Below, piece after piece: positions 1 through 64,000 of a stretch of 64,000 nt of DNA. The stretch lies in IMG/VR virus record IMGVR_UViG_3300042305_001773, positions 1-64,000 of that record, one strand, 5' to 3'. How positions within the stretch are numbered: the stretch's first letter is position 1; every line of letters begins with the position of its first letter. The position numbers and the translations under genes are program-made. A model generated the notes under the pieces. That model made no database searches. It was not told the origin of the DNA and saw only the letters and a list, made by a program, of their open reading frames with translations.

Positions 1-371
1 ATCACGTAGGTACGCAGCTCGTCGACGTCCTTCACAGCGCGGGGCGACACGATCCGGTCAAACATGACGCGGTAGCGCGGGCCACGGATGTAGAAGTTAA
101 TCGGGAGCGTCGCAAACGGGAGCGACACAGCCGCCGGGGAATCGGGCTCCTTGTCCACCACCTTGACGGGCTTGTCAGTGTCAACCTGACGGTCAAGCTC
201 GTCGTTGGTGATGGTCAGCGGCGGCATAATCCGCCGGTAGAACCCGTCTTCACGCATCTTGGTGCGCGTGAAGTCATTAACCGCGTCGATGGCCTGCTTC
301 TGCATGCCGGGGGTATCGAGCTGCTCAAAAAGCGTTTCGTTGAGCAGTTGGATCTCTTGCTGAGTGGGCAT
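1..371 (-). CDS. Major capsid protein, N-terminal part (runs off window)
   Basis: Manual translation MPTQQEIQLLNETLFEQLDTPGMQKQAIDAVNDFTRTKMREDGFYRRIMPP...; GGAGG RBS at 380-384; follows protease, scaffold-like and decoration-like genes. Confidence 0.7.
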   Translation of the reverse strand, partial: MPTQQEIQLLNETLFEQLDTPGMQKQAIDAVNDFTRTKMREDGFYRRIMPPLTITNDELDRQVDTDKPVKVVDKEPDSPAAVSLPFATLPINFYIRGPRYRVMFDRIVSPRAVKDVDELRTYV

Positions 372-411
372 TTTGGGAACCTCCATGTTCCTTATTTAGT
401 TAGGGATTAGA

Positions 412-993
412 TCACGGATCGATTGTGGCCGCAGTACCGGCGGGCAGGTACACGCACCAGAAGGAAAGCGTGTCCACACCGTTGTGGTTCTTCGACGCGC
501 CACTCGAAACAACACCGCAAACCGGGTTTACGTACTGCACAGCGTTGGCCTTCGTCAGCACGCCCTCAACAGCAGCGCCGCCGCTGGTGGGAGCAGTCAG
601 AAGGTCACCCGGAGCATACGTTACCGCGCTACCGCCGGACGTCTTCACGTACTCGGTGGTGGCGATTTCATAACCACCGGTCGCAACAAGACCCGACAGC
701 TTGCCCGAAGGCGAAACCGCTTGGTGCATGAAGTTACCGGCCGCTGTGGTACCCGGATTGCTGACGTCAGCATCCGTCGAACCGTTCAGCAAGAAAATCG
801 CGACGCCCGTAGCGCTGACACCCGGAACGAACACGTCCTTGCCGCCCTCTTTCGAGAGATGCACGACGCGGCCGCGCGGAACGTCATAAGCGACTGTGCT
901 CAGCAGCTTGGCCGAGTAGTCGAGGGACGCCATATCGAACCAGCCCTTTTTAACGTCAAGGCCGTGTTCAAACATAAGATCAGGAGCAGGCAT
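412..993 (-). CDS. Putative capsid decoration/cement protein
   Basis: 193 aa, beta-rich, immediately upstream of the capsid gene; GGAGG RBS. Confidence 0.5.
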   Translation of the reverse strand: MPAPDLMFEHGLDVKKGWFDMASLDYSAKLLSTVAYDVPRGRVVHLSKEGGKDVFVPGVSATGVAIFLLNGSTDADVSNPGTTAAGNFMHQAVSPSGKLSGLVATGGYEIATTEYVKTSGGSAVTYAPGDLLTAPTSGGAAVEGVLTKANAVQYVNPVCGVVSSGASKNHNGVDTLSFWCVYLPAGTAATIDP

Positions 994-1048
994 TGTTAGA
1001 CCTCCGTGTCTTTCTCAATTGGAAACGTGTTCCGTAAGGGGGACGAAC

Positions 1049-1474
1049 TCAGGTAGTGGGCGGGTTAAGACCAAGGCCCGTAAACAGCTTTACGTCGGAA
1101 GCCTTGAGGCGACCATCGCGGGCACCCACATACCCGCTCGTCAGGCTGGCTCCCGGGTCGTAGCTGGCGGCCTTTGTGGTCACCGGCGTACCCAGACGAG
1201 CCATTTCAGCTGCGTTTTTATGTGCAGCTAATTTGATAACAAGTTCCATCGTGCGCACCGGATCTTGAAGAGCGGCGGCAAGCGCCTCCTTCTGGTGGGC
1301 CTCGATCCGCTCGTTCTCCACGCACGCCTTGACGGCTTCGGGGATCAGGTGAGCCAGCTTCTCGCTGGTTTCAACCTGCGCCTTTTCGGCGGCGGCGGCT
1401 TTGGTCATCGCGGCATCGGAGTAACCGATGTAGTCGATGATTTTCTGTACGAGCGCGTTATTTTCGGTAGACAT
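1049..1474 (-). CDS. Head assembly protein (hypothetical, KxA-rich)
   Basis: Helical 141 aa; GGAGG RBS; position in head operon. Confidence 0.45.
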   Translation of the reverse strand: MSTENNALVQKIIDYIGYSDAAMTKAAAAEKAQVETSEKLAHLIPEAVKACVENERIEAHQKEALAAALQDPVRTMELVIKLAAHKNAAEMARLGTPVTTKAASYDPGASLTSGYVGARDGRLKASDVKLFTGLGLNPPTT

Positions 1475-1490
1475 TAAAACCTCCGTGTGA

Positions 1491-2828
1491 TCAACGATTC
1501 ACGAGTTCGATGACGTGCTGCTTCATCATGTCCCGCAGCTGGCGCGAACGCTTTGTGCGAGCTTCTTTGACTTGGAACTTGCCAGCACGCTTAAAGTTTA
1601 CAACAGCACGACCGATGGCGTCTAAATCTTTAGCGGCCGCCATCTTCGGCTCTTCCATCGGCGGCATGGCGGCTTCAGGCGCAGCACCAGCTTCCGGCGG
1701 CATACCGCCTTCGGCGCCACCACCAGCACCGGACAGCGCCTGCAGTAAAGCTTCCGGCGGAATGCCCAGCTCTTCAAGCGCCATTGCCAGCTCTTGAACA
1801 GCTTCGTCTTCAGACGGCTCACCGGCAGCTTCGGGCGACGGTCCGCCTTCGGCACCCATCATGGCCTCAAGACCAGCGGGTGCGCCGCCAGCAGCAGCGT
1901 CATCAGCCGGAGCGTCGCTCATACCAGAAGCGGCGTCTTCAGGCGCAGAGTGATCCTCACCTTCGGTAGCTTCTTCTGTCGGATCAGCCGCGGCGGCCTT
2001 GGAGTTTACAAAGCCGATGAACAGGTCAGCCATCTCGTCAGCTTCGCGAATCGTGTTAGCGCACACGTCGCGAACAGACGCTTCAGCGGCTTCCTTGTCG
2101 AGACCAAGATGCGCGGCCAACTCGTAACCAGCTTTGAACGCGGCAGCCTTGTCGCTGCGAAGCGCGGCAAGATCAGAACCTTCGATCTTGCCATCGTTGT
2201 CGGTGTCGAGTTTGTGCTGGTCGCCCTTCAGCGCGCCGGTCGACTCGCTTTTTTCTTCAGACTTCTCTTCGGTCTTTTTCTTTAAAAAAGCCGGCATCTC
2301 AGCCGCCTTCTCATTGTTCAGCTTGCTGGCGCCGAAGTTGATGAGGTTAGCGAGAATGTCGTTACCGAGGGCGCCAGCGCGATCGCGGGCTTCCTTGAAC
2401 GTGACCGAGCTGTACTTCTCGCCGTCGTTAGCCTTGACCGGCGACGACGTGCCCGGGTCATCCTTATCGCCCTTGAAATCTTTTTCGTTGGAGGGGTCTT
2501 CGCCAGTGGCCTTGGCCGAGACGCCGATGTTCGTTTGAACTTCGTCTTGGCGGCCCTCTTGCGACATCTCCGGTGTGTTGTCTACAGCAAGAGCACCCTG
2601 CTGCTTCTTGACGTCAGCTTCATACTCGCTGGCGCGCGCACCGGTGCTGGCGTTTTGAACGCCGTTGTCAGCGCTAGTCGTCGGATGCGAAGAAGCACCT
2701 TGGTATCCACCCGGATCAGCGGGCACGGGACCGGCAGACTTCTCAGCCGCAGTCTTAACAGGGCTTTGCGCAATCTCGGCGGCGAGAGCGTTGAGTTGAT
2801 CGAACAGTGAACGTTGCATCCGTGCCAT
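1491..2828 (-). CDS. Putative scaffolding protein
   Basis: Acidic, Ala/Pro-rich, low complexity, many KxA motifs; lies between protease and capsid genes. Confidence 0.55.
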   Translation of the reverse strand: MARMQRSLFDQLNALAAEIAQSPVKTAAEKSAGPVPADPGGYQGASSHPTTSADNGVQNASTGARASEYEADVKKQQGALAVDNTPEMSQEGRQDEVQTNIGVSAKATGEDPSNEKDFKGDKDDPGTSSPVKANDGEKYSSVTFKEARDRAGALGNDILANLINFGASKLNNEKAAEMPAFLKKKTEEKSEEKSESTGALKGDQHKLDTDNDGKIEGSDLAALRSDKAAAFKAGYELAAHLGLDKEAAEASVRDVCANTIREADEMADLFIGFVNSKAAAADPTEEATEGEDHSAPEDAASGMSDAPADDAAAGGAPAGLEAMMGAEGGPSPEAAGEPSEDEAVQELAMALEELGIPPEALLQALSGAGGGAEGGMPPEAGAAPEAAMPPMEEPKMAAAKDLDAIGRAVVNFKRAGKFQVKEARTKRSRQLRDMMKQHVIELVNR

Positions 2829-2871
2829 GACTTTCTCCTTTGGGGTCTAACCGTTTCCGATTAGCTTCCGT

Positions 2872-4329
2872 TCATGTGACATAATTTTGCAATACACAGT
2901 GGTTTGCTGTCAACCAATTGTTTCCGTATTTCTCGCAGATGGCGGCGTAAGCAGCGATCTTATACAACGCGTAATGTTGCGCAAGAGCTGTTTCTGCTTT
3001 TCCACTCGCTTGCTTGTCGGACGGAAACTCAATTGCCCGGGCGTTACGAAGCGCAGCTAAGTATGCACGTTTCTCAACGCTGACGGGTAATACGCTATGT
3101 GTGTGGGCTACCTTTTCAGCCCACACGCGCACGCTTTGCGGCGCCGCATCAGCTGGAAAGTATACATTGTTTTCAAGCGTCGTGACGATATCTACGTCGT
3201 TAGCGAGCTTTGAAAACACGTTAGGCAGCGCATACGCAACTGCACTAACAAGTGTGGCGTTAGCTGACTTAACTGTCAACGCTAAAAAATCTCGCAGCGG
3301 CAAGATTACGCCAGCGTCGGCCAGTCCGCGTAACACCTCAGACATTTTAACAGAAGGGGTGTTATTTGTATCAATAGCCGGCTGTACTTCGCCGGAGCTG
3401 GCGAGCGCGGTCTGGGCCCAGTTACCGTTGGCGCCTGCATCCTTCTCCGCCTGCGCGAGCTGTGTTAACGCCTCTAACTGTGTCTGGACCCGCGCGGCGG
3501 GGGTACGGCCGAGGTCAAACCCAAGCGGCGCTGTAATACCCAGTTGCTCGGCTAACTCGGCGCCGGAAACGCAGCTACTTGAAGCGGCTTTTTGCAGTTG
3601 ACCAGATACATAGGCAATACGGTCGGCCGGGCGAAACACGTGGCTGATATCAAAAAACGTCGGATTCGGGTTATCGGCGTGTAGTACGTGGCCGTCTTCC
3701 AGCACCCGCCCCATGTTGTGCTTTAATCCGCCGGCCTTGCAGTGACCGCCGTTTTCAACCGAGTCGCAATATTCAGCGCGGGTCTTCGCCGTGTTGCCGC
3801 AAGATGAACACTTGTCGAACGGGATCTTGCAGGCCATCGACACGGCGATCTCTTTGTCGTTGGCCAGCTTTTCTAGTTCTTTGTCCGCGATCAACCCGCC
3901 GTTCCTGTCCGCGGCTTCTTTGGAGCCGTTTAGCGCCACGACTAACTCAATGCGTTTCATAGGTTCGTGATAGGCGCTGGCCTTTACGATACCGAAACTC
4001 TTAGCGGGGTTTTTGTTGGCGTGATCACGATAAAAGCGGGAGAATTTCTCAAACGTCTGGTGGTAGTTCCGGCAGCAGTCGCGCGTAAAACCGTCGCCGT
4101 TACGATTCGGGCCGTAGTCTTCCGTAGCGCCAATCGCGATCATGTGGACCGGTACTTCGTCTTTGGCAAACTTGATGTTTTCAAGCTTGTGCGCAAACTC
4201 GGCGCCGGCGCGTTTGACGAGGTCCTGCTTGTCGGCGCCGATAATACCGCGGCTAGATACTTTGATCAGCGCGGCAACGGGCTCGCTAAAATCCTGAGCG
4301 TGCGGCTGAATAACCTTGATCATGCTCAT
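2872..4329 (-). CDS. Putative prohead (capsid maturation) protease
   Basis: NRNGDGF, YRDHAN and VSMAC..DKCSSCG motifs (His/Ser catalytic candidates plus Zn ribbon); position upstream of scaffold and capsid. Confidence 0.65.
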   Translation of the reverse strand: MSMIKVIQPHAQDFSEPVAALIKVSSRGIIGADKQDLVKRAGAEFAHKLENIKFAKDEVPVHMIAIGATEDYGPNRNGDGFTRDCCRNYHQTFEKFSRFYRDHANKNPAKSFGIVKASAYHEPMKRIELVVALNGSKEAADRNGGLIADKELEKLANDKEIAVSMACKIPFDKCSSCGNTAKTRAEYCDSVENGGHCKAGGLKHNMGRVLEDGHVLHADNPNPTFFDISHVFRPADRIAYVSGQLQKAASSSCVSGAELAEQLGITAPLGFDLGRTPAARVQTQLEALTQLAQAEKDAGANGNWAQTALASSGEVQPAIDTNNTPSVKMSEVLRGLADAGVILPLRDFLALTVKSANATLVSAVAYALPNVFSKLANDVDIVTTLENNVYFPADAAPQSVRVWAEKVAHTHSVLPVSVEKRAYLAALRNARAIEFPSDKQASGKAETALAQHYALYKIAAYAAICEKYGNNWLTANHCVLQNYVT

Positions 4330-4331
4330 GT

Positions 4332-5315
4332 TTACTCTCCCGCGGACGAGCCGCCTAAACTGTTAAGAAGTGCCGGTACGCCAAGGGCGCCAAGAACTGG
4401 CAGGCCGATGCCAGCCAGCCGTCCACCAACTCGCGGCATACGACGAAAAGCCTGCTGTAGCTGCGCCGCTGTGAGCTTTTTGCCGGCGCCGCCAACGCCA
4501 GACTTACCCTCAGCCGCGATTGCGGCTAACACGTTAGCGACGTCATCAGCGTTGCGACCCAACGAGCCCCCGAGGAAATTACCGCGGGCCGCGCGTGTTG
4601 CTGTGTTGACGCGGCCGGGTACGGAAGCGGGCGTTGTCATACCAGCTGTTTCTAGCGGTAAACTGACGTCTCGCGGCACGTGGGCCGCCCCACGCAAACG
4701 ACGAATGCTGTTCAAAATTGTTTTTGTAAGCGACGGATCGTTTGTCGCTTCAGGCAGCTTGCCGATGTGTTTTGTCAGATTGTTTGTAATGCGCGTGGGA
4801 CCACTGTTTGCGCGCAACTGCTCAATAGTCGGCTTCAACTGTTTGGCAGTAGCGTCGCCGGAGTCAAGGAAACGGTCGAGTTTGCCGTACGCGTCTAGCG
4901 AGTTAGCGGCTTGGTGGCCGCCGTAAGCGCCAGCACCGGCACCAGCGAGATTTAACAGTGCGCCGGCGGACGAACCGTCTTGATTCTTAGCGGCAGCGAT
5001 AGCCGGCGGCGGTTCCGCGCCCGTCAGCAGCATGTTTTTTGCGGCTGTCGCGCCGAGACCGCCAATACCGCCCATCAGCGCATAATCAAGTATGGCGCGT
5101 CGTTTCTTCTTACCCTGTAGCGCACCGACGACGCCGCCAGCGCCAGCACCGATTGCAGCGTTCTGCAGATACGGGTTACTGAGAATCTGCGACAGGTCGG
5201 CCTGTTTGCCAAGAGCCGCCGCTACACTGGCCACCTTTTCGACCGCGGGGTCGGGTGTGCGGGTAGCAATTGCGGAAAGACCGCGAGCGAGTTCGTGTGT
5301 TTCGGTTGTTTTCAT
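4332..5315 (-). CDS. Gly-rich putative internal virion/ejection protein
   Basis: Glycine-zipper hydrophobic segments; EKVA and GKQA near N-terminus; no Cys seen. Confidence 0.45.
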   Translation of the reverse strand: MKTTETHELARGLSAIATRTPDPAVEKVASVAAALGKQADLSQILSNPYLQNAAIGAGAGGVVGALQGKKKRRAILDYALMGGIGGLGATAAKNMLLTGAEPPPAIAAAKNQDGSSAGALLNLAGAGAGAYGGHQAANSLDAYGKLDRFLDSGDATAKQLKPTIEQLRANSGPTRITNNLTKHIGKLPEATNDPSLTKTILNSIRRLRGAAHVPRDVSLPLETAGMTTPASVPGRVNTATRAARGNFLGGSLGRNADDVANVLAAIAAEGKSGVGGAGKKLTAAQLQQAFRRMPRVGGRLAGIGLPVLGALGVPALLNSLGGSSAGE

Positions 5316-5317
5316 AC

Positions 5318-6697
5318 TTACACCAAACCGCGCGTGTGTAATTGAGATTCGAGGTTATTTTTTAACGCCTCAGCGCGGATCTTCTCCATCTCGATCAGCT
5401 GTTTGACGTCAAAGTCGGCTAACTGTCCTGCTTCAAGTCGCTTCCGAAGCAGGGCCTGCATCGCCGCGCCAGAACCCGTGAAGTTCGGAGCGATCTCGGC
5501 GATTTGGTTGTAAGCCGAGGCGATCTCGTGCGGGTCATAACCGGAAATGACAGGATCGTTCAGGATCAGGTCGTTAAGGACGCCGCGCGATTTAATCTGC
5601 TGTAGTTTGTTTTCATGCTCAGCATCAGACATGCGCGTGAACGCTGTTTGTTTCTGACGCAGCGGATCGGTCGCTTTTGCTTCGTTGGCTTCTAGCTCGC
5701 CGGCCATCCCGGCCGGGCTCATAAGCTTACCGAGATGCCCCATCGTGCCGCTGTATGACGTCAGCGGTGGGGTTGAATCTTGTTTTTTTTTATCTTTAAC
5801 CGCAGCTACCTTGAGGGCGAGCGGGGCCGTCTTTGGGTCATGAAGAATCGAACCTGTGATCGGTTCCGGCGCGACTTTAGGTTCTGCAGCGGGCGGATTT
5901 AACGCAGCTAATTTACTGGCGGCGTTGTTATGTAGCTCAACCGCTTTGATCACATTTTCAACCAGTGTTACCACAGGGAGCGCACCAAAGAAGTTTTCGG
6001 CGGTGGCGGCTTGTTTTGTAAAGTGCGGATAAACAGCCGCAATTTTATTTAACGTAGAAACACCGAGGTCGCCGAGGCGCAGACCCACCTCACGGATCGC
6101 ATCCGGGAACGACATGTTGCCGGGTACGCGGAAATACTGCGCTAGCTCTTCCATCGCCGACGCGGCTTTGTGGTGCATCACCGTGGCGAGGCGACGAATC
6201 TCTTCAGCGTCGCGGCGCGCCGCTTGCTTTTCGCTGTAGGCTCGGCGGGCCGCCGAGTGGTCGTCGCGCGGCGGTGGTACGTATTGCGGCGCCGGAAGAA
6301 CGTTCTTTGCCGCGGCGGCCTTACTGAGACTGGCGTTACGCCGATTAATAAACCCCGTCGGCGATACCGCATACTCTGTCGAGATGATGCTGTTGTTTGT
6401 TAACTCAGCCGATGTTTTGACGTGCTTAGGATACAACGCGTCCATGACAACGTTTACATCAGCCAGTTGAAAGTCAGCCGCTTTCTCTAGTGTTGTTTCA
6501 CCCAGCTCGCGCTGCTTGTTGGTCCGACCGGTGTTATACGCGTGCACCATAAGATTAATGTGCCCGGCTGGAATACTGGCGTCACTCGCGCTTTTGATAA
6601 TCGCGTTGTTCGGGGTGGCGCCTTCGTTTACCAACGTGGCCGCACGCTCAATTGCGCTCAGCAATTTTTGCTCAGCTTCTTTACTTAATGCCCGCAT
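5318..6697 (-). CDS. Putative head core protein, KxA-rich
   Basis: 459 aa with about ten KxA motifs; no Cys seen. Confidence 0.45.
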   Translation of the reverse strand: MRALSKEAEQKLLSAIERAATLVNEGATPNNAIIKSASDASIPAGHINLMVHAYNTGRTNKQRELGETTLEKAADFQLADVNVVMDALYPKHVKTSAELTNNSIISTEYAVSPTGFINRRNASLSKAAAAKNVLPAPQYVPPPRDDHSAARRAYSEKQAARRDAEEIRRLATVMHHKAASAMEELAQYFRVPGNMSFPDAIREVGLRLGDLGVSTLNKIAAVYPHFTKQAATAENFFGALPVVTLVENVIKAVELHNNAASKLAALNPPAAEPKVAPEPITGSILHDPKTAPLALKVAAVKDKKKQDSTPPLTSYSGTMGHLGKLMSPAGMAGELEANEAKATDPLRQKQTAFTRMSDAEHENKLQQIKSRGVLNDLILNDPVISGYDPHEIASAYNQIAEIAPNFTGSGAAMQALLRKRLEAGQLADFDVKQLIEMEKIRAEALKNNLESQLHTRGLV

Positions 6698-7628
6698 TGG
6701 TTTTCTCCGGGTAATGCAGTTCTTGGATCAGACCTTGATTTTGTAAAGAACCGCCAGCCGCAATAATCATCATTTCATCGTTGCGTAATTCTGCAGCGCC
6801 GTCATCAAAGGGTAACATTTTTATAGCTGCGGAATCCAGTTTAGTCCCCACTTTGAACGGCAACGTAGCCAACATGGCGCCAATGTTTTCGACGATTGTG
6901 GCCTGCGATTTTGTGGCGTTGTCGCTGTTTTTCTCGATCTCTACATATTTTACAAAAGAATCGATCAGAGGTAACTGGGTGTGGCTGTTTACCGGCACTG
7001 TAAGACTTGCAATAGCGGCCTTGTACTTCATCGAGTGGATGGCAAAATCTTGGAAGAAAGCCGAAACACCGCCCGCTGAGTCCGGTTTGGGAATCTCTAG
7101 GCAGCGATTAATCGCGGCATCCAACACGTATTGCCCGCCCCGGAAACCAAGTAGCTTCCACAGTAGGTCGTAATGCCGCTCTTGAAGACCGCGCGTTACT
7201 GCGTCCGCCATCACAACGTTCACGACATAGTCTGTGTTTACAAGTTTATCACGCACGTCAAAGAACGTATTCGCGTATGCTTCGATCGTCTCGACCTCAG
7301 TGCCGAGCTTATGCGCAATCTCTTGATCAGATTCGCCGGCCAAAATACGCGCCTCGATGGCCCAGCGCGTCGGTTGCTTGTCGGCGGCCCAGAGCGAGTG
7401 CGCCCAGAACATCGCGCCGTCCCGCAGCATGGCGCCGTATGTAGCCGTCGGGTCGTTGTTTGCCTGCTCGAAATGGCGCTTGAGCCGTAAAGCGCGCCGG
7501 ATCCACACAAAGCCGTCAGCGCCATCCAGCGCGCGTGACGCCTTACGGCCGCCGCTGTCGATTTGGACAGCCCGCAGCCAGCGCCAGTTTGGCGGGCGCA
7601 ACGGGTTAGTACGGAACGCGTTTAACAT
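6681..7628 (-). CDS. Hypothetical protein
   Basis: 315 aa ORF overlapping both neighbours. Confidence 0.6.
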   Translation of the reverse strand: MLNAFRTNPLRPPNWRWLRAVQIDSGGRKASRALDGADGFVWIRRALRLKRHFEQANNDPTATYGAMLRDGAMFWAHSLWAADKQPTRWAIEARILAGESDQEIAHKLGTEVETIEAYANTFFDVRDKLVNTDYVVNVVMADAVTRGLQERHYDLLWKLLGFRGGQYVLDAAINRCLEIPKPDSAGGVSAFFQDFAIHSMKYKAAIASLTVPVNSHTQLPLIDSFVKYVEIEKNSDNATKSQATIVENIGAMLATLPFKVGTKLDSAAIKMLPFDDGAAELRNDEMMIIAAGGSLQNQGLIQELHYPEKTNAGIK

Positions 7629-8011
7629 TAGCGCAACGTCGGCGTATCGACGGTAACGGAGAAGACCAGCGTCTTGGTAGCCGACGGCGTGATCTTGAGG
7701 TAAAGATATCTTTGCGGGTTCGAGGGTGAACCGTCGCGATTAAGATACGACACGTTTAAATCGTTTTTGAACGGCGTCGTTTGGTCAAACGACAACACTT
7801 TAAACGTGTCTGCGGGCAGGTCGCTGTTGGGCGCCTTGTCTTGTTTGCTGGAGTACAGCGCAGCCGTAAAGTTACCGGTCGAGCCGCCGGCTGCTTCCAC
7901 AAGGCTGTAACCTTTCAAAACACCGCGGTGCGGCATGGGTACTGCGACAGTAGTCGCTTCGCCGCTGTTGGCTGTAAACGTGACGCTACCGGACCATACT
8001 GTGCTGGGCAT
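7628..8011 (-). CDS. Hypothetical beta-rich protein, possibly structural
   Basis: 127 aa, operonic. Confidence 0.5.
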   Translation of the reverse strand: MPSTVWSGSVTFTANSGEATTVAVPMPHRGVLKGYSLVEAAGGSTGNFTAALYSSKQDKAPNSDLPADTFKVLSFDQTTPFKNDLNVSYLNRDGSPSNPQRYLYLKITPSATKTLVFSVTVDTPTLR

Positions 8012-8020
8012 ATTTCACCT

Positions 8021-10402
8021 TTACGCGTTAGCGATAGCGCCAAGATCAATATCCTGCGCGGCTTCTTCGGGATACGGCTCGATGGTCTTCTGCTTCAGGA
8101 AGAGGATAACGTCGCCAAGCATTTCAAACGCGTTGCGCAGCGAGTCTTCCAGTTCCGGCATGTCGGCTTTGCCGTAACGTTCGGCAAACCGGTCACCGTG
8201 CCAGTAGAACATAAACAAAATGCGGCCTAACTTATCGAGGCCCTTGGTGAGTTCGCCCATGTAACGATCGACAAGCGAGTCGTCACGTACAGCGCGCAAC
8301 ATAGCTCCTACCATCGCCGTGTCGAACACCTCGCGCTGGCCGCTCTGGGCGGCGTCGATTACGGAGCGCACGTCCTTTTGATCGAGCAGCGTGTTCGGGT
8401 TGTAAACGCTGCGGTCGGTCTGGCTAGCGCTCATACCCGGCACCTGCATCGCGGTATCAATACCGAGTTGCGTGGGGACGTTGGTGCCCATAATGCTTTC
8501 GCCGCCCATCACCGGGCCCGGATCTGTCGGCGCAGATGGCGCGCCGTTGATCATCATCGGGCCGCCGTACGGGTCGGCGTACTTAACTCGGCACTCAAAC
8601 TTGCGCTTGGCGGCCGCCTGTTTCAGGATCTCGCGCGCAGCATCTTCGCGCAACCCGTGGTGTTCCACTAGCGTAACGAGCGCTTTGATCGGGCTCAGGT
8701 TGGCTTCTTTGTTAATCGTTACCGACGAGCCGTTGTGATAAACCGTCAGCGCGGCGGTCTTCTGCATAAGAGCCAGCTGCGCGTCAACGAGGTTACCGGG
8801 CATCAGGGCCGGCGGATCGCTCTCGCCACAGCCGCAGGCGCCTTGATCTTCGGCGTTTTCGGCGTCGTCCTCACCTTTGGTGACCTTGAGCAGCTTGAAA
8901 CCCTCTGGTACATAGATGTCGCCCATGCTCGCGCGGAGGCTGGCACCCTTTTTGCCGTTGAGGTGAATCCGCACGCCGTCACGCCACTTGTCGTAGTTCA
9001 GCGGATCGGTGTAGCAGCAGGCGCCGATAGAGCCCTTCGGCGGATACTTTGAGTGATCTTCGAGATGCGCTTCGTAAACAGTGCTGCCGTTGCTGTCGCC
9101 GTACTCTTTGATCACGCGGAACGGCGCAGTAGTATCGCCGCGCTTGCTGAGCGCAATGTAACGAGCATCCTTGCTGGGGACGCTGTTGGCTTCCGGCAGG
9201 CTGTCAAACCACTTGTCGAACTCTTCGCCTTCGATACGGGCGAGAGCAAAAACTTGGTCAGCACGAGTGTTTAACCAGTTACGCGCGCCATCAACACGCA
9301 CAACAGTGATGAAGTTTTCACGCTTAGCGGCGCCTTGCGGATGCACGGCAACGTAACAACGCTCGATGTTGCCCGGTTTGACCAGAATCTCGTACAGGCC
9401 GCTTTCGGTGGGGTTAAACAGCTTCTTCTCGACCTGAATGTGATACGGAACGGATACGTTGTCGCGGTCACGCTGGTCTTGGATGAGCACACCGTCGCGC
9501 AGCAGCTTTTCCTGATCTTCTTCGCTGTGGCCGACCGGAGCTTTGGTCTGAATCGTGACGTCGTACGTGATAACCGTTAGGCCCTTAACAGACGCCGGCT
9601 CCTTGGGCGCTTCGGACAGCACGCTGGCAATCTTGGTGCTGGCGGCAACTTCGCGGGCGGCGGCGTCAGCAATAGCTTGCTTCACGATATCTAAACCGTG
9701 AAATTCTTCGATTGCGGCGGCCATCTGCGGCGCGTGCTTGCAGGAGTTAATAAGCGCGCCGATCATTTCTCGCCCGGCCTGCTTCAGAAACGTCTTCAGG
9801 TTTAGCGCGTCGCCCATTTCTTTGAATGCCTGCGCTGTGTTTAACGTGGCACTCTTGGCGAGAGCAGGCATCGCAGCCGTCATCATCTCTTTGAGCGTTG
9901 GCTGGGCAGAGCCGAACTTAGCCGGGCTGCGCGAAAGCTGCGTGAAATCCGGCTGGCGCTGGCCGAGACCCGCTAGATTGCGTTGTACGCCGCTACCCAG
10001 AATGTTGGGTTTGCGGTTGATCAGATAGTTAATCCAGTTTTCCTTGAGCGGCACGAACATGTCCTGATTTTTGATATACAGGAGTTCGTGACCCTTGAGG
10101 TCGCCGTTCAGGAAGAATACCGGCGCATACAGCCAGTTCGAGCCCACCTTGAACGCAAACACGCCGACCGCCTTGGTGTTTTCTCGGTTGCGGTCGAGGA
10201 GCTGAAAGCCAATTTCGTGGTCAAGCAGCTTAGGCGCCGAATCGCGCAGATAGGCGTGCGCCAGATTGCTAAACGACTGCTCGAAAGAGGTGTCGTCGCC
10301 TTTGCCGCCTAAATCGGCGTATTTGGTCTGGGTGCGGTCATACGACTGCATCACCTTCAGCCAATGCTTAACAGACGACTCTTTCGCTTTTTTGTTATAC
10401 AC
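8021..10402 (-). CDS. Large putative virion protein
   Basis: GTG start at 10402 after GGAGG; KYA, KSA, KQA, KIA and KTA motifs. Confidence 0.55.
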   Translation of the reverse strand: MYNKKAKESSVKHWLKVMQSYDRTQTKYADLGGKGDDTSFEQSFSNLAHAYLRDSAPKLLDHEIGFQLLDRNRENTKAVGVFAFKVGSNWLYAPVFFLNGDLKGHELLYIKNQDMFVPLKENWINYLINRKPNILGSGVQRNLAGLGQRQPDFTQLSRSPAKFGSAQPTLKEMMTAAMPALAKSATLNTAQAFKEMGDALNLKTFLKQAGREMIGALINSCKHAPQMAAAIEEFHGLDIVKQAIADAAAREVAASTKIASVLSEAPKEPASVKGLTVITYDVTIQTKAPVGHSEEDQEKLLRDGVLIQDQRDRDNVSVPYHIQVEKKLFNPTESGLYEILVKPGNIERCYVAVHPQGAAKRENFITVVRVDGARNWLNTRADQVFALARIEGEEFDKWFDSLPEANSVPSKDARYIALSKRGDTTAPFRVIKEYGDSNGSTVYEAHLEDHSKYPPKGSIGACCYTDPLNYDKWRDGVRIHLNGKKGASLRASMGDIYVPEGFKLLKVTKGEDDAENAEDQGACGCGESDPPALMPGNLVDAQLALMQKTAALTVYHNGSSVTINKEANLSPIKALVTLVEHHGLREDAAREILKQAAAKRKFECRVKYADPYGGPMMINGAPSAPTDPGPVMGGESIMGTNVPTQLGIDTAMQVPGMSASQTDRSVYNPNTLLDQKDVRSVIDAAQSGQREVFDTAMVGAMLRAVRDDSLVDRYMGELTKGLDKLGRILFMFYWHGDRFAERYGKADMPELEDSLRNAFEMLGDVILFLKQKTIEPYPEEAAQDIDLGAIANA

Positions 10403-10483
10403 GGCCAGCCTCCATGCTGCGCTCAAAATTAGACACAGCATTAATTTACTGCGTCGAAGTCCCTATATCCTACAAAAACAGGC

Positions 10484-12364
10484 TCACGGCTTCCACCCGC
10501 TTGTTGCGCCTGTTACACCGAATTGCTCGCCTTGGGCTAAAGCAGGCACATAACTGCTGCCCGCGGTATCGCTGCTTAAACCGCGCTGTACGCTGTTCAT
10601 AAGCCCCTTTTCTTGATACGAACCCAGCATGCGGGTCATCCAATCCGGGTCGTTTGAGATGTTTGCCATGCCGCGCACCATTTCGGGCTGGAACGGCGGC
10701 GGTTCTTTGTGGGCCTGAATTGTTTTTACGCCGTATTTGTTTAAGTTTGTCAGCACGTTTTTACCGATCTTTGTGCCAATTGAATAGTGCAGTACCGGCT
10801 TTTCGAGGTAATGCCCTGTTAAAGTGCTGGGCGCGGCCGATACACTTCCTTCGCGCGGCGTCCAATTACGCTCAATAGTCGAATACGGCACCACGTCATC
10901 TGGTACGTAATCACCGTACTCGTCGGTAAGGCGTACGTGATTTACAAGACCGCGCGCTAACAGCTCGATGTTGCGGCGATGGGCCGTAATACCGCTGTTA
11001 CCCATGACTTGCCGCATGGCCTGCACGAAGTAACGACGGCCTTCGCCTACGCCCTTGTGCCTGACAATTTCTGCCGGATTTGGCATACCCTCTGATATAA
11101 CGTCACCAGCTTCAAGCTCATCGCCCTTTTTGACCGAAAGATTTCTCTCTGTCGGAACATAGTGGTCCTGACCGTTAATCTGCACATAGTGGCCGCCCTG
11201 CGGAGCCGGACGAACTTCCTGTACCCGGCCGTCGAGCTGCGCGTGCACGGCGCCGTCTGGATATTTTTTCGGGACCTGTACAAGCGCGTTGAGCGCTTTA
11301 AAACCAGAAATCGCTCCTGCGCCGCCGACACCGCCAGAATGCTTCGAGCTGATCTGGCTTTGCGTGACTGGTTCCGACAGCGCTTGTGCTGCCGCGATAC
11401 CCACATAATCTCCAATAGGCGGTAAACGCCCTTTTTCCCTGTAACCGACGTCTTTCGCATAAACTCCACCGTCTCCCGGACCGCCGACAATCGGGCTGCG
11501 GACTAAGATATCTTTGGCGCCGCTTTCTTTCAGATCCCGCAGAATCTTTGGCGTCAGCATCGTATTGCGCTTGTACGGCCCGACGGCTCGCGCAAGAAAC
11601 GCGCCTTCGTTATCGGGATCGTCTACGTCGGTCGGGTAGCCGCGCTCTTCTGCCGCCATACGCCGTTCTTCGTCCGTGTCGTCATCATCGTCAGCTGTCA
11701 CAAGCAGGCGGTGCGTCATCTGCGCCAGTTGTTTACCGTAGAAACCGGCGTCAGCTGTAGCCGTCTTGAGGTCGATAACGCCTTTGCGTGTACCGAACGC
11801 GCCGGCGAAATACTCCACCGGGCGCAAACCTTGACTGTAGCCGCGCAGCACCGGAATTGGAATCGGGTCGCCGCGGTGGTCGAGATACTGCATGTCGGCG
11901 CCGAGGATTGAATTCAGCTGAAACTTATTACCGACACCCGACCCGGCAATCTGATGCGCTAAAGGGTTATCTTGGCCCTCAGCTTCCTTGTATACCTTGT
12001 CGAGCAGTTCTTGTTGCGCCGTCTGCGCCAATTCAAGCAGTTTGATATTGCGCTGTTTTTCGTCAAGCCGTTTGTCAGCAAAGATGTCGCGCATCTGACT
12101 CTGTACGCGCAGCTGAACATGCCGCGCGGCCAAAGTCGGCCGAATATCTTTTAACCCAAAAGACAGGCCGTTCGTTGTATATCCGGCGTCACGACCGATA
12201 TCGTGAAGTCGTTTCATAACTTCGCGATATTTTTCTGGGTGATTCTTCGCCAGATCGGTGGCGACGTTTGACATAGTTTTTTTGGTCAATACGCGATCGT
12301 AATCGCGCATCTCTGGCGGCAACGCTTCGTTAATCAGAAGTTGTCCGAGCGTTGTCTTCAGCAT
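10484..12364 (-). CDS. rpoC: RNA polymerase beta' C-terminal subunit
   Basis: Bridge helix (GTRKGVIDLKTATADAGFYGKQL), trigger loop (GIAAAQALSEPVTQSQISSKHSGG), HRRNIELL. Confidence 0.92.
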   Translation of the reverse strand: MLKTTLGQLLINEALPPEMRDYDRVLTKKTMSNVATDLAKNHPEKYREVMKRLHDIGRDAGYTTNGLSFGLKDIRPTLAARHVQLRVQSQMRDIFADKRLDEKQRNIKLLELAQTAQQELLDKVYKEAEGQDNPLAHQIAGSGVGNKFQLNSILGADMQYLDHRGDPIPIPVLRGYSQGLRPVEYFAGAFGTRKGVIDLKTATADAGFYGKQLAQMTHRLLVTADDDDDTDEERRMAAEERGYPTDVDDPDNEGAFLARAVGPYKRNTMLTPKILRDLKESGAKDILVRSPIVGGPGDGGVYAKDVGYREKGRLPPIGDYVGIAAAQALSEPVTQSQISSKHSGGVGGAGAISGFKALNALVQVPKKYPDGAVHAQLDGRVQEVRPAPQGGHYVQINGQDHYVPTERNLSVKKGDELEAGDVISEGMPNPAEIVRHKGVGEGRRYFVQAMRQVMGNSGITAHRRNIELLARGLVNHVRLTDEYGDYVPDDVVPYSTIERNWTPREGSVSAAPSTLTGHYLEKPVLHYSIGTKIGKNVLTNLNKYGVKTIQAHKEPPPFQPEMVRGMANISNDPDWMTRMLGSYQEKGLMNSVQRGLSSDTAGSSYVPALAQGEQFGVTGATSGWKP

Positions 12365-12365
12365 G

Positions 12366-12605
12366 TCACGGCGTCCACATTATTTTTTGCATCGACTTCG
12401 GTTGAAACTCTGACACAACAACCGTTTTGTCGACACCCAGTGCGCGCAGCAGCGAGTGAAATTCTTTTTCGCCGACTGTTGAATAAACAATGGCTTCGTC
12501 AACCTGAATAGCGACAAACAGCGGATTGCCGAGATCGTCTTCGACAATCACGCTGTGTGCTTTTTTTTCAGTCGGCTGCAGACTGTGTTGCGTTTTAACC
12601 AGCAT
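12366..12605 (-). CDS. Hypothetical protein
   Basis: 79 aa, tightly packed. Confidence 0.55.
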   Translation of the reverse strand: MLVKTQHSLQPTEKKAHSVIVEDDLGNPLFVAIQVDEAIVYSTVGEKEFHSLLRALGVDKTVVVSEFQPKSMQKIMWTP

Positions 12606-13323
12606 TGTCCGCTATGCTCCGAATCATGGCGGCGATAGCGTTTGCTTTGATCTGCATTTGCGTCGGCGCATTCGGATTGGAGTAGCCGGGGCCAAAGGGG
12701 CGCCCTATCGAAGAAGCCGACTTTTCGGGGCGGTCCCACCACGCGGCTTTCGACGGGTCGCCTTCCGGCGGCGCGGCATTCGGCGGCATCGGTCCGCCCG
12801 GAGGCATCGGGCCGCCGGGTGGTTGCATGCCACCTTGCGCGTTCGGGTCCTGCGGCGGCGGGGCCATCGGGCCGCCCGGAAGAGCTGTTTCGGCCGGTGG
12901 GGCGCCCGTCGTACCCGGCGGTAGCACCAACGACTCTGGCGGTACCTGAACGCCCATCGCGTTCATGATGGCCGTAAGCTGCTGCTGCATGTTGTACAGC
13001 CGATAATCGAGCATTTGCATCATCTGCTCCGGCTTGAGCTTTTGCTGCGCGCCGGCAGGAGCTGCGCCCGGAGCGGCGGGTGCGGCGGGCGCTGCGGGAG
13101 GTGCAGCGGGAGGCGCCATTCCCATAGCCGCAGGATCCGCTGGCGGTGCGGCTGCTGCAGCAACAGCAGACGGATCGGCCGGCGGCACAGCCCCCATGGC
13201 GGCTGGGTCAACCGGCGGAGCACCACCAGCAGCAGCGGGATCCACCGCCGCTCCGGGCACTAATGCGGATTTCTCAAAACGCGCCTTCGCCAGCGCAATA
13301 AGCTCGGGGTTTACCGTAAACAT
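12595..13323 (-). CDS. Pro/Ala-rich putative virion protein
   Basis: PADPAAMG-like repeats; EKSA twice; GGAGG RBS. Confidence 0.55.
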   Translation of the reverse strand: MFTVNPELIALAKARFEKSALVPGAAVDPAAAGGAPPVDPAAMGAVPPADPSAVAAAAAPPADPAAMGMAPPAAPPAAPAAPAAPGAAPAGAQQKLKPEQMMQMLDYRLYNMQQQLTAIMNAMGVQVPPESLVLPPGTTGAPPAETALPGGPMAPPPQDPNAQGGMQPPGGPMPPGGPMPPNAAPPEGDPSKAAWWDRPEKSASSIGRPFGPGYSNPNAPTQMQIKANAIAAMIRSIADNAG

Positions 13324-13343
13324 ACAACCTCCATGTTTAACAC

Positions 13344-16300
13344 TTACGTATTATCTTCCACAATATGCACCGGGGTGTCCACCTCTATTTCGCCGCGTCG
13401 GTATGCCTGTACGGCATCCTGCTTGCTACGAAACACGCGGGGTTTGGCTTTTTTACTGATCCGACTGGACGCCAAGTATAACCCAGTCTGGTAGTCTTTG
13501 TTCGGAACGTAGTGCGCGCGAAAGGTAGACGCAGCAAACAAATTTTTGCTCGGCAGCATCTTTTCAACGGCTTCTTTCGCGGCGTCTTCTGTACTTGGGA
13601 CGTGATACTGCATCGCGTCTCCGTCGAAGTCGGCGCCAAACCCCTTGGTGATCACGGGGTTTACTTCCATAACTTTGTTCTTCGTCAGCTTAGGGTAAAA
13701 CGCCATCATGCCGTAACGGTGTAAAACAGGCGCGCGATTAATAACAATCGGTCGCGACGACATCTGACGGTCAAGCTCGGCGAACGCTTCTTTATTCTTA
13801 TCTTCAACCGCCTGCATCGCCTGCATGCGCGGGAGGCCCCGACGGACGAGGCCGCGGACGACAAACGGTTTGTAAATGTCCCACGCTTTCTCTTCCGGTA
13901 GCGCAACCTCGTCCATATCCAGATCGGGGTTTGGTGTGATGACAGCGCGGCCGACGAGATCTACCGTCGAGCTAAGCAGTTTGCGCTGAACGGTGCCGTA
14001 CTTTGGCGAGTTACCGAACACGTGCCGCAGGAAACCTTTGACATTACGCTCGACGTTCTTGGGCTGCTGCGGCTCGCCTAACCCGGTAACAGCCTTCATT
14101 GAGTCGTACACACTTAGCCGCTCGTCGCCGTAATCAGTTAGCGCGCCAGATGCTTCTTTCAGCGTGTCGTTGGCGTCGAGCAGTTCTTTGTACAAATAGT
14201 TAGCATCAGCTACGAGCGGGAGCTTTTTACTTCCCATTGTGCTCACGGGACGGAAGAGCGGCGGCAAGACTGGTACTTTACTGATCATCCAGTCTTTAGG
14301 GTGCACGCCGGTTGTTTCAGCACTCTTCAAAAAACCCAGCCGGCGCACGGCAGCGTCGCGTAGCGTCTTGCGCCCGGACTTGATATCTAAACGAGCCTGC
14401 TCAATTGCCTTCGGTAAGTTAATTCTTTCGAGCGCGGCTTTGATCGCTGTCGGGCCGGTTTTATCGCCCAGCTGCTCTCGGCCGGCCAGCACACCGCGGA
14501 ACTGCTTCTCGGTCAGGCCAAGCACACGGCGAATCGGGTCTTCCATGACGGGGTTAGGCAGCGGCTCGTGCAACGTGATCTTGCTCCACCGATTACCGCC
14601 GTGACCGCCTGTTAATGTCTCGTCAAACAGCCCGCCTGCAATAGGCTTGAGCCGCCCTTTCCAGTCCACGGTCTCGGAACTCTTTAGCTCGCGCGCGCCT
14701 GCCAGCTCGTCGACGTCTTTGTCGGTCATCGCCATCAAGTTTGAGCGCGTACCCTTGCGCACAACGTTGATACCCGACGCCTTGAGTTGGGTGACAAACT
14801 TCTCGTAAACGTGCGGTACTTTAGGCAGCGGCGGCGTATATCCGGCCATGAACTGCGACCAGTATTCGGGGTTAGCTTGGCCGCGCACCATCTTGGCATC
14901 GCGAATAACCTTGCCGGCACCGTGTGACAGTAACGCGCCCAGATCCAACATGCCGATGCGCTTGGCGCCTTCGCTGCCACCTTTTGCTGGTGTACCTTCG
15001 GCGGTATACGCGCCCATCGACCGGCCTTGCGCCTTTGACTCGCTGGTGTGGTGCAACTTCATGAAGAACCGGTTGCCAGTGAGGACGCCGCCGATTTTAC
15101 GTCCAGTTTCTGGATCGATAACGTCTTCGGTATCTGACAGGCCGTGCGCTGCTAATTCTTTCTGCGCAAACTCAATCAGGTCGCGTTTGTTATCAAAGTC
15201 CTTGAGCTTGTACGGTTTGCCAGTCTTTGCCGCAACTTTACCCAGCGCAGCCTCGATAACTTGCGTCGGGTTAATGCGGCTGATCAGACCCAGCGGCGAG
15301 ACAAGAACTTCAAACGGGTTACCATCGCGATCCTTGGGCATCTGGTCGTCAGGTACGATCTCGGCAACGACGCCCTTATCACCGAAGCGCCCCGTGAGCT
15401 TATCGCCGACGTCCATGGGTGCTTGGTTCTTCACTACAACGCTCACACCCTTCTTGGTGTGCATAACGTCGGTCACGATACCGGGGGCATGATGCTCCCA
15501 CGTGATTGTCTCGTTGGTGAAGTTACCGGCACGCCCACGATGCACTTTGCCGTACACCGTGTCTTTCTTCTTTGCCACAAGCACAAGTGGATCACCAAAC
15601 TTAACCTCAGTGCCCTTTTTGATGGCGCCGTCGTCGTCAAAGTTGTCGAGATACTTTTTGTCGTACTCAGTCGGGAACAAACTCACGAACGCCTTCTTGC
15701 CAACGTGAGTGTTGTCGTCCCACTCGGCTTCGTGCTGATACATGTGCTCAGACGTCAGCCGCTTGGATGCAGATTCAGAAATAACTACCGCGTCTTCGTA
15801 GTTCTTGCCGCGAAACGGCAGATACGCCGTACGTAGATTAAGCCCTAGCGCGGCGCTGCCGTTTTGGTCAGTAAAGTTTGACCGCGCCAGCAGCTGTCCG
15901 GGTTCGACTGTGTCACCCGGTTTCACAAGCGGCGTCTGGTGTAAAAACGTTTTACGGTTGTACGGCATTTCGTTGTACAGATCGATCGTCTTCTTGTTAC
16001 CATCTTTGTCGCGCAGCACGATACCGTCAGGTGTCACGTCCACTACTTGTGCCCGCTCAGTAGCCCGTGTGGCGCCCAGCTTCTCGCCCATCTCGTCTTC
16101 GTGCGACACGCTTTCGTCGTCAGCCTTGGCAGACTGCAACAGCGGCGCCTCGGCGTTTACGAGCGGAAGCGCCTGCGTAAACATTCGGCTACCCATGATC
16201 ACGCGATGACCTTTGATCATGGATTTAATCGGCACCATGTTTGTGAGCGCCGAAAACGTCGTGTCCATGTTGGGCAGACTGAACTGCGCTTCTTTTTTCG

Positions 16301-17747
16301 GCACGTATTTCAGCTTGCCGTTTACGAGCGCGGCTACAACAGGCAGGTTGTTATCTTCTTCGCCCGGAAATACTAGCGGTGTGTCGGCCAGCTCTTGTGG
16401 TGTCTTGTACACCTTCTCGCCGGTTTTCATATCTATAACCGGCGTATACACCTTGCCGTCGGAGCCCTTCATGGCGCCGCGAGCAAACCGCATGTCGACA
16501 CCCACTTTTCCAGACTCGGGCGTGCGAAGGTAGTCGATAAACCCAAGGTGGCTGGGCTGCACAGAACGCGACTCAGCGGGCACGGCGTCGAGCGAACCGA
16601 TGCCGCCCTCACCCATGCGCGTTACACGGGTCTGGTGGTCAAAGATCTCAGCCGGGTTGATTTCTTCAAGACTCGACCCCAAACCGCTGCCAATAAGCGC
16701 AGCTGAGATTGCCTTGTCGAATACACCCGACGGAATGTGATCAATTGACTTCTTCGCCGTGGCTTTCCAGAGTAGCTTGTTAAGAGACTGCCGGTCTTTG
16801 GTAAACCGCTCGGCAATGAGGTCTTCCGGGCCGACGACGGACTGATACACCATGTTGTCTCGGTCGTCGCTCTCGGCCTCGCGGCGATTCACTGCGATTA
16901 ATTTCTTAGTGATCGCCAGAATCGTCTCCGGCGTCATGTTCTTGTATTCAGAACCCAGTGTGCGCCGGGTGACTTCCGGGTCGAGTTCGGTCTTGGCAAA
17001 CTCGGCCGCGATCGCCTGCGCTTTGGCAATGGCGTCTGCGCCCGCGACTGGTTTATTTACAAGCCGGGCGTAAATTTTATCCAGCGTACCCGCATCGCCC
17101 TTCTCCATGTTGACCGCGGTGATCTCGTTGCCCCATGCTTTGCGAATGTCCTGATCCGACACGCCCATAGATTTGAGCAGCGGCATGAGCGGGATCTGCG
17201 CCTGCCCGATGCTGATCTTAAACACGCCAGTCTTGGGGTCGAGGAAGTACCGGTGCGAGCGACCCTTACCCGGAAGCGTGTTTACATGCGCCTCGATTTC
17301 GCCGTTGTCTTTTTCGCGGGTAAACACGCCGGGACGCAACCGCATTTGGTGCGCAAGGGTGTACTCCACACCGCCGTTCACAAACGTGCCAGAGTCGGTG
17401 AGGTACGGCACGTGAGCGATCGTGGCGCGGCGCTGGCCTACAGGCTGGCCGGTTTTGTTATCTGTAAGCGTCCACGTACCTTGCAATCGCCGGGCGAGTG
17501 TCCCTCTAGAAAGGACAGCTTTCTTTTGATCTGCCCTCGTGAAACGTTCAGGTCCTGTGTACCCGACGTCTTGAAGCTGCAGCGTATACAGGTCGTTCTG
17601 CAGCGGCTTGAGACTCTGCGCGCTGTTCAGCGCCTGATTGAAAATGTTATCGCGCATCATGCCAACATCGCCGAATGTGCGCATTGTGGGCGCAACGGGC
17701 GCGGGCATCATCGACGACTTTAGCTCGGGCAGCTCGGGGGCTGGCAT
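13344..17747 (-). CDS. rpoB: RNA polymerase beta fused to beta' N-terminal half
   Basis: beta motifs RTPESGKVG, NYEDAVVIS, GDKLTGRFGDKGVV, MKLHH; beta' motifs VPVLPPLFRP, NRAPVLHR and catalytic GADFDGDAM. Confidence 0.95.
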   Translation of the reverse strand: MPAPELPELKSSMMPAPVAPTMRTFGDVGMMRDNIFNQALNSAQSLKPLQNDLYTLQLQDVGYTGPERFTRADQKKAVLSRGTLARRLQGTWTLTDNKTGQPVGQRRATIAHVPYLTDSGTFVNGGVEYTLAHQMRLRPGVFTREKDNGEIEAHVNTLPGKGRSHRYFLDPKTGVFKISIGQAQIPLMPLLKSMGVSDQDIRKAWGNEITAVNMEKGDAGTLDKIYARLVNKPVAGADAIAKAQAIAAEFAKTELDPEVTRRTLGSEYKNMTPETILAITKKLIAVNRREAESDDRDNMVYQSVVGPEDLIAERFTKDRQSLNKLLWKATAKKSIDHIPSGVFDKAISAALIGSGLGSSLEEINPAEIFDHQTRVTRMGEGGIGSLDAVPAESRSVQPSHLGFIDYLRTPESGKVGVDMRFARGAMKGSDGKVYTPVIDMKTGEKVYKTPQELADTPLVFPGEEDNNLPVVAALVNGKLKYVPKKEAQFSLPNMDTTFSALTNMVPIKSMIKGHRVIMGSRMFTQALPLVNAEAPLLQSAKADDESVSHEDEMGEKLGATRATERAQVVDVTPDGIVLRDKDGNKKTIDLYNEMPYNRKTFLHQTPLVKPGDTVEPGQLLARSNFTDQNGSAALGLNLRTAYLPFRGKNYEDAVVISESASKRLTSEHMYQHEAEWDDNTHVGKKAFVSLFPTEYDKKYLDNFDDDGAIKKGTEVKFGDPLVLVAKKKDTVYGKVHRGRAGNFTNETITWEHHAPGIVTDVMHTKKGVSVVVKNQAPMDVGDKLTGRFGDKGVVAEIVPDDQMPKDRDGNPFEVLVSPLGLISRINPTQVIEAALGKVAAKTGKPYKLKDFDNKRDLIEFAQKELAAHGLSDTEDVIDPETGRKIGGVLTGNRFFMKLHHTSESKAQGRSMGAYTAEGTPAKGGSEGAKRIGMLDLGALLSHGAGKVIRDAKMVRGQANPEYWSQFMAGYTPPLPKVPHVYEKFVTQLKASGINVVRKGTRSNLMAMTDKDVDELAGARELKSSETVDWKGRLKPIAGGLFDETLTGGHGGNRWSKITLHEPLPNPVMEDPIRRVLGLTEKQFRGVLAGREQLGDKTGPTAIKAALERINLPKAIEQARLDIKSGRKTLRDAAVRRLGFLKSAETTGVHPKDWMISKVPVLPPLFRPVSTMGSKKLPLVADANYLYKELLDANDTLKEASGALTDYGDERLSVYDSMKAVTGLGEPQQPKNVERNVKGFLRHVFGNSPKYGTVQRKLLSSTVDLVGRAVITPNPDLDMDEVALPEEKAWDIYKPFVVRGLVRRGLPRMQAMQAVEDKNKEAFAELDRQMSSRPIVINRAPVLHRYGMMAFYPKLTKNKVMEVNPVITKGFGADFDGDAMQYHVPSTEDAAKEAVEKMLPSKNLFAASTFRAHYVPNKDYQTGLYLASSRISKKAKPRVFRSKQDAVQAYRRGEIEVDTPVHIVEDNT

Positions 17748-17750
17748 GGA

Positions 17751-18611
17751 TCACCCCGCCTGCGATTGCTCAACTTGCTTCTTCAACGCGATGATTTCGT
17801 CGGGGTCTACGTATGTCGGCAAAATACCGGAAATACGGGCCTTCGACTTCGCGGCCTCTTCGACTGCCTTTGCGCGAGAACGCTCGCGAGCGCGGTCATA
17901 CATGAGTTTTGCTGCCAACCCGCCCAAACCGAGCCCAGCTCCGACGTACGCGCCGCCAACAGTAGCCGGCACACGCTTTGCAACGTCGTACGCGCCGGTA
18001 ATCCAATCGAGCAGCGCTGTTTTTTCTGCCGCCGCTTTTTCACTGGCGGTATCGTAAACACTGTCGAGCTGCTTGGCGCCGCCGCCGGTCAGCGCGTCGT
18101 AATATTCTTTTTCGGCTTCGGCAATGGCTGCTTGCTGGTCGCGGCGTTTCTTCCGTTTGTGCATCGCGTCGATCAGTTTGTAACCGCCGTACAGTCCCAG
18201 CGCGCCAGCGCCAACAGTCGCGCCGGTTCCAAACGACGACCGAATCACGTTAGGGTCGTACGAGTTTGGTTTCTTCGGGGCCGCGTCGGGTGTAAACGGG
18301 CGCAAAAAGCTCAAGACAGAATCGGGCAGCGCTTTACCAACGCCTTCCGCCACGGTGTCGTACATCCCGGCGGCTTTCGTTTCAGTAACCTTTGGCAGCT
18401 CTTCCTCGTCTTCTTCTTTGTACTTTGGCTGGTTTAACGCCTGAGACAGCCCGCGGGCCAGATAATAAAGACTAGCGGCGCCAGCACCAAGACCAAGCCC
18501 GCCAAGGCCAGTACGCATAATACGATCGCCCCAAAAACGCTGGTAGTCTTGGGCGGTAGGTTTGCCAACAGGGGCAGCGGGTGGGATGGCATTGTTTGCT
18601 AGTTTTTCCAT
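17751..18611 (-). CDS. Gly-rich putative ejection/membrane protein
   Basis: Three Gly-rich hydrophobic segments; MEKLA, TKAA, EKAA and EKTA motifs. Confidence 0.5.
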   Translation of the reverse strand: MEKLANNAIPPAAPVGKPTAQDYQRFWGDRIMRTGLGGLGLGAGAASLYYLARGLSQALNQPKYKEEDEEELPKVTETKAAGMYDTVAEGVGKALPDSVLSFLRPFTPDAAPKKPNSYDPNVIRSSFGTGATVGAGALGLYGGYKLIDAMHKRKKRRDQQAAIAEAEKEYYDALTGGGAKQLDSVYDTASEKAAAEKTALLDWITGAYDVAKRVPATVGGAYVGAGLGLGGLAAKLMYDRARERSRAKAVEEAAKSKARISGILPTYVDPDEIIALKKQVEQSQAG

Positions 18612-18623
18612 TGGTCACGCTCA

Positions 18624-18971
18624 CTAGTGTTTGGGCGGGATCATGCCATAAACCTGTGCCCACTCAAGCCAGACACGAAAATGCTTATGCTCGTCGTCCC
18701 AGTTGTCGGTTCTTTTTAATAGCCGATACCAGCCGTTGACTATCTTATCATTTATGTCATCAAATTCTGATTTTTGCGCCGGATCCCACAGTTCAAACAT
18801 GTGCGATTTAAAGTCATACTGGATATCAATGTTTTCCAGTTCATCTTGCTTTAAATCTGGCCGTTGACCGCTTCCCAGCACCGGAAACCCGTCGAGTGTT
18901 CCGGGCCAGTTTAACTGGGCGTTGTTGTGCTGCGGACCGCCAATTTCGCCGTGATATTTTCGCAGGCTCAC
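18624..18971 (-). CDS. Hypothetical protein
   Basis: 115 aa operonic ORF. Confidence 0.55.
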   Translation of the reverse strand: MSLRKYHGEIGGPQHNNAQLNWPGTLDGFPVLGSGQRPDLKQDELENIDIQYDFKSHMFELWDPAQKSEFDDINDKIVNGWYRLLKRTDNWDDEHKHFRVWLEWAQVYGMIPPKH

Positions 18972-18974
18972 AGA

Positions 18975-19334
18975 TTACCTTTCTGGCCGGTAGAGACGTA
19001 ACTTCCTGTTTGTCTTGGCGCGGGCCGCGTACGCTTTGTAAGCAGCAGCCAATTCGCGGGCTTTCAGGTCTTCCTCGTCCACGTCGGGCTCCGTCATCTT
19101 GCCGGCAAGATGCCCGGCTAGGCCACCGCCAACCGTGGCTAGCATGAGCGGCGCGTACGCGACGTTACCGAGAGCCTGCCAAGAATCGGACATCGTTGGC
19201 AGCTGGAGCGCGGCGCCCTTTACAAAAGCCTCAGCCGCTTTGATGCGCGACTCCAGCGCAAGACCTGTCAATTGTTCTTCTGCGCAACGCTGAAGAAACC
19301 CCAGCTTGAACGCTTCTTTTTCCGTGACATCCAT
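18975..19334 (-). CDS. Small Gly-rich putative virion protein
   Basis: AFKLGF leader, VKGA, Gly-rich segment. Confidence 0.5.
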   Translation of the reverse strand: MDVTEKEAFKLGFLQRCAEEQLTGLALESRIKAAEAFVKGAALQLPTMSDSWQALGNVAYAPLMLATVGGGLAGHLAGKMTEPDVDEEDLKARELAAAYKAYAARAKTNRKLRLYRPER

Positions 19335-19335
19335 G

Positions 19336-19827
19336 TCAGAAATCTCCGGGCAAAATAAGTTTTTTGGTTGGCGCGCCGACGGCAAAGTCGGGTGTTACAT
19401 GCTTGCCGGTATCCTTACCAAGCGGTAACGCGCCCGGCAGCGCTGATGTAAAATTAGCGCCGCTGGCCAAAGATATCTTACTCTTTCTGCCCGGTCGGTG
19501 TCGCCTAAACCACTCGTCTACTACGGGGTCATTCCGGTCGCCCTGCTCTTTTGCTTCGTGCGTGACGGCAACCATGTTTTCAATCGCCTGCTGTAGCTCA
19601 GCCCTGTCGGCCGATAACCACGCGGCTTTTCCGGGGTTTTCCGCTGCCATGTGGCGCAGGCGCTTAGCCTCGTCACTAATGGCCTGCGCCCGCTGTAAAA
19701 ACTCTTTGCGGGTGAGCACAAAGAATTCGCCTGTCTGCTCGTCGTGCAGGCAGATGAAGCCGTTCTTTGCGTAAAACTTCAACCCCCGATACGAATAGCA
19801 TTTACCTGTTGAACCAGCGGCAGACAT
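19336..19827 (-). CDS. Hypothetical protein
   Basis: 163 aa operonic ORF. Confidence 0.55.
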   Translation of the reverse strand: MSAAGSTGKCYSYRGLKFYAKNGFICLHDEQTGEFFVLTRKEFLQRAQAISDEAKRLRHMAAENPGKAAWLSADRAELQQAIENMVAVTHEAKEQGDRNDPVVDEWFRRHRPGRKSKISLASGANFTSALPGALPLGKDTGKHVTPDFAVGAPTKKLILPGDF

Positions 19828-19835
19828 TCAACACC

Positions 19836-20195
19836 TTACTTACGTGGGAGCGGGCAGCCGTTTTCGTCGCAGTCGGTAGATTTTACTGGCGGCAGCGGAT
19901 GGGCCTGCAAACGCATCGACGGCTTGGGGCCGGTGTTTTTCATTTCGCCAGTCGCGGCGCCTGTCTTAGATTCACAGTCCGGGCAGTCAGTCCACGGGTG
20001 ATTACTGTCGCCCGTGGGAATCTTACCGGTACGATTACACCGCGCGCAATCTTTGGTGTCAATAAGAGGTTTTACTGCCGGCGTATCAGGAAGCAGAGCA
20101 GCGTAAGCAACCTCTGCAGCGACCACCCCGACAAAGTCTTTTTTGGGGGGTTCGACATGCGTCACCGGGGCTAGCGCTAAAAGCCATTCGAACAT
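19836..20195 (-). CDS. Zn-finger protein (CxxC..CxxC)
   Basis: CARCNRTGK...CPDC, DnaJ-like Zn repeat. Confidence 0.55.
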   Translation of the reverse strand: MFEWLLALAPVTHVEPPKKDFVGVVAAEVAYAALLPDTPAVKPLIDTKDCARCNRTGKIPTGDSNHPWTDCPDCESKTGAATGEMKNTGPKPSMRLQAHPLPPVKSTDCDENGCPLPRK

Positions 20196-20220
20196 GGGGT
20201 CACCTATTAAAGTTTACCAA

Positions 20221-21246
20221 TTAGATCCGACCGAGCGCGCCGTAACTGCGCAGCTTCTTCGGCGGCCAACCGTTCACGCCCGAAATCGCCACCATGTAGC
20301 GGTTTTTGATATCAGACCACTTAGCCCAGAATGCGCCGACAGGAATGTCTACTACAGTTCCAAAAATACGGCGACTTCCGGCATTCCACGCACCCCAGCT
20401 GTTTTGGACTAATATCAACGGCTCGCCATATAACTTTTTAATCTCGTCGCGATCGTCGACGCCGAGGTAAGCCATGGCGTGCGCCCAAGAGCCTTTACGC
20501 TTACTGACGCCGTTTAAATCGCGCTCTGATGAAAAACCTTCGCTCCCGCAGCTACTTACGCAGTAACCATTGGCAAGAAGATCTCGAAGCGCTTCAAACT
20601 CTTCGATCTCGGTGATCGTCTGTACAAGATGTGACTTTCCGATAGCGCGCCACGAGTCGGGCGGCGTACGCGAACCATATAGCCCGGCGTTGCGCGACGA
20701 GTATTGCGTAAAGTCGACATCAATCTCGTCATACTTTTTTCGGAGCCACAGGCCGCTGTCGTTAAGCAACACTTGCGCCGCGGCCGCACAGCTCCACCCG
20801 TCGCCGCCATGCCGGCGCCAATTGTAGATAGCTTCAGTCGAGAGCACGCCGTTGAGTCGCGCTGTGTCGCTGACGTCTGGCGCGCCCTCTAACCGGCCGC
20901 TATCGGGGTCAGGTACGCCGCTCGTGATCTCGCAGCACATCGTGCCGAGCGCAGCGTTTCGGCTCGACCAACTGACACAATCACCACGACCTTGTGCTCC
21001 ACCCGGCAGGCAATCCGGGTAGAGCTTCAAGATCTCCAGCACGGGAAGACTTAATTTTCCTTTGCCTGTTTCTTCCAGCGCATATGCCGAGCATGCCATG
21101 GCGCCGTCGGGGATACCACCAGCGGCTTTAATTTGATCGCGGAGCGCTTCAGCGGCCGTGGGATCGCCGTACGCGCCCACAAAGCCCTTTTCATACGCTG
21201 CCACAACGTCATAGACGTTTTCAAAAAACTGCTCGGTATCGGCCAT
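20221..21246 (-). CDS. Papain-like (C1) cysteine peptidase
   Basis: QGRGDCVSW, WAHAM and QNSWG catalytic motifs. Confidence 0.85.
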   Translation of the reverse strand: MADTEQFFENVYDVVAAYEKGFVGAYGDPTAAEALRDQIKAAGGIPDGAMACSAYALEETGKGKLSLPVLEILKLYPDCLPGGAQGRGDCVSWSSRNAALGTMCCEITSGVPDPDSGRLEGAPDVSDTARLNGVLSTEAIYNWRRHGGDGWSCAAAAQVLLNDSGLWLRKKYDEIDVDFTQYSSRNAGLYGSRTPPDSWRAIGKSHLVQTITEIEEFEALRDLLANGYCVSSCGSEGFSSERDLNGVSKRKGSWAHAMAYLGVDDRDEIKKLYGEPLILVQNSWGAWNAGSRRIFGTVVDIPVGAFWAKWSDIKNRYMVAISGVNGWPPKKLRSYGALGRI

Positions 21247-21266
21247 GGTTACTCTCCGGCTTTAAG

Positions 21267-21722
21267 TCACGCAGTCGGTTCTTCGCCCTTGGTTTCGGCA
21301 ACCAACGTCACACCCAACGAACCCGGCTGCGCAGGCGGGAGTGTGTCTTCCGCTACGAACGCCAGTACGGCCGGCTCCGAGCGATTACCCGCGTCGTCAA
21401 TATCAACAACACGCAACTCAACCGATGAACCCTGCTCGACCAGCACGTCACCAAGCTCTGTCACCGTCGGCTCGTACGCGCGGACCTCGCGGGCAACGTC
21501 GGCACCATTTACGTATACAGACAGCTCGCGCGTGACGACGTCCGCATCAACAACCGGCCCGACCGAAACACGATACGTCAGAATATCAGCCATGTTTGTA
21601 TTACTCCTGATTTGAACAACTCTTAACTTTGCGGGCGATAACGGCGCGGCTAAAAATTGCGCCATCACCACCAACAACCACACCACCAAGCACAGTAAAA
21701 CAGCGGCGAGGATAGCGCCCAT
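21267..21722 (-). CDS. Hypothetical protein with Fn3/Ig-like domain
   Basis: DDAGNRSEP motif; N-terminal hydrophobic segment; alternative start at 21593 with AGGAG. Confidence 0.5.
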   Translation of the reverse strand: MGAILAAVLLCLVVWLLVVMAQFLAAPLSPAKLRVVQIRSNTNMADILTYRVSVGPVVDADVVTRELSVYVNGADVAREVRAYEPTVTELGDVLVEQGSSVELRVVDIDDAGNRSEPAVLAFVAEDTLPPAQPGSLGVTLVAETKGEEPTA

Positions 21723-21723
21723 G

Positions 21724-22176
21724 TTATTTGGCCGTCACGACTGAACTCGCGATAATATCGCACGCCTCTCCTAGTTTTTTAAGCGTTTCCGGGGTGCCGG
21801 GCATGACGTCATCAGTGCCGATGGCTGTTTTGAATACGCGCTCGATCGCGGCGTCGAGCCCCGGATACTTGTTGACCTGCTCAATCGCCAGATCAAGTGT
21901 GTGCCCGTGCACTTCTTCCCACTTTTCTGTCGTTGTGATGCGAGCAGGCGCTGTCGGGCGCTGCAACACCTTTTTTAACGACGTATAAACATCGTAGATA
22001 CGCGCGCGGTCGGCCGCGTCGCTGCCCGTGAGCAGCTTCACGATTTCCGCGTCAACCGGAGCCGACGCCACGACCGGACGTACGACCGGCGGTTTGACTA
22101 CGGGTAACTGCGGCCCATTCGGAAAAACGAGCGACAGGAACAGTAGTAGACCAGCCGCAAGCACAAGCTTTTTCAT
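21724..22176 (-). CDS. Membrane-anchored/secreted protein
   Basis: Signal-like N-terminus. Confidence 0.55.
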   Translation of the reverse strand: MKKLVLAAGLLLFLSLVFPNGPQLPVVKPPVVRPVVASAPVDAEIVKLLTGSDAADRARIYDVYTSLKKVLQRPTAPARITTTEKWEEVHGHTLDLAIEQVNKYPGLDAAIERVFKTAIGTDDVMPGTPETLKKLGEACDIIASSVVTAK

Positions 22177-22457
22177 ACAACACCCTTCGACGGTTGTTCG
22201 TACTCCACAATAACACGAAGCAATGCGGTGCAGGCGTCAACACCTTCTTTGCATCCTTCGGCGGCCAGCTTGTCGCGCAGCTTAGTCACCGCCATGATGT
22301 CTTCAACAAGCGGGACCGCAATCGACGACTGCACGTTGGGTGTCGCGGCTACCAACGTGGGGCGCACCCACTTAAGCCGGGTGGCGATTTCTTTACGATA
22401 CGCCACAACTGCAAGCACAACAAACAGAGCAGCACTAAAAAGTTGAAACGATGTCAT
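22173..22457 (-). CDS. Membrane protein
   Basis: N-terminal TM segment; GGAGGAG RBS. Confidence 0.55.
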   Translation of the reverse strand: MTSFQLFSAALFVVLAVVAYRKEIATRLKWVRPTLVAATPNVQSSIAVPLVEDIMAVTKLRDKLAAEGCKEGVDACTALLRVIVEYEQPSKGVV

Positions 22458-22492
22458 AACTCCTCCAGTATGAATTCACTTTTGCTATTTTA

Positions 22493-23320
22493 TCACGTTT
22501 GCGGCACAAGCACATACGGACGGCCGTTAATTACTAACGTGCCGTTTATCTGCAGACCGGCGTCTTTAGTGATGGGATATGCCGTGGTGCGCTTACCATA
22601 TAATTTGATGATTTCAGCCGTGTCGCCGTCTTGTGGCTTTGTTACGTTGGGGTCGTAGTACGGCGCCATCAGGTTACCGTTAGCCAGATGCGGTAAACCG
22701 AGCGCGTGACCAAGTTCGTGGCAAATAACCGCCACAGCCATGTTGAACGACCAGTCTTCGGCTTCGTCAAACATCTGGTCGAGCTGTACGTTTTCTGCGA
22801 CGCCACACGGCAGCTCGCTCCACGCCAGCGTGCCGCCTTTGTTATCTAAACCGCTTTTCTTGCCGGTCCCAGAACGAGCGTAGATATTAGCTTTTTTGTG
22901 CGTGTCAACGCGCACGGGATCAATCGCGCACACCTCAGCCCACTGCGAAAACGCAATGTCGTAAGCCTCGGCCACCTGCGCCGTTGTTAATCCCGGTAAA
23001 TGAATCTCGTGGTAGTACGAGATGTTGGGCATCGGCCATTTGCACGGATCGCCGCCGGGCGCTGTGATGTTGAAATCCGGCAACCCGCAGCGCCGCCGAT
23101 TGATACGATGCGCGGTCTTCGGGCCAACGGTACCTGTCGGATTCAGCCCGTTGAATTCCTGAAACGCCCGAATCGCTTTCTGCAGCTCAGCGCCTTTGAG
23201 CTTTTTAACCTGCGTAAGCGTCTTGTCGCCAAAATACCCCAGCGCATGAAGCCGCCGTAAAATTTCACTAATCGGCAGAACGTGCGGCTCGGGGGTGTGG
23301 TGTGTTGGCTTCCGTGCCAT
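22493..23320 (-). CDS. Matrixin (M10) metallopeptidase with PG-binding-like prodomain
   Basis: AIRAFQEFNGLNPTG, cysteine switch RRCGLPD, HELGHALGLPH, Met-turn LMAPYY. Confidence 0.88.
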   Translation of the reverse strand: MARKPTHHTPEPHVLPISEILRRLHALGYFGDKTLTQVKKLKGAELQKAIRAFQEFNGLNPTGTVGPKTAHRINRRRCGLPDFNITAPGGDPCKWPMPNISYYHEIHLPGLTTAQVAEAYDIAFSQWAEVCAIDPVRVDTHKKANIYARSGTGKKSGLDNKGGTLAWSELPCGVAENVQLDQMFDEAEDWSFNMAVAVICHELGHALGLPHLANGNLMAPYYDPNVTKPQDGDTAEIIKLYGKRTTAYPITKDAGLQINGTLVINGRPYVLVPQT

Positions 23321-23340
23321 AATGCGCTTCCTTGCAGAGG

Positions 23341-23745
23341 TTATTGCGCGGCAGCCAACTCCATAAGCCCTGTTGCCGCGGCGTCATCGATTGTATCACT
23401 CAGCGTATAGACGGCGCCAACAACTGGGTTATCCCGCTGATATTCGACACCTGTTTTTGCGCAGTGTTCACGCCACACGTTATTTAAACGCCGACGTAAA
23501 CGCATCAGCTTGCGCGGGGGCAGGGTACGCAGCTCACGCATGCTCTGCTGAATAGCGTCATCCGTGTTCTGCTCTTTGCAGTGAATGATTACCTGCACAA
23601 TGATCGAGATGATCATGATGATGGTAATCGGATCAAACTGATACGAGTTGTTACCCTGAGCGACAAGCTCGTCCGTGAGCTTGTCTCTCAGGGCTGCCAG
23701 CGCAGGCGACTCGTTCACGCGGCGCTGCAGTTCTTCTGTAGTCAT
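23341..23745 (-). CDS. Membrane protein
   Basis: Ile-rich TM segment. Confidence 0.55.
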   Translation of the reverse strand: MTTEELQRRVNESPALAALRDKLTDELVAQGNNSYQFDPITIIMIISIIVQVIIHCKEQNTDDAIQQSMRELRTLPPRKLMRLRRRLNNVWREHCAKTGVEYQRDNPVVGAVYTLSDTIDDAAATGLMELAAAQ

Positions 23746-24116
23746 CAGTTGGCCGTCCGTTCGGCGCGCATCTTCTCGACGGCAACCGCTTCCATGTAGC
23801 GATACCGCGCGTCAATCATCTGGGCGCGGATCTCGGTCCGGCCGGCGATGTACTTCCAAATCAGCGCGCTGTTGAGCACGACAATCTGCGTAGCGCCGAT
23901 AATTGCGGTAATCGCCTTGGTCAGCGTCTCGGCTTGCGATTGATCCACCCAGCCAATGAGCACAGCTACCGCCACCAGATTCGTCAGCGCACCGACAGCC
24001 ATCGTCCAAAACTCGGGCGTCAACCAGTTACCGGAGTCAACGTTGGCGTCATCGGCGGCAGCGTTTAAAACACGAAGCTCTTCGCGAACAGTCTCAACAC
24101 TTTTTTTGGTAGCCAT
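23745..24116 (-). CDS. Holin-like membrane protein
   Basis: Two TM helices after TPEFW motif; AGGAG RBS. Confidence 0.5.
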   Translation of the reverse strand: MATKKSVETVREELRVLNAAADDANVDSGNWLTPEFWTMAVGALTNLVAVAVLIGWVDQSQAETLTKAITAIIGATQIVVLNSALIWKYIAGRTEIRAQMIDARYRYMEAVAVEKMRAERTAN

Positions 24117-24179
24117 AACTTCTCCTAGAAAAAAGACGTGGTCGTATTGTACCGAACCCAAAATAACATGCAACACAAG

Positions 24180-25220
24180 TTACCGGCCGAATAAACTAGG
24201 TACAATTGCGTGCATCATTCCGCCCCACAGGCCCATATCCTGTAATTTCGCCTGCCCGGCTGGTGTTAAGCCGGCCATGGCCGAAAGCGCTTTCCCGGCA
24301 ACCGTCGCCGTGGCCAGCCCGACACCGGCGGAGGCAATGCCGTTAATAACGTCTACGGGGCGGATAATGGGCGACCGCATATTTGTACTGATCCCGCTCA
24401 TCAGCCCGGTAGTGGCCGCAGCAAACTGCGGCGGCGTATGGTTTTGAAACCCGCGATACATGCCCATGTTTACGTCCTGCCACGCCGCGCTATTGAACTG
24501 CGGCACTGACACCGTCGGCGCAAACATCGGCTCGTTTGAAAACGCGCCCGTCTGCCCGCCAAGCGGTGAAAAAGATTTTTTCATCATCTCTTCTTCGTAC
24601 GGGTACGTGACGGGTGTTTTGTTATTTGTAAGCAATCCGCGCAACATGCTTGTGCGCAGCGCTTTGGCGTTGGCGTACGAGTTGAGCCCGGCCAACCCTA
24701 CGCCGCTCAACGCGCCCATCAACCCCAGCGTGCGGCGCAATTTCCCGCGCTCCAGATAGCGCTCCGGGAAAAATTGTTCAGCGAGGGTGCCGGCGCCGTA
24801 ACCCAACCCACCCGCCAGTAAACCAGTCATCAACCCGTTAGATAGCGGCGTCGGACCCCCGAGCAGCTTATTGCCGGTGTTCCAGACCGTAGATAAGCCC
24901 GGAATCATTGACCCGACTTTAATAATGATTTCTTCTGCCGGATCTGGCTGCGCCGGGCCGTACGTCACAACAGCAGAACTATAACCAGCGTCGCGCATCG
25001 AAGAGATGTAGTTCTCTGCCGCCTGTTTCGTCGTGCACTCGGGCGCGTACAGCGTCACAAGCCCGACATCTGGTTCCCACGTAGCAACCGTGGTGGCCAA
25101 AAGCCCGGTATTTAGTGCAGATCGTTCGTGCGCTGCTTTCAACTGCAAGGCGACCGGCAAGAGCGTTACAACGCGCTCTGGTACAGCCTGCCACTCGTAA
25201 ATCGTTGGCGTCACGTTCAT
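24180..25220 (-). CDS. Gly-rich putative virion protein
   Basis: Gly-rich hydrophobic segments; LKAA and TKQA motifs. Confidence 0.45.
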   Translation of the reverse strand: MNVTPTIYEWQAVPERVVTLLPVALQLKAAHERSALNTGLLATTVATWEPDVGLVTLYAPECTTKQAAENYISSMRDAGYSSAVVTYGPAQPDPAEEIIIKVGSMIPGLSTVWNTGNKLLGGPTPLSNGLMTGLLAGGLGYGAGTLAEQFFPERYLERGKLRRTLGLMGALSGVGLAGLNSYANAKALRTSMLRGLLTNNKTPVTYPYEEEMMKKSFSPLGGQTGAFSNEPMFAPTVSVPQFNSAAWQDVNMGMYRGFQNHTPPQFAAATTGLMSGISTNMRSPIIRPVDVINGIASAGVGLATATVAGKALSAMAGLTPAGQAKLQDMGLWGGMMHAIVPSLFGR

Positions 25221-25224
25221 TGCG

Positions 25225-25494
25225 TCAGCTTAAACCCATTAAAAACCGCACAAACACAAAAATCCACGCAAGCAAGCCGCTAATAGCAAAAAAAACCACA
25301 ACCGCGCTCAGGCTGACAACACGCCCGAGCTGCTGAATCGGAATTTCGCGCAACAACCGCCACGCTTTGAGGTAATCAATCGCGCCCGGTTGTTTAGGTG
25401 GCTCCGGCGTAGGTTCGGGGTTCGGTTCCGGCGTTACCGGATCTTTTTTACGCCCAAGGAGGTCACGTAATTTATCAAACAGCGCGTTAGCCAT
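25225..25494 (-). CDS. Membrane protein
   Basis: PE-rich linker, C-terminal TM segment. Confidence 0.5.
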   Translation of the reverse strand: MANALFDKLRDLLGRKKDPVTPEPNPEPTPEPPKQPGAIDYLKAWRLLREIPIQQLGRVVSLSAVVVFFAISGLLAWIFVFVRFLMGLS

Positions 25495-27325
25495 TCTTTT
25501 TACTCCAGCTTTGAATGGTGTCAAAGACGTCGTTGCCGTACAGCTGCGTCGCTTTGTCCAGCATGTTCATCTGCGGCAGTGTTCCAGTCGCGGCAGCCTG
25601 CGCCATTTGATATCTGTACTGCGGATCGAGCATCGAGCGATACAGGTGCGACTTCTGACGCGCGGCCAGAATGAAATCGCCGCGCTGCTTGGCCTTAAGC
25701 AGGTGATCGGTCACGTTTGCAAAGACCGGTTTGTTGTGGTCGTAGACAAACGGCGTCCGCAAATCGAGCAGGTTGCGGAACTGCTGCGCATATACGCTGC
25801 CTGTTGCTGCTTTCACGTGCGAACCTACGACTCCGGCCGGCGCATGAAACCGAAACTTCGTCGGTGTGTGCGTGATACCCTTGTATTTCGGCTTTGGATC
25901 GTCCACGTGCCAGTCTTGCGGTGATTGCGCAATTAATCGCCGCAAGATCTCGTGCTTTCGGTCATATTCGCGGCGATCAGAGTGCGTTTTCGCCGCACGT
26001 AACTCGTCCAGCGTGTTTGGTTTCTTTGTGCTGGGCTCTTCTTCTGCGCCCTTCTCTATTTCTTTGACTTTTTCGTAGTACAGGGGGTCTTCTTGCAGAT
26101 GATCCTTGGCAATTTCTTTGGCGACTTGATCGTTTCTTGTGTGCTCGTGCTCATGTTTAGCTCCTTCGGCTAAAGCTGGGGCAGAAAAATCCCGATCGGG
26201 TAAATTATCGGCTTCACCGCCCGGTAACAGGTCTTTTTGTCCCGAGCGGGAAAGTTCGGTGGCGGCTGTCTTAGCGACCACGGGCGCAAGCAGCTTTTTG
26301 ATGTCGGGGCCGATGTAGTCGTCGCCTTCGGGCAGGCCGGGCGCCAACGTGATGTAAGGATCGGAGCCGACTGTCGCTTTAAACACTCCCGGCTTGAGTT
26401 TGTGTTTTGCCAGCTCTAAGTAATGCTCATGCGTTTTTGACGGGTCGTTGCCCAGTGCGCGAAACGCGGTCGGTTTTACTTTGACGCCAAGTTCTTCGAA
26501 CAACTCGCGCGCCGCGGCTTGCTCCGGCGTCTCTCCTGTTTCCACGCCACCGCCGATAAAACGCCGTTTTCCGAGATTGTCGGGCCATTTTGGATTAGTA
26601 AGCGTTTCAAGCAAGTACTTATTTTCGTACGGTAACACAACGCGCACGCGAGGTTGTGGTGCGTCGGCAGCGGCTTTTAGCTCCCCCCTACTGATGGGGT
26701 TACTAAACCTATGCTCTTCCGTCGTTTCGGCAGGGGTTTCGTAACCCTTGGACTTACCGTTGTCGAGCAACACGCCTTTGCGGCGGGCGGCGACGGTAAT
26801 GTGGAACGGATGGTCGTCGTTGGGAAGTGCGGATAGGCCGTAACTCTTGCGCAGCGCCGAAAGCGCCGGACTGCTGACTTGCACGGCCCAGACTTTGCTT
26901 ACGCCATCTACGTTTTTGACGTCGATTTCTTTCAGGCCGCCCAGCGTGTAGCCGAACATGTGGCCGCGCTCATTGATCTTGTCAGCACCGATAGATGCTA
27001 CCTCATCCGCCGTCATCACCGATATATGCGCATTTACGAGATCGCCCTTAACGTTTGGAACGTTAAACACGCCCGCTGTCGGTAATTCAGCGCCGGGCTC
27101 GGTCAGGGCGTCGAACACACCGCGGACGAGCGCGTTCGGTACAGATAACAAAAGCCAGCCAGATTTGGCGAGATAGAGACGGCCGGCGAGCGGATAACTC
27201 GTGGCGGCCTGCTTGTTGCCGCTGCGATAGAGCCAGCCGAGCGCGTTACCGGCAATATAGGCAGGATGCTCGCGAAAGTAATGCGGTTCCCAAGCGAGCG
27301 GGTCGAGTGCTGAGAGGCTATCCAT
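25487..27325 (-). CDS. Multidomain protein: 2H phosphoesterase + Nudix hydrolase + DUF5661-like + unknown domains
   Basis: HISV/HITV pair; Nudix box GGVETGETPEQAAARELFEELG; EHEH...EIAKDHLQEDPLYY; domains separated by KQA, KAA, KTA, KGA, KAA. Confidence 0.8.
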   Translation of the reverse strand: MDSLSALDPLAWEPHYFREHPAYIAGNALGWLYRSGNKQAATSYPLAGRLYLAKSGWLLLSVPNALVRGVFDALTEPGAELPTAGVFNVPNVKGDLVNAHISVMTADEVASIGADKINERGHMFGYTLGGLKEIDVKNVDGVSKVWAVQVSSPALSALRKSYGLSALPNDDHPFHITVAARRKGVLLDNGKSKGYETPAETTEEHRFSNPISRGELKAAADAPQPRVRVVLPYENKYLLETLTNPKWPDNLGKRRFIGGGVETGETPEQAAARELFEELGVKVKPTAFRALGNDPSKTHEHYLELAKHKLKPGVFKATVGSDPYITLAPGLPEGDDYIGPDIKKLLAPVVAKTAATELSRSGQKDLLPGGEADNLPDRDFSAPALAEGAKHEHEHTRNDQVAKEIAKDHLQEDPLYYEKVKEIEKGAEEEPSTKKPNTLDELRAAKTHSDRREYDRKHEILRRLIAQSPQDWHVDDPKPKYKGITHTPTKFRFHAPAGVVGSHVKAATGSVYAQQFRNLLDLRTPFVYDHNKPVFANVTDHLLKAKQRGDFILAARQKSHLYRSMLDPQYRYQMAQAAATGTLPQMNMLDKATQLYGNDVFDTIQSWSKKNG

Positions 27326-27339
27326 AGCGCGCTTTCAAA

Positions 27340-27411
27340 CTGCCTGAGTAGGACTCGAACCTACAACCCCAGCATTAACAGTGCCGTGCACTACCATTGT
27401 GCTATCAGGCA
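27340..27411 (-). tRNA. tRNA-Asn(GUU)
   Basis: Cloverleaf; TGCCTGA/TCAGGCA acceptor; CTGTTAA anticodon loop; GTTCGAG T-loop; CCA not encoded. Confidence 0.92.
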
Positions 27412-27548
27412 ATGCGTGTCACGGGGTCGCGCTAATACTTGGTGTCGTCATACCCCTGACAGCGTGATGTGAAACTGCCGCGTAGGCCGACACTAGCAGC
27501 AAGAGGCAAAACACAGCGGAAGCGCCCCAAGCGGCTACGCTCAATTGT

Positions 27549-27905
27549 TTACGGACGGTCATTGTCATGCTCGTGCTCCAGTTCGCGGTCACGTTCGTGC
27601 ACAATGGTTACTTTAATTCCGGCTCCAGCTAACAAAGAGATAGCAAGATCAGTTAAAGTGGACCCGCCCATGCCCGCCAGCACGCAAATGCCGATCAGGC
27701 CGTAGACGTTTTCGGATTTCCGATAGTTTTGATACCAAATCAGAGCGATAGCCAAGCCGAGAAATCCGGCGTTTAGCATCGCGCTGACTATCGCTAGTTT
27801 AGACAGTTTCTTGGCAAACCGCAAAAGGGTTGCCAACCCGGCAAACGCAGCTGCGCCAAACGCGCTCAAAAGCACCGACAACGAATGTAATGTTTCGTCG
27901 CCCAT
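27549..27905 (-). CDS. Putative holin
   Basis: Three TM helices, GICVLAGMGG, charged C-terminal tail. Confidence 0.6.
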   Translation of the reverse strand: MGDETLHSLSVLLSAFGAAAFAGLATLLRFAKKLSKLAIVSAMLNAGFLGLAIALIWYQNYRKSENVYGLIGICVLAGMGGSTLTDLAISLLAGAGIKVTIVHERDRELEHEHDNDRP

Positions 27906-27939
27906 GGTTTTAACCGCCTGTAATTGTTAGTGTTGTAAA

Positions 27940-28163
27940 TTGTGTCAAAAGCCCCTGCGATCCCCTGTCCGCAGGACCTATCACGGCCGAAGCCGCGATT
28001 CTGCAGCAACTTTCAAGGACATAATTTCGTCCCGTGTGGCATTTGCTGCTCCTCCGCCCGTGAGCCCGACAAAATCTGACCACGGAACCTGTAACCCCCG
28101 CGGCATCCCTGCCTTAGAAGCTACGCCTAACCAGCCGACCACCACGGCTAACTTTTGACACAA
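27940..28163 (-). ncRNA. Structured ncRNA candidate
   Basis: 12-bp terminal stem TTGTGTCAAAAG/CTTTTGACACAA; UUCG hairpin; several internal stems. Confidence 0.55.
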
Positions 28164-28178
28164 CTCTAGTTTAACATG

Positions 28179-28211
28179 TTTTATCCGGCACAAGATAATG
28201 CCGGATAAAAC
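28179..28211. terminator. Perfect 13-bp hairpin, likely terminator
   Basis: GTTTTATCCGGCA-loop-TGCCGGATAAAAC. Confidence 0.5.
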
Positions 28212-28241
28212 TGCAGCGACAAATTGTCAAAGAGCGCGCTG

Positions 28242-28694
28242 CTAAATGTACCGTGCCGGAGAATTGCTGCACAGACCAGCTGGTTCAAACTGGTCGAGCC
28301 AGCCCGGGGCGTTTTCAGGAAGAAACGCAATCGCTCGCGGCGGCAATTCTCTTGGCGCCGGAGTCCAAATAAATTGCGCGCTAGTCAGCGTCGGCGTTTC
28401 GCTGTCGAAGAACGCGTGCGCGCCAACATTGCACAAAGCGTCGAGTGTGTCGCCGTCAAAGCACCGCGACCAGACGCGCTGCTTGGAGAAAAACCCGGGC
28501 GGGGCAATGTTAAACCCGCCGTCAAAAGGCAGCAGAAAACTACCCTGATGAAACACGACGTTTACGCACACATGCCAACCAGCGTTTAACGTCGCGGTAA
28601 CGTACGCCAGCCGATTTTCTTTTTCGGGCTGTGCGCCATGAATGTTGCCGAGATTGGCAATTAAAATACCATCAAACCGCGTGTTGCGCGCCAT
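28242..28694 (-). CDS. Degenerate glycerophosphodiester phosphodiesterase-like protein
   Basis: IANLGNIHG..EN..Y...LNAGWHVCVNV aligns with HRGN..EN..Y..AL..G.DVEID. Confidence 0.55.
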   Translation of the reverse strand: MARNTRFDGILIANLGNIHGAQPEKENRLAYVTATLNAGWHVCVNVVFHQGSFLLPFDGGFNIAPPGFFSKQRVWSRCFDGDTLDALCNVGAHAFFDSETPTLTSAQFIWTPAPRELPPRAIAFLPENAPGWLDQFEPAGLCSNSPARYI

Positions 28695-28781
28695 ACCGAC
28701 TTCCTTGACTTGTTAACAATTGCCACGTGTTTGTATGTGGCGTATCGTACCCGTGACCACGATCAGTGTCCACGAGTTGCG

Positions 28782-29816
28782 TCAAAGAATCTTGGCGGCG
28801 ATCAGGCAGCCCCGCGCGACAGCGTGCAGCGGATCTTTGGCGTGGCGAACTTCTTTCACCGGCAGCGGAAAACCATTCTCCGCAAGTTTCTTAGTGAACA
28901 TCTCCACGAAACCTTTGGCACGCGTTGTTCCGCCGGCTAGAGATATCAAAATCGGCTCTTTGAACTTGGGCAGCGCCTTGTGGTCACGGAGCGCAGAGGC
29001 GAGCTGCTTTGTCGTGTAATCGATTAAACGCTCGTAGTACACGCTCACGGCAGCAAGGATCGCGTTGTCTCCGCCGCCCTCACCAATCACAAACGTGCCG
29101 TGCTCTTTCTCCGCCTGAACTACCGAGTCCGGCTCGTTAGTTGCCACCGCGGTCATGCGGTCGATCCAGTCACCTGACTTGGTCGTCGAGAACAGCACCG
29201 TGGGCTCGCCGTTGAGCATCACGCACACGTTCACCATACCGGCGCCCCACGACAGGCCGATGCCGGTATAGTCGTCGTGCTCTAGCTCCGAGTAGCACAG
29301 CGCTTCGGCTTCGTTGATAGCCCGGGCGGCGTATCCCTGCTCAGCCAGCACCGTGCGCACCACGTCTTCGTGATACGCCACGTCGAAGTCGTCGTCTTCT
29401 TGGTCGACGGGCTGTGCCGGCACACAGAAGATCAGCTTTTCGTGGGGTGTGCTAGCCGTGCCGACCACTTCCTTGAGGATAAACGCCAGCACGCGCTTGG
29501 CTTCCTTTTCCTTGGGGCTGACGACACCACGGTACATGGGACGCTTGGCCGAGTCATTGCGCTCGACAGCTTTCTCGATGGCGTCTTGGCCGAGAATGAT
29601 AAAACTCCCGTCGGCGTCCTTTACGAAGACTTTGCCCTGCAGCCCCTTTTCGATCATCTTCGTGGCCACGGGCGTCGTCGGCTTGATGACGTAGAACGCA
29701 TCGCGAAAGTCTTTGTACTGCACGTTGCCGACCGTGTGCGGATCGGTCGTGGAGTTTGCGGTGGCGTCTTGGGCCAGCACGATAAACGATGTTCCGACGT
29801 CTAAACCTTTAGCCAT
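28782..29816 (-). CDS. Actin-like ATPase (MreB/MamK-related fold)
   Basis: Phosphate-1 GLDVGTS, connect INEAEA, phosphate-2 SWGAGMVN, adenosine LAGGTT. Confidence 0.85.
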   Translation of the reverse strand: MAKGLDVGTSFIVLAQDATANSTTDPHTVGNVQYKDFRDAFYVIKPTTPVATKMIEKGLQGKVFVKDADGSFIILGQDAIEKAVERNDSAKRPMYRGVVSPKEKEAKRVLAFILKEVVGTASTPHEKLIFCVPAQPVDQEDDDFDVAYHEDVVRTVLAEQGYAARAINEAEALCYSELEHDDYTGIGLSWGAGMVNVCVMLNGEPTVLFSTTKSGDWIDRMTAVATNEPDSVVQAEKEHGTFVIGEGGGDNAILAAVSVYYERLIDYTTKQLASALRDHKALPKFKEPILISLAGGTTRAKGFVEMFTKKLAENGFPLPVKEVRHAKDPLHAVARGCLIAAKIL

Positions 29817-29818
29817 GA

Positions 29819-29935
29819 TTACTTACCTTTTCGTTTAAGATTCTTCTCTAACTTTTTGATGTACTTCTCTTGCTCGTGCAATTTTTTACACTGCTGTTTG
29901 ACCTTCTTTTTCGTCCACTTGTCCCAGAAGCCCAT
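29819..29935 (-). CDS. Small basic protein, 38 aa
   Basis: MGFWDKWTKKKVKQQCKKLHEQEKYIKKLEKNLKRKGK; fills the gap with TGATG coupling. Confidence 0.5.
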   Translation of the reverse strand: MGFWDKWTKKKVKQQCKKLHEQEKYIKKLEKNLKRKGK

Positions 29936-30297
29936 CACTTTCCCTTTAGCTGCGCAAGCTTCGACACGGACGAACTAATATCATCCTGTGTCTGCGTTGT
30001 TTTGCCAAGTTCGAGTTGTTGCGTTTTTTGCAACGTCTCGGTGTTAATTGCGCCCACGTATTTACCAGTGTCGATTTCAATCTTACCTTTGCCGGACGCA
30101 CTTTCTTTCATGGCCGCGCGCAGAGTATTTGTCGCGGGAAGTACAGATGTTGTCGGCGCGTATGTCGGCACAATACCGGCCATGCGTGCCACGAGCCAGT
30201 CCAGCCGGCCGATTGCGTAACCCAGCGCCACGCTTCCGGCGACAATTAACGCGACAACAGAGTAAGGCAGAATTAACATGTTTCCGGCTTGCGCCAT
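29935..30297 (-). CDS. Membrane-anchored protein
   Basis: N-terminal TM segment; just upstream of the actin-like gene. Confidence 0.55.
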   Translation of the reverse strand: MAQAGNMLILPYSVVALIVAGSVALGYAIGRLDWLVARMAGIVPTYAPTTSVLPATNTLRAAMKESASGKGKIEIDTGKYVGAINTETLQKTQQLELGKTTQTQDDISSSVSKLAQLKGK

Positions 30298-30977
30298 CCC
30301 CGGTGTGATTTGATGCGCCCGGCGTTCACACTGCGCATATGACAGTCACTGAGTCCGTTATGGCGACAAAAGTCTTTCAGATTGTGAATGATAACGACGT
30401 CGCCGTCTGGGTTGAGAAAGTTGTAGGTCTTGGCGTACTTTTCGCGAATCACGTTGCGCCCGCGCTCACGCAACTCTTCCATGCGCTGTTCGGGAATGCC
30501 GTGCACACCCGTTTTCATTTCGACTGATTTGGTGCCGCCAATGCTCGCCCATTTTTGCCGGGTTTCTGCGTCCATGCCCGCAAACCCAGACCCGTTGTCG
30601 TGCGAGCGCTGAGTGGCTAGTTTGCGCTGCGCGGGCGTGAGCAGAAATCGCCCGGCCGCGTTGCGATTTAAACAGACCTCTGGGCCCAAATGATCGGTGT
30701 CGGCGTGCGCTGTTTTAATCAGTTCTGTTTCTGCTTTTGATAACTCCACCGCGGCTTTTTTCGACTCCCGACGATATTGCGCCTGTAGCACAACTTTCAC
30801 GGCGTCTGCCTGATATTCGGCGTGCTCGGGATCGTTGTAGTGCGCAAACGTAACCGGCGACCCAAAGTAATAATGGTCATCTTCGGGGCTGCGGTCGGTA
30901 ATGCGCGAGCCGTAATAGAACTTGTACCCCAGCGACGGGTACAGGATTACGTACAAATAGTACCAGCGTTTACGCAT
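30273..30977 (-). CDS. Free-standing GIY-YIG/Seg-like homing endonuclease
   Basis: YLY...YYGSR...YFGS, CLNRN, C-terminal NUMOD-like NLKDFCRHNGL...HRGW. Confidence 0.7.
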   Translation of the reverse strand: MRKRWYYLYVILYPSLGYKFYYGSRITDRSPEDDHYYFGSPVTFAHYNDPEHAEYQADAVKVVLQAQYRRESKKAAVELSKAETELIKTAHADTDHLGPEVCLNRNAAGRFLLTPAQRKLATQRSHDNGSGFAGMDAETRQKWASIGGTKSVEMKTGVHGIPEQRMEELRERGRNVIREKYAKTYNFLNPDGDVVIIHNLKDFCRHNGLSDCHMRSVNAGRIKSHRGWRKPETC

Positions 30978-31051
30978 ACACTGAATCCGTTCAGTGCTGG
31001 TTTTCAGCCAAATCCGTTTGGCTGCCGATAACTTACATCACCGGACTGCGG

Positions 31052-31264
31052 CTATTGTAACAATTTACGGACAATAAACGGAATTGTTGTATAGGTAAAC
31101 ACGCCGGCAAATAACCACAAAATAGAAAACACCGCGCGCCGAATACGCATATTTGTGTGCCAATAGCGCGCGCGAATCTCGTCAGGATCGTGGAGCTGCA
31201 TGCACCGCGCGTTATGCTCAATACGCTCTTCAACCGTTCGAAATACGGGCGGCTCCCAAGGCAT
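31052..31264 (-). CDS. Small membrane protein
   Basis: C-terminal TM segment. Confidence 0.45.
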   Translation of the reverse strand: MPWEPPVFRTVEERIEHNARCMQLHDPDEIRARYWHTNMRIRRAVFSILWLFAGVFTYTTIPFIVRKLLQ

Positions 31265-31267
31265 AAC

Positions 31268-31756
31268 TCACACTTCAATCTGCTGACCATCGCGCAACAC
31301 AAAGACGCCCAGCTTTTCTTCCAGCCGGCGATACACCACGCCCGCTTCGCGCAACATCTCGTCGCCGCGGTCGCAGCTCTCTTGCCACGGGCCGTGTGCG
31401 GGTGGATGCGCGAGCCCAATAACTTCGGTGATTCCGGCGCAGATAATCGCCCGCGCACAGTCGGCACAGGCAAACCACGGGCAGTACAGCGTGGCATGCT
31501 TCGTCGGCATACCCATCTTGGCGGCGCGATAAATAACGCTGCGCTCGGCATGCTCGATGTACGAATACTTGAGCGGGCGCTGGAGTCGGTCGGTGTTTTT
31601 GATGACGTCCAGCGGTAGGCGATTGGCCTCGGAGACAATTTCGCCGCGTGGCGTGACCAGCACAGCGCCGTTTTGCGTGTGAATGTCGTCCGATTGTGTC
31701 GTCGCGACGTGGCATGCAATGCGCAGATAAAACAGTGGATTAACGACGTTTGACAT
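31268..31756 (-). CDS. dCMP deaminase
   Basis: EHAER and PWFACADCARAII motifs. Confidence 0.88.
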   Translation of the reverse strand: MSNVVNPLFYLRIACHVATTQSDDIHTQNGAVLVTPRGEIVSEANRLPLDVIKNTDRLQRPLKYSYIEHAERSVIYRAAKMGMPTKHATLYCPWFACADCARAIICAGITEVIGLAHPPAHGPWQESCDRGDEMLREAGVVYRRLEEKLGVFVLRDGQQIEV

Positions 31757-31766
31757 AGATATAAAA

Positions 31767-32015
31767 ACGCGGGCTGGATACTGGCAGCAGAACCGCTCGT
31801 GTTCTGCTTGTGCTCGTGTGACGTTGGGGCGAAGGAGGCGCTTGGAAACGTTTGAAACCCAGCAACCAGTATCCGGCACCACGGCTAACCAAGTGTGGTG
31901 CGAACACCGGGAGGACGACCGGTGTTCTGCGGCGTCACGTCCGGGATGGCGCAGAACGGACGGGAGTGATCCGTTCGCAGCGCATTCCGACCACCATGCC
32001 GCAACTCTCCCGCAT
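31767..32015 (-). ncRNA. Structured ncRNA or leader candidate
   Basis: Closing stem plus stems GGATACTGGT/GCCAGTATCC and GAACACCGG/CCGGTGTTC; G-U pairs favour the minus strand. Confidence 0.5.
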
Positions 32016-32017
32016 GT

Positions 32018-32560
32018 TCAGCTCCGTGAGTCCATGTTGTTTAACTTCCGTGCTTGCCGCAGATCGACGTCGGCCAGAATGCGCTGGATGTGCCGAGCGT
32101 CTTCGTAGCTATCCTGCAACTGATCTTCGTAGAACACTTCGAGATACGCTGCGGCGACTTTGTCGTCGAGCGACTTGAGTTGTTCAAGCCGTTTGGCGTA
32201 GGTCACAACCACTTGGCGTTCCAGCGTGTGCGCCTCAATTAAGATATCTTCGACGCGCGTGTACGTCTGGAACGGATGGCCGCCGGCACAAGGCTGAACG
32301 AAGTTAAACCCGTACAAGCAGTCCAGAAACTGCTGCACGTGATTTAGCTCGCCTTTGGCTGCTTCTGTGAGGAATTCTTTGTACTCTTCAGCGTGCAGGC
32401 CAGTGACAGCGCTGGCGTGATACAGATAGAACTGCAGATGCGTCCACTCGTTCTGCAGGTCTTCATTAATTAGTGTGACGAACTGGCCAATTGTGTATAC
32501 GCCCGGCTCGCCTTCGGGTCCGGGTTCGCCACTGTGGTTCGTTACTCCTGCGTCGGACAT
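32018..32560 (-). CDS. Ferritin-like/bacterioferritin-like protein
   Basis: NEW...Y, ELNH, LE..Y and EDARH diiron pattern. Confidence 0.75.
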   Translation of the reverse strand: MSDAGVTNHSGEPGPEGEPGVYTIGQFVTLINEDLQNEWTHLQFYLYHASAVTGLHAEEYKEFLTEAAKGELNHVQQFLDCLYGFNFVQPCAGGHPFQTYTRVEDILIEAHTLERQVVVTYAKRLEQLKSLDDKVAAAYLEVFYEDQLQDSYEDARHIQRILADVDLRQARKLNNMDSRS

Positions 32561-33084
32561 AGCAACTGCTCCTTCAGGTAAGCCGCAAGGCGTTGGGCCT
32601 GCGGTGTTTCTTCACGAATGATTTGTTCGTAACAGACTGCGCCGTACTGCCGAAAGATCTGCACGTTATTGACGAACCAGCCCATATGGTAACCAGCACG
32701 CATAAAGTTGACCAGATGATTTGTGGCCTCTTCGTCATACACATAGTTCTGACAGCCGAACTTGTGCGCCCAGTACTCTTTGGGTTGGCAGTTAATGTGC
32801 CCGTGTCCGCCCTGCCCCGGAAGTGCCGCGCTAAAGATAATCGTGGGCGCCGTCTGCACTAACTTCTGCACAAACAGGTCCGCGAGTTCCGGGTTAATAT
32901 GCTCAGCAACTTCAAGGCATAGGCAGATATCATAACCCCGGCACATGTCGAACTGCGGGTCAAACACGCTGAACTTATCGTGCGGACAGGCTGGATCAGG
33001 GTCGACGCCGTCTACGATGAAACCAGCGGCGCGGAGTGCGTCGACGTAAATACCGGGACCGCAGCCGACATCAATAATTTCCAT
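32542..33084 (-). CDS. SAM-dependent methyltransferase
   Basis: DVGCGPG, CLEVAEHI, PGQGGHGHIN. Confidence 0.85.
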   Translation of the reverse strand: MEIIDVGCGPGIYVDALRAAGFIVDGVDPDPACPHDKFSVFDPQFDMCRGYDICLCLEVAEHINPELADLFVQKLVQTAPTIIFSAALPGQGGHGHINCQPKEYWAHKFGCQNYVYDEEATNHLVNFMRAGYHMGWFVNNVQIFRQYGAVCYEQIIREETPQAQRLAAYLKEQLLCPTQE

Positions 33085-33685
33085 GCGTGTACGTCTCCGG
33101 CAGCTGATGTAATCCGGGCAGATCAACAGGCGGCCGGATCACCTTAGACACCGGCACGTTCCAGCAGTCCCACTTGTACTTCCAGCCGTTGTGGCTCGTG
33201 GGGTCGACCTCGCCTTTGCGCCCGAACGTGGCGATATCAAAGAACGCTTTTTTAGGCATGAATCCCAGCAACCACGCGCGCTCGCAGTCTTTGTGAATGC
33301 GCGCAAAACAGTACCAGTCACAGAGCTGCCGGACATTCGCGTCGCAGACCGTGCAGTTGTAGAAGTCCCGCGGAACCTCGTCATAGTTCTGCAGCTTCGT
33401 TTTGACGTCAATACGCCCCAAGAGCGTGTCGCGCAGATCCCAGTGATATACATCGTCGCCAGTCGAGCGTTCCCACTGTTGCGCATAGAAGTCATGCACA
33501 ACTTCCTCGCCCAAGAGTCCCGTAAACACGCCGTAGCCAGCGCGAATCGAGTCGTTTAAATGCGCGCGGCCGTATTTTTTCAGCAGCCGCGCCTCCATCT
33601 CGTCCACCCGCGCCAGTGCCCGCTCTAGCTGCTCGGATGTAATAAACACTTCAATAACATGCTGCGTTAATACAGCAGAAGTCAT
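33071..33685 (-). CDS. Hypothetical protein, PD-(D/E)xK-like
   Basis: GLLGE...D...IDVKT pattern. Confidence 0.5.
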   Translation of the reverse strand: MTSAVLTQHVIEVFITSEQLERALARVDEMEARLLKKYGRAHLNDSIRAGYGVFTGLLGEEVVHDFYAQQWERSTGDDVYHWDLRDTLLGRIDVKTKLQNYDEVPRDFYNCTVCDANVRQLCDWYCFARIHKDCERAWLLGFMPKKAFFDIATFGRKGEVDPTSHNGWKYKWDCWNVPVSKVIRPPVDLPGLHQLPETYTHGNY

Positions 33686-33749
33686 ACGCGTCCTTTCACT
33701 TCGGGGTGGGCGAAGTGTAGCGCGTATATTCACCGCGTGCAATACGCCG

Positions 33750-34457
33750 CTACAGCTTTTTAAGCATGGCAGCGACAAGCGGATGACGCACGACGTCACT
33801 GTGGGCAAACTGCACAACATCAATGCCCGCGATGCCCTTGAGTTTCGTCACCACTTCATTCATCGGCGGCGGTGAGATTGGTAAGTCCGTCTGCTGCGGA
33901 TCACCGGTCACGATAATCTTCGAGTTCTGCCCGAAGCGCGACAGAAACAGCTTGAACTGCGTATACGTGGCGTTTTGGGCCTCGTCAAATACGCAGATTG
34001 AATCATTGAATGTCCGGCCGCGTAGATAACATAACGGCGCGAGCACCACCGCCCGATTTACAAACTCACGCTTGGGGCCGAACTTGCCGAGTAGCGTGTC
34101 CATGGCGTCGTACAGCGGTTGCATGTACGGATTGACCTTCTCACCAAACGAGCCCGGAAGATAGCCGAGCTTTTCGCCGGCGTCCACGATTGGCCGGGTG
34201 AGCACGATTGAGGTGGCACGTCTGGCCAGCACCTCATTGATAGCAAAAGCCATCGCCAGAAACGTCTTGCCAGAACCAGCCGAGCCGAGCAAGAACGTGA
34301 TGTCGTTTTCGTTTAATGTTTTCCACGCGCGGCGCTGTGTTTCCGTGCGCCATTCAATATCACACGGCGTCAGCGCAGCTTTAACTTTTTCTTGCTGGTC
34401 TTGGCGTTTCTTCTCTTTTTTCTCGGCGCGGCGGGTAGGCCGTGATTTGGGCGCCAT
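33750..34457 (-). CDS. phoH: PhoH-family ATPase
   Basis: GSAGSGKT, LGYLPG, RGRTF, DEAQN, TGDPQQTD, RHPLV. Confidence 0.95.
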   Translation of the reverse strand: MAPKSRPTRRAEKKEKKRQDQQEKVKAALTPCDIEWRTETQRRAWKTLNENDITFLLGSAGSGKTFLAMAFAINEVLARRATSIVLTRPIVDAGEKLGYLPGSFGEKVNPYMQPLYDAMDTLLGKFGPKREFVNRAVVLAPLCYLRGRTFNDSICVFDEAQNATYTQFKLFLSRFGQNSKIIVTGDPQQTDLPISPPPMNEVVTKLKGIAGIDVVQFAHSDVVRHPLVAAMLKKL

Positions 34458-34516
34458 AGAGTAGTGCCTTCCTTGGTGTAGTGCGTGTAGAACTGCGGCG
34501 TGAAGACTCCTCTAGA

Positions 34517-36781
34517 TTACAGGTCGGCGAGATCGCTCACGCGGCCGGACTGAAGCGGTTCAACACCGCCGGCCGGAGCTTGATTCGGCTGCGGCGATTG
34601 CGGGCCGTAGTAGAACGGGTTTCGTACGTTGGGCACGTATGACCGCGCTGTTTGAGCGGCATTCGTCACGCCACGACGGACGTCATTGGCTGTATTTACT
34701 ACAGTGTTTCGCGCCGTGCCGTAGGCTGTACCGACCGCGTCGCCCATCGCAGATCCGGCGTCGTGAACGCCTTGGCCGATAGCGCGCGGAACAGCCATCG
34801 CGGCTTGTCCGGCCTGCTGTAAACCAGCGCCGGCGCGGTTGGCCATGTCCGAACCAAACTGCTGCGCAGAGCTAACATAAGGATCCACGGCCGGCGCTGT
34901 GGCACGATATGCGCCGTAGGTAGCTCCAGCCGCAATCGGCATGGCCACGGCTGTGCGAGCGGCGTTCATGGCTGTGCTGCCCGGAACCTGTGTGCCGGCC
35001 CAGCGCGCGACGTTTCCAGCGCCGCGAGCGACTTGCCCAGCGCCGTACATACCAGCGCCAGTCGCCGCACGAATACCGCCGCCGACAGCGTTACCCACAC
35101 CGCCGCGCATCATTTGTTGTGCGCCGCCGGTCGCCATCTGAGCGCCGCGATTTACAGCCGCATTACCAAGTTCGCCGGCCGCCGCGCCGGTAGCGCGACT
35201 TACTGTGCGAGCGCCGCCAGCAACGGCACGACCGCCGCCACGAGCCATCGCGCCGAGCCCTTTGGCGCCAGCGCCGATTAAACCACTCACGAGCCCAGCA
35301 GCTTCTTTTTCGCCGTGCGGCTGTTGCGCGTTCGCTGCGTCTGTCGGTACGGGGTTGGGCGCCGAGCGTTGCTTGTCGTCGATGATCTTGTTACTGCCGC
35401 GCGCACTCGGTGTGCAGCTCATCTCGGTCTTGCCGCGAGGCGCACTGGAGACAGCTTTCTTTTCTTTCTTGTCTTTCTTGTCTTTCTTTTTCTTGCTGCC
35501 GCCCGGTCGGCACGAATCGTTGCTGTACGGCTTCTTGCCCGGCACCGGTTCATAACCAGTCCAGCACCGGCCCGCTGCTTTACCGAACTCCAGCGCCGAG
35601 CCCTGCTTCATACCGTTCGTGCTCGCATTCTGCAGCTGCGGCATAAGCTGTTCAATGATATTTCTATTGTGGGTCAAAAAGTCATACATCTGCCGCCCCT
35701 GTCCGCTGCTCATGTTAGGATCGCGCCCCATGAGCATTGTCGTGCCAAACTCAGGGCTCAACTGGCTCAGCGCGTTGATCTGATCCATCGGGTTCCCGCC
35801 ACCACCGCCAAGCATGCTGTACAACCCGTTGGCGCCCTGACCGACCATGCGCCGGGGCCCGTCACCAAACATGCCGGCACCCGCGGCGCCAAGACCAGCG
35901 GCGCCGAGACCCAGTGCGCCCATACCGGCACCCAAACCAGTGTTGCCGCGCCCGCCCATGAACGCACCAGCTAGCGCCAGCGGAACACCGGCGCCGATAG
36001 CGTAGCGGGCTTCGATCGGCAGGCTGTTCCACATGCCCATCAAGCCGCCGTTGTTGGGATTTGCTTCAGCGTGCTGCGCCATAGACATCTGCGTATTCAT
36101 CTGCTGCGCATCGACGTTTTCCGGCGTCGGTTCGCTGCCAATGCCCATGGCTTTTCCGGCGTAGTGCATGCCAGCAGCACCGGTACCAGCACCCACAGCG
36201 AGATTTAGCGGATTGCGCGCATTCGTCATCGCCGACGAACCGCCGCCCATCCACTCGGGCAGATTCTTCGCCGCAGCCTGTGTCCGGCCGATTGTCTGAT
36301 CGCCGAAACGCTGGCCGGCAGCACGCGGATCTAACCCGCGCACGCCCTGCACCATGTCGTCAGCCTTGTTAAGCCCGCGACGCATGACATTCATTGTGCC
36401 GCGGCCGAGCCCGCCGACAGCGTCTACAGCTTGGCCTGCGAGTCGGCCGGGTGCGCCGTGATACAAAGAAGCGGCCTGACCTTGCGCAGCGCGGGCAGCA
36501 GCATCGAGCCGGCTGGGCCCTGTCGGTTTTGCCGTGAGCGGCACTGCTTTGTAACGATCCTTGAGCGGAATAGTCAGCGGATCAACAACGTTTTGTTGCA
36601 TGCCGCGCTGATAGCCGCGCGTGGCGCTCGTGCCGCGATTGACGAGCTGTTTTCCGCCGCGCACCGCATCATCGGCAAGACCTTTTACGGCTTTAGTACC
36701 CGCGCCAAGCAAGCCGCTGAGTAATTTATTGGCTTCTTTTTCGTGGCCGCCGATGTGCTGACCAAACTCATATGCGTTCAT
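34517..36781 (-). CDS. Gly-rich putative virion polyprotein
   Basis: MNAYEFG..EKEA leader; repeated KEA-xxL.SGL.GAG modules; CWTGY..C micro-domain. Confidence 0.6.
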   Translation of the reverse strand: MNAYEFGQHIGGHEKEANKLLSGLLGAGTKAVKGLADDAVRGGKQLVNRGTSATRGYQRGMQQNVVDPLTIPLKDRYKAVPLTAKPTGPSRLDAAARAAQGQAASLYHGAPGRLAGQAVDAVGGLGRGTMNVMRRGLNKADDMVQGVRGLDPRAAGQRFGDQTIGRTQAAAKNLPEWMGGGSSAMTNARNPLNLAVGAGTGAAGMHYAGKAMGIGSEPTPENVDAQQMNTQMSMAQHAEANPNNGGLMGMWNSLPIEARYAIGAGVPLALAGAFMGGRGNTGLGAGMGALGLGAAGLGAAGAGMFGDGPRRMVGQGANGLYSMLGGGGGNPMDQINALSQLSPEFGTTMLMGRDPNMSSGQGRQMYDFLTHNRNIIEQLMPQLQNASTNGMKQGSALEFGKAAGRCWTGYEPVPGKKPYSNDSCRPGGSKKKKDKKDKKEKKAVSSAPRGKTEMSCTPSARGSNKIIDDKQRSAPNPVPTDAANAQQPHGEKEAAGLVSGLIGAGAKGLGAMARGGGRAVAGGARTVSRATGAAAGELGNAAVNRGAQMATGGAQQMMRGGVGNAVGGGIRAATGAGMYGAGQVARGAGNVARWAGTQVPGSTAMNAARTAVAMPIAAGATYGAYRATAPAVDPYVSSAQQFGSDMANRAGAGLQQAGQAAMAVPRAIGQGVHDAGSAMGDAVGTAYGTARNTVVNTANDVRRGVTNAAQTARSYVPNVRNPFYYGPQSPQPNQAPAGGVEPLQSGRVSDLADL

Positions 36782-36928
36782 GAGTGTTCTCTTCCTGTTT
36801 TGTTATTTGTGTCGGCGCTGGGTAATCACACCGGCCGCCTTCGCAACATGTTTCCAGAATAATGCGGCAAAACGGACAAACTAGCTTGCCGCGAATCTCA
36901 ATTCCCGGGCTTTCGCACTGCGGGCACA

Positions 36929-37561
36929 TTACCACTCAAACTCCACTGGCTTGCGCGTCTTGTAGCTGAAGTCGACATCGAGCGGCGACTGAAACCGTAC
37001 GTTGGGAAGCGGCAGCTTGGGGGCTACCGCCGCTGTACCGCCAAGTAACCCAGCAGCTGCAAGTGTCGGTACGCCAAGCGGCGCGTCGCCTACCGCGCGC
37101 ACGCCCTTGCCAACAGCCTGCAGCCCTTCGCCGGCCAAGTTCACGGCATGACCAGCGCCGCGCACAGCCGACCCGCCGAGTCGCATGCCGTGGCCAAGCA
37201 CGCCGCGAATGTCTCGCGTGGTGCGTGTGCTGCCGCTGCCAATATTGTTAATCATGCTCTTGCCGGTCGTCTGCATGCCGCGGCCGGTACCCAACAGCAG
37301 GCCGCCAAGTCCAGTCGAGTTCCCAAGGCTGGTGCCGTCTTTAGGGCTAAATGTGGGCCGCGCCTTGGAGCCAATGATCTCGCCAGCGCCCTGCAAACCG
37401 CGCCCGAAACCCTTGACGATATGCTGCGAGCCGCGATTGATCGTCTGCGCGCCGCGACCAATACCAGACGCCGCGTTGGCAAGCCGCGCGACAATCTTTT
37501 CAAAGCCGGCGCCCTGCTTTTCTAGCTGGCCGACGTTGTATCCAAACTCATACGCGTTCAT
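36929..37561 (-). CDS. Gly-rich putative virion protein
   Basis: MNAYEFGYNVGQLEKQG leader. Confidence 0.6.
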   Translation of the reverse strand: MNAYEFGYNVGQLEKQGAGFEKIVARLANAASGIGRGAQTINRGSQHIVKGFGRGLQGAGEIIGSKARPTFSPKDGTSLGNSTGLGGLLLGTGRGMQTTGKSMINNIGSGSTRTTRDIRGVLGHGMRLGGSAVRGAGHAVNLAGEGLQAVGKGVRAVGDAPLGVPTLAAAGLLGGTAAVAPKLPLPNVRFQSPLDVDFSYKTRKPVEFEW

Positions 37562-37581
37562 ACTTCCTGCTCCTTTTGATA

Positions 37582-38268
37582 TTAAAAGCTGGCCAGCGGG
37601 GTGTTGGCCTGTCCGCCGCCGTAGATGCCGGGGCCGCTAGGCTGGAACTGTTGTGCCGGCTGCCCGCCGCCAATGCCCATCGCGCTCATGCCCAAACTTC
37701 CGGCTGCGCCGGCAATCGGCAGAGCAATCGGGGCAGACTGCAGCGGATTTTTAATTCCGGCGTTATACATTTTGCCCATCATGCCCGGGTTTTGAACTGT
37801 CGGCATTACCTTCTGAATACCACCGCTGAGCGCGCGATTGGCGTTCGTGACCGCGGTGGTGCCCTTGGTCAAAAACTGCTGCGAACCGCGGGTAAGCGCT
37901 TTGCCTGTGTTCGTAAAACCGGCGCGGGCTAGCTGCTTACCGCCGCCAGCAATCGCGCGGCCGACGCCCTTGGCAGCAAAACCCCATCCGGGAATGAAAC
38001 TCAGCGCGCCGCTCAAGCCAGACATACCTGCGTCCATAAGTCGGCCGTTATACAGATGGCGCGATACGTCATTAATCGCTGTGGGTACGCCCGTAAACGG
38101 ATTCGAATACAGCGCCGTGTCAGCAACCAACCCGCGCTGCGTCGGGTCGCCTAGCGGGTTGATTTGACCCATTGCTGACCCCGTACCAAGTACTGCATCG
38201 CCAAGGGCGTTCTGCGCACGCTTCTCTGTCGCCAGCCCGACGCGATATCCAAACTCATACGGCTGCAT
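37582..38268 (-). CDS. Gly-rich putative virion protein
   Basis: MQPYEFGYRVGLATEKRA leader. Confidence 0.6.
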   Translation of the reverse strand: MQPYEFGYRVGLATEKRAQNALGDAVLGTGSAMGQINPLGDPTQRGLVADTALYSNPFTGVPTAINDVSRHLYNGRLMDAGMSGLSGALSFIPGWGFAAKGVGRAIAGGGKQLARAGFTNTGKALTRGSQQFLTKGTTAVTNANRALSGGIQKVMPTVQNPGMMGKMYNAGIKNPLQSAPIALPIAGAAGSLGMSAMGIGGGQPAQQFQPSGPGIYGGGQANTPLASF

Positions 38269-38298
38269 ATTAAAACTCCGCGCCAACGCGATGACGGA

Positions 38299-38835
38299 TT
38301 ATTTGTTTGAGCATTCCCGACTGCACCGAAATACCAGCGAATAGCGTGTATCCGCGACTGGGAGTATTTCATGGTTCCAATTGTAGCGAATTTCGTCGCG
38401 CAGTTGTACAAGACTTCGGGGCGGCAGTTCTACGGAAAACGCACGCTTCTGTAACGTAAATACCATCGTGGCCGGCGTAAGTAAGCTTAATACTGTGATT
38501 ACCGCGCCGCCTTCCGGTAAATCCACGTGCGGTTTGATCACCTGTTTTTCCAAATATTGATTCAGCGTAATGGAGTCCGGGCGCTGTTCTACAAGGTTCT
38601 GCGCCACAAGCCTGTCCAGCACAAACTGAAAATGTTCTGGAATCGTGTCCGACAAAATATCATTGGGATACGGAACTGGCGAACCCCAACGCTGAATCAC
38701 ATTTCGTGTACGGACGTGTCGGCGTGTGTGCCCTGTTGGAATACCGGCCTCGATGTGCGCGAGTAATACCTGCTCCTCAGCCGGAGACAAAAACTCGTTT
38801 ATTAGCGTGAGCGTGCTGACGTCGGATGGAAGCAT
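38299..38835 (-). CDS. AlkB-family 2OG-Fe(II) oxygenase
   Basis: NQY, HVD, WNHEI and RYSLVFR motifs. Confidence 0.88.
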   Translation of the reverse strand: MLPSDVSTLTLINEFLSPAEEQVLLAHIEAGIPTGHTRRHVRTRNVIQRWGSPVPYPNDILSDTIPEHFQFVLDRLVAQNLVEQRPDSITLNQYLEKQVIKPHVDLPEGGAVITVLSLLTPATMVFTLQKRAFSVELPPRSLVQLRDEIRYNWNHEILPVADTRYSLVFRCSRECSNK

Positions 38836-38850
38836 GGCTGGCGCTGACGT

Positions 38851-39225
38851 TTATTTGTTTGGCTTGACCGGGCAGCGACGATTGTTAAGCATTTCTCGGC
38901 GAAACGCTGCCGCCGTTTTGCGTACGTTCTTGTTGTAGCAATGATAGTTAAAAAAGTGCCCAAACATAAAGTGACACGGCGACTCACACAACGTCATGAG
39001 ATTGCTTTCAGTCAATTCCAACTCCGGCGCAACACTCACCGGAAAAACATGGTGCACGGCAAGGTTTTTTGTCCGCCCGCAAACTTCACACGCCGGATGT
39101 TTTTTTAAATGTTCGGCTCTGACTCGCCGCCACTCGCCTGCTCGCTGCCGCAGATCGAGGATGTATTTGGGGCGCAACCAGAGCGGCAGGCCGCGGTAGA
39201 AATAGCCGAAAAGTTTTGCAAACAT
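38851..39225 (-). CDS. HNH endonuclease
   Basis: CEVCG..VHH...NLMTLC..CH..GH. Confidence 0.85.
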   Translation of the reverse strand: MFAKLFGYFYRGLPLWLRPKYILDLRQRAGEWRRVRAEHLKKHPACEVCGRTKNLAVHHVFPVSVAPELELTESNLMTLCESPCHFMFGHFFNYHCYNKNVRKTAAAFRREMLNNRRCPVKPNK

Positions 39226-39347
39226 GGCCGGACTTTCGTGCTGCCGCGAACATACGGCGGATCATAGGGGCAGTTTTTACATTTTTTGCCGCAGCACATA
39301 CGCTGCGCCAGAAGGATGTCGCGAGACAAGGGCTGATACTTACTCAC
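39105..39347 (-). CDS. Small Cys-rich protein (CCG..C..CPY)
   Basis: MCCGKKCKNCPY; tail overlaps the HNH gene. Confidence 0.5.
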   Translation of the reverse strand: MSKYQPLSRDILLAQRMCCGKKCKNCPYDPPYVRGSTKVRPCLQNFSAISTAACRSGCAPNTSSICGSEQASGGESEPNI

Positions 39348-39603
39348 ACTCGTTGTACTTCACGACAAGATACGTCCCGAGAAATGCGCCCAACGCCAAC
39401 GGAACCACATAGAGCGGATTCTTGGAGTACGAGATCACGCCGTATGCGCCGAGGCTATACAAAAAAGAACTCACCACGGCGGCATTGATTGGTTGCCGCT
39501 TGCTGACGCAGATCACGTACATGGCATACAAGATATCAATGACCACATAGGTCACGAAGATTACGCCGGCCGTGCCCCAGTGAAAGTCTTGCCACATGTT
39601 CAC
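39340..39603 (-). CDS. Membrane protein
   Basis: Three TM segments. Confidence 0.6.
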   Translation of the reverse strand: MNMWQDFHWGTAGVIFVTYVVIDILYAMYVICVSKRQPINAAVVSSFLYSLGAYGVISYSKNPLYVVPLALGAFLGTYLVVKYNECE

Positions 39604-39604
39604 C

Positions 39605-39958
39605 TCACTTCACTGTTGCGGCGTGAGTGAACTTCTTCTCGTAGTGGGAGTAAATTTCCGCAAACGCAACGCCCCACGCAGCGTCATGGGCTAACTTATT
39701 AAACGCTTCGTCCGTCGTGGCTTCGTCAAGCCGATGGTTCCACGCCCGCGCATGTGCCCACTCGTGGATCAAGACGTCCATGGCGCGGGATTCATCCAGA
39801 CTCTTGTCGATCTGGATGTGGAACTTCTTGCCCTGTTTCCAGCAGCGGCCCTCTAATTTAGATAGCTTTACCCGGCGTACGCTCACGGGAAAAGCCGCGG
39901 GACACTCGTTTTTGAGCATCCGCAGGAGGGCTTGATAATATTTAAAACGAGCCGCCAT
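39605..39958 (-). CDS. SprT-like HExxH metallopeptidase
   Basis: LIHEWAH...HDAAW. Confidence 0.65.
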   Translation of the reverse strand: MAARFKYYQALLRMLKNECPAAFPVSVRRVKLSKLEGRCWKQGKKFHIQIDKSLDESRAMDVLIHEWAHARAWNHRLDEATTDEAFNKLAHDAAWGVAFAEIYSHYEKKFTHAATVK

Positions 39959-40033
39959 GCTCTATCCTCCTGAAGGGCGTCCTTGCCACAACGGAGTGAT
40001 TATACTTGAGCCGGCGGAGTTTGGCGGCAGCGA

Positions 40034-41218
40034 TTATTTCGCGTTATTTTGCAGCTGCGCTAACACAGCCGCGGCGCTTTCTTTAACTTCCTCGTCACCC
40101 GAGTCTTCCGACTTTTCCTCGGACTTTTCTTCTTTTTCGTCGCTCTCGGGCTTTTTCTTTTTCTTACCGATACTGGAGCCGATGTTACTGCCCAGATGCG
40201 CGCCGGCACCCAGACCAGCAGCGCCGCCGGCTAACAGGCCAATACCGGCACCCGGACCGCCGCCCAGCGCGCCGCCAGCGAGAGCGCCCATGATGCCACC
40301 GCCAGCGCCGCCAGCCAGCCCACCAATACCACCGCCCGCGACACCCCCCAACGTAGAAAGCAGCGACGATTGTTTTTGCGCGCCACGAAGCCGCATGGGC
40401 TCGGGTGTGCCGCTCAAAAATCGCAGCGCCGGGGCCATCATCTGTTCAAACGACGACGAGCCGTCGCGGTCGAGACCGGTGAAAACGGTTGGTCCAAGTT
40501 TTGGTTTTTGCAGCGGCGTTTTATTTACAGGCGCGGCGGGTGTTGCCTTTGGTTTGTTAAGCGATCGGTAGGCTTCGCTCGCGGCCAGCGCCCCGCTGGC
40601 CCCAATAGTGCCGCCAATAGCCGGATAAAACACGTCATCACTGGCTAACGTTTTTGCCGCAGTGCCCAATCCTTTGCGGATGCTATTTAAAACTGACGAG
40701 GCGGCCCCGGCTTCTTTATTTTCCCACGACGGCTTGCCAATGGCAGCGCTGGCGCCGGCATAGCCCAGCCCGGCACCACCGACCGCGCCTGTCGTACCGC
40801 CGCGCACAATCGCGTTGCGCAGATACGCGTCGGTGTACGGCGACAGCGAGCCCGGGCTGCGAATCGGGACCTTCTTGCCGCCGCGTGACATCGTCCGACC
40901 ACCGCGCTGTACAAACCGCTTGAGCGCGTCGGCTAATTGCGCTGCGCTCGGGCCAAAGAGTGTTTTGCCGATACGAGGACTTGCCGCCGCGAGCGCAAGA
41001 GCCCCCAGCGCTCCGCCTACACCACCGCCAATCATGCCAGCACCTGTGCCAGTGCCTTTGACAGCCCCACGGCCCAGTCCTTCCATGCGGTGTCCAGACG
41101 GCGACGTGACTGCGCCCAGACCAGCGCCCACACCCGCTGTGATCGGCAGCGTCACGAACGCCTGCTTGCCGACCTGTTTCCCAACCTGCATGCCAAATTG
41201 TTCGGGCGTAACACTCAT
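40034..41218 (-). CDS. Glycine-zipper putative virion polyprotein (alternative start 41344)
   Basis: PEQFGMQVGKQVGKQA leader; long GxxxG tracts; KEA and KQS sites. Confidence 0.55.
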   Translation of the reverse strand: MSVTPEQFGMQVGKQVGKQAFVTLPITAGVGAGLGAVTSPSGHRMEGLGRGAVKGTGTGAGMIGGGVGGALGALALAAASPRIGKTLFGPSAAQLADALKRFVQRGGRTMSRGGKKVPIRSPGSLSPYTDAYLRNAIVRGGTTGAVGGAGLGYAGASAAIGKPSWENKEAGAASSVLNSIRKGLGTAAKTLASDDVFYPAIGGTIGASGALAASEAYRSLNKPKATPAAPVNKTPLQKPKLGPTVFTGLDRDGSSSFEQMMAPALRFLSGTPEPMRLRGAQKQSSLLSTLGGVAGGGIGGLAGGAGGGIMGALAGGALGGGPGAGIGLLAGGAAGLGAGAHLGSNIGSSIGKKKKKPESDEKEEKSEEKSEDSGDEEVKESAAAVLAQLQNNAK

Positions 41219-41321
41219 GCGAGCACCTGTGGCTTGAATATGGTTTTGAAGTTTGCGCGTAGTCACGTGCTGCATGATCTTTTCAAACAGCTTGCGCCGC
41301 GACAGCGCCAACTCCGTTAGT

Positions 41322-43511
41322 TTACTTACTGGAATCGGCGGCATCGTCGTCGTCCAGAATGCTTTTGCTGGCTTGGGGTTTGGCGTCTGGATATTTTAAC
41401 AGCCGCCGCTTCTTCTTTGAAAGCGGGCGTTTGGGCGGCGTTAATTTGAGCGTTTGAAACACAGCGCTCGCCTTTTCTTGCACTTCTTTGTCTTCTGTTA
41501 ACTCTCCTCGCCGCCGCTTGAGATACTTCTTTAATTCCTGCTCCTGATAGGCTTGGAGCATAGTTTTTACTTTGTCAGACCGGGTGCGCGCAACTAACTT
41601 CGCGGGGTCAATCGCCCAGTGCTGCAGCGCCCAGCCTCGTCTTGGCGTAGGATTAGTCATAAACGGCCCGCCATGACGCGCTTTGAAGCTCGCCCAGCGC
41701 TTGATCTGGCGCGCATCTTCGTCGGGAAGCCTGCGGCCCGAATTGTAGTTCTGGTACCACTCCAGCCAGCCCTTCGGGTCATGTTCTGTCACCCATTCCG
41801 GCTTCCATTCGCCTAAACTCGCGAGCCGTGGGCCCTCTTTTTCGTATAACGACTTGTACACACCCATGCGATGCAGCTGGCCGGGCGTGAAGTCAGGCTG
41901 AAACTCAGGAAGATCCGCGCTCTGCTTCTCCTGCTCTCTTTGCTTGCGGTATTTATCGCCCTCGTCTTGCAGGATCTTGCGGAAGATCTCGTTGAGCTGT
42001 TCTTTCTCGGCGGTAAGGTGTTCAAGTACTTCGTCACCTGTGCGCTCGCGCTTGTACCCCATGAGCTTGCCGATGAAGCTCGGGTCTTGGCTGGCACTTA
42101 GATATCTTTGCACTTGGACGTTCTTGAGTTCTTCAGGGAGATCTCGATGCGAGTCAAAGCGCAGACCACGACCACGAGCTTGCTGGCTGCGCGACTCATG
42201 CCAGTGCGGATCTAAAAGCTGAATGAGACTGGTGCCCTTGGTAGACAAACCCTCGGCGCCAGCAGGGCCAATTAAGAGCGCCCGGAGCTTGCCTTGGTTG
42301 TATGCGTCCACAGCGGCTTGGCGCGCCTTTGAGCTAACGCCGCCATGGAAAAACGCATGCGGGATCTTGGCTTTCTCTAGACCAGCTGCGTAGGGCGCCA
42401 AGCCAGAGTCAATGAAGTTGGAATAGATAATCGCCTTCTTGCGCTTGTCTTCACCCAGTGTCTTCTGCAGGTTCTGAAACGCGGCTTGTAATTTGGCGCT
42501 CTGCTGAAACGCCTTGGCCGGATCTTTGTCGGCGCGGAACGGCTGCGTGGATAAGCTCACTTGGCGCAGGCCCGTGAGAAAGCTATTTAACTTGGCCAGC
42601 TCGTCGCGGGACAACGGAAACTCTTGATCCAGCTTCCACAAAAACCCCGGCGGAATCTTCGTGCGAATAGCTTTTTGAATCTTGTCCTGCGCGTTGGACA
42701 ACGGTACGCGCACGACCTCTTCTTTAACATTTACACCTTCGGGCGTTTTGCTGGGCTGGTAATCTACTTTGCCTGCAAGCAACTGCCGCAGTTCTTTTTC
42801 GTTCTTGACGACTGGCTTGACGCCGGGCTTCACGCCACGCAGCCAACCAAACAAACCCGGCCGCACGGTTTTGTAGTCGATATACCGCTTCTCGAATTCT
42901 TCCGGCGTAATCTCTTTGTTATGGAGCATCGAGAGCAGATTGGCGAGATCCGTAGGCGAATTCGTGATCGGCGAACCAGTAAGTAACATTAAACGCTTCG
43001 CCTGCGCGGCGGCTTCAGCAGCTCCGGCCGAACTCGCGCTCCCCGGATTACGGAGCCTGTGCGCCTCGTCCATGATCAGCGTGCTGGGCGGCTTTTGAAA
43101 CTTCTTGCCCAGCGCCAGCCCCGTGTAGCTCATGATCTCGGGGTTAGAGTTCTGCGTGAACTTCTTGATTTCTTTGTCGAAATTACCCCTGAGACTAGCC
43201 GGGACTACCACGCCATACTCTTCGCCGTCTTGCTTCTTCGCTTCTTCAGCGGCGGCCAGTGAAGACAGCGATTTACCAGAACCTAAGCCGTGATAGACCA
43301 GTAAGCGCGGATCAGTGGTAGAAATACGGTCGGCGATTCTCTGCTGATGTTCCTGCAGCTGGATCTCGGGAAGAAGTTCAGCTTGTTTTTCGCTGCCGTT
43401 TTGGCGCTCGGAATTCCCGGCTGCCAAATTGGCCACTTTGTGCCATACGCTATCGGGCAGTGCGGATGGCTTGGGAGTGCTGCCGAGAATGCTATTTATT
43501 TCTGCGCTCAT
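41322..43511 (-). CDS. SF2/SNF2-like helicase of D6/D11 type with C-terminal W-rich domain
   Basis: LLVYHGLGSGKS, DEAH, TGSP, GAEGLS, DPHW..SR..QARGRGLR.DSH..LP. Confidence 0.88.
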   Translation of the reverse strand: MSAEINSILGSTPKPSALPDSVWHKVANLAAGNSERQNGSEKQAELLPEIQLQEHQQRIADRISTTDPRLLVYHGLGSGKSLSSLAAAEEAKKQDGEEYGVVVPASLRGNFDKEIKKFTQNSNPEIMSYTGLALGKKFQKPPSTLIMDEAHRLRNPGSASSAGAAEAAAQAKRLMLLTGSPITNSPTDLANLLSMLHNKEITPEEFEKRYIDYKTVRPGLFGWLRGVKPGVKPVVKNEKELRQLLAGKVDYQPSKTPEGVNVKEEVVRVPLSNAQDKIQKAIRTKIPPGFLWKLDQEFPLSRDELAKLNSFLTGLRQVSLSTQPFRADKDPAKAFQQSAKLQAAFQNLQKTLGEDKRKKAIIYSNFIDSGLAPYAAGLEKAKIPHAFFHGGVSSKARQAAVDAYNQGKLRALLIGPAGAEGLSTKGTSLIQLLDPHWHESRSQQARGRGLRFDSHRDLPEELKNVQVQRYLSASQDPSFIGKLMGYKRERTGDEVLEHLTAEKEQLNEIFRKILQDEGDKYRKQREQEKQSADLPEFQPDFTPGQLHRMGVYKSLYEKEGPRLASLGEWKPEWVTEHDPKGWLEWYQNYNSGRRLPDEDARQIKRWASFKARHGGPFMTNPTPRRGWALQHWAIDPAKLVARTRSDKVKTMLQAYQEQELKKYLKRRRGELTEDKEVQEKASAVFQTLKLTPPKRPLSKKKRRLLKYPDAKPQASKSILDDDDAADSSK

Positions 43512-43513
43512 GC

Positions 43514-43759
43514 TCAGTTCACCATGAGATTGCGCGCAGTTTGATACATCGCCCACAGCCCCAAGCCGGCGGACACCAAGCCCAGATATTTAAACGACGT
43601 GTACACCGTGACAAAGAAGTAAATGCCGAGCCAACACGCCAACGCACCCGTCACAACTGCGGCGATTATCCATTTTTTCACCGCAAACAATGCGGCGATT
43701 GGCCCGCACAGCAGCACGGCGCACACGATGAAAAAGACCAGTAACGCCAGACTTTCCAT
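43514..43759 (-). CDS. Membrane protein
   Basis: Three TM segments. Confidence 0.6.
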   Translation of the reverse strand: MESLALLVFFIVCAVLLCGPIAALFAVKKWIIAAVVTGALACWLGIYFFVTVYTSFKYLGLVSAGLGLWAMYQTARNLMVN

Positions 43760-43766
43760 GTCGTGC

Positions 43767-44615
43767 CTATTCCGCAGGAGTGCTGTTTACGCTGGCTTTC
43801 GGCTCTGGCCCTAATGTAGCCTGACCGACCAGCGCGTGCTCGTGTTGTCGGATCTGCAATTCTACCCAATCCCGGTACATACTCACACGCGTAAATGCGC
43901 TGTCGTCGCCATAGGTCCCGTCTGGTTTTCCGTCGGCGTGCGCCAAAAAAGAGTTAATCCCGGCCAGTTCGTTGCCGATAAACATGCCGCCCCCTGAATC
44001 TCCGGGCGCAATCATGAACTCCAGCGGAAACCGCCCATCTCGCCGTGGTGAGCAGGCCACCACCGAGAGAAACGCTGACGAAAGTTTGTTTTGCCCCGCG
44101 CGCCGTTTGTTGTCGGACGTGGTAGCGCCTGTAGTAAAATTCCCCGTTGAACCCCAGCCCGCAATGGTGACCGACTTCCCGTTTTCATCTGCTTTGCTGT
44201 ACAGCGGCACGTAAAAGTCCAGTTTGAAATCTTCTTCCACGTAGCACAGCGCGATGTCGTGCAGGCCCACTTTGTCTTCGTTGTAATCTTTGTGCCGAAC
44301 TTTGTATGCCACCGGGTGTTTCTTCTCGCCAACGTAAATCACATCGTGTTTTGATTCGTTAATAACATGCGCCGCGGTCAATGCCCAATGCGGTCGAATA
44401 ATCACCGCCGACGCTAGTTGCTCGTGGGTTTTCTCGCACTTCTTGCAGTCCACAATGTTCGTGATGCGGACGACAAAGGGAAACTGCTTGCCAAATTCGA
44501 CGTACTTGGCGTCCGGCGTGTTGGGGTCGATCGTGCCAGCCATCGCTACCCGAGAGGCAGCGATCAGAATAATCACGTAGCGTAGCAGGCGGGCGAATAG
44601 TTCTTGCGCGTTCAT
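43767..44615 (-). CDS. Secreted trypsin-like (S1) serine protease
   Basis: Signal peptide, LTAAH, DIAL, GDSGG. Confidence 0.9.
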   Translation of the reverse strand: MNAQELFARLLRYVIILIAASRVAMAGTIDPNTPDAKYVEFGKQFPFVVRITNIVDCKKCEKTHEQLASAVIIRPHWALTAAHVINESKHDVIYVGEKKHPVAYKVRHKDYNEDKVGLHDIALCYVEEDFKLDFYVPLYSKADENGKSVTIAGWGSTGNFTTGATTSDNKRRAGQNKLSSAFLSVVACSPRRDGRFPLEFMIAPGDSGGGMFIGNELAGINSFLAHADGKPDGTYGDDSAFTRVSMYRDWVELQIRQHEHALVGQATLGPEPKASVNSTPAE

Positions 44616-44653
44616 GGCAAGCCCCCAGTCTTTGATATGTAAGTGTTGCTATC

Positions 44654-46669
44654 TCATGCTTGTGGTTGTTGTGGTTTCAAGAGTGTCATGGCCTTGGCAA
44701 ACATGTGCGGATCGAGCTTGGGCCGCGGCGGAAGCTTGGGCGAGCGCCACAGGCTCTGATTAAACCCAGTCAAACCGTAACCAGCGGCGCCCATCAGGCC
44801 CATGGCGCCAATCCCGGCGCCCACGCGGCCTCGGAAGCCCTTGGCGAGGTCTTTCATCGCTTGGCCTTTGTGCGTGACTAGCACCGGCTCGAAGATATCG
44901 CTGAGCGCCACGCGATTGGGCAGCCACGCATTGGGATCGCCTTTGAATTTGCCGCCAATCAGGCGTTCATACAAGCTCGCTGGGCCGCCGCCGCAATGTG
45001 TACCATAGCAGTTGGTGCGGCCAAACATGCGGCGGAATGTATTTAATCCAGCAACTTCGCCCACCGCGGTCTGACCAGCAGCGACGCCAGCGTAGGGATC
45101 AACACCCATACGCTTGGCGGCCTGTAAAAACTCTGCCTCGTTGTTAATCTTGGCGCGATACGGCTCTTTGACGCGCATCCATAACGTCGGCTTGTGTCCG
45201 ACTGGCTCTTTCTTGCCGCGATAGTATCCACGCGGATTCTGGCTGGAACCCTCAGTCACCGTGTGCTTGTACACCGTGTCGGCGCCGTGCGGGACCAGTC
45301 TTTGCGGGCGCTCTTCTAATTGGCGCTCCACGGTTTTGATCCAGCCGTCGTCATGTAACCCGGTGTTGTCGCGAAAGCCGTCCAGCCAGTCACGCACAGC
45401 ATCGCGCGCGCCGCCCAGACCCTTTTGCCACCAGCCCTTGATGGCGTCTTTGGGTAAGTCAGCGCCGTGCGCAGCGATGTAATCAGCCGGCGTGCGCCCA
45501 GCATTCGTGGCGCTCATGCCGCCGTGAAGCAAGCTCGGCACGAACGTCTCAAACTGCTTGGGTTTAAATAGCTTTGACTTGGGGAGCGCAGCAGGATTAC
45601 CACCGGCGGCTTCTAAGAGCGCTTCCACCGTGCGCTTCTGCGTCGGCGTCTGTGGGCCGCGTGCTTCCATGCTGCGCGCCAGATTATCCCACCGCTCTGG
45701 AGCTGTACGCCTGAGATCCTGTGCGATCTGCTTGAACTTGGGATTCTTCGCAGCCATCTCATCGAAGCGCTTCGCCAGTGCTTCTTGACGGTCTGCGCTG
45801 CCTGTTAACTGTGTTAATTCACGCTCAAAGTTCTGCGCTTTTGTATCTGGCCCGTCAAAGAAGCCGCCTTCAAACGTCGGCGACCATGTCTCGCGTAAGC
45901 CACCACGCGGGCCAGTTTTTAACTCGCCGGTCTGTGTCTTACTGGCATCTTCTGAGACCCGTGCAAGAAAACGCTTGAAGCCTTTGACAGCTTTTGTCTT
46001 GGCGCCGACAGCTTTGTTTACTTCGGCGAGATCAGGGCGCGGGACTTTTGGCGGCGTGGCAGATTTCCCAGCACTGACCGCTGCGTCATAGGCGTCCCAC
46101 GCTTTCTGTCGGGCTTGGAGCTGCGCTAACTGTTTTGTTCGGCCCCGCAAGCGTTCCTTTGCGTTGCCGTAGGACTCTGTGCCCTGCATGTTCTCTTTGG
46201 CATCAGCAGCGACAGACTTGCGCCACGCTTCCGGGTCACGCATCTGGGGAGAATACAGCTCGCCGCGGTCGTTGATTAAGTAGGGCAGTGGCGCGCCTAA
46301 CTCACCCTTGGGTACGCCCGTGACGCTCCAATGTGGACGCACGTAGGGCCCGGCGACTTGGCCGTGGGCGCCCGGGCCGCCAGATGCTGCATGCGACCCA
46401 CGCACCAGCGTGTTCGTAAATAAATCGCCGCCGCCCTGTAAGCCAGACAGGCCAAAGTCGCCCGGCTGGACTTCTTTCATGACCTTTTTGAGGTCCACGA
46501 GGCCGTTGGCGAGCGTAGCATCTGGGGCTGATTCGAGAATCTTGCGGTACTGCGGGTACTCGCGAAAGATGTATTCCAGCAGGCTCACGCCGGGCGGAAG
46601 GGCGGCGATACCGGCGCCAACGGGGCGGTAGTCAAACGGCGCTTTGGAGGAAGACTCTTGTGCGGGCAT
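44654..46669 (-). CDS. Large hypothetical protein, possibly permuted papain-like amidase with insertion
   Basis: PGD...H near the N-terminus and Y...HCGG...LP near the C-terminus; Gly-rich tail. Confidence 0.4.
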   Translation of the reverse strand: MPAQESSSKAPFDYRPVGAGIAALPPGVSLLEYIFREYPQYRKILESAPDATLANGLVDLKKVMKEVQPGDFGLSGLQGGGDLFTNTLVRGSHAASGGPGAHGQVAGPYVRPHWSVTGVPKGELGAPLPYLINDRGELYSPQMRDPEAWRKSVAADAKENMQGTESYGNAKERLRGRTKQLAQLQARQKAWDAYDAAVSAGKSATPPKVPRPDLAEVNKAVGAKTKAVKGFKRFLARVSEDASKTQTGELKTGPRGGLRETWSPTFEGGFFDGPDTKAQNFERELTQLTGSADRQEALAKRFDEMAAKNPKFKQIAQDLRRTAPERWDNLARSMEARGPQTPTQKRTVEALLEAAGGNPAALPKSKLFKPKQFETFVPSLLHGGMSATNAGRTPADYIAAHGADLPKDAIKGWWQKGLGGARDAVRDWLDGFRDNTGLHDDGWIKTVERQLEERPQRLVPHGADTVYKHTVTEGSSQNPRGYYRGKKEPVGHKPTLWMRVKEPYRAKINNEAEFLQAAKRMGVDPYAGVAAGQTAVGEVAGLNTFRRMFGRTNCYGTHCGGGPASLYERLIGGKFKGDPNAWLPNRVALSDIFEPVLVTHKGQAMKDLAKGFRGRVGAGIGAMGLMGAAGYGLTGFNQSLWRSPKLPPRPKLDPHMFAKAMTLLKPQQPQA

Positions 46670-46764
46670 AGTGCGGCCGTCGCGTTGCTAACAATATTCC
46701 GCCATTCTACTGCGCTTTATTCTATTACAAAAGCTGCGTTGGGCTGAAAACTCATTACGGCGCT

Positions 46765-46802
46765 GTAAAAACAGTTACCAGAGGTAAAAACAGTTACCAG
46801 AG
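46765..46802. repeat. 19-bp tandem direct repeat, 2 copies
   Basis: GTAAAAACAGTTACCAGAG twice. Confidence 0.9.
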
Positions 46803-46855
46803 CGCTGATAGCTAAAAAAACGCTTAGCAGCCGGGAGTGGTTAGCTCCCGGCTGC
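46802..46855 (-). terminator. Hairpin plus T-tract fused to boundary motif
   Basis: GCAGCCGGGAG/CTCCCGGCTGC stem, then TTTTTTTAGCTATCAGC on the minus strand. Confidence 0.7.
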
Positions 46856-46870
46856 GTCTGCGTTCTTCGC

Positions 46871-47485
46871 TCACACTTCGGCGTCGTCGGGAAACAGGTC
46901 GTGTTCCGACCGTTCCCAATCGTTGTCGAAGCAGTTATCCTCGATCAGCTGCTCGAACTCGGCCTCGGCATCGTCTTCGTCTGCGGCGCCGTACAACTCT
47001 TCTTCGAGTTCACGGCGGGCGCGGGCGAAGCGAGCCTTGACCTTTTCCAGACCCTCGGCGTCGGTTTCCTGCACACCGTTGTTGGGGTACAGGCCGCCGT
47101 ACTGGGCCGCGCGGTCTTCGATCCGCCGGAGGTAGACCACAGCGGCACGGTAACTGGTGAACGTTGCGTCCCAGTCGCCATAGCCGTCGTAGTTCGTGCC
47201 TTCGGAGATGTAGAAGAAACCAGCGCGGTCCTCGACGTCGAGCGCAGCTTCGTAGCTGCTGGCCTCGCCATCGGACTTGGCGAGGCAGTCATCGCAGTAG
47301 TAGACGGGCTCCCATCCGAAGGAGTCCGTTTCACCTTTTACGATGACAGTCGCGTCGTTTGTGCACAGGCAGTTGTAGCCCTCGCACTTTTCGGTGGCGA
47401 CGACGAAAGTACCACCGGGGCCGGCTCCGAACTGCAAGGTTTTGCCATTGTCAGCGGGGATGCGGGCCTTAATCGTCAGTGCCAT
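46871..47485 (-). CDS. Acidic putative early protein
   Basis: AGGAG RBS; own promoter and terminator. Confidence 0.7.
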   Translation of the reverse strand: MALTIKARIPADNGKTLQFGAGPGGTFVVATEKCEGYNCLCTNDATVIVKGETDSFGWEPVYYCDDCLAKSDGEASSYEAALDVEDRAGFFYISEGTNYDGYGDWDATFTSYRAAVVYLRRIEDRAAQYGGLYPNNGVQETDAEGLEKVKARFARARRELEEELYGAADEDDAEAEFEQLIEDNCFDNDWERSEHDLFPDDAEV

Positions 47486-47565
47486 GGTTATCTCCTTTGG
47501 AGGTTATGGCGATGAAACGGCTGGAGACACAACACGTGGCTTACCAGCAAAGAGCTAGGCTCCTT

Positions 47566-47598
47566 ACTAGATATACCCGGTTTTGGCCGTTTATTTAG
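47566..47598 (-). promoter_or_regulatory. Phage promoter P1
   Basis: CTAAATAAA-N14-TATATCTAGT. Confidence 0.75.
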
Positions 47599-47601
47599 AT
47601 A

Positions 47602-50199
47602 TCAGCGCCCGGGCTTGCCGGCCGGCTGTTGTCTGGCCGCGGCGTCAGCTTTAAAGCCGCCCAGTGTCTTCTTGCCATAGTGCGCGAGCAGAGGCGCAGA
47701 AGACGCCAGCATGTACGTGGGCAGGCCAATGAACGCCGACCGGCCGCCCTTGAGCTTCATCTGGCGCATGAGCTTGGCGCCCCGACGAGACGCATCAAAC
47801 TCAGACGCTAACATCGGCATAGAACCGACTGTGCCCGCAATCGCCGAGTTCCGAGAGTTGTCCTCGTTGTTTGAAAGCAGCGCGCCGGCCGTACCTAATC
47901 CAAGCGCGGGCCGGCCGATTTGATTACCGCGCATGAGCCACTTGCCGCCCATGTGGTGTCCCAGCTCGTGCGCCAAAACACCCGGATTTTTCATTCGCCA
48001 GATGTGCCCAATCGTGGGTTTTGATATCCCGATTCCCGGATTCGCTGGTGTATAAAACGCTGGAGAATTACGCACAATATCAGCAGCTGACCGGCGCATT
48101 CTGTACTTGATGTTATTCATGAGATCGCCAATCCAGTTGCCCGTTGTTTTAGGCGCTATTTTCGGGTCAATCTTGCTGGCGACGGTCAAATTATCTACGA
48201 CATCTACGCCCTGACTCTTCGCGTAGTCACTGATTTGCTGCCACGCTCTGTTCCTTTCCATCGTTACCGGGGTGTCAAACAATTCAGGGCGCGCCACACG
48301 GTTCATGTACGCAGTTAATGGCAAGCCAATCGCAGCATTTGTCGCGGGCATGCCACCGAGATACCAGCCCATCGAGTGCCCTAGACCGGGCTTAGCGGGT
48401 TCTTTTTTTTTAACTTCGGCTGCGCTTTTTTTACCAAAGCGCGCGGCAAAATCTGCGGGCGAGACCGGGCGCAATTGAAACGGCGCGGCGGGTGTAGCGG
48501 GTGCTGGGGTTGCTGCGGGCGGGGCTGGTGGTGCAGTAACCGGAGCTGCCGGGCGCTGAACAACCGGCGCAGGTTTAGCCTGCGGCGCAACAACCGGGGC
48601 CTGACGAACTGCTTGAACTGGCGCTGGTTTCGGCTGGGTTACGGCGGGGGCAGCAGGGCGTGGCGTCGGGGCTTGTGACGGCAAGCTCGTCGCGGCACCG
48701 CGTTGACTCATGTAAACGTCGCGCATTTTTTGATAAGTTTGCATTTTTTGCCATTCCGGCACGCCGTTGTTTACGTTTACCACATTCTTCATGTAGTTAG
48801 TGAGGTCTGCGGACGTGGGTCTGGCGGGCATCTTGAACGCTGTCTGCGCGGCGGCGGCCACCGGCTTTTTCGCAACCCCGCTGACCGCTTTACCGGCCAT
48901 GCGACCAATTGAGCCGAGTAAACCGGCCAGCTTCTCGCCGCCGACAGAATTAGCCGTCCCAAACGCTGCGTTACCTGTAATATCACCCGTCGAAGACAAC
49001 GCGCCGTATGAATTAATGGGATTGGCGTTGGGAGACGATCCGCCGCCAACAGGGGGTAGTTGGCCAGACGGGGCCGGGGAGCCCATGTTTGCTGGCTGGG
49101 CGGCGGGAGCCTGTGGTTGGGCCTGTGGCGCCTGTGCCTGCATGCCCATAGGCAGCGGCGTACCCATCGCAGGCATGGCGTAACGTTTAATTCCGGCGTT
49201 TGCAGGCATGCGGGCAGCCTCTCGGGCCTCAATTTCAGCCCTTTCATTCTCTATCGCCTGCATAATGGGCTGCGACAAAACCGCTGAGATCTTCGCTAAC
49301 AAGGGATTTATTACGTTATTTGGCTTTGTTTCCGAGTTACACCTTTCGCCCTTGGTTTTGACGACCTTGGGTGGATTTTCGCCTGCAACTGTTGGCTTAT
49401 CACTGGCCGGCTGCTCGATATAGACCTCTTTAGTATCCGCTTGCTTGGATAATTTCCTGTAAATATCGAGGGCTACAGAGTTTACAGCCGATTGTTTATA
49501 AGTTGTCATATTGGGTTTATTTGCAAAGGCTGCGTTAATGGGGGATTGGCTTGCGGTACCGGTGACATGGGGCAAAAACCCGACAACTCCACCAACACCA
49601 AGGTTCATGACACCGTTTGCGACCCCGATACCCTTCTCTAATGTCTCGGTGGGGAGTTCGCCGTACTGTGTGACATAGCGCTGGGTCTGATTCTGAAGCT
49701 GCTGGACGTCATTGAAGGCTTTAGTGGCCTTGTTGACGGTACTTTTATTAACGCCAGCGATTGTTTTAGGTAGTTTCGCGTTTACGAGCTTATCGGAGAG
49801 TTCTAATTGGCGCGCAGACAGAACAGCGGCGTTTGGGAGGCGCTTGAGTAGCCTGTACGAGCGCATGGGGTTAAAGAACAGCACGCTTTCCCTTGCCGCG
49901 TTGTTAAATAACTGCTGCAACATCGGCGAGCCAACCCGTTTTGATAGCATTCCGGCAGCTGCAAGGCCGGCGGTTGTGCCCAGAGTGCTTAATCCGGCGG
50001 CAGCGGCAGTGTCTCGGGCTGCGGCACCGGGAGAAAAGTCGGCTTTTTTGCTATCTGTATCTGACTCGGGCTCTTTTTTACTGTCAGACGCGTACATGGG
50101 GAGTTTCTTTTTGGTCGGATACTCATGCGCCCAGCGTTTAGCGATCTCTGGATGCTCGGCCCACAGAAACCTACGCTGTTTTTCAGACTTAAACGGCAT
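47602..50199 (-). CDS. Putative virion polyprotein with C-terminal Zn-metallopeptidase
   Basis: MPFKSEKQRRFLWA N-module; KKA, KQSA, KQA, KLA and KSA sites; LAHELGHH...EFDAS. Confidence 0.65.
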   Translation of the reverse strand: MPFKSEKQRRFLWAEHPEIAKRWAHEYPTKKKLPMYASDSKKEPESDTDSKKADFSPGAAARDTAAAAGLSTLGTTAGLAAAGMLSKRVGSPMLQQLFNNAARESVLFFNPMRSYRLLKRLPNAAVLSARQLELSDKLVNAKLPKTIAGVNKSTVNKATKAFNDVQQLQNQTQRYVTQYGELPTETLEKGIGVANGVMNLGVGGVVGFLPHVTGTASQSPINAAFANKPNMTTYKQSAVNSVALDIYRKLSKQADTKEVYIEQPASDKPTVAGENPPKVVKTKGERCNSETKPNNVINPLLAKISAVLSQPIMQAIENERAEIEAREAARMPANAGIKRYAMPAMGTPLPMGMQAQAPQAQPQAPAAQPANMGSPAPSGQLPPVGGGSSPNANPINSYGALSSTGDITGNAAFGTANSVGGEKLAGLLGSIGRMAGKAVSGVAKKPVAAAAQTAFKMPARPTSADLTNYMKNVVNVNNGVPEWQKMQTYQKMRDVYMSQRGAATSLPSQAPTPRPAAPAVTQPKPAPVQAVRQAPVVAPQAKPAPVVQRPAAPVTAPPAPPAATPAPATPAAPFQLRPVSPADFAARFGKKSAAEVKKKEPAKPGLGHSMGWYLGGMPATNAAIGLPLTAYMNRVARPELFDTPVTMERNRAWQQISDYAKSQGVDVVDNLTVASKIDPKIAPKTTGNWIGDLMNNIKYRMRRSAADIVRNSPAFYTPANPGIGISKPTIGHIWRMKNPGVLAHELGHHMGGKWLMRGNQIGRPALGLGTAGALLSNNEDNSRNSAIAGTVGSMPMLASEFDASRRGAKLMRQMKLKGGRSAFIGLPTYMLASSAPLLAHYGKKTLGGFKADAAARQQPAGKPGR

Positions 50200-50416
50200 G
50201 GCGTAGCTCAAACGATAGTGAACTCAGAGGAATTCCCGGATAGTTGGAGTTCGAACTAGTCGGAAAAACCTACGAGTTGGGCGGCGCGGCTGTTCCCAAG
50301 CTGAATACGCCCCATTTTGGCATACAAGGGCTGAGAAGAAAAGGGCGCTCGACGCGTCTGATACACTAGAGGGTGGCTTGGGGAATGCAATCAGGCGTTT
50401 CGACAAGGAGGTCGCC

Positions 50417-50746
50417 ATGAAAGTTCTAAGAATTATGTTATTTAGCCTGCTGTGCGTGCTGAATACGGGACTAGCCTGCGCCGATACCGTGTTAATGTTC
50501 TCCGCAGAATGGTGCAAATACTGCCAGATCGCCAAAAGGGATCTCTTGGAGAACAAAGACGAGGTGGCAGAGTGGAATGTTGAGGTGGTCGATGCTGATG
50601 CGAGCCGAGAAATGGTGCAGCAGTATGGCGTGAAAACGCTCCCGACGTTTATCTATCTAAATGACGCCGGGGAAGAAGTCGACCGGGTGGCTGGCTATAA
50701 GGGCTACAACCGGCTGAAGCGCTGGGTCGAGCGAAATAAGCGCTGA
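50417..50746 (+). CDS. Secreted thioredoxin-family protein
   Basis: Signal peptide, WCKYC, LPTF; AAGGAGG RBS; only convincing plus-strand gene. Confidence 0.9.
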   Translation: MKVLRIMLFSLLCVLNTGLACADTVLMFSAEWCKYCQIAKRDLLENKDEVAEWNVEVVDADASREMVQQYGVKTLPTFIYLNDAGEEVDRVAGYKGYNRLKRWVERNKR

Positions 50747-50844
50747 TATCTAAAGAAAGCGCTCGCAGCCCCGGGGCTTAGGCGGCACCCGGGGCTGCAA
50801 TACGCTTCCGCGCAGCAGTTAAGTTATTAACTACTGCGCACACA

Positions 50845-51501
50845 TCAGGTCGTCGCCGTGGCGAGGGCGGTGGCGGCCTTCACGGCCCGCCGGCCCTTGC
50901 TGTTCTTGATCGCCGTGGCGCGGGCCTTGGCGATCTCCTCTTTGTCCACACCCGCTGTGAAGAGGGTGTAGCAGGTCTCGGCGAGGACGCCGGCGGTGAC
51001 CGCGCAGGTGAGCACGCTCACCAGCTTGGCCGTGCCGACCGTCGCGCCAGCAGCGACCGCGAGGCCGCCGATGGTCGAGCCGACGATCACACCGCCGGTC
51101 ACGGCAACGCCGATGGCCGCGGCGCCGCACAGGATCTTGATGGCGTAGGTGTTCACCTTCAGCCAGTCCACGCTCTTCGTCGAGACGAGGTTGCGGACAT
51201 AGGCCAACGCCAACTTGGCATCCCCGGCGGCGCGCTTCATCTGGGTACCGATCCACGAGACGACCGAAGCCGCCCATTCGTAGATGGTGCTGAAGATGCG
51301 CCCCATGAACTCCCAGACCGACCGCCCGACCGCCAGCAGCGAGTCGAGCAGATTGTCGAGGGAGGAACCGAGACCCTTGCCGGCCGTCTCGCAGAAGCCC
51401 GGCTCGCGCCGCGGTGCTCGGGTGATCTTGCCAGTCTTGGACTTGGCTTTCACACCAGCGTGACCACCGACAGCGGGAGCAGCAGAAACTTGAACCGTCA
51501 T
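50845..51501 (-). CDS. Putative early membrane protein
   Basis: Hydrophobic Gly/Ala segments; own promoter and terminator. Confidence 0.65.
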   Translation of the reverse strand: MTVQVSAAPAVGGHAGVKAKSKTGKITRAPRREPGFCETAGKGLGSSLDNLLDSLLAVGRSVWEFMGRIFSTIYEWAASVVSWIGTQMKRAAGDAKLALAYVRNLVSTKSVDWLKVNTYAIKILCGAAAIGVAVTGGVIVGSTIGGLAVAAGATVGTAKLVSVLTCAVTAGVLAETCYTLFTAGVDKEEIAKARATAIKNSKGRRAVKAATALATATT

Positions 51502-51594
51502 CGCAACCTCTTCTTTCTATGGAGAGGAGTAAAGCTACACCTTACCCGGGTAACATGCGGGAGTATCGACAACACGCCGATACCAGAGAGGGTC

Positions 51595-51627
51595 ACTAGA
51601 TATACCCGGTTTTTCGGGTTTATTTAG
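51595..51627 (-). promoter_or_regulatory. Phage promoter P2
   Basis: CTAAATAAA-N14-TATATCTAGT. Confidence 0.75.
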
Positions 51628-51630
51628 TTA

Positions 51631-52140
51631 TCAGCCGTCCACGGTCTCCAGCGCGGGGGTGTTCTTGCTTCCCACGCGCATGTAGACCGCTTCCACCTGC
51701 AGTTCCGCTGCAGCCCGGACGTCGGCGACTTCCCTGCGGAGGTCACTGACGTTCTGCTGGATGGCAACCAGCATCTTGGCGATGTCCGACAGGCTCAGCT
51801 GATTGTTATCAGCCGGCGCTTGCGGATTGATCACCGAGAGCGTGTCCACCACCGACTCCAGCGCAGTCGTCACGGTCTCCGTCATCTCGGCGCGGGCGCG
51901 CTGTTCCCACGTCGCGATCATCTGCTTGGTCTCGGCCGCGTGAATGAACACGGCGCCGATACCCGCCTCGCTCGCCCGGCGAATCAGCTTGTACGCCGAC
52001 AGCTTGCCTCTTCGCTGCGCCGTCGACAGGTACTGCAGAATCGTCGACCGCTTGGGGTAATCCGCCGGGACCGCGTCGGCCAGCCGGATATACCCTGCGG
52101 GGACAGCATCAACACTCGTCACGATCTGTGCGCCATTCAT
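51631..52140 (-). CDS. Hypothetical protein, possible DNA-binding plus coiled coil
   Basis: AAGGAG RBS. Confidence 0.6.
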   Translation of the reverse strand: MNGAQIVTSVDAVPAGYIRLADAVPADYPKRSTILQYLSTAQRRGKLSAYKLIRRASEAGIGAVFIHAAETKQMIATWEQRARAEMTETVTTALESVVDTLSVINPQAPADNNQLSLSDIAKMLVAIQQNVSDLRREVADVRAAAELQVEAVYMRVGSKNTPALETVDG

Positions 52141-52219
52141 GCGCTCGTTCTCCTTAACAGAAAGATCCAGACCACACCCTGAAAACACATCAGGGCGTTC
52201 CCGGCGGCTGATTTAGATA

Positions 52220-53362
52220 TCAACCTAGAGACCGGGTCTTTAGCACCAGCTTTTCCTGCGCGGGCCATAACAGCATCTGCTGCATGGTGTCCGTGCTGGT
52301 GACATCCTTGAGCAGCTTGAGGGCTGCCTGCGGATTCGCCTGTATTACCTCGGGAGCTGGCTTCTCTTCTTTGCACGCCCGAGATAAGTCTTCATACCGC
52401 GTATACGTATCCCACACCCAATCCTCGCCGTTCTCGGGGTTGTGTTTTTTCAGCTCCCCGGTCACGTAATGATTGGTTTGCACAAGGCCGTGTTTCCTTG
52501 TGCGAATGTAGGTATGTTCCCCGGTATGTGTTACGACCGCGTGTTCTTTACTCTCGGTACCGACCACGTGCGCGAAGAATGGCACCATGGTTTGCTGCGT
52601 ACGGAGATGAAAGACAAGCTTCTCGTAACTTGGCATCTTGTCGCAGACTGCTCGGACCCGGTGTAACGCAGGCCACGCTTGGAGCAGGTCTTTAACAGAT
52701 GCCGCGGTGTTTGTCACGTAGGCAAACGCCGAAGTTAACGAACGCCACCAGCTCGTGTCTGTGTCGTCTTCGTCTTCTTCTTCGACGAGCGACTTCACAA
52801 TCGGAGCTTGGTTGACCACCAGCCCCCACTGGTCTGACATCGCGCTGACGACGCCCACCATGCCCGCTACGCCCACCGAAGTGTAGCTTTTGCGGCCACG
52901 ATGAAAGCGAATCAGCTTGGTGTGCTTCCCAGTGGAGGGAGGCGTCACCCAGTCCATGTTGCGCACAATGACTGGGCTAGAATTCACATCGAAGCTGGCG
53001 GAACTGCAGCCACAACCATACATCTCTGCGAGAGACGTAAAGTCGTAGATTAAGTTTCCCAGCAGGAGCTTGCCGACAGGAACTTCGGCGTGCCGCGCAA
53101 TGCACTGAAGTTCCTGCGGATACTCAAGGTCTGTACCCGTAAGGATCCAGCCCCCGAGTCGTCCGCCGCCGCTTGTCACGCTCTTTACGACACTTTTCAT
53201 GGTGTCAGAAAGGTGTGGCAGGATTTCCTCGTCGACATGGGTTTCCACGTCTTCAAGGATGGCCTGAATCGCGTCGCCGTTCTGACGCGCGAATCCAGCC
53301 CAGCGTTCGTCTGGAGGAGCATCCAGATCGATGTCGTGAATCTTCCCGGTGTAAAGTTTCAT
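52220..53362 (-). CDS. Acid ceramidase/NAAA-like Ntn hydrolase
   Basis: IDLDAPPDERW, nucleophile GCSS, RNMDW, VQTNH. Confidence 0.8.
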   Translation of the reverse strand: MKLYTGKIHDIDLDAPPDERWAGFARQNGDAIQAILEDVETHVDEEILPHLSDTMKSVVKSVTSGGGRLGGWILTGTDLEYPQELQCIARHAEVPVGKLLLGNLIYDFTSLAEMYGCGCSSASFDVNSSPVIVRNMDWVTPPSTGKHTKLIRFHRGRKSYTSVGVAGMVGVVSAMSDQWGLVVNQAPIVKSLVEEEDEDDTDTSWWRSLTSAFAYVTNTAASVKDLLQAWPALHRVRAVCDKMPSYEKLVFHLRTQQTMVPFFAHVVGTESKEHAVVTHTGEHTYIRTRKHGLVQTNHYVTGELKKHNPENGEDWVWDTYTRYEDLSRACKEEKPAPEVIQANPQAALKLLKDVTSTDTMQQMLLWPAQEKLVLKTRSLG

Positions 53363-53757
53363 GACTCGGCCTGCTCTTTCTTGGGCTTGGGCGACAGACC
53401 GAAGTCGTCGTCTTGGCCCGGAAAGGGGACAGGGATGTCGAGCTTGGCACAGCACTGCGCGACCAGATTTTCCAGCCGCTCGATGTACGCCAAGTGCAAC
53501 GCAGCCCGAGCGTCCACGATTTTTTGGAAGCGTTCTTCCAGCAGCCGTCGTGCGACCATCAGCTCTTCCGCTGACACGAGACTCAGCCGCAACCGATTAG
53601 TCGCTTCTTCGGCTTGCTCGATCCGCTCGAAGGCTTTGTTCAGCGTGACGGTTAGAAAACCGACCACTCTGCCCAACTCTTCGACCCTGTCCTCTGCCGG
53701 CTTCGACGGGTCTTCCGGCAACCACTTGTTGATGTCCGTCTCAAATGTCTGGCTCAT
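53359..53757 (-). CDS. Coiled-coil hypothetical protein
   Basis: AAGGAG RBS; ATGA coupling to the next gene. Confidence 0.65.
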   Translation of the reverse strand: MSQTFETDINKWLPEDPSKPAEDRVEELGRVVGFLTVTLNKAFERIEQAEEATNRLRLSLVSAEELMVARRLLEERFQKIVDARAALHLAYIERLENLVAQCCAKLDIPVPFPGQDDDFGLSPKPKKEQAES

Positions 53758-53826
53758 CGGTCATTCTCCTTGGCCGCGCAAAGCGGCGAAAAGACACAGA
53801 ACACCCCGACACACTACCGGGGTACC

Positions 53827-53859
53827 AGTAAATATGACGCGAATTACGCGTTTATTTAG
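53827..53859 (-). promoter_or_regulatory. Phage promoter P3
   Basis: CTAAATAAA-N14-CATATTTACT. Confidence 0.7.
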
Positions 53860-53919
53860 CTGCCGCTGATAGCTAAAAAAAGCGCCCGCAAGCGGCGGTC
53901 AAACCTGCGGGCGCTCTGC

Positions 53920-54144
53920 CTACTGGGCCGAGAGGGTAGTCCACTCGCCGCTGTAGGTCTCTTCCAGCGGATTGATGATCCGCGGCTTGGCTGCGTGGGA
54001 GACAGGCTTGGCGACAGAACGAGGCGCCGTGAGCGGAGCCGTCATTCTGTGCTGCATGTCGCGCCACGCCGGCGAGGGTTGGAGCTTGTCAGAGATCCAG
54101 CCGATCGCCGCAAGACCGCCAAAGATCATGAGGGCCGTGGTCAT
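53920..54144 (-). CDS. Small membrane protein
   Basis: N-terminal TM segment; own promoter and terminator. Confidence 0.6.
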   Translation of the reverse strand: MTTALMIFGGLAAIGWISDKLQPSPAWRDMQHRMTAPLTAPRSVAKPVSHAAKPRIINPLEETYSGEWTTLSAQ

Positions 54145-54208
54145 GGCTATTTCCTTTCCTATTAAGCACGACGGGCAAAGCGTAATTTTTGGCTTACGCC
54201 TATCCGTC

Positions 54209-54241
54209 ACTTAATATGACCGGAAATAGCATGTTATTTAG
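54209..54241 (-). promoter_or_regulatory. Phage promoter P4
   Basis: CTAAATAAC-N14-CATATTAAGT. Confidence 0.65.
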
Positions 54242-54329
54242 TGCGCATCCAGATGATGATATCTAAACCCGTATCTTCTTCTTCGTCGTCGTATTCGGTG
54301 GTCAGGATGTTGGGGCCGGCGTAATTCAT
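54234..54329 (-). CDS. Small acidic ORF, 31 aa
   Basis: MNYAGPNILTTEYDDEEEDTGLDIIIWMRTK; AGGAGG RBS. Confidence 0.4.
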   Translation of the reverse strand: MNYAGPNILTTEYDDEEEDTGLDIIIWMRTK

Positions 54330-54435
54330 CTGTACCTCCTGACGACATAAACGCAGAACGTGGCGCAATTATACGATTTTGATAACACGTCCCCTATTCT
54401 GTAAGAAAAAGCGATCAAATTTCTTACAACTAATT

Positions 54436-54520
54436 GACGTAACATATTGATACATAAGGACTTAGAGTATCTAAGCTTTTCTTGGTTGTTCTAAGTCCTT
54501 ATTTGACAGGTAGTTACGTC
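54436..54520. repeat. Pair of inverted 31-bp sites in an AT-rich gap
   Basis: GACGTAAC-N10-ATAAGGACTTAGA at 54436-54466 and its reverse complement at 54490-54520. Confidence 0.75.
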
Positions 54521-54764
54521 TAATAGCTAAAAAAAGGAGCGGCTGGCTTGTGCCGTGCGCGCTCCTGAGAACCGCTCATTACTGAACGGCTCTTGTTTGG
54601 AGGGCGCATGGCCCACCTCCTTTCTGCTGAAAGGTAAAAAACCTCGCCGGGAATTGCACCCGGCCTGCCACAAGCTTTTAAGGCTCGCTGTCGCGCACCG
54701 AACGTGGGCGACTGGCAGTGTCTCTAGTGAGATTCAGCCGCGTGGCCACGCAGCTTGACTAGCT

Positions 54765-54992
54765 CTAGACGGACTCGAACTCGGCGTCGATGACAGTGCA
54801 GTGCTCGAACTCGTCATCGTTGAGAATCGCGCGCTCGGCCGGAATGCACTCGCACACTCCGATCTCGCGGTGGCAGTGACAGCAGCGCTCTGTGTCGGTG
54901 TCGGGCACCGGCATTGCAAGCGCCACCATCCAATCCCGGTAGTCGTCCACGTTGACTTTGACCTTCGGGTTATTGCGCAACTGAGCCATCAT
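54765..54992 (-). CDS. Small Cys-containing hypothetical protein
   Basis: AAGGAGG RBS; CCHC..CEC. Confidence 0.6.
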   Translation of the reverse strand: MMAQLRNNPKVKVNVDDYRDWMVALAMPVPDTDTERCCHCHREIGVCECIPAERAILNDDEFEHCTVIDAEFESV

Positions 54993-55161
54993 CTCGTCCT
55001 CCTTGAGGAGATAAAACGCCACCGTTCTCGTTGGTGGCCTACGCTTGCAGGTCGTCTGCAAGACCGCCCTGTTAGACCCGAACAGGAGACAGGTAGGGAT
55101 TGCTTAGCGAGTACGTAAAGCACGTGGCTATACCACGGCCGCGGCACCGCTATAGGTCCCT

Positions 55162-55194
55162 ACTAGATATGCCCGCTTTTTTGGGTTTATTTAG
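55162..55194 (-). promoter_or_regulatory. Phage promoter P5
   Basis: CTAAATAAA-N14-CATATCTAGT. Confidence 0.75.
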
Positions 55195-55306
55195 CTGGGC
55201 CGGGATAGCTAAAAAAAAGCCGGCAGGGGAGCGCACCCCTGCCGACTCTTGGCGAATTAACGAGTCGCCACCCGTGCCGAAGCGACCAACCGGTCGCCAA
55301 AAGAAT

Positions 55307-55657
55307 CGTTAGCACATGTCATGCCTGTAAGGACAGGTATCACTACCCGCCTACGGTCTGCAGCCGTTTGTTAGGTCACAGACAAACAGGTGGTGTACGG
55401 CCACTTGTTTTTGTTATTTAAAACTAGTCTGGCAGGTCTTTCACCTGCACCGCTCGCTCCCCTAGCCATAATGTTAGCGTAGTCGAACGGAGTCGCTTGT
55501 AGTAGCCACGAGGCCCGGGCGGGGCTGCCCGCTACTACGTAATCTACCCTAACGGTTCCTGCAAAACATTTCACCGCGCCTGCTCGTTACAAACGCGTAC
55601 GTGCACCTAGAGATAGGTTCATACACACGCTTCTTACAGGCATGACATGTGCCAACG
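55307..55657 (-). ncRNA. Large structured ncRNA candidate, about 350 nt
   Basis: 27-bp terminal inverted repeat with 2 mismatches; internal stems GTAGTAGC/GCTACTAC and GCAGGT-GAAAG-ACCTGC. Confidence 0.6.
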
Positions 55658-55681
55658 TCTGGATTCTAGCATCCATGTTGG

Positions 55682-55966
55682 CTACGTCAACGTGTCAATA
55701 TAGTGCTGTAGGGCACAGGCATGACGCGTGACGATATCCTCGGCTTCGCTTCCGGGGCACTTCTGATCCAGCTCTTGGACCAGACTGACAACTGAACGCC
55801 GAATGTTTAACAACGCCCGGCGCAGTTGTTTCACTTCCACCTCGGTGTCAGTTTTGTATCTATTCCCTTCCTTCGTCGTCACCATCGGTTCTAGCGCCTC
55901 CTTCTTGTGTACAACCTCGTCCCACCACTGATTGTTCCACTTCACTGCTGCCGGTCTCGCTGGCAT
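55682..55966 (-). CDS. Hypothetical protein
   Basis: ORF track; AAGGA RBS. Confidence 0.55.
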   Translation of the reverse strand: MPARPAAVKWNNQWWDEVVHKKEALEPMVTTKEGNRYKTDTEVEVKQLRRALLNIRRSVVSLVQELDQKCPGSEAEDIVTRHACALQHYIDTLT

Positions 55967-56135
55967 TGGTTTCCTTTTTTAACTCTTCAAACGTTAGCTC
56001 TGTGACACGATCGACAAGATCGTTCGCAAGCCCGTCAACCCTGCGGCGAAGATAGTTGATCTTTGATTCCATCTCCGCTAGCTCGTCTCTGGTTTTAATC
56101 AGACTTCTGACCAAGTCAAGCATGTAGCTGCTCAT
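55860..56135 (-). CDS. Coiled-coil hypothetical protein
   Basis: ATGA coupling; AAGGAG RBS. Confidence 0.55.
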   Translation of the reverse strand: MSSYMLDLVRSLIKTRDELAEMESKINYLRRRVDGLANDLVDRVTELTFEELKKETNASETGSSEVEQSVVGRGCTQEGGARTDGDDEGRE

Positions 56136-56428
56136 GTCGGCTCCTTCAGGTCGTCGAGCGTTGTCTTCAAACCAAAACCACGATCGGTCAGATATCGCCC
56201 GACCAGATCGCCGACATCCATGACGCTCAGGTTTTCATACACCCGCTGCGACTCCGTCGGGCTGTATGCGCCAAAGCACGTCACCTTCAGCATGATGGGT
56301 GATCCATTGTCAGTCACTTCGATATCCTCGATGTGCCCCAGCTGGTCGCCCACCATGCCGTCTTCCAGCGCGTGATTGCAGGCGTCACGCAGCGCCTCCA
56401 CGAACCAACGAACTGTGTGCTTGCTCAC
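56132..56428 (-). CDS. Hypothetical protein
   Basis: GTGA-coupled start VSKHTVRWF. Confidence 0.55.
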   Translation of the reverse strand: MSKHTVRWFVEALRDACNHALEDGMVGDQLGHIEDIEVTDNGSPIMLKVTCFGAYSPTESQRVYENLSVMDVGDLVGRYLTDRGFGLKTTLDDLKEPT

Positions 56429-56712
56429 AGCGCCGCCTCTTTGGGTTTGGGATTCGCCTCGTTCTCCAGCTGCTGCCGGATCTGGTACATCCGGTCGATC
56501 AGCAACTCGGCCACGCCGCCGTGAGTTGAACACATTTGCAGGAAGTCCATCACCTCGGGCATGAGCGCCGTGAACGCCAGCACCGCCTCGTTGACCGTGG
56601 CGTGGTTGTGGAACTCCAGCAAGGTATTGCCGGTCTTGGGGTCTTCCACCCAGCCGCGTAGATGGGCCGGCGTGGCCTGACTTCCGAGCGGTTTGAGCCG
56701 AATATTGAGCAT
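56425..56712 (-). CDS. Hypothetical protein
   Basis: ORF track; operonic. Confidence 0.6.
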   Translation of the reverse strand: MLNIRLKPLGSQATPAHLRGWVEDPKTGNTLLEFHNHATVNEAVLAFTALMPEVMDFLQMCSTHGGVAELLIDRMYQIRQQLENEANPKPKEAAL

Positions 56713-56730
56713 AATTATTCCTCTTTAAAA

Positions 56731-57390
56731 TCACCCGATCGGTCCAATTGCCTGCTGCACGCGAGCAGGCAACACGACGTACTTCAGCATATTGATAGCT
56801 TTGTAGTCGTAACCTTCGACCTTCGGTTCTTCGTAGTTCAGCAGCCACAAAAACGGCTGATGAAACCAGTTGGCCAGAAAATGCCCGTGCTCGCGCAACT
56901 GCTTGAGATGCGTGAGTAGTCCTTCCCGGCCGTCGTAATATCCGGCCCACACCATCGTGCCGTCGGCCATCTCTTCGTATTCGCCAGATGACGTGTACTG
57001 ATACGCGCCATCCAGACTGGTCGGCACCCAGTTGTAATACACCTGAATTTTGTTAACAACAAATCTGTGGTTCATCTCAAACGATTCAGACGTTAACAAT
57101 AAGCCGGCTGGGTGCCACCAAATTTCGAACACATCTTCCGCGTAGTTGTGCGTCTCGTGGTATACCTTGTCAAACCCGTTGCGCTCAAACAGCTGCTGCG
57201 CGCCGGCGTAGCTCATGCTGAAGTGCGTGTCGCCCAACACAGAAAGCGCGTCTTCTTTTTCCTGCGCCAGCTGCTGCATCATGACAATGCCCAGCTTCGT
57301 GGCGTCATCACCGGGGCCGACGATCTTTTCTGCCTCGTCAAGCGTATCGCGCTTCAGCAGCTCCAGCGCATGTGTTTCCAATGCGTTCAA
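56731..57390 (-). CDS. Hypothetical protein
   Basis: 219 aa; AAGGAG RBS. Confidence 0.65.
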   Translation of the reverse strand: MNALETHALELLKRDTLDEAEKIVGPGDDATKLGIVMMQQLAQEKEDALSVLGDTHFSMSYAGAQQLFERNGFDKVYHETHNYAEDVFEIWWHPAGLLLTSESFEMNHRFVVNKIQVYYNWVPTSLDGAYQYTSSGEYEEMADGTMVWAGYYDGREGLLTHLKQLREHGHFLANWFHQPFLWLLNYEEPKVEGYDYKAINMLKYVVLPARVQQAIGPIG

Positions 57391-57393
57391 TTT

Positions 57394-57612
57394 CTACTCC
57401 TTTGTGAAAAGAAACGTATCGTTCACCAATTCAATCTTTGACGGCATGTTTGTATTGTTAACAAGCCGTACACTTGGGTCGTCCACCATCTGACCGTTGA
57501 TCTTGCACCGACCCGTCACAATCTCGCGCCGAATCAACGACTCCGGCATGTCTGTCTTTGTCGCCAGCCAGTCCACGAGCGACACCCCGACAATCGGCTC
57601 TGCTTCGCTCAT
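57394..57612 (-). CDS. S4-like RNA-binding small protein
   Basis: IRREIVTGRCKINGQMVDDP resembles an S4 motif. Confidence 0.5.
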   Translation of the reverse strand: MSEAEPIVGVSLVDWLATKTDMPESLIRREIVTGRCKINGQMVDDPSVRLVNNTNMPSKIELVNDTFLFTKE

Positions 57613-58226
57613 TAGTCCCACAACCCCTGATAGTACTTACCGAACAGAGTCGTCCCGCGGCGGATACGCTCCTCGTGGGCTTTCAAACCTTCGATATCGA
57701 CCTTCAAATTGCTGTAGTGCTTTTCAAAGTTATCAATATCGGCCAGCTCCTCGCGGCCAGTGTAAAACGGGTCGTCGTGGTCTGGGTCATTGAGCTGTTC
57801 AAACGCCCAGATCATTTCGCCTAAAATCCAGTTCCACCGCGCCTCGTGGTTAGCGTCGGTGGGGTCGTAGCGCTGCTCTTTCGCTGTACGAGGCGTGGCA
57901 GCTGTTGACCGAAGCTCTTCAGGCACATCGTCGTCGTCCGTAAACGGGCTGCCATGCTGGGTATCCCGCAGCTGCTTGAGCAGCGGCAGGATAATTGGCG
58001 CCAGCGTGGCATCGACACTCCACGTGTCGTAGTAGTGGAGTTTTATGACTTTCTTCTGCTCGCGGAACCGACCATGAAACCACTCGCAGAACGGGCCGAA
58101 CCACGTTTTGTTCAAGCGTTCGCCGAGCTTGTCGCAGCGGTCTTCCGAAAAGCCGACGTACTGCAGCAAGTTTGCCAGCTGATATGGACCCCACCATTTC
58201 TTGGGCGGGCCGATGTAAACTTTCAC
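57612..58226 (-). CDS. Phage hypothetical protein
   Basis: YDTWSVDATLAPII..., LFGKYYQGLWD. Confidence 0.7.
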   Translation of the reverse strand: MKVYIGPPKKWWGPYQLANLLQYVGFSEDRCDKLGERLNKTWFGPFCEWFHGRFREQKKVIKLHYYDTWSVDATLAPIILPLLKQLRDTQHGSPFTDDDDVPEELRSTAATPRTAKEQRYDPTDANHEARWNWILGEMIWAFEQLNDPDHDDPFYTGREELADIDNFEKHYSNLKVDIEGLKAHEERIRRGTTLFGKYYQGLWD

Positions 58227-58525
58227 GATGCACTCCTTGCGGGTTTACTAAATCTTGGAAACGCGTGCTTACAGTCCGGGCACATCCAGTACGAAACACC
58301 GTCGTAGTGATCTGGATGGTCGTAGGGCAACTCGACGCCAATGATGCGCGAGAATTTGTGCGGCGGCGGATAGCACTCTTGAATGTACGCCCGCAACTCG
58401 TCGTCACTCTTGTCCTTGCACCAGTCCTGCGGGCGCAACACGTCAAAGATATCTCCGGCGCACCAGTTAGCGCCGCACTCGGGACACCGACCGTGGTGAT
58501 CAAGTTTTAGAGGTTCAACTGACAT
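58223..58525 (-). CDS. Zn-ribbon hypothetical protein
   Basis: CPECG...YDGVSYWMCPDC. Confidence 0.65.
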   Translation of the reverse strand: MSVEPLKLDHHGRCPECGANWCAGDIFDVLRPQDWCKDKSDDELRAYIQECYPPPHKFSRIIGVELPYDHPDHYDGVSYWMCPDCKHAFPRFSKPARSAS

Positions 58526-58784
58526 TTGCAGCTCCTTCTTCTTTGGGAAGCACTACGTAGTTATCGACTCCCGGCAGCAGCATCAGCCGTCTGCCGTTAT
58601 CCCACGCGACACCAATCTGATGCCACTCTTTTGGCCCGTCCATATTGACAAGCGTTATCGTGCCCTCCAATCCCGCAGACATGCCCTCTTCTTCAGGCAT
58701 CCACGTCGAGTTGGCATTAATCATTTTGCTTAGCAGTCTTATCCGCCGGCCTACTAACGGATGATCTTGTCCGTCCAGAATCAT
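58515..58784 (-). CDS. DUF4314-like protein
   Basis: GRRIRLLSM-like start, GLEGTI, QIGVAWDNGRRLMLLPGVD. Confidence 0.6.
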   Translation of the reverse strand: MILDGQDHPLVGRRIRLLSKMINANSTWMPEEEGMSAGLEGTITLVNMDGPKEWHQIGVAWDNGRRLMLLPGVDNYVVLPKEEGAANVS

Positions 58785-58794
58785 GACGCGCTCC

Positions 58795-59097
58795 TCACTC
58801 GGTTTCGCCAAAATCACACAGATCTTCCAGCGGCACGCGCGCGCCGTACCCGGTTTCTTTTGTCAGATCCTCAGTGATACCCACGTCGCCAAAGCGCGAA
58901 ACCATCACAATTTTGACGCGGGTACCGGCTGGGCACATGACCTTATCAAACTGCGGTTCGTTGCCAACCCACCTCTGTTTGTAGTTCCACATCTCCACGG
59001 GTTTGCGGAGCGTGGCAAACTTGTACTGCCACGTGTCGGGCTTGTGCGGCACCCAACCCTGATCCATCGCGTGTCCTTCCAGCGTTTCAGCAGGCAT
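58795..59097 (-). CDS. Hypothetical protein
   Basis: AAGGAG RBS. Confidence 0.6.
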   Translation of the reverse strand: MPAETLEGHAMDQGWVPHKPDTWQYKFATLRKPVEMWNYKQRWVGNEPQFDKVMCPAGTRVKIVMVSRFGDVGITEDLTKETGYGARVPLEDLCDFGETE

Positions 59098-59133
59098 TGC
59101 GCCCTCCTTGGTTACAGCCAATAGAAAAAAAGA

Positions 59134-59265
59134 AACCGGGCTGGGCCATTTACGCCCCGGCCCATTATCTAAGCCCAGCTGCAGCTGTTCTTAGTACTCC
59201 CCCACGTCGGCAGCACGCCACGAGATTCCCCGCAGCGGTATCCGAAGGCAAGGAGTCACCCGGTT
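59134..59265 (-). ncRNA. Structured ncRNA candidate (multi-way junction)
   Basis: AACCGGG/CCCGGTT closing stem, three internal stems, followed by a T-tract. Confidence 0.5.
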
Positions 59266-59466
59266 AAACAACGTTGTGCTCAGGTATGCTAGCTGGCACG
59301 GGATATCGGTCTTGGGGCTCGGGCATACCATACCACCCTAGTTTCCTAATCCGCTACGTTGTGTGTTCTAAATGCCGATGCTGGGCACTACTCCAGCAGT
59401 TTTAATCGCGTGCTCGGCATTCACACACACGACGATAAAGGGCAACGCTAGCTAGTCGTGCCCTCA

Positions 59467-59807
59467 TGGAGGCGGCGGGAATCGAACCCGCGTCCAGAAT
59501 GGTTTCCACGTAAACGTCTACATCGTTAGCGCGTTGTTCTCACACTACGCGCAAAGCCAGCCGATTATCGGCGTCAGGTGGGCTACCACCATCTTTGGCT
59601 GTCTCTCCAGCCTGTCCGCCGTCTTCCCGGCTTCCAGCGTGATGGGCGATAACGTCACGCGCGTTACCCGGTCACTGCTCAGGCAGCGAGAGCGGGGACA
59701 CTGTTGAAAGTGCCAATTAACATGTAATCGATTTTTATGCTGGCCCTTCGATCAACCAGCCGATGCAATCTACGCTTCTCTCCATCTGTCGATACCAGTA
59801 CGCCCCC
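59467..59807 (-). ncRNA. ssrA: tmRNA; tag (A)GTFNSVPALAA*
   Basis: GGGGGCG/CGCCTCCA acceptor with G3-U70; GGACGCGGGTTCGATTCCCGC T-arm; tag ORF ending ALAA-TGA. Confidence 0.93.
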
Positions 59808-60031
59808 TTAAGTTGTTGGCTGTATTCCCATTGTGAGCTTACGGCGGGTAGACCCGCCTTCATTTACCGCTGGCTCTTTTGTACGTAATTTATCCAGCAG
59901 CACCAACAACTAAATCGAAAAAGCCTCGCCGCAGGGCTGTGGTCATATCGAGTATGTTGTACCCTCCCACAATTTAAGGTAGTTAACTTTCCCCTGCATT
60001 TCGCAGCGCTGTACACACGCTGCCGAGACAA

Positions 60032-60105
60032 TAACCCGGGTGGGAGTCGAACCCACAACAAGTAGATCCTAAGTCTACCGCCTCTGCCAGTTGGGCTACC
60101 GAGTT
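60032..60105 (-). tRNA. tRNA-Leu(UAG), short variable loop
   Basis: Cloverleaf; GTAGA-CTTAGGA-TCTAC. Confidence 0.88.
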
Positions 60106-60109
60106 ATAT

Positions 60110-60182
60110 TGACCCCACGGGGATTCGAACCCCGGTAAACGGAACGAAAATCCGTTGTCCTAGGCCACTAGACGATGGGGCC
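60110..60182 (-). tRNA. tRNA-Glu(UUC)
   Basis: Cloverleaf; ACGGA-TTTTCGT-TCCGT. Confidence 0.9.
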
Positions 60183-60190
60183 GCGTGCGC

Positions 60191-60331
60191 CTAAGTATTG
60201 TCCGCGCACTCTTTCTTTTCAAGCAGCCGCTCTGTTTTCCAGAACAGACGCTTTCCGAACTTCTTCATGTGCTTGTTCCAGCCCATAATTTTTGGGCGCA
60301 CATGCAGCAGTCCGCGCTTTTTTGTGGTCAT
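60191..60331 (-). CDS. Small basic protein, 46 aa
   Basis: MTTKKRGLLHVRPKIMGWNKHMKKFGKRLFWKTER...; AAGGA RBS. Confidence 0.5.
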   Translation of the reverse strand: MTTKKRGLLHVRPKIMGWNKHMKKFGKRLFWKTERLLEKKECADNT

Positions 60332-60357
60332 GCTGTTCCTTTGATAACAAAACCCAG

Positions 60358-60428
60358 TAGCCCGCCGAGGAGTCGAACCCCGCGTTGCGAGTTAATAAGA
60401 CTCGCTTGCCAACCGGTTTCCGCGGGCC
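60358..60428 (-). tRNA. Atypical tRNA-like RNA, anticodon UAU (Ile?)
   Basis: Good acceptor stem and T-arm; 6-bp anticodon stem; U37; degenerate D-arm. Confidence 0.55.
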
Positions 60429-60491
60429 GCGTGGGTGGGGCGCCAGAGGCTTGGGCTACCTCCAGCGCCCCACCGTCAGCGAGTCTAACGC

Positions 60492-60854
60492 TTACCGGTA
60501 GCGCTTGCACGCATACCAGCGGCCATCCCTGCCACGCGCGACCCCTTGGTCAACGACCGCTCTGCCGCTATTGCTGTAGCAGCAGTTTCCCAGCGCCTGC
60601 TCGGGTGTTGAGCCCATGCCGACGCCCTCCATTCCAGAGTTTCCCCCGTAATGTCCCATGCGGCCATTGCTGGCCTGCAGCTCGGCTACGCCCTGCGCCG
60701 AACCGGTGTGCCCGGCATAAGACGTAGCGTACGAGTAGGACTTTGCAGGAGCCTGAACCTGAGACGGTGTGTAGGAACGACGGTGTCGCGGGGCAGCATG
60801 CGCAACGCTGACCAGCGAAAGAACGACGGCTACACACATGAGAAAACGGAACAT
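60492..60854 (-). CDS. Secreted protein with minimal CAP/SCP-like domain
   Basis: Signal peptide; MGH...EGVG...CCY...WYACKRY. Confidence 0.6.
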   Translation of the reverse strand: MFRFLMCVAVVLSLVSVAHAAPRHRRSYTPSQVQAPAKSYSYATSYAGHTGSAQGVAELQASNGRMGHYGGNSGMEGVGMGSTPEQALGNCCYSNSGRAVVDQGVARGRDGRWYACKRYR

Positions 60855-60921
60855 AACGATCCTCCGTGACCCCGCTGCGGGTGTGCGCAGCGTGAAAAGA
60901 AACAGGCCCCACACCGGGCAG

Positions 60922-60995
60922 TAGGCGCAAAGGGACTCGAACCCCTAACCCCCTGCGTGTAAAGCAGGTGCTCTGACCAATTGAGCTATGCGCCT
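60922..60995 (-). tRNA. tRNA-Val(UAC)
   Basis: Cloverleaf; CCTGC-TTTACAC-GCAGG. Confidence 0.92.
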
Positions 60996-61001
60996 ACAGG
61001 T

Positions 61002-61388
61002 CTAGCTGTACTTGCCACGCCATTTGTCAAAGCGCAGCATGTACCAGTTCCACCGGTCACGAACGCGCCGACCCTGTCGTCGGAGGCCACGGCAAAACCG
61101 CAGCCACGGCGTGTTCAAGCCGTTTTCGGTGAGGTACTTTCGGTACGACCATTGAACAGCCTCGTCTGATCCGGCATCAGTTATCGCCAGATCACACGCG
61201 TCGCAACGCAGGCACGGCACAGCATACACCGGTACCTGATGTATCTTACCGTCAATGCGCATGTCGTACACGTCTTTGAACGTATACGCTCTCATGGTCT
61301 CGCCGCACTGGTAACAGCAAACCGGCCTGTATACACAGGTGGACTGCTTTAACAAGTTGGGCGACAGAATGTTTTGATCCACTGACAA
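61002..61388 (-). CDS. MqsA/YgiT-type Zn-ribbon protein
   Basis: CYQCG...VPCLRCDAC. Confidence 0.55.
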   Translation of the reverse strand: MSVDQNILSPNLLKQSTCVYRPVCCYQCGETMRAYTFKDVYDMRIDGKIHQVPVYAVPCLRCDACDLAITDAGSDEAVQWSYRKYLTENGLNTPWLRFCRGLRRQGRRVRDRWNWYMLRFDKWRGKYS

Positions 61389-61404
61389 CTCCTTTCTATC
61401 AGAT

Positions 61405-61477
61405 TAGGATCGGTGGGACTCGAACCCACACTGGGAGGATTTTAAGTCCTCTGCCTCTGCCATTGGGCTACGATCCC
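61405..61477 (-). tRNA. tRNA-Leu(UAA), short variable loop
   Basis: Cloverleaf; GAGGA-CTTAAAA-TCCTC. Confidence 0.9.
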
Positions 61478-61487
61478 CCGCCGCTGT

Positions 61488-61775
61488 TCACACCAGCGTG
61501 GTTTCTTCGGGCGCCGGGTACTGCTCAGGATGAGCGATGTGCCGGAACAACGCACGCCCAGTGTCGCTGTGCGTGCCGAACATATCCCGGCGGTGCATCG
61601 TCTGCTCAACCATCTCGAACGCCTGCCGCAGGTGCAGGTATTGCGAGTAGGTTAACGGCATCCCGTTATCCAGCAGCGGCTCCAGCGCGTCGCGCAGTTT
61701 GCGCAGCTCGACGGGCAGGCGGTCGTTGTAATAGCTCGCCGTTCGTTCAAATTCATCGCGTTCGTGTGTCACCAT
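61488..61775 (-). CDS. Hypothetical protein
   Basis: ORF track. Confidence 0.5.
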   Translation of the reverse strand: MVTHERDEFERTASYYNDRLPVELRKLRDALEPLLDNGMPLTYSQYLHLRQAFEMVEQTMHRRDMFGTHSDTGRALFRHIAHPEQYPAPEETTLV

Positions 61776-61986
61776 TCCAGACGTACCTCTTGTCGCCAAT
61801 CTGGCACCACCACCGCTGCCCGTCGTTCCAGTAGACGGGAGTCACAGACGGCGATGGGGGTTGCAGCGTTGTCGGCGCGGGATGCGCCTTCTGATACTCT
61901 TCATAGCTCTGCCACGCGATTCCCGCAAGCATCAGCAACGCCGTCACCAAACCAATCACATTGCCCTTGATTTCAATACCCTTCAT
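61753..61986 (-). CDS. Small membrane protein
   Basis: AAGGAGG RBS; TM segment. Confidence 0.6.
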   Translation of the reverse strand: MKGIEIKGNVIGLVTALLMLAGIAWQSYEEYQKAHPAPTTLQPPSPSVTPVYWNDGQRWWCQIGDKRYVWNGDTRTR

Positions 61987-62031
61987 TTCAAAACCTCCTT
62001 GTTTGGAAATGACCTTCAAACAACAAAACAT

Positions 62032-62102
62032 TGGGACCGCTGGGAATCGAACCCAGACCGAGGGATTAAAAGTCCCCTGCTCGACCTTCGAGCTACGGTC
62101 CC
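62032..62102 (-). tRNA. tRNA-Lys(UUU)
   Basis: Cloverleaf; GGGGA-CTTTTAA-TCCCT. Confidence 0.9.
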
Positions 62103-62108
62103 CCGCGT

Positions 62109-62693
62109 TTAACGCACGCGTGCGTTCGTGAGTCGGCACGACCCGTCCGCGCAGTCACGGCCTTCCGATTGCGCCTGCAAAGCTTCACGCGTCACTTCTT
62201 GCGGCATGCTACCCATTTCGTGGATGCGCCACTTACCGCGGACCTTGTGCATGATCAGTTTGAACTCGCACAACTCCCACGGCGGCAGCATAGCGCTCCG
62301 CTCCCGAAACTCCGAGTACGGCAGTTCTTCGCCGTCTTTGCCGGCCATTGTTTCTTGGACGACATTGACGACCACAACCTGACCGCGATCATCAGCCTCG
62401 ACGAAATCGACGCGCACGACGCGCATGTAGCAGTCGACTTCGTCAAAGAACTGCTTCAGCTCGTCGGTGAACTGTTCCTGATTCGGAAAGTTCGGAGTCA
62501 TCGTACCAATCACACCCTCAACACTTTCCATGTTGCTGGCGTGAAAGTTCTCCTGCACGACGGTCTCGATCAACTGCATTTCTTTGCGGCCGCGGGCGTT
62601 CAGCTCGCCACCGAAAGAGATGCCTGACCACATCATGAAAACCGCGAACGTCAACAAAACCACAGAACCCATGAGCTTGAACAACTTAATCAT
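62109..62693 (-). CDS. Membrane-anchored NTF2-like protein
   Basis: N-terminal TM segment; ..HKVRGKWRI end motif. Confidence 0.55.
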   Translation of the reverse strand: MIKLFKLMGSVVLLTFAVFMMWSGISFGGELNARGRKEMQLIETVVQENFHASNMESVEGVIGTMTPNFPNQEQFTDELKQFFDEVDCYMRVVRVDFVEADDRGQVVVVNVVQETMAGKDGEELPYSEFRERSAMLPPWELCEFKLIMHKVRGKWRIHEMGSMPQEVTREALQAQSEGRDCADGSCRLTNARVR

Positions 62694-62874
62694 CTCGCTG
62701 ACTCCTTGTTAAGCACATCTCAGCAAAACCGCCTAAAGCGGCCCAACCAAGAAATGCACCTGTTAGGTCTACTGCGTCTCCCATTTGGAAGGACCGCGCC
62801 GCAAATAGCCCAAGTACGGCGCCGGCCACAGTACACGTAACAATCAAGATCTCACGCATAATCGGGTATGGCAT
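62686..62874 (-). CDS. Small membrane protein
   Basis: Two TM segments; GAGGAGG RBS. Confidence 0.55.
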   Translation of the reverse strand: MPYPIMREILIVTCTVAGAVLGLFAARSFQMGDAVDLTGAFLGWAALGGFAEMCLTRSQRDD

Positions 62875-62975
62875 GGCATCCTCCTCGCATAGCCCGAATG
62901 TGTGTGCTCAATCCCGCAAACACGTATTTGCGGGGCACAAAGAATATGCCTTGATATTGCCAGATATTTAGGCAA

Positions 62976-64000
62976 TCAGGCGGGGGCGCAAACAGGCCCG
63001 TCACAGCGTTTTTGCTCAACCCAATTGGGCGGCAACGTATACCAGCCTTTGTCGTAAAGCTGGTAGATCTTTTGAAACGCTTCGTCATACATAGCGCCGC
63101 ATGCTTCAAGACTGTAGGTGCTGCGGGCGGCTTTTGCAATTGCAGCGCGGTCAAGGTCGCGTACTTTGGTGAGGGCCTGCATCCAGTCAGCCAACGTCTT
63201 GCAGCGAAATCCGTTGACGCCGTTTTGTACCGTTTCAGTGAACGCGCCGTAATCTGTTGCGATGAGCGGCGTACCGCACAGCAGACCCTCGACACCAGAG
63301 CCGCCAAACGGCTCAATAAAGTTAGTGGGCATGAGCGAGCAAATAGCGTTGCGCATAAAATCACTGCGCTCGCGACCAGCCAGCGGACCCTTGTACACGA
63401 TGTTCGGGTGCGCCCAACGTGTGTGATCGCCCTGCCCGCACAGCACGATCTTGGCGCTGCGATCTATGTTGGGTAAAAACTTGGCAATTTCATATAGCGT
63501 GTCGAGCCCTTTGCAAGCGTCAATACGACCGAGAAACGCGTAATACGAGCCGGGCTTGAAGCTGGGCTGCCAGTCTTCGATATCAAAATAGTTCGGGATC
63601 ACGAACTCGTAGTGCGCACCTTGCCGCCCATCTTTACCGGCGTGATAGTGCCGCCACGCGTAGCTCTCAAATATCTTAATCGTGCCGTCAACCAGTGTGG
63701 GGTAGCCAATGCCAGTTTCAACGTGAGTGTTGTCAGGGAAGTCTTGCAGCAGCCGTGAGTGCGCGTGGCCGAACGGGTGGCAGATGATGTCGCGCGGTTT
63801 GACCCGTTGCTTCATCGCCGGAACAAGGCGTTCTTCAAACAACCGATGATGCGGCGCGCCGACTGTGGCGTTGTCTCCATGAAACGCTTTCTTGTCACGA
63901 TTGCCCAGCATGTTTTCAAATTCGTCATGCGTGAGCATTTCTACTTTCTCGTCAGCCAGACTTTCACTGCCGGCGTTCGCGTACTCAATGACGCGATACC
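62976..64000 (-). CDS. GT4-family glycosyltransferase (starts outside window)
   Basis: FLGRIDACKG; EPFGGSGVEGLLCGTPLIATDYGAFTETV. Confidence 0.9.
   Translation of the reverse strand, partial: YRVIEYANAGSESLADEKVEMLTHDEFENMLGNRDKKAFHGDNATVGAPHHRLFEERLVPAMKQRVKPRDIICHPFGHAHSRLLQDFPDNTHVETGIGYPTLVDGTIKIFESYAWRHYHAGKDGRQGAHYEFVIPNYFDIEDWQPSFKPGSYYAFLGRIDACKGLDTLYEIAKFLPNIDRSAKIVLCGQGDHTRWAHPNIVYKGPLAGRERSDFMRNAICSLMPTNFIEPFGGSGVEGLLCGTPLIATDYGAFTETVQNGVNGFRCKTLADWMQALTKVRDLDRAAIAKAARSTYSLEACGAMYDEAFQKIYQLYDKGWYTLPPNWVEQKRCDGPVCAPA

What the first reader, a model, noticed from the sequence alone, without database searches (positions are those of the whole stretch)
31767..32015. Second structured RNA sharing sequence words with the 28-kb RNA
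Seen: a 250-nt intergenic multi-stem element directly before dCMP deaminase. It shares the 13-mer GTTAGCCGTGGTG (31877-31889 and 28140-28152) and TGGTGGTCGG (31987-31996 and 28135-28144) with the 27.9-kb element. Inference: related RNAs or a common protein/RNA partner; a nucleotide-sensing leader is also possible.
Basis: partly seen in the sequence, partly recalled or inferred. Interest (0 to 1): 0.6.

Follow-up and report, generated by a model that had tools for sequence, protein, structure and literature searches.

The report
New folded RNA gene in lake phages
The 250-base stretch before the dCMP deaminase gene is a real, conserved, pseudoknotted RNA of a new family found only in a group of 200-kb freshwater phages. 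It is neither a relative of the 28-kb RNA nor a switch for the deaminase gene.

Summary
Window 31767-32015 (minus strand, "E2") is a multi-stem element, and both shared words occur only at the two stated sites in the 205-kb phage genome.

E2 is a genuine structured RNA:
- It is conserved in 19 distinct phage contigs.
- Five helices are supported by compensatory changes.
- G-U pairs fix the minus strand as the RNA strand.
- A loop-loop pseudoknot is complementary in 19 of 19 sequences, in four sequence variants.
- No Rfam family matches it.

- E2 and the 28-kb RNA (E1) do not hit each other's profiles.
- The 13-mer lies in different structural contexts in the two RNAs.
- The 13-mer survives only in the four closest genomes. 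Local E1-E2 similarity falls to shuffle level in distant phages that carry both RNAs.
- The gene downstream of E2 varies: dCMP deaminase, ferritin-like, PD-(D/E)XK nuclease, glycosyltransferase, unknowns. It is therefore not a deaminase or nucleotide leader.

E2 sits in a slot next to the ferritin-like gene. Relatives without E2 hold tRNA-Asn in that slot, and in one phage E2 abuts tRNA-Ser.

Best reading: a free-standing stable RNA gene, analogous to tRNA-associated phage RNAs such as GOLLD and ROOL. Its function is unknown, and no expression data exist.

The parts
31767..32015 (-). E2 RNA, whole element: 249 nt, a five-way junction closed by helix P1
   Evidence: Conserved at 80-97% in close relatives and recognisable in 19 distinct contigs. 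RNAalifold on the MAFFT alignment gives 77 pairs, 19 of them with compensatory changes.
32009..32015 (-). P1 5' strand (AUGCGGG); it pairs with 31767-31773 (CCCGCGU)
   Evidence: pairs 3-9 with 246-252. Covaries: GCGGA/UCCGC in L077, GCAGG/CCUGC in L078.
31928..32003 (-). Stem A: a long irregular hairpin, variable in length and absent in L074. It contains the shared 10-mer at 31987-31996.
   Evidence: The base helix UGCGGC/GCCGCA becomes CGCAGG/CCUGCG in the distant group. The 10-mer changes to TGGTGGCCGG, TGGTAGCCGG, TGGCGACCAG and TGGTGGTTTG in relatives.
31902..31927 (-). Stem B hairpin (GAACACCGG / CCGGUGUUC)
   Evidence: Eight of its nine pairs show double changes (pairs 92-100 with 109-117).
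31876..31901 (-). Stem C (GCACCAC / GUGGUGC) with a 12-nt loop. The shared 13-mer (31877-31889) is the loop's 3' part plus the 3' strand of the stem.
   Evidence: The stem covaries (CACCUU/GAGGUG, CACUCC/GGAGUG, UACUUU/AAAGUA). In the loop only RGCC is conserved.
31889..31893 (-). Pseudoknot strand 1: CUUGG in the stem-C loop. It pairs with CCAAG at 31841-31845.
   Evidence: Read-out: UUGG/CCAA (10 sequences), UCGG/CCGA (7), UUGA/UCAA (L074), UCAG/CUGA (L082). Complementary in 19 of 19, and three of the four pairs show double changes.
31776..31874 (-). Stem D domain, the conserved core. It comprises the outer helix GGAUACUGGU/GCCAGUAUCC, the inner helix GGGU/GCCC with a 26-nt loop, the invariant UUCGCCC and ACGAGCA-AA, and hairpin E.
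   Evidence: 95.2% of cells paired against 82.7% in shuffles, 21 of 33 pairs with double changes, reached by 0 of 500 shuffles.
31786..31808 (-). Hairpin E (AGCAGAAC / GUUCUGCU) with the invariant loop ACGAGCG. This is the second copy of the ACGAGC word.
   Evidence: pairs 96-103 with 111-118; five of these pairs show double changes.
27938..28165 (-). E1, the '28-kb RNA'. It is a separate and more widespread structured RNA family, always directly upstream of a 3-TM membrane protein gene (27549-27905).
   Evidence: 30 distinct sequences. 69 pairs, 45 of them with compensatory changes. Synteny.
32018..32560 (-). Ferritin-like gene, the usual neighbour of E2 (upstream here)
   Evidence: Pfam PF00210, E = 8e-10. 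Adjacent to E2 on one side or the other in most contexts.
31268..31756 (-). dCMP deaminase. Its start codon lies 10 nt after P1, with no Shine-Dalgarno sequence.
   Evidence: Pfam PF00383, PHROG 174, flanking sequence.
33750..34457 (-). PhoH-like ATPase (PhoH domain only). It lies upstream of E2 on the same strand wherever the contig extends far enough.
   Evidence: Pfam PF02562, E = 2.6e-66. Synteny.
27339..27412 (-). tRNA-Asn(GTT). In relatives that lack E2 this tRNA occupies the slot after the ferritin-like gene.

Best explanation
E2 is a free-standing gene for a stable, compactly folded noncoding RNA of a new family.

Architecture: about 230-290 nt; closing helix P1; variable 5' stems A and B; a conserved 3' core made of stem C, stem D and hairpin E, locked by a kissing pseudoknot.

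Distribution: a subclade of about 200-kb freshwater phages.

Proposed biogenesis and action: it is transcribed with its neighbours on the minus strand, probably excised like a tRNA, and acts in trans through its fold, either as an RNA-only particle or with a protein partner. It does not act by controlling the gene behind it.

Shown: the structure, the strand, conservation above that of the flanking proteins, single copy, a variable downstream gene, a shared slot with tRNAs, and no homology to E1.

Inferred: excision, stability and trans action.

Unknown: the biochemical activity.
For: Structure and strand:
- Compensatory changes support every helix in MAFFT alignments that were not fitted to a structure.
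- The model-fitted alignment gives 95.2% paired cells against 82.7% in shuffles.
- The pseudoknot is complementary in 19 of 19 sequences, in four variants.
- Invariant G-U pairs, such as 24-82, 154-234 and 162-189, would be C-A mismatches on the other strand.

Conservation:
- E2 is 80% identical at the nucleotide level where the adjacent ferritin-like protein is 62% identical.

Not tied to one gene:
- E2 lies downstream of the ferritin-like gene in 13 contexts, upstream of it in 4, and 6 kb away in one.
- The downstream genes are dCMP deaminase, ferritin-like, PD-(D/E)XK nuclease, glycosyltransferase and unknowns.

Link to tRNAs:
- In six E2-less relatives the same post-ferritin slot holds tRNA-Asn.
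- In L054 the order is E2, ferritin-like gene, tRNA-Asn.
- In L114 E2 is followed after 7-9 nt by tRNA-Ser.

Precedents and exclusions:
- The conserved 3' / variable 5' layout and the phage plus tRNA neighbourhood mirror what is written of GOLLD and ROOL (10.1101/2024.12.08.627333).
- No Rfam match at E <= 10.
- No RT, Ro60 or RtcB in the genome.
Against: - There is no expression evidence: only DNA metagenome runs hold this sequence.
- No convincing promoter or terminator of its own was found.
- A start codon follows P1 within 5-40 nt in most genomes, so a cis role on the downstream mRNA (stability or translation) cannot be excluded.
- tRNA adjacency is direct in only one genome.
- Two complete relatives do without E2 (with the positive control), so it is dispensable for the phage type.
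Confidence: 0.6

Rival explanations
1. E2 is the RNA partner or substrate of the phage PhoH-like ATPase, by analogy with the lineage-specific multistem RNAs reported next to bacterial PhoH2 genes. This is a specific version of the trans-acting reading.
For: A PhoH-domain gene lies upstream of E2 on the same strand wherever the contig reaches far enough. The distance is 95 nt in L070, 620-780 nt in L041, L082 and L083, and 1.7 kb in the window. PhoH2-associated structured RNAs located 5' or 3' of phoH2 are described in 10.64898/2026.10.21.760802.
Against: Relatives keep the PhoH-like gene without E2 (L017, L024, L027, L031, L036, L205). One to three genes intervene in many genomes. The protein has the PhoH domain only, with no PIN domain. 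Gene order is conserved across the whole clade, so adjacency carries little information.
Confidence: 0.15
2. E2 is a cis-acting leader or riboswitch, for example a nucleotide sensor, that controls the gene directly downstream. This was one of the first reader's alternatives.
For: The conserved junctions and pseudoknot resemble aptamer architecture. A start codon follows P1 within 5-40 nt in most genomes. The sequence after P1 is mostly U-rich. In the window the deaminase has no Shine-Dalgarno sequence.
Against: Downstream genes are functionally unrelated across 19 contexts, and dCMP deaminase follows E2 in only 6 of them. In L114 the next gene is a tRNA. No alternative pairing or terminator hairpin could be identified. 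The size of 230-290 nt with dispensable stems is large for an aptamer.
Confidence: 0.12
3. E2 and E1 are related RNAs, or they share a partner that reads the common words.
For: The 13-mer and the local alignment are nominally significant in this genome. Both RNAs are syntenic and on the same strand, and every E2 phage with enough contig also has E1. Both carry a conserved GGYGG word.
Against: No profile or covariance-model cross-hit. The words sit in different structural contexts. The 13-mer is lost in L047 and beyond. Similarity equals shuffles in L016, L054, L070, L077 and L114. In each RNA the GUGG part pairs with a CCAC partner of its own. E1 exists without E2 in complete genomes. A candidate 11-bp E1-E2 duplex (GGGCGGAGGAG with CUCCUUCGCCC) is not maintained where either side changes.
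Confidence: 0.05
4. E2 is a self-cleaving or processing ribozyme, or a nuclease-blocking element, that punctuates or stabilises the polycistronic transcript.
For: A pseudoknotted conserved core sits between genes of one transcription unit. Several small ribozyme classes are frequent in phages (my own knowledge, not tested here).
Against: No match to any ribozyme family in Rfam. No cleavage-site signature can be read from sequence. The element is far larger than needed for a stability element.
Confidence: 0.06
5. The element acts as DNA, for example as an origin, a packaging site or a recombination site made of inverted repeats.
For: Both strands fold better than shuffles.
Against: Many conserved G-U pairs, and G-U intermediates of compensatory changes, are valid only on the minus-strand RNA. 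A pseudoknot with covariation is hard to explain for duplex DNA.
Confidence: 0.02

Closest known systems
GOLLD and ROOL RNAs (large ornate phage/prophage RNAs; Rfam families)
   Same: They are encoded by phages, often next to tRNAs, with complex pseudoknotted folds, no known protein partner and unknown function. [quoted passage not shown] E2 has the same layout and shares a slot with tRNA-Asn or abuts tRNA-Ser.
   Different: There is no sequence or structure match in Rfam. E2 is about 250 nt, against 500-800 nt or more. Multimeric cage formation is untested.
Phage T4 RNAC and RNAD (small stable RNAs of the tRNA region)
   Same: They are phage-encoded stable RNAs of still unknown function (PMC9697503). 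That they lie beside the T4 tRNA genes is my own knowledge, not tested here.
   Different: No homology was tested or is expected. They are smaller, and E2 has no expression data.
PhoH2-associated structured ncRNAs (COMPASS preprint 10.64898/2026.10.21.760802)
   Same: They are multistem, lineage-specific RNAs with no Rfam annotation, encoded 5' or 3' of a PhoH-domain gene. E2 lies downstream of a PhoH-like gene.
   Different: Those RNAs are bacterial, and their partner has PIN plus PhoH domains; here the protein has PhoH only. Other genes intervene, and PhoH-like genes occur without E2. Their sequences could not be compared here.
E1, the 28-kb RNA of the same phage (window 27938-28165)
   Same: Same strand and same gene neighbourhood. 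It is also new to Rfam, also closed by a long P1, and also has a loop pseudoknot.
   Different: It is a different family (no cross-hit) with a different architecture and a wider distribution. It has a fixed position in front of a membrane-protein gene with a conserved TGTTAAAAT box upstream, so it may be a leader.

Membership tests
Any Rfam 15 family (riboswitches, ribozymes, GOLLD, ROOL, RNase P, 6S, Y RNA and others) | A covariance-model score at or near the family's gathering threshold | tested here: not met
   Nothing at gathering level. On the 301-nt stretch alone, with lax filters, the best hits are 12-18 bits against thresholds of 33-60 bits, at E = 1-7. E1 likewise has no hit.
Same family as E1 (the 28-kb RNA) | Detectable homology in sequence or structure | tested here: not met
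   nhmmer profiles do not cross-hit at E <= 1. E2 core model R1 does not hit E1 at E <= 1.
Same family as E1 (the 28-kb RNA) | Shared words conserved in relatives and lying in equivalent structural positions | tested here: not met
   The 13-mer is kept in 4 of 13 genome pairs. Local similarity equals the null in distant pairs. In E2 the word is loop plus 3' stem strand; in E1 it is 5' stem strand plus loop.
Riboswitch or cis-regulatory leader of dCMP deaminase (nucleotide metabolism) | A constant position upstream of one gene or one functional class of genes | tested here: not met
   Downstream genes are dCMP deaminase (6 contexts), ferritin-like (2), PD-(D/E)XK nuclease (2), glycosyltransferase, tRNA-Ser and unknowns.
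Riboswitch or cis-regulatory leader of dCMP deaminase (nucleotide metabolism) | An expression platform: a terminator or SD-sequestering alternative helix | tested here: inconclusive
   The tail after P1 is U-rich in most sequences, but there is no local terminator hairpin, and the scan is at background level.
Riboswitch or cis-regulatory leader of dCMP deaminase (nucleotide metabolism) | Ligand binding | not testable with these tools
   Needs in-line probing or ITC.
tRNA-associated phage 'ornate' RNAs (GOLLD/ROOL-like, by analogy only) | Encoded by phages, next to tRNA genes | tested here: met
   E2 is found only on phage-like contigs. It shares a slot with tRNA-Asn, and tRNA-Ser lies 7-9 nt downstream in L114.
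tRNA-associated phage 'ornate' RNAs (GOLLD/ROOL-like, by analogy only) | Length above 500 nt and homo-oligomeric cage assembly | tested here: not met
   E2 is 230-290 nt long. Assembly is not testable here.
Retron, DGR or group II type RNA | An associated reverse transcriptase | tested here: not met
   No RVT_1 match in the complete genome, and the controls ring.
Y-RNA-like (YrlA) | Ro60/TROVE protein, usually with RtcB, encoded nearby | tested here: not met
   No TROVE or RtcB match in the genome.
PhoH2-associated ncRNA | Adjacent PIN-PhoH (PhoH2) gene | tested here: not met
   The neighbouring protein is 235 aa with the PhoH domain only. It is present upstream, but genes intervene and it also occurs without E2.

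The most novel reading that the evidence does not exclude
E2, and independently E1, is a founding member of a new class of compact, pseudoknotted phage RNAs that occupy tRNA slots. In this reading it acts as an autonomous RNA machine: a smaller sibling of ROOL/GOLLD that self-assembles, a new ribozyme, or the RNA cofactor of the enigmatic phage PhoH ATPase.
Probability: 0.25. Interest if true: 0.8.

Novelty: new member of a known kind. Interest (0 to 1): 0.55.

Why it matters
Phage PhoH, phage ferritin-like proteins and the large tRNA-associated phage RNAs all lack a known function.

This is a new RNA family of about 250 nt, well supported by covariation. It has a defined pseudoknotted core and a dispensable periphery. 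It is small enough for in vitro transcription, chemical probing and cryo-EM.

A second, more widespread RNA (E1) lies 3.6 kb away. E1 is fixed in front of a membrane-protein gene and is a candidate new leader or riboswitch.

The case also shows that a statistically 'significant' shared 13-mer between two RNAs can be a lineage-specific coincidence, which comparative data expose.

Tried and rejected
- Rfam at gathering level and at E <= 10, on the window and on each element alone: nothing.
- blastn and tblastn against named phages: only the tRNA and two uncultured huge phages matched, so there are no cultured relatives.
- E1/E2 homology by nhmmer and by covariance model: negative.
- Intermolecular duplex E1 GGGCGGAGGAG with E2 CUCCUUCGCCC (11 bp in the window): rejected. 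E1 changes to GGUUGGCGG or GAUCGGAGGC without any change in E2, and E2's CCUCC varies (GUCC, UUCC, CCCU).
- Anti-Shine-Dalgarno mimic (CCUCCUU): rejected for the same reason.
- A 5' extension that pairs an upstream CACGGAG with the CCUCC loop: seen in some sequences, absent in L046, L047 and L006; left open and weak.
- A promoter for E2: TTAAAC-like words upstream coincide with conserved ferritin-like codons, and the genome-wide motif count is uninformative.
- RNase P-like reading of GGGARAGU and ACGGGCGGAGG, compared from memory of E. coli M1 RNA: no support from Rfam, and the architecture does not fit.
- Search for a diverged E2 in E1-only phages by covariance model and by core motifs: none found; tRNA-Asn was found in the slot instead.
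- The pattern scan for E1 (GGTTAGG...CAKGGATG) was too loose, and most of its 120 hits were chance; they were filtered with nhmmer.
- MAFFT misplaced the 33-nt insert of the distant group (A5), so model R1 was built from the 13 insert-free sequences. In A7 the model aligned the insert hairpin as stem C for six sequences, and one weak hit (L019, E = 0.83) is included. The helix-1 counts are therefore somewhat inflated; searches are the unbiased counts.
- Sequencing runs: 24 DNA runs from lakes and fresh water, no RNA run. Read laying was not used because contigs cannot show RNA ends.
- Supplementary alignments of the 10,006 viral csRNA set are not held, so prior listing of fragments of E1 or E2 there could not be checked. 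That set's maximum length is 151 nt.

Full report
**Setting.** The window is the first 64 kb of a 205,044-bp IMG/VR phage record rated 100% complete. The same sequence is held by lake and freshwater DNA metagenomes. Genes around the finding run on the minus strand.

Gene order on that strand:
- PhoH-like ATPase, 33750-34457
- ORF of unknown function
- methyltransferase
- ferritin-like protein, 32018-32560
- E2
- dCMP deaminase, 31268-31756
- small ORF
- homing-endonuclease-like ORF
- ORF of unknown function
- actin-like protein (Volactin family)
- ORF of unknown function
- E1
- membrane protein with three TM segments, 27549-27905
- tRNA-Asn
- 2H-phosphoesterase/NUDIX protein

**Observation.** In E1 they overlap and form one 18-mer.
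- A shared 13-mer between the two elements is rare in dinucleotide shuffles: 1 in 3000. A 10-mer is not rare: 6.7%.
- E2 folds better than shuffles on both strands, with z = -3.7 (minus) and -4.1 (plus).

**E2 is a real RNA.**
- blastn and nhmmer against related phage loci recover E2 in 19 distinct contigs. Identity is 80-97% in close relatives, where the neighbouring ferritin-like protein is only 62-92% identical.
- RNAalifold on plain MAFFT alignments gives 77 pairs with 19 compensated among 9 full-length sequences. For the 3' core it gives 33 pairs with 13 compensated among 13 sequences.
- On the model-based alignment, 95.2% of cells pair against 82.7% in shuffles, and 21 pairs show double changes; no shuffle of 500 reached this (with the caveats listed under Tried and rejected).
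- Invariant G-U pairs and G-U intermediates fix the minus strand as the RNA strand.

**Architecture of E2.**
- A 7-bp P1 closes a five-way junction.
- Stems A and B are variable, and stem A is missing in L074.
- The 3' two-thirds is the conserved core, made of stem C, stem D and hairpin E. It holds the invariant words UUCGCCC, ACGAGCA-AA and the loop ACGAGCG.
- The loop of stem C pairs with the large inner loop of stem D. The pairing is UUGG/CCAA in 10 sequences, UCGG/CCGA in 7, UUGA/UCAA in L074 and UCAG/CUGA in L082. It is complementary in all 19.
- A subgroup carries an extra hairpin of about 33 nt between stems C and D.

**Distribution of E2.**
- No Rfam family matches.
- E2 is single copy per genome.
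- It occurs only on phage-like contigs from viral and metagenome collections. The pattern hits in named bacteria were chance.

**Relation to E1.** E1 (27938-28165) is itself a very well supported RNA, with 69 pairs of which 45 are compensated, in 19 aligned sequences. It is found in about 30 distinct contigs.

The two are not related:
- Their profiles do not cross-hit, and the E2 covariance model does not find E1.
- In E2 the 13-mer is loop plus the 3' strand of stem C, and that strand covaries with its partner (GAGGUG, GGAGUG, AAAGUA and others).
- In E1 the 13-mer is the end of P1, the 5' strand of hairpin P2 (which also covaries) and five loop bases. Those loop bases appear to pair with GCCAC further on: UGGCGGU goes with GCCGCAC in L035.
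- The 13-mer is intact only in the window, L005, L004 and L046.
- The local alignment score is significant only in the window and L005 (the two closest of the 11 genomes tested). It sinks to the shuffle mean in L016, L054, L070, L077 and L114, all of which carry both RNAs.
- The 10-mer differs between E1 and E2 in most genomes, with no coupling.
- Two complete relatives have E1 but no E2 (positive controls). Every E2 phage with enough contig has E1.

The shared words are thus a shallow, lineage-specific coincidence between two G-rich helix strands.

**Not a deaminase leader.** E2 lies just after the ferritin-like gene in 13 contexts, before it in four, and 6 kb away in one.

The gene behind E2 is:
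- dCMP deaminase in six phages
- ferritin-like in two
- a PD-(D/E)XK nuclease in two
- a glycosyltransferase in one
- unknown ORFs in the others
- tRNA-Ser, 7-9 nt after P1, in L114

No terminator or anti-SD helix was found.

**What it most likely is.**
- In six relatives without E2, the slot after the ferritin-like gene holds tRNA-Asn(GTT). This is the same tRNA that lies next to E1 in the window. In L054 the order is E2, ferritin-like gene, tRNA-Asn.
- E2 therefore behaves like a stable-RNA gene that shares sites with tRNAs. The same is written of the phage RNAs GOLLD and ROOL, and GOLLD also has a conserved 3' part and a variable 5' part. T4 RNAC and RNAD are a further precedent of phage stable RNAs without known function.
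- I take E2 to be a trans-acting folded RNA, released from the polycistronic transcript, that works through its conserved pseudoknotted core. Its activity is unknown.
- A link to the upstream PhoH-like ATPase is a lead suggested by the reported PhoH2-associated RNAs. It is weak here, because PhoH-like genes occur without E2 and other genes intervene.
- Reverse transcriptase, Ro60 and RtcB are absent from the genome.

**Limits.** There are no RNA data, no cultured relative, and the transcript ends are inferred from P1 only.

Noticed in passing
window 27938-28165 (-), with flanks 27906-28241: E1 is a separate new structured RNA family with about 30 distinct sequences, and 45 of its 69 pairs are compensated. 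It always lies 25-130 nt upstream of a conserved 3-TM membrane-protein gene (27549-27905). A conserved TGTTAAAAT-like extended -10 box lies about 6 nt before P1, and a strong hairpin (28176-28215) lies before that. It is a candidate leader or riboswitch of the membrane protein.
   Followed up: partly
window 28140-28146 loop with about 28050-28056 (-): Candidate pseudoknot in E1: the P2 loop GUGGU pairs with GCCAC. One compensatory change (loop UGGCGGU with GCCGCAC in L035) and one one-sided change (G to A, keeping U-A) support it.
   Followed up: partly
window 27339-27412; L051:4065-4136, L018:3138-3211, L023:3445-3518, L020:4506-4577, L024:6570-6643, L031:6495-6567: The phage tRNA-Asn(GTT) gene occupies two alternative positions in this phage group: after the membrane-protein gene, or after the ferritin-like gene. 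It is a mobile stable-RNA gene within a conserved gene order.
   Followed up: partly
L114:8814-8901 (-): tRNA-Ser(TGA) starts 7-9 nt after the 3' end of E2. RNase P cleavage there would define the 3' end of E2.
   Followed up: no
window 59464-62102 (-): A phage-encoded tmRNA (tag peptide GTFNSVPALAA) is followed by five tRNA genes: Leu-TAG, Glu, Val, Leu-TAA and Lys.
   Followed up: no
window 28782-29816 (-): An actin-like protein matches the Volactin family over its full length (E = 8e-62). It is 76-98% identical across the whole phage group. The only database phages with a match are two uncultured huge phages of 485 and 595 kb, at 32% identity.
   Followed up: no
window 30273-30977 (-); L070:11479-11961, L071:653-1099: Free-standing homing-endonuclease-like genes lie near the RNAs: here one with an HNH-type C-terminus, and in L070 and L071 a PD-(D/E)XK nuclease directly after E2. 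Such genes often settle beside highly conserved sequence.
   Followed up: no
window 25487-27325 (-): A 612-aa protein combines a 2H phosphoesterase ('Swiss Army Knife'), NUDIX and DUF5661 domains. It lies directly after tRNA-Asn and may be involved in RNA-end repair.
   Followed up: no
L236:4259-4388 (-): A divergent E2-like sequence (59.5 bits with R1) sits on a 4.5-kb metagenome contig. It keeps CACGAGCAGAA and the loop CACGAGCGG, but stem C and the inner loop differ and the pseudoknot is not evident.
   Followed up: partly
window 31754-31773 (-): The dCMP deaminase start codon follows P1 after only 10 nt of A/U-rich sequence, with no Shine-Dalgarno motif. Several relatives have GGAG in that position.
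   Followed up: no

What the first reader, a model, noticed from the sequence alone, without database searches (positions are those of the whole stretch)
34517..48935. Predicted cleavage unmasks amphipathic, antimicrobial-peptide-like N-termini
Seen: residues right after KxA-type sites read GLLGSIGRMAGKAVSGVAKK (47602 ORF), NKLLSGLLGAGTKAVKGLAD and AGLVSGLIGAGAKGLGAMAR (34517 ORF), GFEKIVARLANAASGIGRG (36929) and GAASSVLNSIRKGLGTAAKTLA (40034). These are cationic amphipathic helices followed by glycine zippers. Inference: maturation-activated membrane-penetrating proteins that build the DNA/protein entry channel, conceptually like adenovirus protein VI.
Basis: inference. Interest (0 to 1): 0.65.

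Follow-up and report, generated by a model that had tools for sequence, protein, structure and literature searches.

The report
EKxA-marked internal proteins of a jumbo phage
A 205-kb uncultured phage marks many head and internal proteins with a short E-K-x-A signal, probably a targeting and cleavage tag; in a few proteins a cationic amphipathic helix follows it, and that helix could act on the host membrane, but nothing about cleavage or membrane action has been tested.

Summary
If helical, they are strongly amphipathic and cationic: their hydrophobic moment is in the 96th-99.7th percentile of this phage's proteome and their charge is +2 or +3.

They follow a real signal, E-K-x-A with a K-x-A core:
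- It occurs 27 times against 6.7 expected in proteins of the first 53 kb of this 205-kb jumbo phage, with no excess elsewhere.
- The same excess appears in a relative and in the gene block around the capsid gene of Salmonella phage Arash, most of whose products were found in virions by mass spectrometry.
- Three ORFs start with a conserved leader, M-x-[AP]-[YF]-E-F-G-x6-E-K-x-A.
- Inside larger ORFs the motif marks junctions where cassettes are inserted or swapped.

Best reading: this is a capsid-targeting and processing signal, analogous to the T4 CTS or the phiKZ AxE site. It sits on fast-evolving, Gly/Ala-rich internal (ejected) proteins.

Limits:
- Only 5 of 31 motif sites are followed by such helices.
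- The property is conserved only in the 34517 and 36929 families.
- Two of the five peptides lie in inserts unique to this genome.
- GxxxG zippers do not follow the sites.

Cleavage, packaging and membrane action are untested. The adenovirus protein VI analogy is reasonable but unproven.

The parts
36731..36781 (-). N-terminal leader of ORF 34517-36781 (aa 1-17), of the form M-N-A-Y-E-F-G-x6-E-K-E-A
   Evidence: The leader with [ED]-K-x-A is kept in six relatives and in 18 cluster representatives.
36671..36730 (-). Amphipathic cationic segment 1 of ORF 34517 (aa 18-37)
   Evidence: Moment 0.524, 99.3rd percentile, charge +3. The property is kept in the family: median 91st percentile in 18 representatives.
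35864..36010 (-). Uncharged Gly/Ala-rich hydrophobic hairpin of ORF 34517 (aa 258-306), in its best-conserved central domain
   Evidence: Alignment. About 26 representative clusters match the central-domain query at E<=1e-30, about 20 of them over nearly its full length. Coordinates.
35462..35596 (-). Internal junction (L-E-F-G-K-A-A-G) followed by the Cys-Trp module and a poly-Lys tail ending in E-K-K-A (aa 396-440 and the tail)
   Evidence: The module, always preceded by K-x-A or K-x-x-A, occurs in over 140 diverse proteins at N-termini, C-termini or internally.
35240..35311 (-). Second EKEA site (aa 491-494) and amphipathic segment 2 (aa 495-514) of ORF 34517
   Evidence: Moment 0.436, 96.5th percentile, charge +2. 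A like segment follows EKEA in the distant relative P0145. The site is only loosely kept in G002-G004.
37451..37561 (-). Leader (aa 1-18) and amphipathic segment (aa 19-37) of ORF 36929-37561
   Evidence: F6, G7, E14 and K15 are invariant and A17 nearly so in 16 homologues at 49-98% identity. Moment 0.560, 99.7th percentile. After the site, the median is about the 93rd percentile in the family.
37016..37084 (-). Conserved uncharged hydrophobic stretch near the C-terminus of ORF 36929 (aa 160-182)
   Evidence: Near-invariant columns 163-186. Hydropathy 1.57.
38215..38268 (-). Leader of ORF 37582-38286 (true start probably the Met at aa 7). It has the same E-F-G...E-K-R-A form but no amphipathic helix after it.
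41141..41197 (-). Internal leader-like junction of ORF 40034-41344 (aa 50-68, Q-F-G...K-Q-A), followed by an uncharged Gly-rich stretch
   Evidence: In relative G001 a module of about 350 aa is inserted exactly between two K-Q-A copies here.
40409..40720 (-). NKEA site (aa 209-212) and an insert of roughly 100-115 aa unique to this genome (aligned as aa 213 to about 325; the range given here covers aa 209-312). The insert starts with amphipathic segment aa 213-234.
   Evidence: Relatives run from K-E-A straight into the Gly-zipper stretch. No homologue of the insert in five relatives. Moment 0.530, charge +3.
40190..40408 (-). Long uncharged Gly/Ala/Leu 'zipper' stretch of ORF 40034 (aa 313-385), conserved in relatives
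48865..48963 (-). Junction F-G-x8-E-K-L-A (aa 417-429) and amphipathic segment (aa 430-449) of ORF 47602-50211
   Evidence: The junction is kept in all relatives, but different modules follow it. No homologue of module 430-597 in relatives. Moment 0.507, charge +3.
47605..48438 (-). Second junction (F-G-K-K-S-A, aa 592-597) and a C-terminal domain with an H-E-x-x-H motif. The domain is present only in this genome and G001.
   Evidence: No Pfam family.
41322..43556 (-). SNF2-type helicase. It has a variable N-extension, then K-x-A (aa 56-59 = 43380-43391), then the conserved core.
   Evidence: Pfam and PHROG hits. Junction conserved across relatives. The Arash homologue gp217 is in virions by mass spectrometry.
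2872..4329 (-). Candidate head protease-scaffold fusion, with four EK.A sites. It is the homologue of Arash virion protein gp222, which has four EK.A sites plus one T-K-Q-A.
   Evidence: 35% identity to gp222. Invariant His and Ser residues and invariant W-A-E-K-x-A. The enzymatic role is inferred only: no family, PDB or fold support.
3..386 (-). N-terminal part of the major capsid protein gene, with Q-K-Q-A at aa 29-32 (291-302). The gene continues at the other end of the record.
   Evidence: Arash MCP has V-K-E-A at about the same place, residues 26-29.

Best explanation
The window is the first 64 kb of a complete 205-kb contractile-tailed jumbo phage that carries a multisubunit RNA polymerase.

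In this lineage, proteins encoded in the head and internal-protein block carry a short linear signal. Its core is K-x-A, usually E-K-x-A. The signal sits either after a short N-terminal leader (in three ORFs M-x-[AP]-[YF]-E-F-G-x6-E-K-x-A) or at junctions between cassettes of modular proteins.

I read it as the capsid-targeting and/or cleavage signal of the head-maturation protease. It would be the counterpart of the T4 capsid targeting sequence with gp21's L/I-x-E site, and of the A-x-E site of phiKZ and SPN3US.

ORFs 34517, 36929, 37582, 40034 and 47602 would then be fast-evolving, Gly/Ala-rich internal head proteins. They would be trimmed or cut into modules during maturation and ejected with the DNA, the virion RNA polymerase and the helicase.

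In one paralogous module type (36929 and both ends of 34517), processing would leave a cationic amphipathic helix at the new N-terminus. Together with the weakly hydrophobic, uncharged Gly/Ala stretches further in, this helix is a plausible membrane-binding and membrane-inserting element used at entry.

Shown: the peptides, their amphipathy, the motif excess, its protein-level selection, the leader conservation, the cassette junctions, and the same excess in a relative and in Arash.

Inferred: cleavage, packaging, membrane action and a role in entry.
For: Genome context:
- Jumbo phage with RNA polymerase beta and beta' genes, a tail sheath and a portal.
- In the distant cultured relative Arash, the polymerase, the helicase and most products of the neighbouring genes are in virions by mass spectrometry.

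Motif:
- EK.A 27 against 6.7 in block 1-53.5 kb, and 12 against 11.7 elsewhere.
- Relative G002: 22 against 6.0 in the block, 15 against 11.3 elsewhere.
- Arash gene block gp199-238: 18 against 3.6, with several sites in gp220, gp222, gp223 and gp225, next to the capsid gene.
- Codon use at the motif matches background, so selection is on the protein.
- N-terminal sites are kept in orthologues.
- The leader's invariant residues are kept at 49-98% identity.
- The same leader form stands at the N-terminus of stand-alone proteins and inside fused ones.
- Cassettes are inserted or exchanged exactly at the motif.
- The helicase core always follows K-x-A after a variable extension.
- Both capsid proteins have K-x-A near residue 30.

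Amphipathy:
-.
- It is conserved as a property in 18 representatives of the 34517 family and in the 36929 family.
- 34517 and 36929 are weakly paralogous.
- Arash virion protein gp220 carries N-K-E-A followed by a like segment.

Known precedents for leaders and protease motifs: PMC9026906 and PMC10052503.
Against: - There is no proteomic or biochemical evidence for cleavage, packaging or membrane action in this phage.
- No recognisable prohead protease was found: Pfam S77 and S78 are absent, and the candidate at 2872-4329 has no family, PDB or fold support.
- Some leaders are only 1-4 residues long (M-E-K-L-A), which suits a recognition motif better than a propeptide.
- In front of the Cys-Trp module, K-x-A (or K-x-x-A) precedes nearly every copy, even one at the very N-terminus, so it may be structural there.
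- Arash coverage figures of 100% for gp221 and gp223 would not fit complete removal of sequence at the motif, though those figures look unreliable.
- 26 of 31 sites have no amphipathic helix after them.
- Internal sites in 150 representatives show none in general.
- The gene block also holds enzymes and small membrane proteins, so not everything in it need be virion-borne.
- Part of the motif excess in the representatives comes from one conserved poly-Lys ending.
Confidence: 0.5

Rival explanations
1. The motif is a docking or assembly motif that is not cleaved. It would bind the scaffold, portal or capsid interior. The cationic amphipathic helices and Gly/Ala/Arg-rich helical regions would serve protein-protein or DNA contacts in an inner-body-like core, with no membrane role.
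For: - Leaders as short as one to four residues.
- K-x-A (or K-x-x-A) precedes nearly every copy of the Cys-Trp module, which is followed by a poly-Lys tail suited to DNA binding.
- Each protein has further amphipathic segments.
- The hydropathy of the Gly-rich stretches is only marginal, 1.5-1.6.
- Arash reports full coverage of gp221 and gp223.
Against: - Several sites per protein in scaffold-like proteins next to the capsid gene, and sites at cassette borders, resemble protease motifs in T4, phiKZ and SPN3US.
- A variable extension before an invariant K-x-A and a conserved enzyme core looks like a propeptide.
Confidence: 0.22
2. The amphipathic segments are a by-product of composition. Gly/Ala/Lys/Arg/Leu-rich, largely helical or disordered proteins would produce such windows often, so their position after the motif would have no function of its own.
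For: - 2-7 further segments of like moment per protein.
- No enrichment after 129 internal sites in representatives.
- Two of the five lie in unique inserts.
- The sequence after the site is poorly conserved.
Against: - 5 of 31 sites against a 3.6% background, P = 0.0045.
- Shuffles of the same residues rarely reach the moment.
- The property persists across 18 representatives clustered at 50% identity in spite of sequence turnover: 56% are at or above the 90th percentile.
Confidence: 0.13
3. These are not virion proteins. They would be membrane proteins made in the infected cell, for lysis (holin- or disruptin-like cationic peptides), superinfection exclusion or host takeover. They would be processed by the neighbouring secreted trypsin-like protease (43767-44615) or by the H-E-x-x-H domain of ORF 47602, as proposed for polyvalent proteins.
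For: - A trypsin-family protease with a signal-like N-terminus and an H-E-x-x-H domain lie in the same cluster.
- Small membrane proteins and an endolysin-like gene lie at 21-30 kb.
- The PHROG families hit by the helicase are long multi-domain proteins of 1881-2269 profile positions. Their likeness to 'polyvalent' proteins is from memory.
Against: - The same motif marks the capsid protein, the proteins next to it and the Arash gene block around the capsid gene, most of whose products are virion proteins.
- The H-E-x-x-H domain is missing in G002-G004, which keep the motif.
- The leaders are not hydrophobic signal peptides.
- The S1-pocket residue of the trypsin-like protein is not Asp by simple register. 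I read this from the sequence; it is not a proper alignment.
Confidence: 0.1

Closest known systems
T4 internal proteins with the capsid targeting sequence (CTS), processed by prohead protease gp21
   Same: - A short N-terminal leader is shared by otherwise divergent, fast-evolving proteins.
- The leader ends at the same short motif that recurs in head and scaffold proteins.
- It is proposed as a way to load varied cargo into the head (PMC9026906; here).
   Different: - The motif is E-K-x-A rather than L/I-x-E.
- The leader is 13-20 residues with an E-F-G core, or sometimes almost absent.
- The motif also marks internal cassette junctions.
- No gp21-family protease was detected.
- Neither cleavage nor targeting has been shown.
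Ejection and inner-body proteins of phiKZ, 201phi2-1 and SPN3US, cut by gp175/gp245 at A-x-E
   Same: - A jumbo myophage that packages a multisubunit RNA polymerase and many internal proteins.
- N-terminal propeptides of 20-250 residues.
- Several motif copies within propeptides and scaffold-like proteins (PMC10052503).
   Different: - No detectable sequence relationship of the five ORFs to any GenBank phage.
- Different motif.
- A different phage lineage, whose nearest cultured kin is Arash at about 32% identity in the polymerase.
Adenovirus protein VI
   Same: The concept: a precursor cut by the viral maturation protease, with an amphipathic helix near the new N-terminus that acts on a membrane at entry. 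(Established knowledge, not tested here.)
   Different: - No homology: Pfam found nothing.
- A bacterial virus with a contractile tail.
- Membrane lysis is not shown.
- The helix is not a general feature of the motif sites.
Ejectosome proteins of T7 (gp14/15/16), P22 (gp7/16/20) and N4
   Same: Capsid-internal proteins that are expelled and form or line a trans-envelope conduit. In N4 they travel with a virion RNA polymerase (PMC13434306).
   Different: - Those are podoviruses.
- No sequence or fold link was found.
- No protease-dependent activation is known to me for them.
Salmonella phage Arash gp220, gp221 and gp224 (virion proteins by mass spectrometry)
   Same: - They lie next to the capsid gene.
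- They carry [EN]-K-x-A (gp224 has A-K-S-A) followed by Lys/Gly-rich and uncharged Gly/Ala stretches.
- The gp220 segment has moment 0.41 and charge +3.
   Different: - Homology to the window's ORFs is not significant (best E = 0.065).
- The function and processing of the Arash proteins are unknown.

Membership tests
CTS-type capsid-targeted internal proteins (T4 model) | A short N-terminal leader shared by otherwise unrelated proteins of one phage | tested here: met
   The same leader stands on ORFs 34517, 36929 and 37582 and, internally, on 40034 and 47602. It is conserved in homologues.
CTS-type capsid-targeted internal proteins (T4 model) | The leader ends at the head protease's recognition motif, which recurs in capsid and scaffold proteins | tested here: inconclusive
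   The motif is enriched in the head block, in the capsid protein N-terminus and in scaffold-like proteins of this phage and of Arash. That it is a protease motif is inferred.
CTS-type capsid-targeted internal proteins (T4 model) | Removal of the leader by the prohead protease, and presence of the mature protein in virions | not testable with these tools
   No proteomic data exist for this uncultured phage. The Arash supplement has no peptide-level data.
Prohead proteases S77 (T4 gp21) and S78 (HK97 gp4) | A match to the family profile somewhere in the genome | tested here: not met
   No match at E <= 1 in all six frames of the 205-kb record. The candidate at 2872-4329 has no Pfam or PDB hit, and its AF2 model has pLDDT 45.
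Adenovirus protein VI-like lytic factor | Sequence membership | tested here: not met
   The Pfam scan of all five ORFs gave no family at E <= 0.01.
Adenovirus protein VI-like lytic factor | An amphipathic helix at the N-terminus created by maturation cleavage | tested here: inconclusive
   High moments directly after the motif, conserved in two families. The cleavage itself is unproven, and helicity is only weakly predicted.
Adenovirus protein VI-like lytic factor | Membrane disruption by the released protein | not testable with these tools
   This needs liposome or cell assays.
Glycine-zipper membrane segments (GxxxGxxxG) | Zipper motifs directly after the amphipathic helices, as the finding states | tested here: not met
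   0-2 GxxxG in the 40 residues after each site, at or below the protein-wide mean in four of five and near the mean in the fifth. No Pfam Gly-zipper family in the five ORFs. Long uncharged Gly/Ala stretches exist elsewhere in the proteins.

The most novel reading that the evidence does not exclude
A widespread clade of roughly 200-kb freshwater jumbo phages, and more distantly Arash, would use an undescribed E-K-x-A 'address and cut' code. The code would let them load freely exchangeable cassettes into the capsid as polyproteins. Maturation would then release, among other things, cationic amphipathic peptides and Gly/Ala hairpins that stay harmless inside the head. On ejection these would open or remodel the inner membrane so that the virion RNA polymerase, the helicase and the DNA can pass. 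This would be a phage counterpart of adenovirus protein VI.
Probability: 0.15. Interest if true: 0.8.

Novelty: new variant of a known kind. Interest (0 to 1): 0.5.

Why it matters
If E-K-x-A is the targeting and processing code of this lineage, it gives a simple sequence rule for predicting which proteins these abundant, uncultured jumbo phages package and eject. It would also explain the cassette-like evolution of those proteins, and it would offer a tag for loading foreign cargo into a cultured relative (Arash), as the CTS does in T4.

The amphipathic N-termini would then be testable candidates for how a phage that ejects a large protein load gets it across the inner membrane. That step is poorly understood for jumbo phages. 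If the sites are not cut, the motif still marks an unknown assembly interaction.

Tried and rejected
Searches and models that gave nothing useful:
- Pfam, PHROGs and NCBIfam gave nothing for ORFs 34517, 36929, 37582, 40034 and 44654, and only a 26-residue PHROG match for 47602.
- tblastn of 34517 and 47602 against GenBank phages, and megablast of the whole region: no match.
- ESM Atlas look-up of the 34517 central domain: no usable hit.
- AF2 of the candidate protease (pLDDT 45) and of ORF 36929 (pLDDT 52): both too poor for fold search, so none was run.
- phmmer against PDB, and a permissive Pfam scan of 2872-4329: nothing.
- Pfam S77 and S78 in the whole genome: nothing.
- A k-mer search for a shared promoter in 80 intergenic regions, meant to class the genes as early or late: no clear motif.
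- The Arash supplement holds gene tables, not peptides, so it does not test cleavage.

Ideas rejected:
- The motif reflects a nucleotide signal such as an internal Shine-Dalgarno site. Rejected because the Glu, Lys and Ala codons at the motif vary as in the background.
- A loose pattern F-G...K-x-[AS] is itself enriched. It is not: 10 against 7.3.

Not done:
- I did not run complex prediction. I claim no specific pair, and the monomers fold poorly.
- No reads tool was used.
- Only genetic code 11 was used.
Full report
**What the window is.** The window is the first 64 kb of a 205,044-bp IMG/VR virus record that CheckV rates complete. Nearly all genes run on the minus strand.
- It encodes a large beta-like (1467 aa) and a beta'-like (626 aa) subunit of a multisubunit RNA polymerase.
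- Elsewhere in the record there are a DNA polymerase, a primase, a helicase and a tail sheath, and a portal.
- The capsid gene spans the two ends of the record, which overlap.
- The nearest cultured relative is Salmonella phage Arash, at about 32% identity in the polymerase.
- In Arash the polymerase subunits, the helicase and most products of the genes around the capsid gene were found in virions by mass spectrometry (PMC10585845).
- Close uncultured relatives are common: over 1,000 homologues of one head-block protein. Five related genomes were used for comparison.

**The observation.** All five peptides are present as quoted.
- Taken as helices, their hydrophobic moments are 0.44-0.56. That is the 96.5th-99.7th percentile of this proteome. 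Charge is +2 or +3, and shuffles of each peptide reach the value with P <= 0.003.
- The HeliQuest-type discriminant, a formula I took from memory, is 1.07-1.49, which is the 89th-96th percentile.
- Of 31 motif sites in the gene block, exactly these five are followed by a strongly amphipathic, cationic segment. Background is 3.6%, P = 0.0045.
- The 'glycine zipper' part fails. GxxxG is not enriched after the sites. The long uncharged Gly/Ala stretches lie elsewhere: 34517 aa 258-306, 40034 aa 69-125 and 313-385, and 36929 aa 160-182.
- Each protein also has 2-7 other segments of like moment.

**The motif before the peptides is the stronger finding.**
- EK.A occurs 27 times in the minus-strand proteins of 1-53.5 kb, against 6.7 +/- 2.6 in shuffles. 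In the rest of the genome it occurs 12 times against 11.7.
- Relative G002 repeats this: 22 against 6.0 in the block and 15 against 11.3 elsewhere.
- So does the Arash gene block gp199-238: 18 against 3.6. There the consensus is [MILVF]-[ET]-K-x-A, with several copies in gp220, gp222, gp223 and gp225 next to the capsid gene.
- Codons at the motif vary as in the background, so the selection is on the protein and not on a nucleotide signal.
- Many sites lie 2-40 residues from the N-terminus and are kept in orthologues.
- Both capsid proteins have K-x-A near residue 30.

**The leader.**
- ORFs 34517, 36929 and 37582 start with M-x-[AP]-[YF]-E-F-G-x6-E-K-x-A.
- In 16 homologues of ORF 36929 at 49-98% identity, F6, G7, E14 and K15 are invariant and A17 nearly so. 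The residues after the motif drift.
- The same form occurs inside ORFs 34517, 40034 and 47602. It also occurs at the N-terminus of unrelated stand-alone proteins, for example directly before the Cys-Trp module.
- 34 of 150 representative proteins have E-K-x-[AS] within the first 35 residues.

**Junctions.**
- In ORF 47602 all relatives share the sequence up to G-E-K-[LMI]-[AG] and then continue with different modules.
- In ORF 40034 this genome has a unique insert of roughly 100-115 aa between K-E-A and the Gly-zipper stretch. Relative G001 has a module of about 350 aa inserted between two K-Q-A copies.
- The helicase core always follows K-x-A after a variable extension.
- The 47602 module (aa 430-597) and the 40034 insert have no homologue in five relatives.
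- These ORFs evolve fast, at 30-65% identity, beside neighbours that are 90-97% identical.

**How far the amphipathic helix is conserved.**
- In 18 representatives of the 34517 family (clustered at 50% identity), the segment after the N-terminal site has a median at the 91st percentile. 56% are at or above the 90th percentile, and all have charge 0 to +3.
- In the 36929 family the median is about the 93rd percentile.
- The N-terminal region of 34517 weakly resembles 36929-family proteins, and its C-terminal module gives one marginal hit to that family. They look like one paralogous module type.
- The 37582 family has no such helix.
- 129 internal sites in the representatives show no enrichment; their median is the 44th percentile.
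- AF2 of ORF 36929 places the motif in a break between helix 3-15 and helix 21-64, but with pLDDT below 50 there.

**Interpretation.** The pattern has five parts:
- a short motif restricted to one gene block;
- the motif at N-termini after short leaders;
- repeated copies in scaffold-like proteins;
- a copy in the capsid protein;
- copies at cassette borders.

This matches what is known for T4 and for phiKZ and SPN3US. T4 has a 10-residue CTS shared by divergent internal proteins and cut by gp21 (PMC9026906). In SPN3US 14 A-x-E sites were mapped, propeptides are 20-254 residues long and some are cut at several sites (PMC10052503). I therefore take E-K-x-A to be the targeting and processing signal of the head protease, and the five ORFs to be internal, ejected proteins.

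The protease itself is not identified.
- ORF 2872-4329 is a candidate. It is the homologue of Arash virion protein gp222. It has invariant His and Ser residues, a helical C-terminal half and four motif copies.
- This rests on inference only.

A membrane role for the amphipathic helices and the marginally hydrophobic Gly/Ala stretches is plausible but untested. DNA or protein contacts inside the head are a fair alternative, given the poly-Lys tails and the very short leaders.

**Caveats.**
- Part of the motif excess in the 150 representatives comes from one conserved poly-Lys-E-K-K-A ending, and those proteins share modules, so the counts are not independent. The counts in the window do not depend on this.
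- The Arash coverage values are not decisive.
- ORF starts need correction: 47602 at its fifth codon, 37582 at its seventh, and the helicase further downstream.

**Verdict.** The thing of interest is a new variant of a known kind: an undescribed leader and junction motif in a little-known jumbo-phage lineage. Cationic amphipathic N-termini are a conserved feature of one module family, not of the motif in general.

No reads tool was used. No code other than table 11 was used.

Noticed in passing
window 28782-29816 (-): An actin-like protein matches Pfam Volactin (PF25216) over its full length, E = 8e-62. It is 94-98% identical in the related phages. A phage-borne actin homologue in a jumbo phage could serve a cytoskeletal role in infection.
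   Followed up: partly
window 59467-59807 (-), and 27339-27412, 60031-62102 (-): ARAGORN calls a phage-encoded tmRNA with tag peptide ending in P-A-L-A-A, plus six tRNA genes (Asn, Leu x2, Glu, Val, Lys).
   Followed up: no
window 3-386 (-) and G000 204358-205041 (-): The major capsid gene is split by the ends of the record. The two ends encode the same roughly 40 residues, so the record is a permuted or circular assembly with a short terminal overlap. The ORF at 32-196 is probably spurious.
   Followed up: partly
window 35462-35596 (-); proteins P0138-P0287: A module of about 40 aa (K-x-A-R-C-W-x-G-Y-E-P-V-P-G-K...S-C-R-P, then poly-Lys) occurs in hundreds of otherwise unrelated metagenomic proteins, at either end or inside. 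It often appears with other mini-modules (a Cys-rich one, a 'P-A-W-Q-R-S...N-L-K-A-P-V' one and a 'L-W-x-N-I-H-A-K-R-K-R-G' one). Its function is unknown.
   Followed up: partly
window 43767-44615 (-) and 50378-50746 (+): A trypsin-family protease and a thioredoxin-like protein both have signal-peptide-like N-termini, which suggests periplasmic phage enzymes. The thioredoxin gene is one of the few on the plus strand.
   Followed up: no
window 47605-48420 (-) and 39605-39958 (-): There are two H-E-x-x-H proteins. One is the C-terminal domain of ORF 47602, which has no Pfam family and is present only here and in G001. The other is a small SprT-like protein (E = 1.4e-4, below Pfam's cut-off).
   Followed up: partly
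window 33750-34457, 38299-38835, 38851-39225, 52220-53455 (-): Genes for PhoH, a 2OG-Fe(II) oxygenase, an HNH endonuclease and an acyl-transferase/NAAA-like hydrolase are interleaved with the Gly-rich ORFs. Whether they are packaged is unknown.
   Followed up: no
window 21267-30297 (-): A run of small proteins, each with one to three strongly hydrophobic segments, flanks an endolysin-like gene (22493-23320). This is probably a lysis and membrane-protein cluster.
   Followed up: no
L044 (Arash 125001-175000): Arash shows the same E/T-K-x-A excess in its gene block around the capsid gene, with a hydrophobic residue before the Glu or Thr. As Arash is cultured and has virion mass-spectrometry data, the cleavage idea can be tested there.
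   Followed up: partly

What the first reader, a model, noticed from the sequence alone, without database searches (positions are those of the whole stretch)
34517..41218. Shared N-terminal leader (EFG...G...EKxA): putative capsid-targeting signal
Seen: otherwise dissimilar proteins start MNAYEFGQHIGGHEKEA, MNAYEFGYNVGQLEKQGA, MQPYEFGYRVGLATEKRA and MSVTPEQFGMQVGKQVGKQA. Related segments occur in 18975 (AFKLGF), in the scaffold-like protein (AFKAGYELAAHLGLDKEA) and internally in 34517 (ALEFGKAA). Inference: a portable ~17-aa packaging tag removed at KxA, analogous to the T4 capsid targeting sequence. It would let new genes become injected cargo.
Basis: partly seen in the sequence, partly recalled or inferred. 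Interest (0 to 1): 0.8.

Follow-up and report, generated by a model that had tools for sequence, protein, structure and literature searches.

The report
Shared N-terminal leader on phage proteins
Three neighbouring genes of an uncultivated 205-kb lake phage encode unrelated, basic, glycine-rich proteins that all begin with the same ~17-residue peptide, which is most plausibly a sorting or pro-peptide like the capsid-targeting sequence of phage T4, though nothing here shows packaging or cleavage.

Summary
The leader is real, but in three proteins rather than four. A (37582-38268), B (36929-37561) and C (34517-36781), all on the minus strand, start M-x-[P/A]-[Y/F]-E-F-G-x-x-[V/I/L]-G-x-x-(x)-E-K-x-A. 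A leader HMM scores them 34-39 bits in the six-frame window and nothing else above noise. Their bodies share only composition; profile comparison aligns residues 1-20 alone. Codons vary synonymously, so selection acts on the peptide. The leader recurs in the same gene cluster of more than 15 related ~200-kb freshwater phage contigs, and on further body families. The fourth case (D) is internal: 42 conserved, coding residues precede it, and it fits the HMM weakly.

The (E)-K-x-A end is the most durable element. C-family relatives keep it at residue 3-16 behind N-terminal peptides of 2-15 residues. EK.A is about three times enriched in this proteome, most of all in the head-gene module at the window start. 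A-D are basic and the scaffold-like protein is acidic. T4 IPII/IPIII start MKTYQEFIAE, and some C orthologues start MTPQEFIA.

The T4-like reading is therefore plausible. Virion location, cleavage and the protease are unproven, because no cultured relative, proteome or RNA data exist.

The parts
34517..36781 (-). Gene C, 754 aa. It is basic (+31), 17% Gly, and starts with the leader MNAYEFGQHIGGHEKEA. It has a conserved core (about residues 240-490) with a glycine-zipper stretch, a Cys/Lys 'CW' module and a variable C-terminal extension.
   Evidence: (34.5 bits)
36731..36781 (-). Leader of C (residues 1-17), ending in E-K-E-A.
36929..37561 (-). Gene B, 210 aa, basic (+12), 20% Gly, with the leader MNAYEFGYNVGQLEKQGA. 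In 19 family members M1, F6, G7, E14 and K15 are invariant and A17 nearly so.
   Evidence: (37.7 bits)
37508..37561 (-). Leader of B (residues 1-18).
   Evidence: The low-confidence AF2 model has a helix at 3-15 and a break at 16-20.
37582..38268 (-). Gene A, 228 aa, basic (+10), 18% Gly, with the leader MQPYEFGYRVGLATEKRA. The leader is the best-conserved 18-residue window of the family.
   Evidence: 39.3 bits
38215..38268 (-). Leader of A (residues 1-18).
40034..41344 (-). Gene D, 436 aa (not 394), basic (+23). Its ~60-residue N-terminal region is conserved and is joined to bodies of very different length (297-682 aa) in relatives.
41159..41218 (-). Internal leader-like motif of D (about residues 43-62, MSVTPEQFGMQVGKQVGKQA). 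It is a weak match and is not N-terminal.
   Evidence: 6.2 bits, E 0.58
35489..35596 (-). Internal ALEFGKAAG followed by the RCWTGYEPVPGKKPYSNDSCRP + Lys-run module of C (about residues 396-431).
35300..35317 (-). Second E-K-E-A site of C (HGEKEA, residues 489-494), at the border between the conserved core and the variable C-terminal extension.
39605..39958 (-). Small SprT-like HExxH metalloprotease gene. It sits beside the leader cluster in every lineage examined. Whether it acts on the leader is unknown.
1..386 (-). 5' part of the major capsid protein gene, which runs off the window start. The full 313-aa orthologue is at L055:13946-14887.
   Evidence: feature score 0.98 and 208 shared features to capsid-protein clusters
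1491..2828 (-). Scaffold-like protein, 445 aa, acidic (net -32), Ala/Glu/Pro-rich, with conserved AAEKSA and NNEKAA sites.
   Evidence: The assignment rests on position and composition only.
2872..4329 (-). 485-aa protein at the 'prohead protease' position, between the portal-like and scaffold-like genes.
   Evidence: Language-model lead to Peptidase_S77/S78/S80 clusters. There is no Pfam, PDB or hhalign support, and the AF2 model is too poor to search.
4332..5315 (-). 327-aa basic, glycine-zipper protein inside the head module, with a conserved P-A-V-E-K-V-A near its N-terminus. Its composition resembles that of A-D.
8021..10441 (-). 806-aa portal-like protein. The assignment rests on size and position only.
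   Evidence: no family match

Best explanation
The leader is an N-terminal sorting peptide or pro-peptide. A, B and C are basic, glycine/alanine-rich, largely unstructured proteins made with a common ~17-residue N-terminal handle. Its invariant core is F-G-x-x-x-G, preceded by an aromatic residue. This core would dock the proteins to a common partner during assembly, most plausibly the acidic scaffold/core or the inner face of the HK97-type capsid in the procapsid. The handle ends at a conserved (E)-K-x-A junction, where it would be trimmed by a maturation protease. This would leave the mature basic proteins inside the head with the DNA, as happens with T4 internal proteins.

Shown: the leader exists, it is N-terminal, selection acts on the protein, it is modular on unrelated bodies, the junction motif is conserved, EK.A is enriched in head-module proteins, and there is a head module with a capsid protein and an acidic scaffold-like protein.

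Inferred: the docking partner, virion location, cleavage, the identity of the protease, and injection.
For: - Three N-terminal copies score 34-39 bits against noise of <= 6 bits.
- Only residues 1-20 are alignable between the families.
- Synonymous variation occurs at every conserved codon.
- The leader is conserved in the syntenic cluster of more than 15 related contigs and in more distant lineages.
- It sits on additional unrelated bodies and has been lost from some orthologues.
- In the C family, [ED]K.[AST] is found at residue 3-16 in 27 of 32 representatives, behind peptides of 2-15 residues. The other 5 keep K-x-A.
- EK.A occurs 26 times against 7.6 expected from shuffles.
- In a slightly larger protein set it occurs 30 times against 3-16 for permuted motifs, and 13 against 0-5 in the head module.
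- The sites are conserved in orthologues of the scaffold-like, 141-, 327-, 459- and 129-aa head-module proteins.
- A-D carry net charges of +10 to +31, against -32 for the scaffold-like protein.
- The capsid protein is identified and there is a protease lead.
- The T4 IPII/IPIII propeptide is MKTYQEFIAE. Its targeting determinants are Tyr4 and Phe7 (PMC9026906). C orthologues start MTPQEFIA...
- Precedent exists for conserved N-termini on diverged head paralogues in SPN3US (PMC5694885).
Against: - There is no proteomic, transcript or structural evidence that A-D are virion proteins or are processed. No RNA run was listed, and there is no cultured relative.
- The leader genes lie 24-30 kb from the head module, among enzymes such as PhoH, a 2OG oxygenase, HNH and an SNF2 helicase.
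- The leader occurs only in one tandem cluster, so shared descent with retention of the N-terminus explains part of the pattern.
- Some orthologues lack the leader but keep EKEA, so the leader is not needed for whatever the mature protein does.
- E is not invariant in family A (TKRA, MKQA).
- The known T4 and phiKZ protease rules do not fit.
- The protease assignment failed every sequence and profile test.
- In families B and C other regions are better conserved than the leader.
- EK.A is also a helix-friendly sequence, and shuffling does not control for that.
Confidence: 0.4

Rival explanations
1. The leader is a permanent N-terminal helix used for association and is not removed. The F-G-x-x-x-G core would be a GxxxG-type packing surface. 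Through it A, B and C would bind each other or a common partner, for example the glycine-zipper stretches or the Cys/Lys 'CW' module of C. The K-x-A would simply be the end of that helix.
For: - A K-x-[A/S] element precedes 134 of 141 CW modules in hundreds of otherwise different proteins. In some it is preceded by EFG (AYEFGSKVAR-CW, AAEEFGAKLAR-CW).
- In L050 the leader runs straight into a CW module (MNPYEFGYVIGEKTA-RCW).
- C and D carry leader-like segments internally.
- AF2 draws the leader of B as a helix (low confidence).
Against: - The pre-EKEA peptide of the C family varies from 2 to 15 residues and in sequence class (EFG type, QEFIA type, none) while the rest of the protein is kept. 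This is unusual for an integral structural element.
- No model or co-variation supports a contact.
Confidence: 0.25
2. The leader is a substrate or sorting tag for a process unrelated to the capsid. One option is recognition by the syntenic SprT-like metalloprotease or the nearby trypsin-like protease. Another is delivery of glycine-zipper proteins to the host membrane or to an intracellular phage structure.
For: - An SprT-like HExxH gene sits beside the leader cluster in every lineage seen.
- A trypsin-family protease with a hydrophobic N-terminus lies 2.4 kb upstream of gene D.
- A, B and D have weak TM-like glycine-zipper stretches.
- The neighbouring genes are enzymes rather than structural genes.
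Against: - The synteny is inherited within one clade, so it is not independent evidence.
- The leader has no hydrophobic core or other feature of Sec, Tat or lipoprotein signals (direct reading).
- This reading leaves the EK.A enrichment in the head module unexplained.
Confidence: 0.2
3. The leader is only a relic of tandem duplication. A, B and C would be old paralogues whose low-complexity bodies diverged beyond recognition, with the N-terminus kept for a trivial reason such as efficient translation start or stability.
For: - The genes are adjacent, on the same strand and of the same composition.
- The 205-kb contig has no copy of the pattern outside the cluster.
- Uncorrected BLAST finds compositional similarity between the bodies.
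Against: - Synonymous sites vary freely, so nucleotide-level or initiation-level selection is unlikely.
- The leader is kept at 64-68% identity across relatives, and in family A it is the best-conserved window.
- It occurs on further body families at other genomic positions, for example next to the actin-like gene in L038.
- The junction motif outlives the leader.
Confidence: 0.1

Closest known systems
Capsid targeting sequence (CTS) of phage T4 internal proteins IPI, IPII, IPIII and Alt
   Same: - It is a short (10-19 aa) N-terminal peptide shared by otherwise unrelated, basic proteins.
- An aromatic residue at position 4 and Phe at position 6/7 are conserved. T4 has MKTYQEFIAE, with Tyr4 and Phe7 as targeting determinants (PMC9026906).
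- Some C orthologues here start MTPQEFIA.
- The genes lie among non-structural genes.
- The scaffold is acidic.
- It has been proposed as an evolutionary route for packaging new cargo.
   Different: - Packaging or cleavage has not been shown here.
- The Tyr-Phe spacing differs by one residue.
- The end motif is (E)-K-x-A, not L/I-x-E.
- The capsid protein is a small (313 aa) HK97-type protein with a separate scaffold, not gp23-like.
- A gp21-type protease is not demonstrated.
- The leader contains an F-G-x-x-x-G core that T4 lacks.
N-terminal propeptides of phiKZ/SPN3US/201phi2-1 head and ejection proteins
   Same: The phage is a jumbo phage. Diverged paralogues keep identical N-termini, as in SPN3US gp53/gp54 where the first 15 residues are the same (PMC5694885). 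The propeptides are proposed to target proteins into the prohead and are removed at a Glu-containing motif.
   Different: Those propeptides are mostly over 100 residues and are cut at S/A/G-x-E by an S80 protease. The leader here is 17 residues and the rule fits only some copies. This phage is unrelated to phiKZ-like phages: its nearest cultured RNAP relatives are Salmonella phage Arash and Vibrio phages, at about 32% identity.
Encapsulin cargo-loading peptides (recalled from memory; a lead, not a test)
   Same: A short Gly-containing peptide (of the ...V-G-S-L-K/R-G type) docks unrelated cargo onto the inner face of an HK97-fold shell. The leader's V-G-x-L-E-K stretch has the same character.
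   Different: Encapsulin peptides are usually C-terminal and are not removed. No binding pocket or homology was tested here.
N-terminal leader of staphylococcal phage 80alpha capsid and scaffold proteins, cleaved by the host L27 protease Prp (recalled from memory)
   Same: Several assembly proteins share a short N-terminal leader that is removed at a fixed motif.
   Different: That leader mimics a host ribosomal protein and is cut by a host enzyme. A scan of one genome from each of 185,579 bacterial and archaeal species found the present leader only on a binned contig of the same phage.

Membership tests
T4-type capsid targeting sequence | Short N-terminal peptide common to proteins whose mature parts are unrelated | tested here: met
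   hhalign aligns only residues 1-20 between families A, B and C, and the bodies give probability < 7%. Composition-corrected BLAST gives E >= 0.057.
T4-type capsid targeting sequence | Carrier proteins are packaged inside the head | not testable with these tools
   There is no cultured relative, no proteome, and no RNA run was listed. The only indirect signs are the basic, Gly-rich composition and a compositionally similar protein inside the head module.
T4-type capsid targeting sequence | Peptide removed by the prohead protease at L/I-x-E | tested here: not met
   The sites here read Q-L-E, G-H-E and A-T-E followed by K-x-A, and family A also has T-K-R-A and M-K-Q-A. Cleavage itself cannot be tested.
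T4-type capsid targeting sequence | Phage encodes a gp21-type (S77) prohead protease and a scaffolding core | tested here: inconclusive
   54 of the 100 nearest named language-model clusters are Peptidase_S77, and others are S78/S80. Pfam, the PDB and hhalign against T4 gp21 (probability 0.5%) give nothing, and the AF2 model is unusable. An acidic scaffold-like protein is present.
T4-type capsid targeting sequence | Sequence similarity to MKTYQEFIAE | tested here: inconclusive
   The aromatic residue at position 4 and the E-F pair are shared. QEFIA is identical in C orthologues of L050 and in P0028/P0038. The match is too short to establish homology.
phiKZ-type head propeptides | Cleavage motif S/A/G-x-E and an S80 protease | tested here: inconclusive
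   The motif fits A (A-T-E) and C (G-H-E) but not B (Q-L-E). S80 appears only among the language-model neighbours.
Sec/Tat/lipoprotein signal peptides | Positively charged n-region, hydrophobic h-region of 7-15 residues, and an A-x-A or lipobox site | tested here: not met
   The leader has no hydrophobic stretch and carries Glu at position 5. No TM-like window overlaps residues 1-20.
Double-glycine bacteriocin/RiPP leaders | Leader ending in G-G/G-A/G-S, with an adjacent C39 peptidase/ABC exporter | tested here: not met
   The leader has no G-G end, and no such transporter is found among the Pfam results for the neighbourhood.

The most novel reading that the evidence does not exclude
A large, abundant clade of ~200-kb freshwater phages uses a swappable N-terminal cargo-loading peptide (aromatic-E-F-G-x-x-x-G ... 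(E)K-x-A) to load a changing set of basic, glycine-rich proteins into the capsid. The K-x-A junction would be a general processing or junction signal, shared with head-core proteins and with a widespread, undescribed family of modular Cys/Lys-rich phage proteins. The Y/Q-E-F-I/G core would be functionally equivalent to the T4 CTS, extending that mechanism far outside the T4 family.
Probability: 0.25. Interest if true: 0.7.

Novelty: new variant of a known kind. Interest (0 to 1): 0.5.

Why it matters
If the leader is a capsid-loading tag, three things follow. It would give a sequence rule for recognising packaged, and possibly injected, proteins in a very abundant but uncultivated group of lake phages. 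It would show that the T4 solution for recruiting new cargo arose, or persisted, in a very different capsid system. And it would offer a short portable tag for loading foreign proteins into an HK97-type capsid. If the leader is instead a permanent docking helix, it defines a new small interaction motif shared by low-complexity phage proteins. Either reading can be tested with a handful of constructs.

Tried and rejected
- Family assignment of A-D. Pfam and PHROGs searches gave nothing, and neither did profile searches of families B and C against the PDB.
- Search of GenBank phages by DNA and by protein gave no match.
- Homologue search for B found only 15 unnamed clusters.
- AF2 of the 485-aa protein (pLDDT 49.5) and of B (pLDDT 55) were both too poor for fold searches, so none was run.
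- Testing the protease idea by Pfam on 22 orthologues, hhalign against T4 gp21 and a homologue search gave no support. The homologue search found 1182 clusters, and the 120 listed were all unannotated. The single 6-residue hhalign match (VSSRGI against VSSRGL of gp21) is treated as chance.
- PHROGs on the capsid-side genes gave no hits.
- Contexts of remote CW-module proteins: the contigs were short, and only PhoH synteny was recovered.
- No shared promoter motif was evident upstream of the leader genes and the head genes.
- Literature searches for Salmonella phage Arash and for DUF6321 found nothing.
- The idea that the conservation is at nucleotide level was rejected because of the synonymous variation.
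- A host-protein mimic was rejected. The scan of one genome from each of 185,579 bacterial and archaeal species found the leader only on a binned contig of the same phage.
- Read laying was not used. Only DNA runs were listed, and they would not bear on the question.

Full report
**Source and layout**

The window is the first 64 kb of a 205-kb IMG/VR contig. All recognisable genes lie on the minus strand. The contig belongs to a large clade of ~200-kb phages from lake and freshwater metagenomes. No GenBank phage is similar at DNA level. The nearest cultured relatives of its bacterial-type RNA polymerase subunit are Salmonella phage Arash and some Vibrio phages, at about 32% identity.

**Observation**

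- Three consecutive minus-strand genes begin with the same peptide: A (37582-38268, 228 aa), B (36929-37561, 210 aa) and C (34517-36781, 754 aa). The peptide is M-x-[P/A]-[Y/F]-E-F-G-x-x-[V/I/L]-G-x-x-(x)-E-K-x-A.
- Each start has a Shine-Dalgarno-like sequence upstream.
- In relatives a stop codon lies 5-11 codons upstream with no other Met, so the peptide is the true N-terminus.
- A leader HMM built from 40 distinct leaders and run on all six frames gives 39.3, 37.7 and 34.5 bits for A, B and C (E <= 8e-10). The next hit scores 6.2 bits.
Its reading frame opens at 41344. The 42 residues before the motif are conserved as protein in nine relatives, with third-position changes, and again in the more distant L031. 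The motif in D is therefore internal and a weak match (E 0.58).

**Are the bodies unrelated?**

With composition correction, BLASTP finds nothing between the leader-less bodies (E >= 0.057). Without correction only compositional similarity appears. Profile-profile comparison of the ortholog families gives less than 7% probability for the bodies. Full-length profiles align over residues 1-20 only (A-B 95.9%, B-C 81%). The proteins do share character: 17-20% Gly, 10-16% Ala, net charge +10 to +31, and weak glycine-zipper, TM-like stretches.

**Level of selection and distribution**

- Every conserved codon of the leader varies synonymously among copies (TAT/TAC, GAA/GAG, all four GGN), so the peptide is what is selected, not the DNA.
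- A degenerate DNA pattern for the leader, scanned over IMG/VR, hits the source contig only three times, all in this cluster. It hits the syntenic cluster in about 15 related contigs.
- The scan also finds the leader in more distant lineages, on bodies that cluster apart from A, B and C. These are a 219-aa family (L035/L043/L045), a 225-aa family (L026/L036), and a 95-aa protein next to the actin-like gene in L038.
- Some orthologues lack the leader. C in L043 starts MTEKEAV.., C in L038 starts MNQFEKEA.., and the B-like protein of L043 has a different N-terminus.
- One genome from each of 185,579 bacterial and archaeal species contains the leader only on one binned contig of the same phage.

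**The junction motif**

An exhaustive profile search with family C returned a graded series of relatives. Among 32 N-termini, 27 carry [E/D]-K-x-[A/S/T] at residue 3-16, and the other five keep K-x-A. The peptide in front ranges from two residues (MTEKEA), through short aromatic stubs (MTQFEKEA, MSHYHYDFEKEA), to the full EFG leader or a QEFIAALEQQ-type leader. The junction is thus older and more constrained than the leader.

EK.A is over-represented in the window's proteome. It occurs 26 times against 7.6 in shuffles. In a slightly larger protein set it occurs 30 times against 3-16 for permutations of the same letters. The excess is concentrated in the head-gene module (13 against 0-5). The sites are conserved in orthologues of the scaffold-like, 141-, 327-, 459- and 129-aa proteins while their flanks vary. 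Two cautions apply. EK.A is helix-friendly, and these proteins are Ala/Glu/Lys-rich helices.

**Head module**

The window start holds the 5' end of a capsid protein gene (1-386). The full 313-aa orthologue matches capsid-protein clusters with a feature score of 0.98 and 208 shared features. The other genes, none of which matches Pfam or PHROGs, are:

- two small proteins;
- an acidic (net -32) scaffold-like protein (1491-2828);
- a 485-aa protein (2872-4329);
- a basic glycine-zipper protein (4332-5315);
- three more unknowns;
- an 806-aa portal-like protein (8021-10441).

The N-terminal 260 residues of the 485-aa protein resemble prohead protease clusters (S77, S78, S80) in language-model space. 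Every sequence-based test was negative, and the AF2 model was too poor to use. A protease is therefore plausible but unproven.

**Comparison with known systems**

T4 IPII and IPIII start MKTYQEFIAE, as read from the T4 record. This ten-residue capsid targeting sequence is sufficient to load foreign proteins. Tyr4 and Phe7 matter for targeting, and residues 8 and 10 for cleavage (PMC9026906; PMC3012670). SPN3US gp53 and gp54 keep identical first 15 residues although the proteins share only 34% identity (PMC5694885).

The present leader has the same logic and a similar aromatic-E-F core. Some C orthologues even read MTPQEFIA. But the spacing, the F-G-x-x-x-G core and the (E)K-x-A end differ, and the known protease rules (L/I-x-E, S/A/G-x-E) do not fit all copies.

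**Mechanism**

The best-supported reading is a sorting peptide or propeptide. It would dock basic cargo to the acidic scaffold/core or to the capsid interior, and would be trimmed at (E)K-x-A. I put this at about 0.4. The rivals are:

- a permanent association helix (0.25);
- a tag for another process, such as the syntenic SprT-like protease or membrane delivery (0.2);
- a duplication relic (0.1).

The permanent-helix rival draws on three observations. A K-x-[A/S] element precedes 134 of 141 copies of the widespread Cys/Lys 'CW' module. EFG-type helices precede some of these copies. In L050 the leader runs directly into such a module.

**Verdict**

Its key claims (packaging, cleavage, injection) remain untested and cannot be tested with the available data. 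The concept is a known one, so this would be a new variant in a new phage clade.

Noticed in passing
window 35489-35596 (C residues ~396-431); P0045-P0165: The segment R-C-W-x-G-Y-E-P-V-P-G-K-x-P-Y-S-x-D-S-C-R-P followed by a lysine run is a mobile ~40-residue module. The family-C profile search returned 513 cluster representatives at E <= 1e-3, most of them matching only this module. In the listed hits the module sits at the N-terminus (28), inside (52) or at the C-terminus (61) of otherwise different proteins, often together with DUF6321 and Cys-rich modules. It matches no Pfam family and no GenBank phage.
   Followed up: partly
P0096, P0105, P0115, P0162: Multi-module relatives repeat a short helix-like element (..I-Q-x-L-A-K-L-A-A-[G/S/D]) in front of each module (CW, Cys-rich, DUF6321). 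This looks like a recurring junction or processing element in polyprotein-like phage proteins.
   Followed up: no
window 40034-41344 and L001-L014: Protein D has a well-conserved ~60-residue N-terminal region joined to bodies that differ greatly in length and sequence between relatives (297-682 aa). This is a second 'constant head, variable body' design in the same cluster.
   Followed up: partly
L055:14922-15311 (129-aa gene just after the capsid gene): This small Ala-rich protein has three conserved EK.A sites at residues 27, 61 and 92 (kept in 19/23, 23/23 and 18/23 orthologues). The first reads Y-F-F-E-K-L-A, like the leaderless C N-termini (..D-F-E-K-E-A). It is a candidate core protein cut into small peptides.
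   Followed up: partly
window 18975-19334: The protein starts M-D-V-T-E-K-E-A-F-K-L-G-F. It resembles the leaderless C-family starts (MTEKEA..) rather than the EFG leader.
   Followed up: no
window 28782-29816: An actin-fold protein matches Pfam Volactin over its full length (E 8e-62). In L038 a 95-aa leader-bearing protein lies directly upstream of the orthologue.
   Followed up: no
window 10484-12364 and 13344-17747: These two large genes resemble bacterial-type RNA polymerase beta/beta' subunits. The nearest cultured phages (Salmonella phage Arash, Vibrio phages D181/D148/D69) are only about 32% identical.
   Followed up: partly
window 38299-39958: Four small genes separate D from A: SprT-like metalloprotease, an 85-87-aa membrane protein, an HNH endonuclease and a 2OG-Fe(II) oxygenase. 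The content of this gap differs between relatives. The SprT-like gene is always present beside the leader genes.
   Followed up: partly
window 36768-36935: A 55-aa ORF with two CxxC pairs (zinc-ribbon-like) overlaps the end of B and the start of C. Distant relatives have a cupin-like gene at this position instead.
   Followed up: no
window 2872-4329, residues 24-29: The nearly invariant V-S-S-R-G-I matches V-S-S-R-G-L (residues 139-144) of T4 gp21, and this is the only hhalign match (probability 0.5%). It is probably chance, since it lies N-terminal to all conserved histidines.
   Followed up: partly
window 22493-23320, 25487-27325, 43767-44615, 52220-53455: Other enzymes in the window are a matrixin-type metalloprotease with a peptidoglycan-binding domain, a NUDIX + 2H-phosphoesterase + DUF5661 fusion, a trypsin-family protease with a hydrophobic N-terminus, and an Ntn-hydrolase-like protein.
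   Followed up: no
L094 (ENA contig) and window 33750-36781: The C-like protein directly upstream of PhoH, with a 2OG oxygenase further upstream, is kept even in a remote relative whose C-like protein has no EFG leader (it starts MTPVQALVQQ..).
   Followed up: partly
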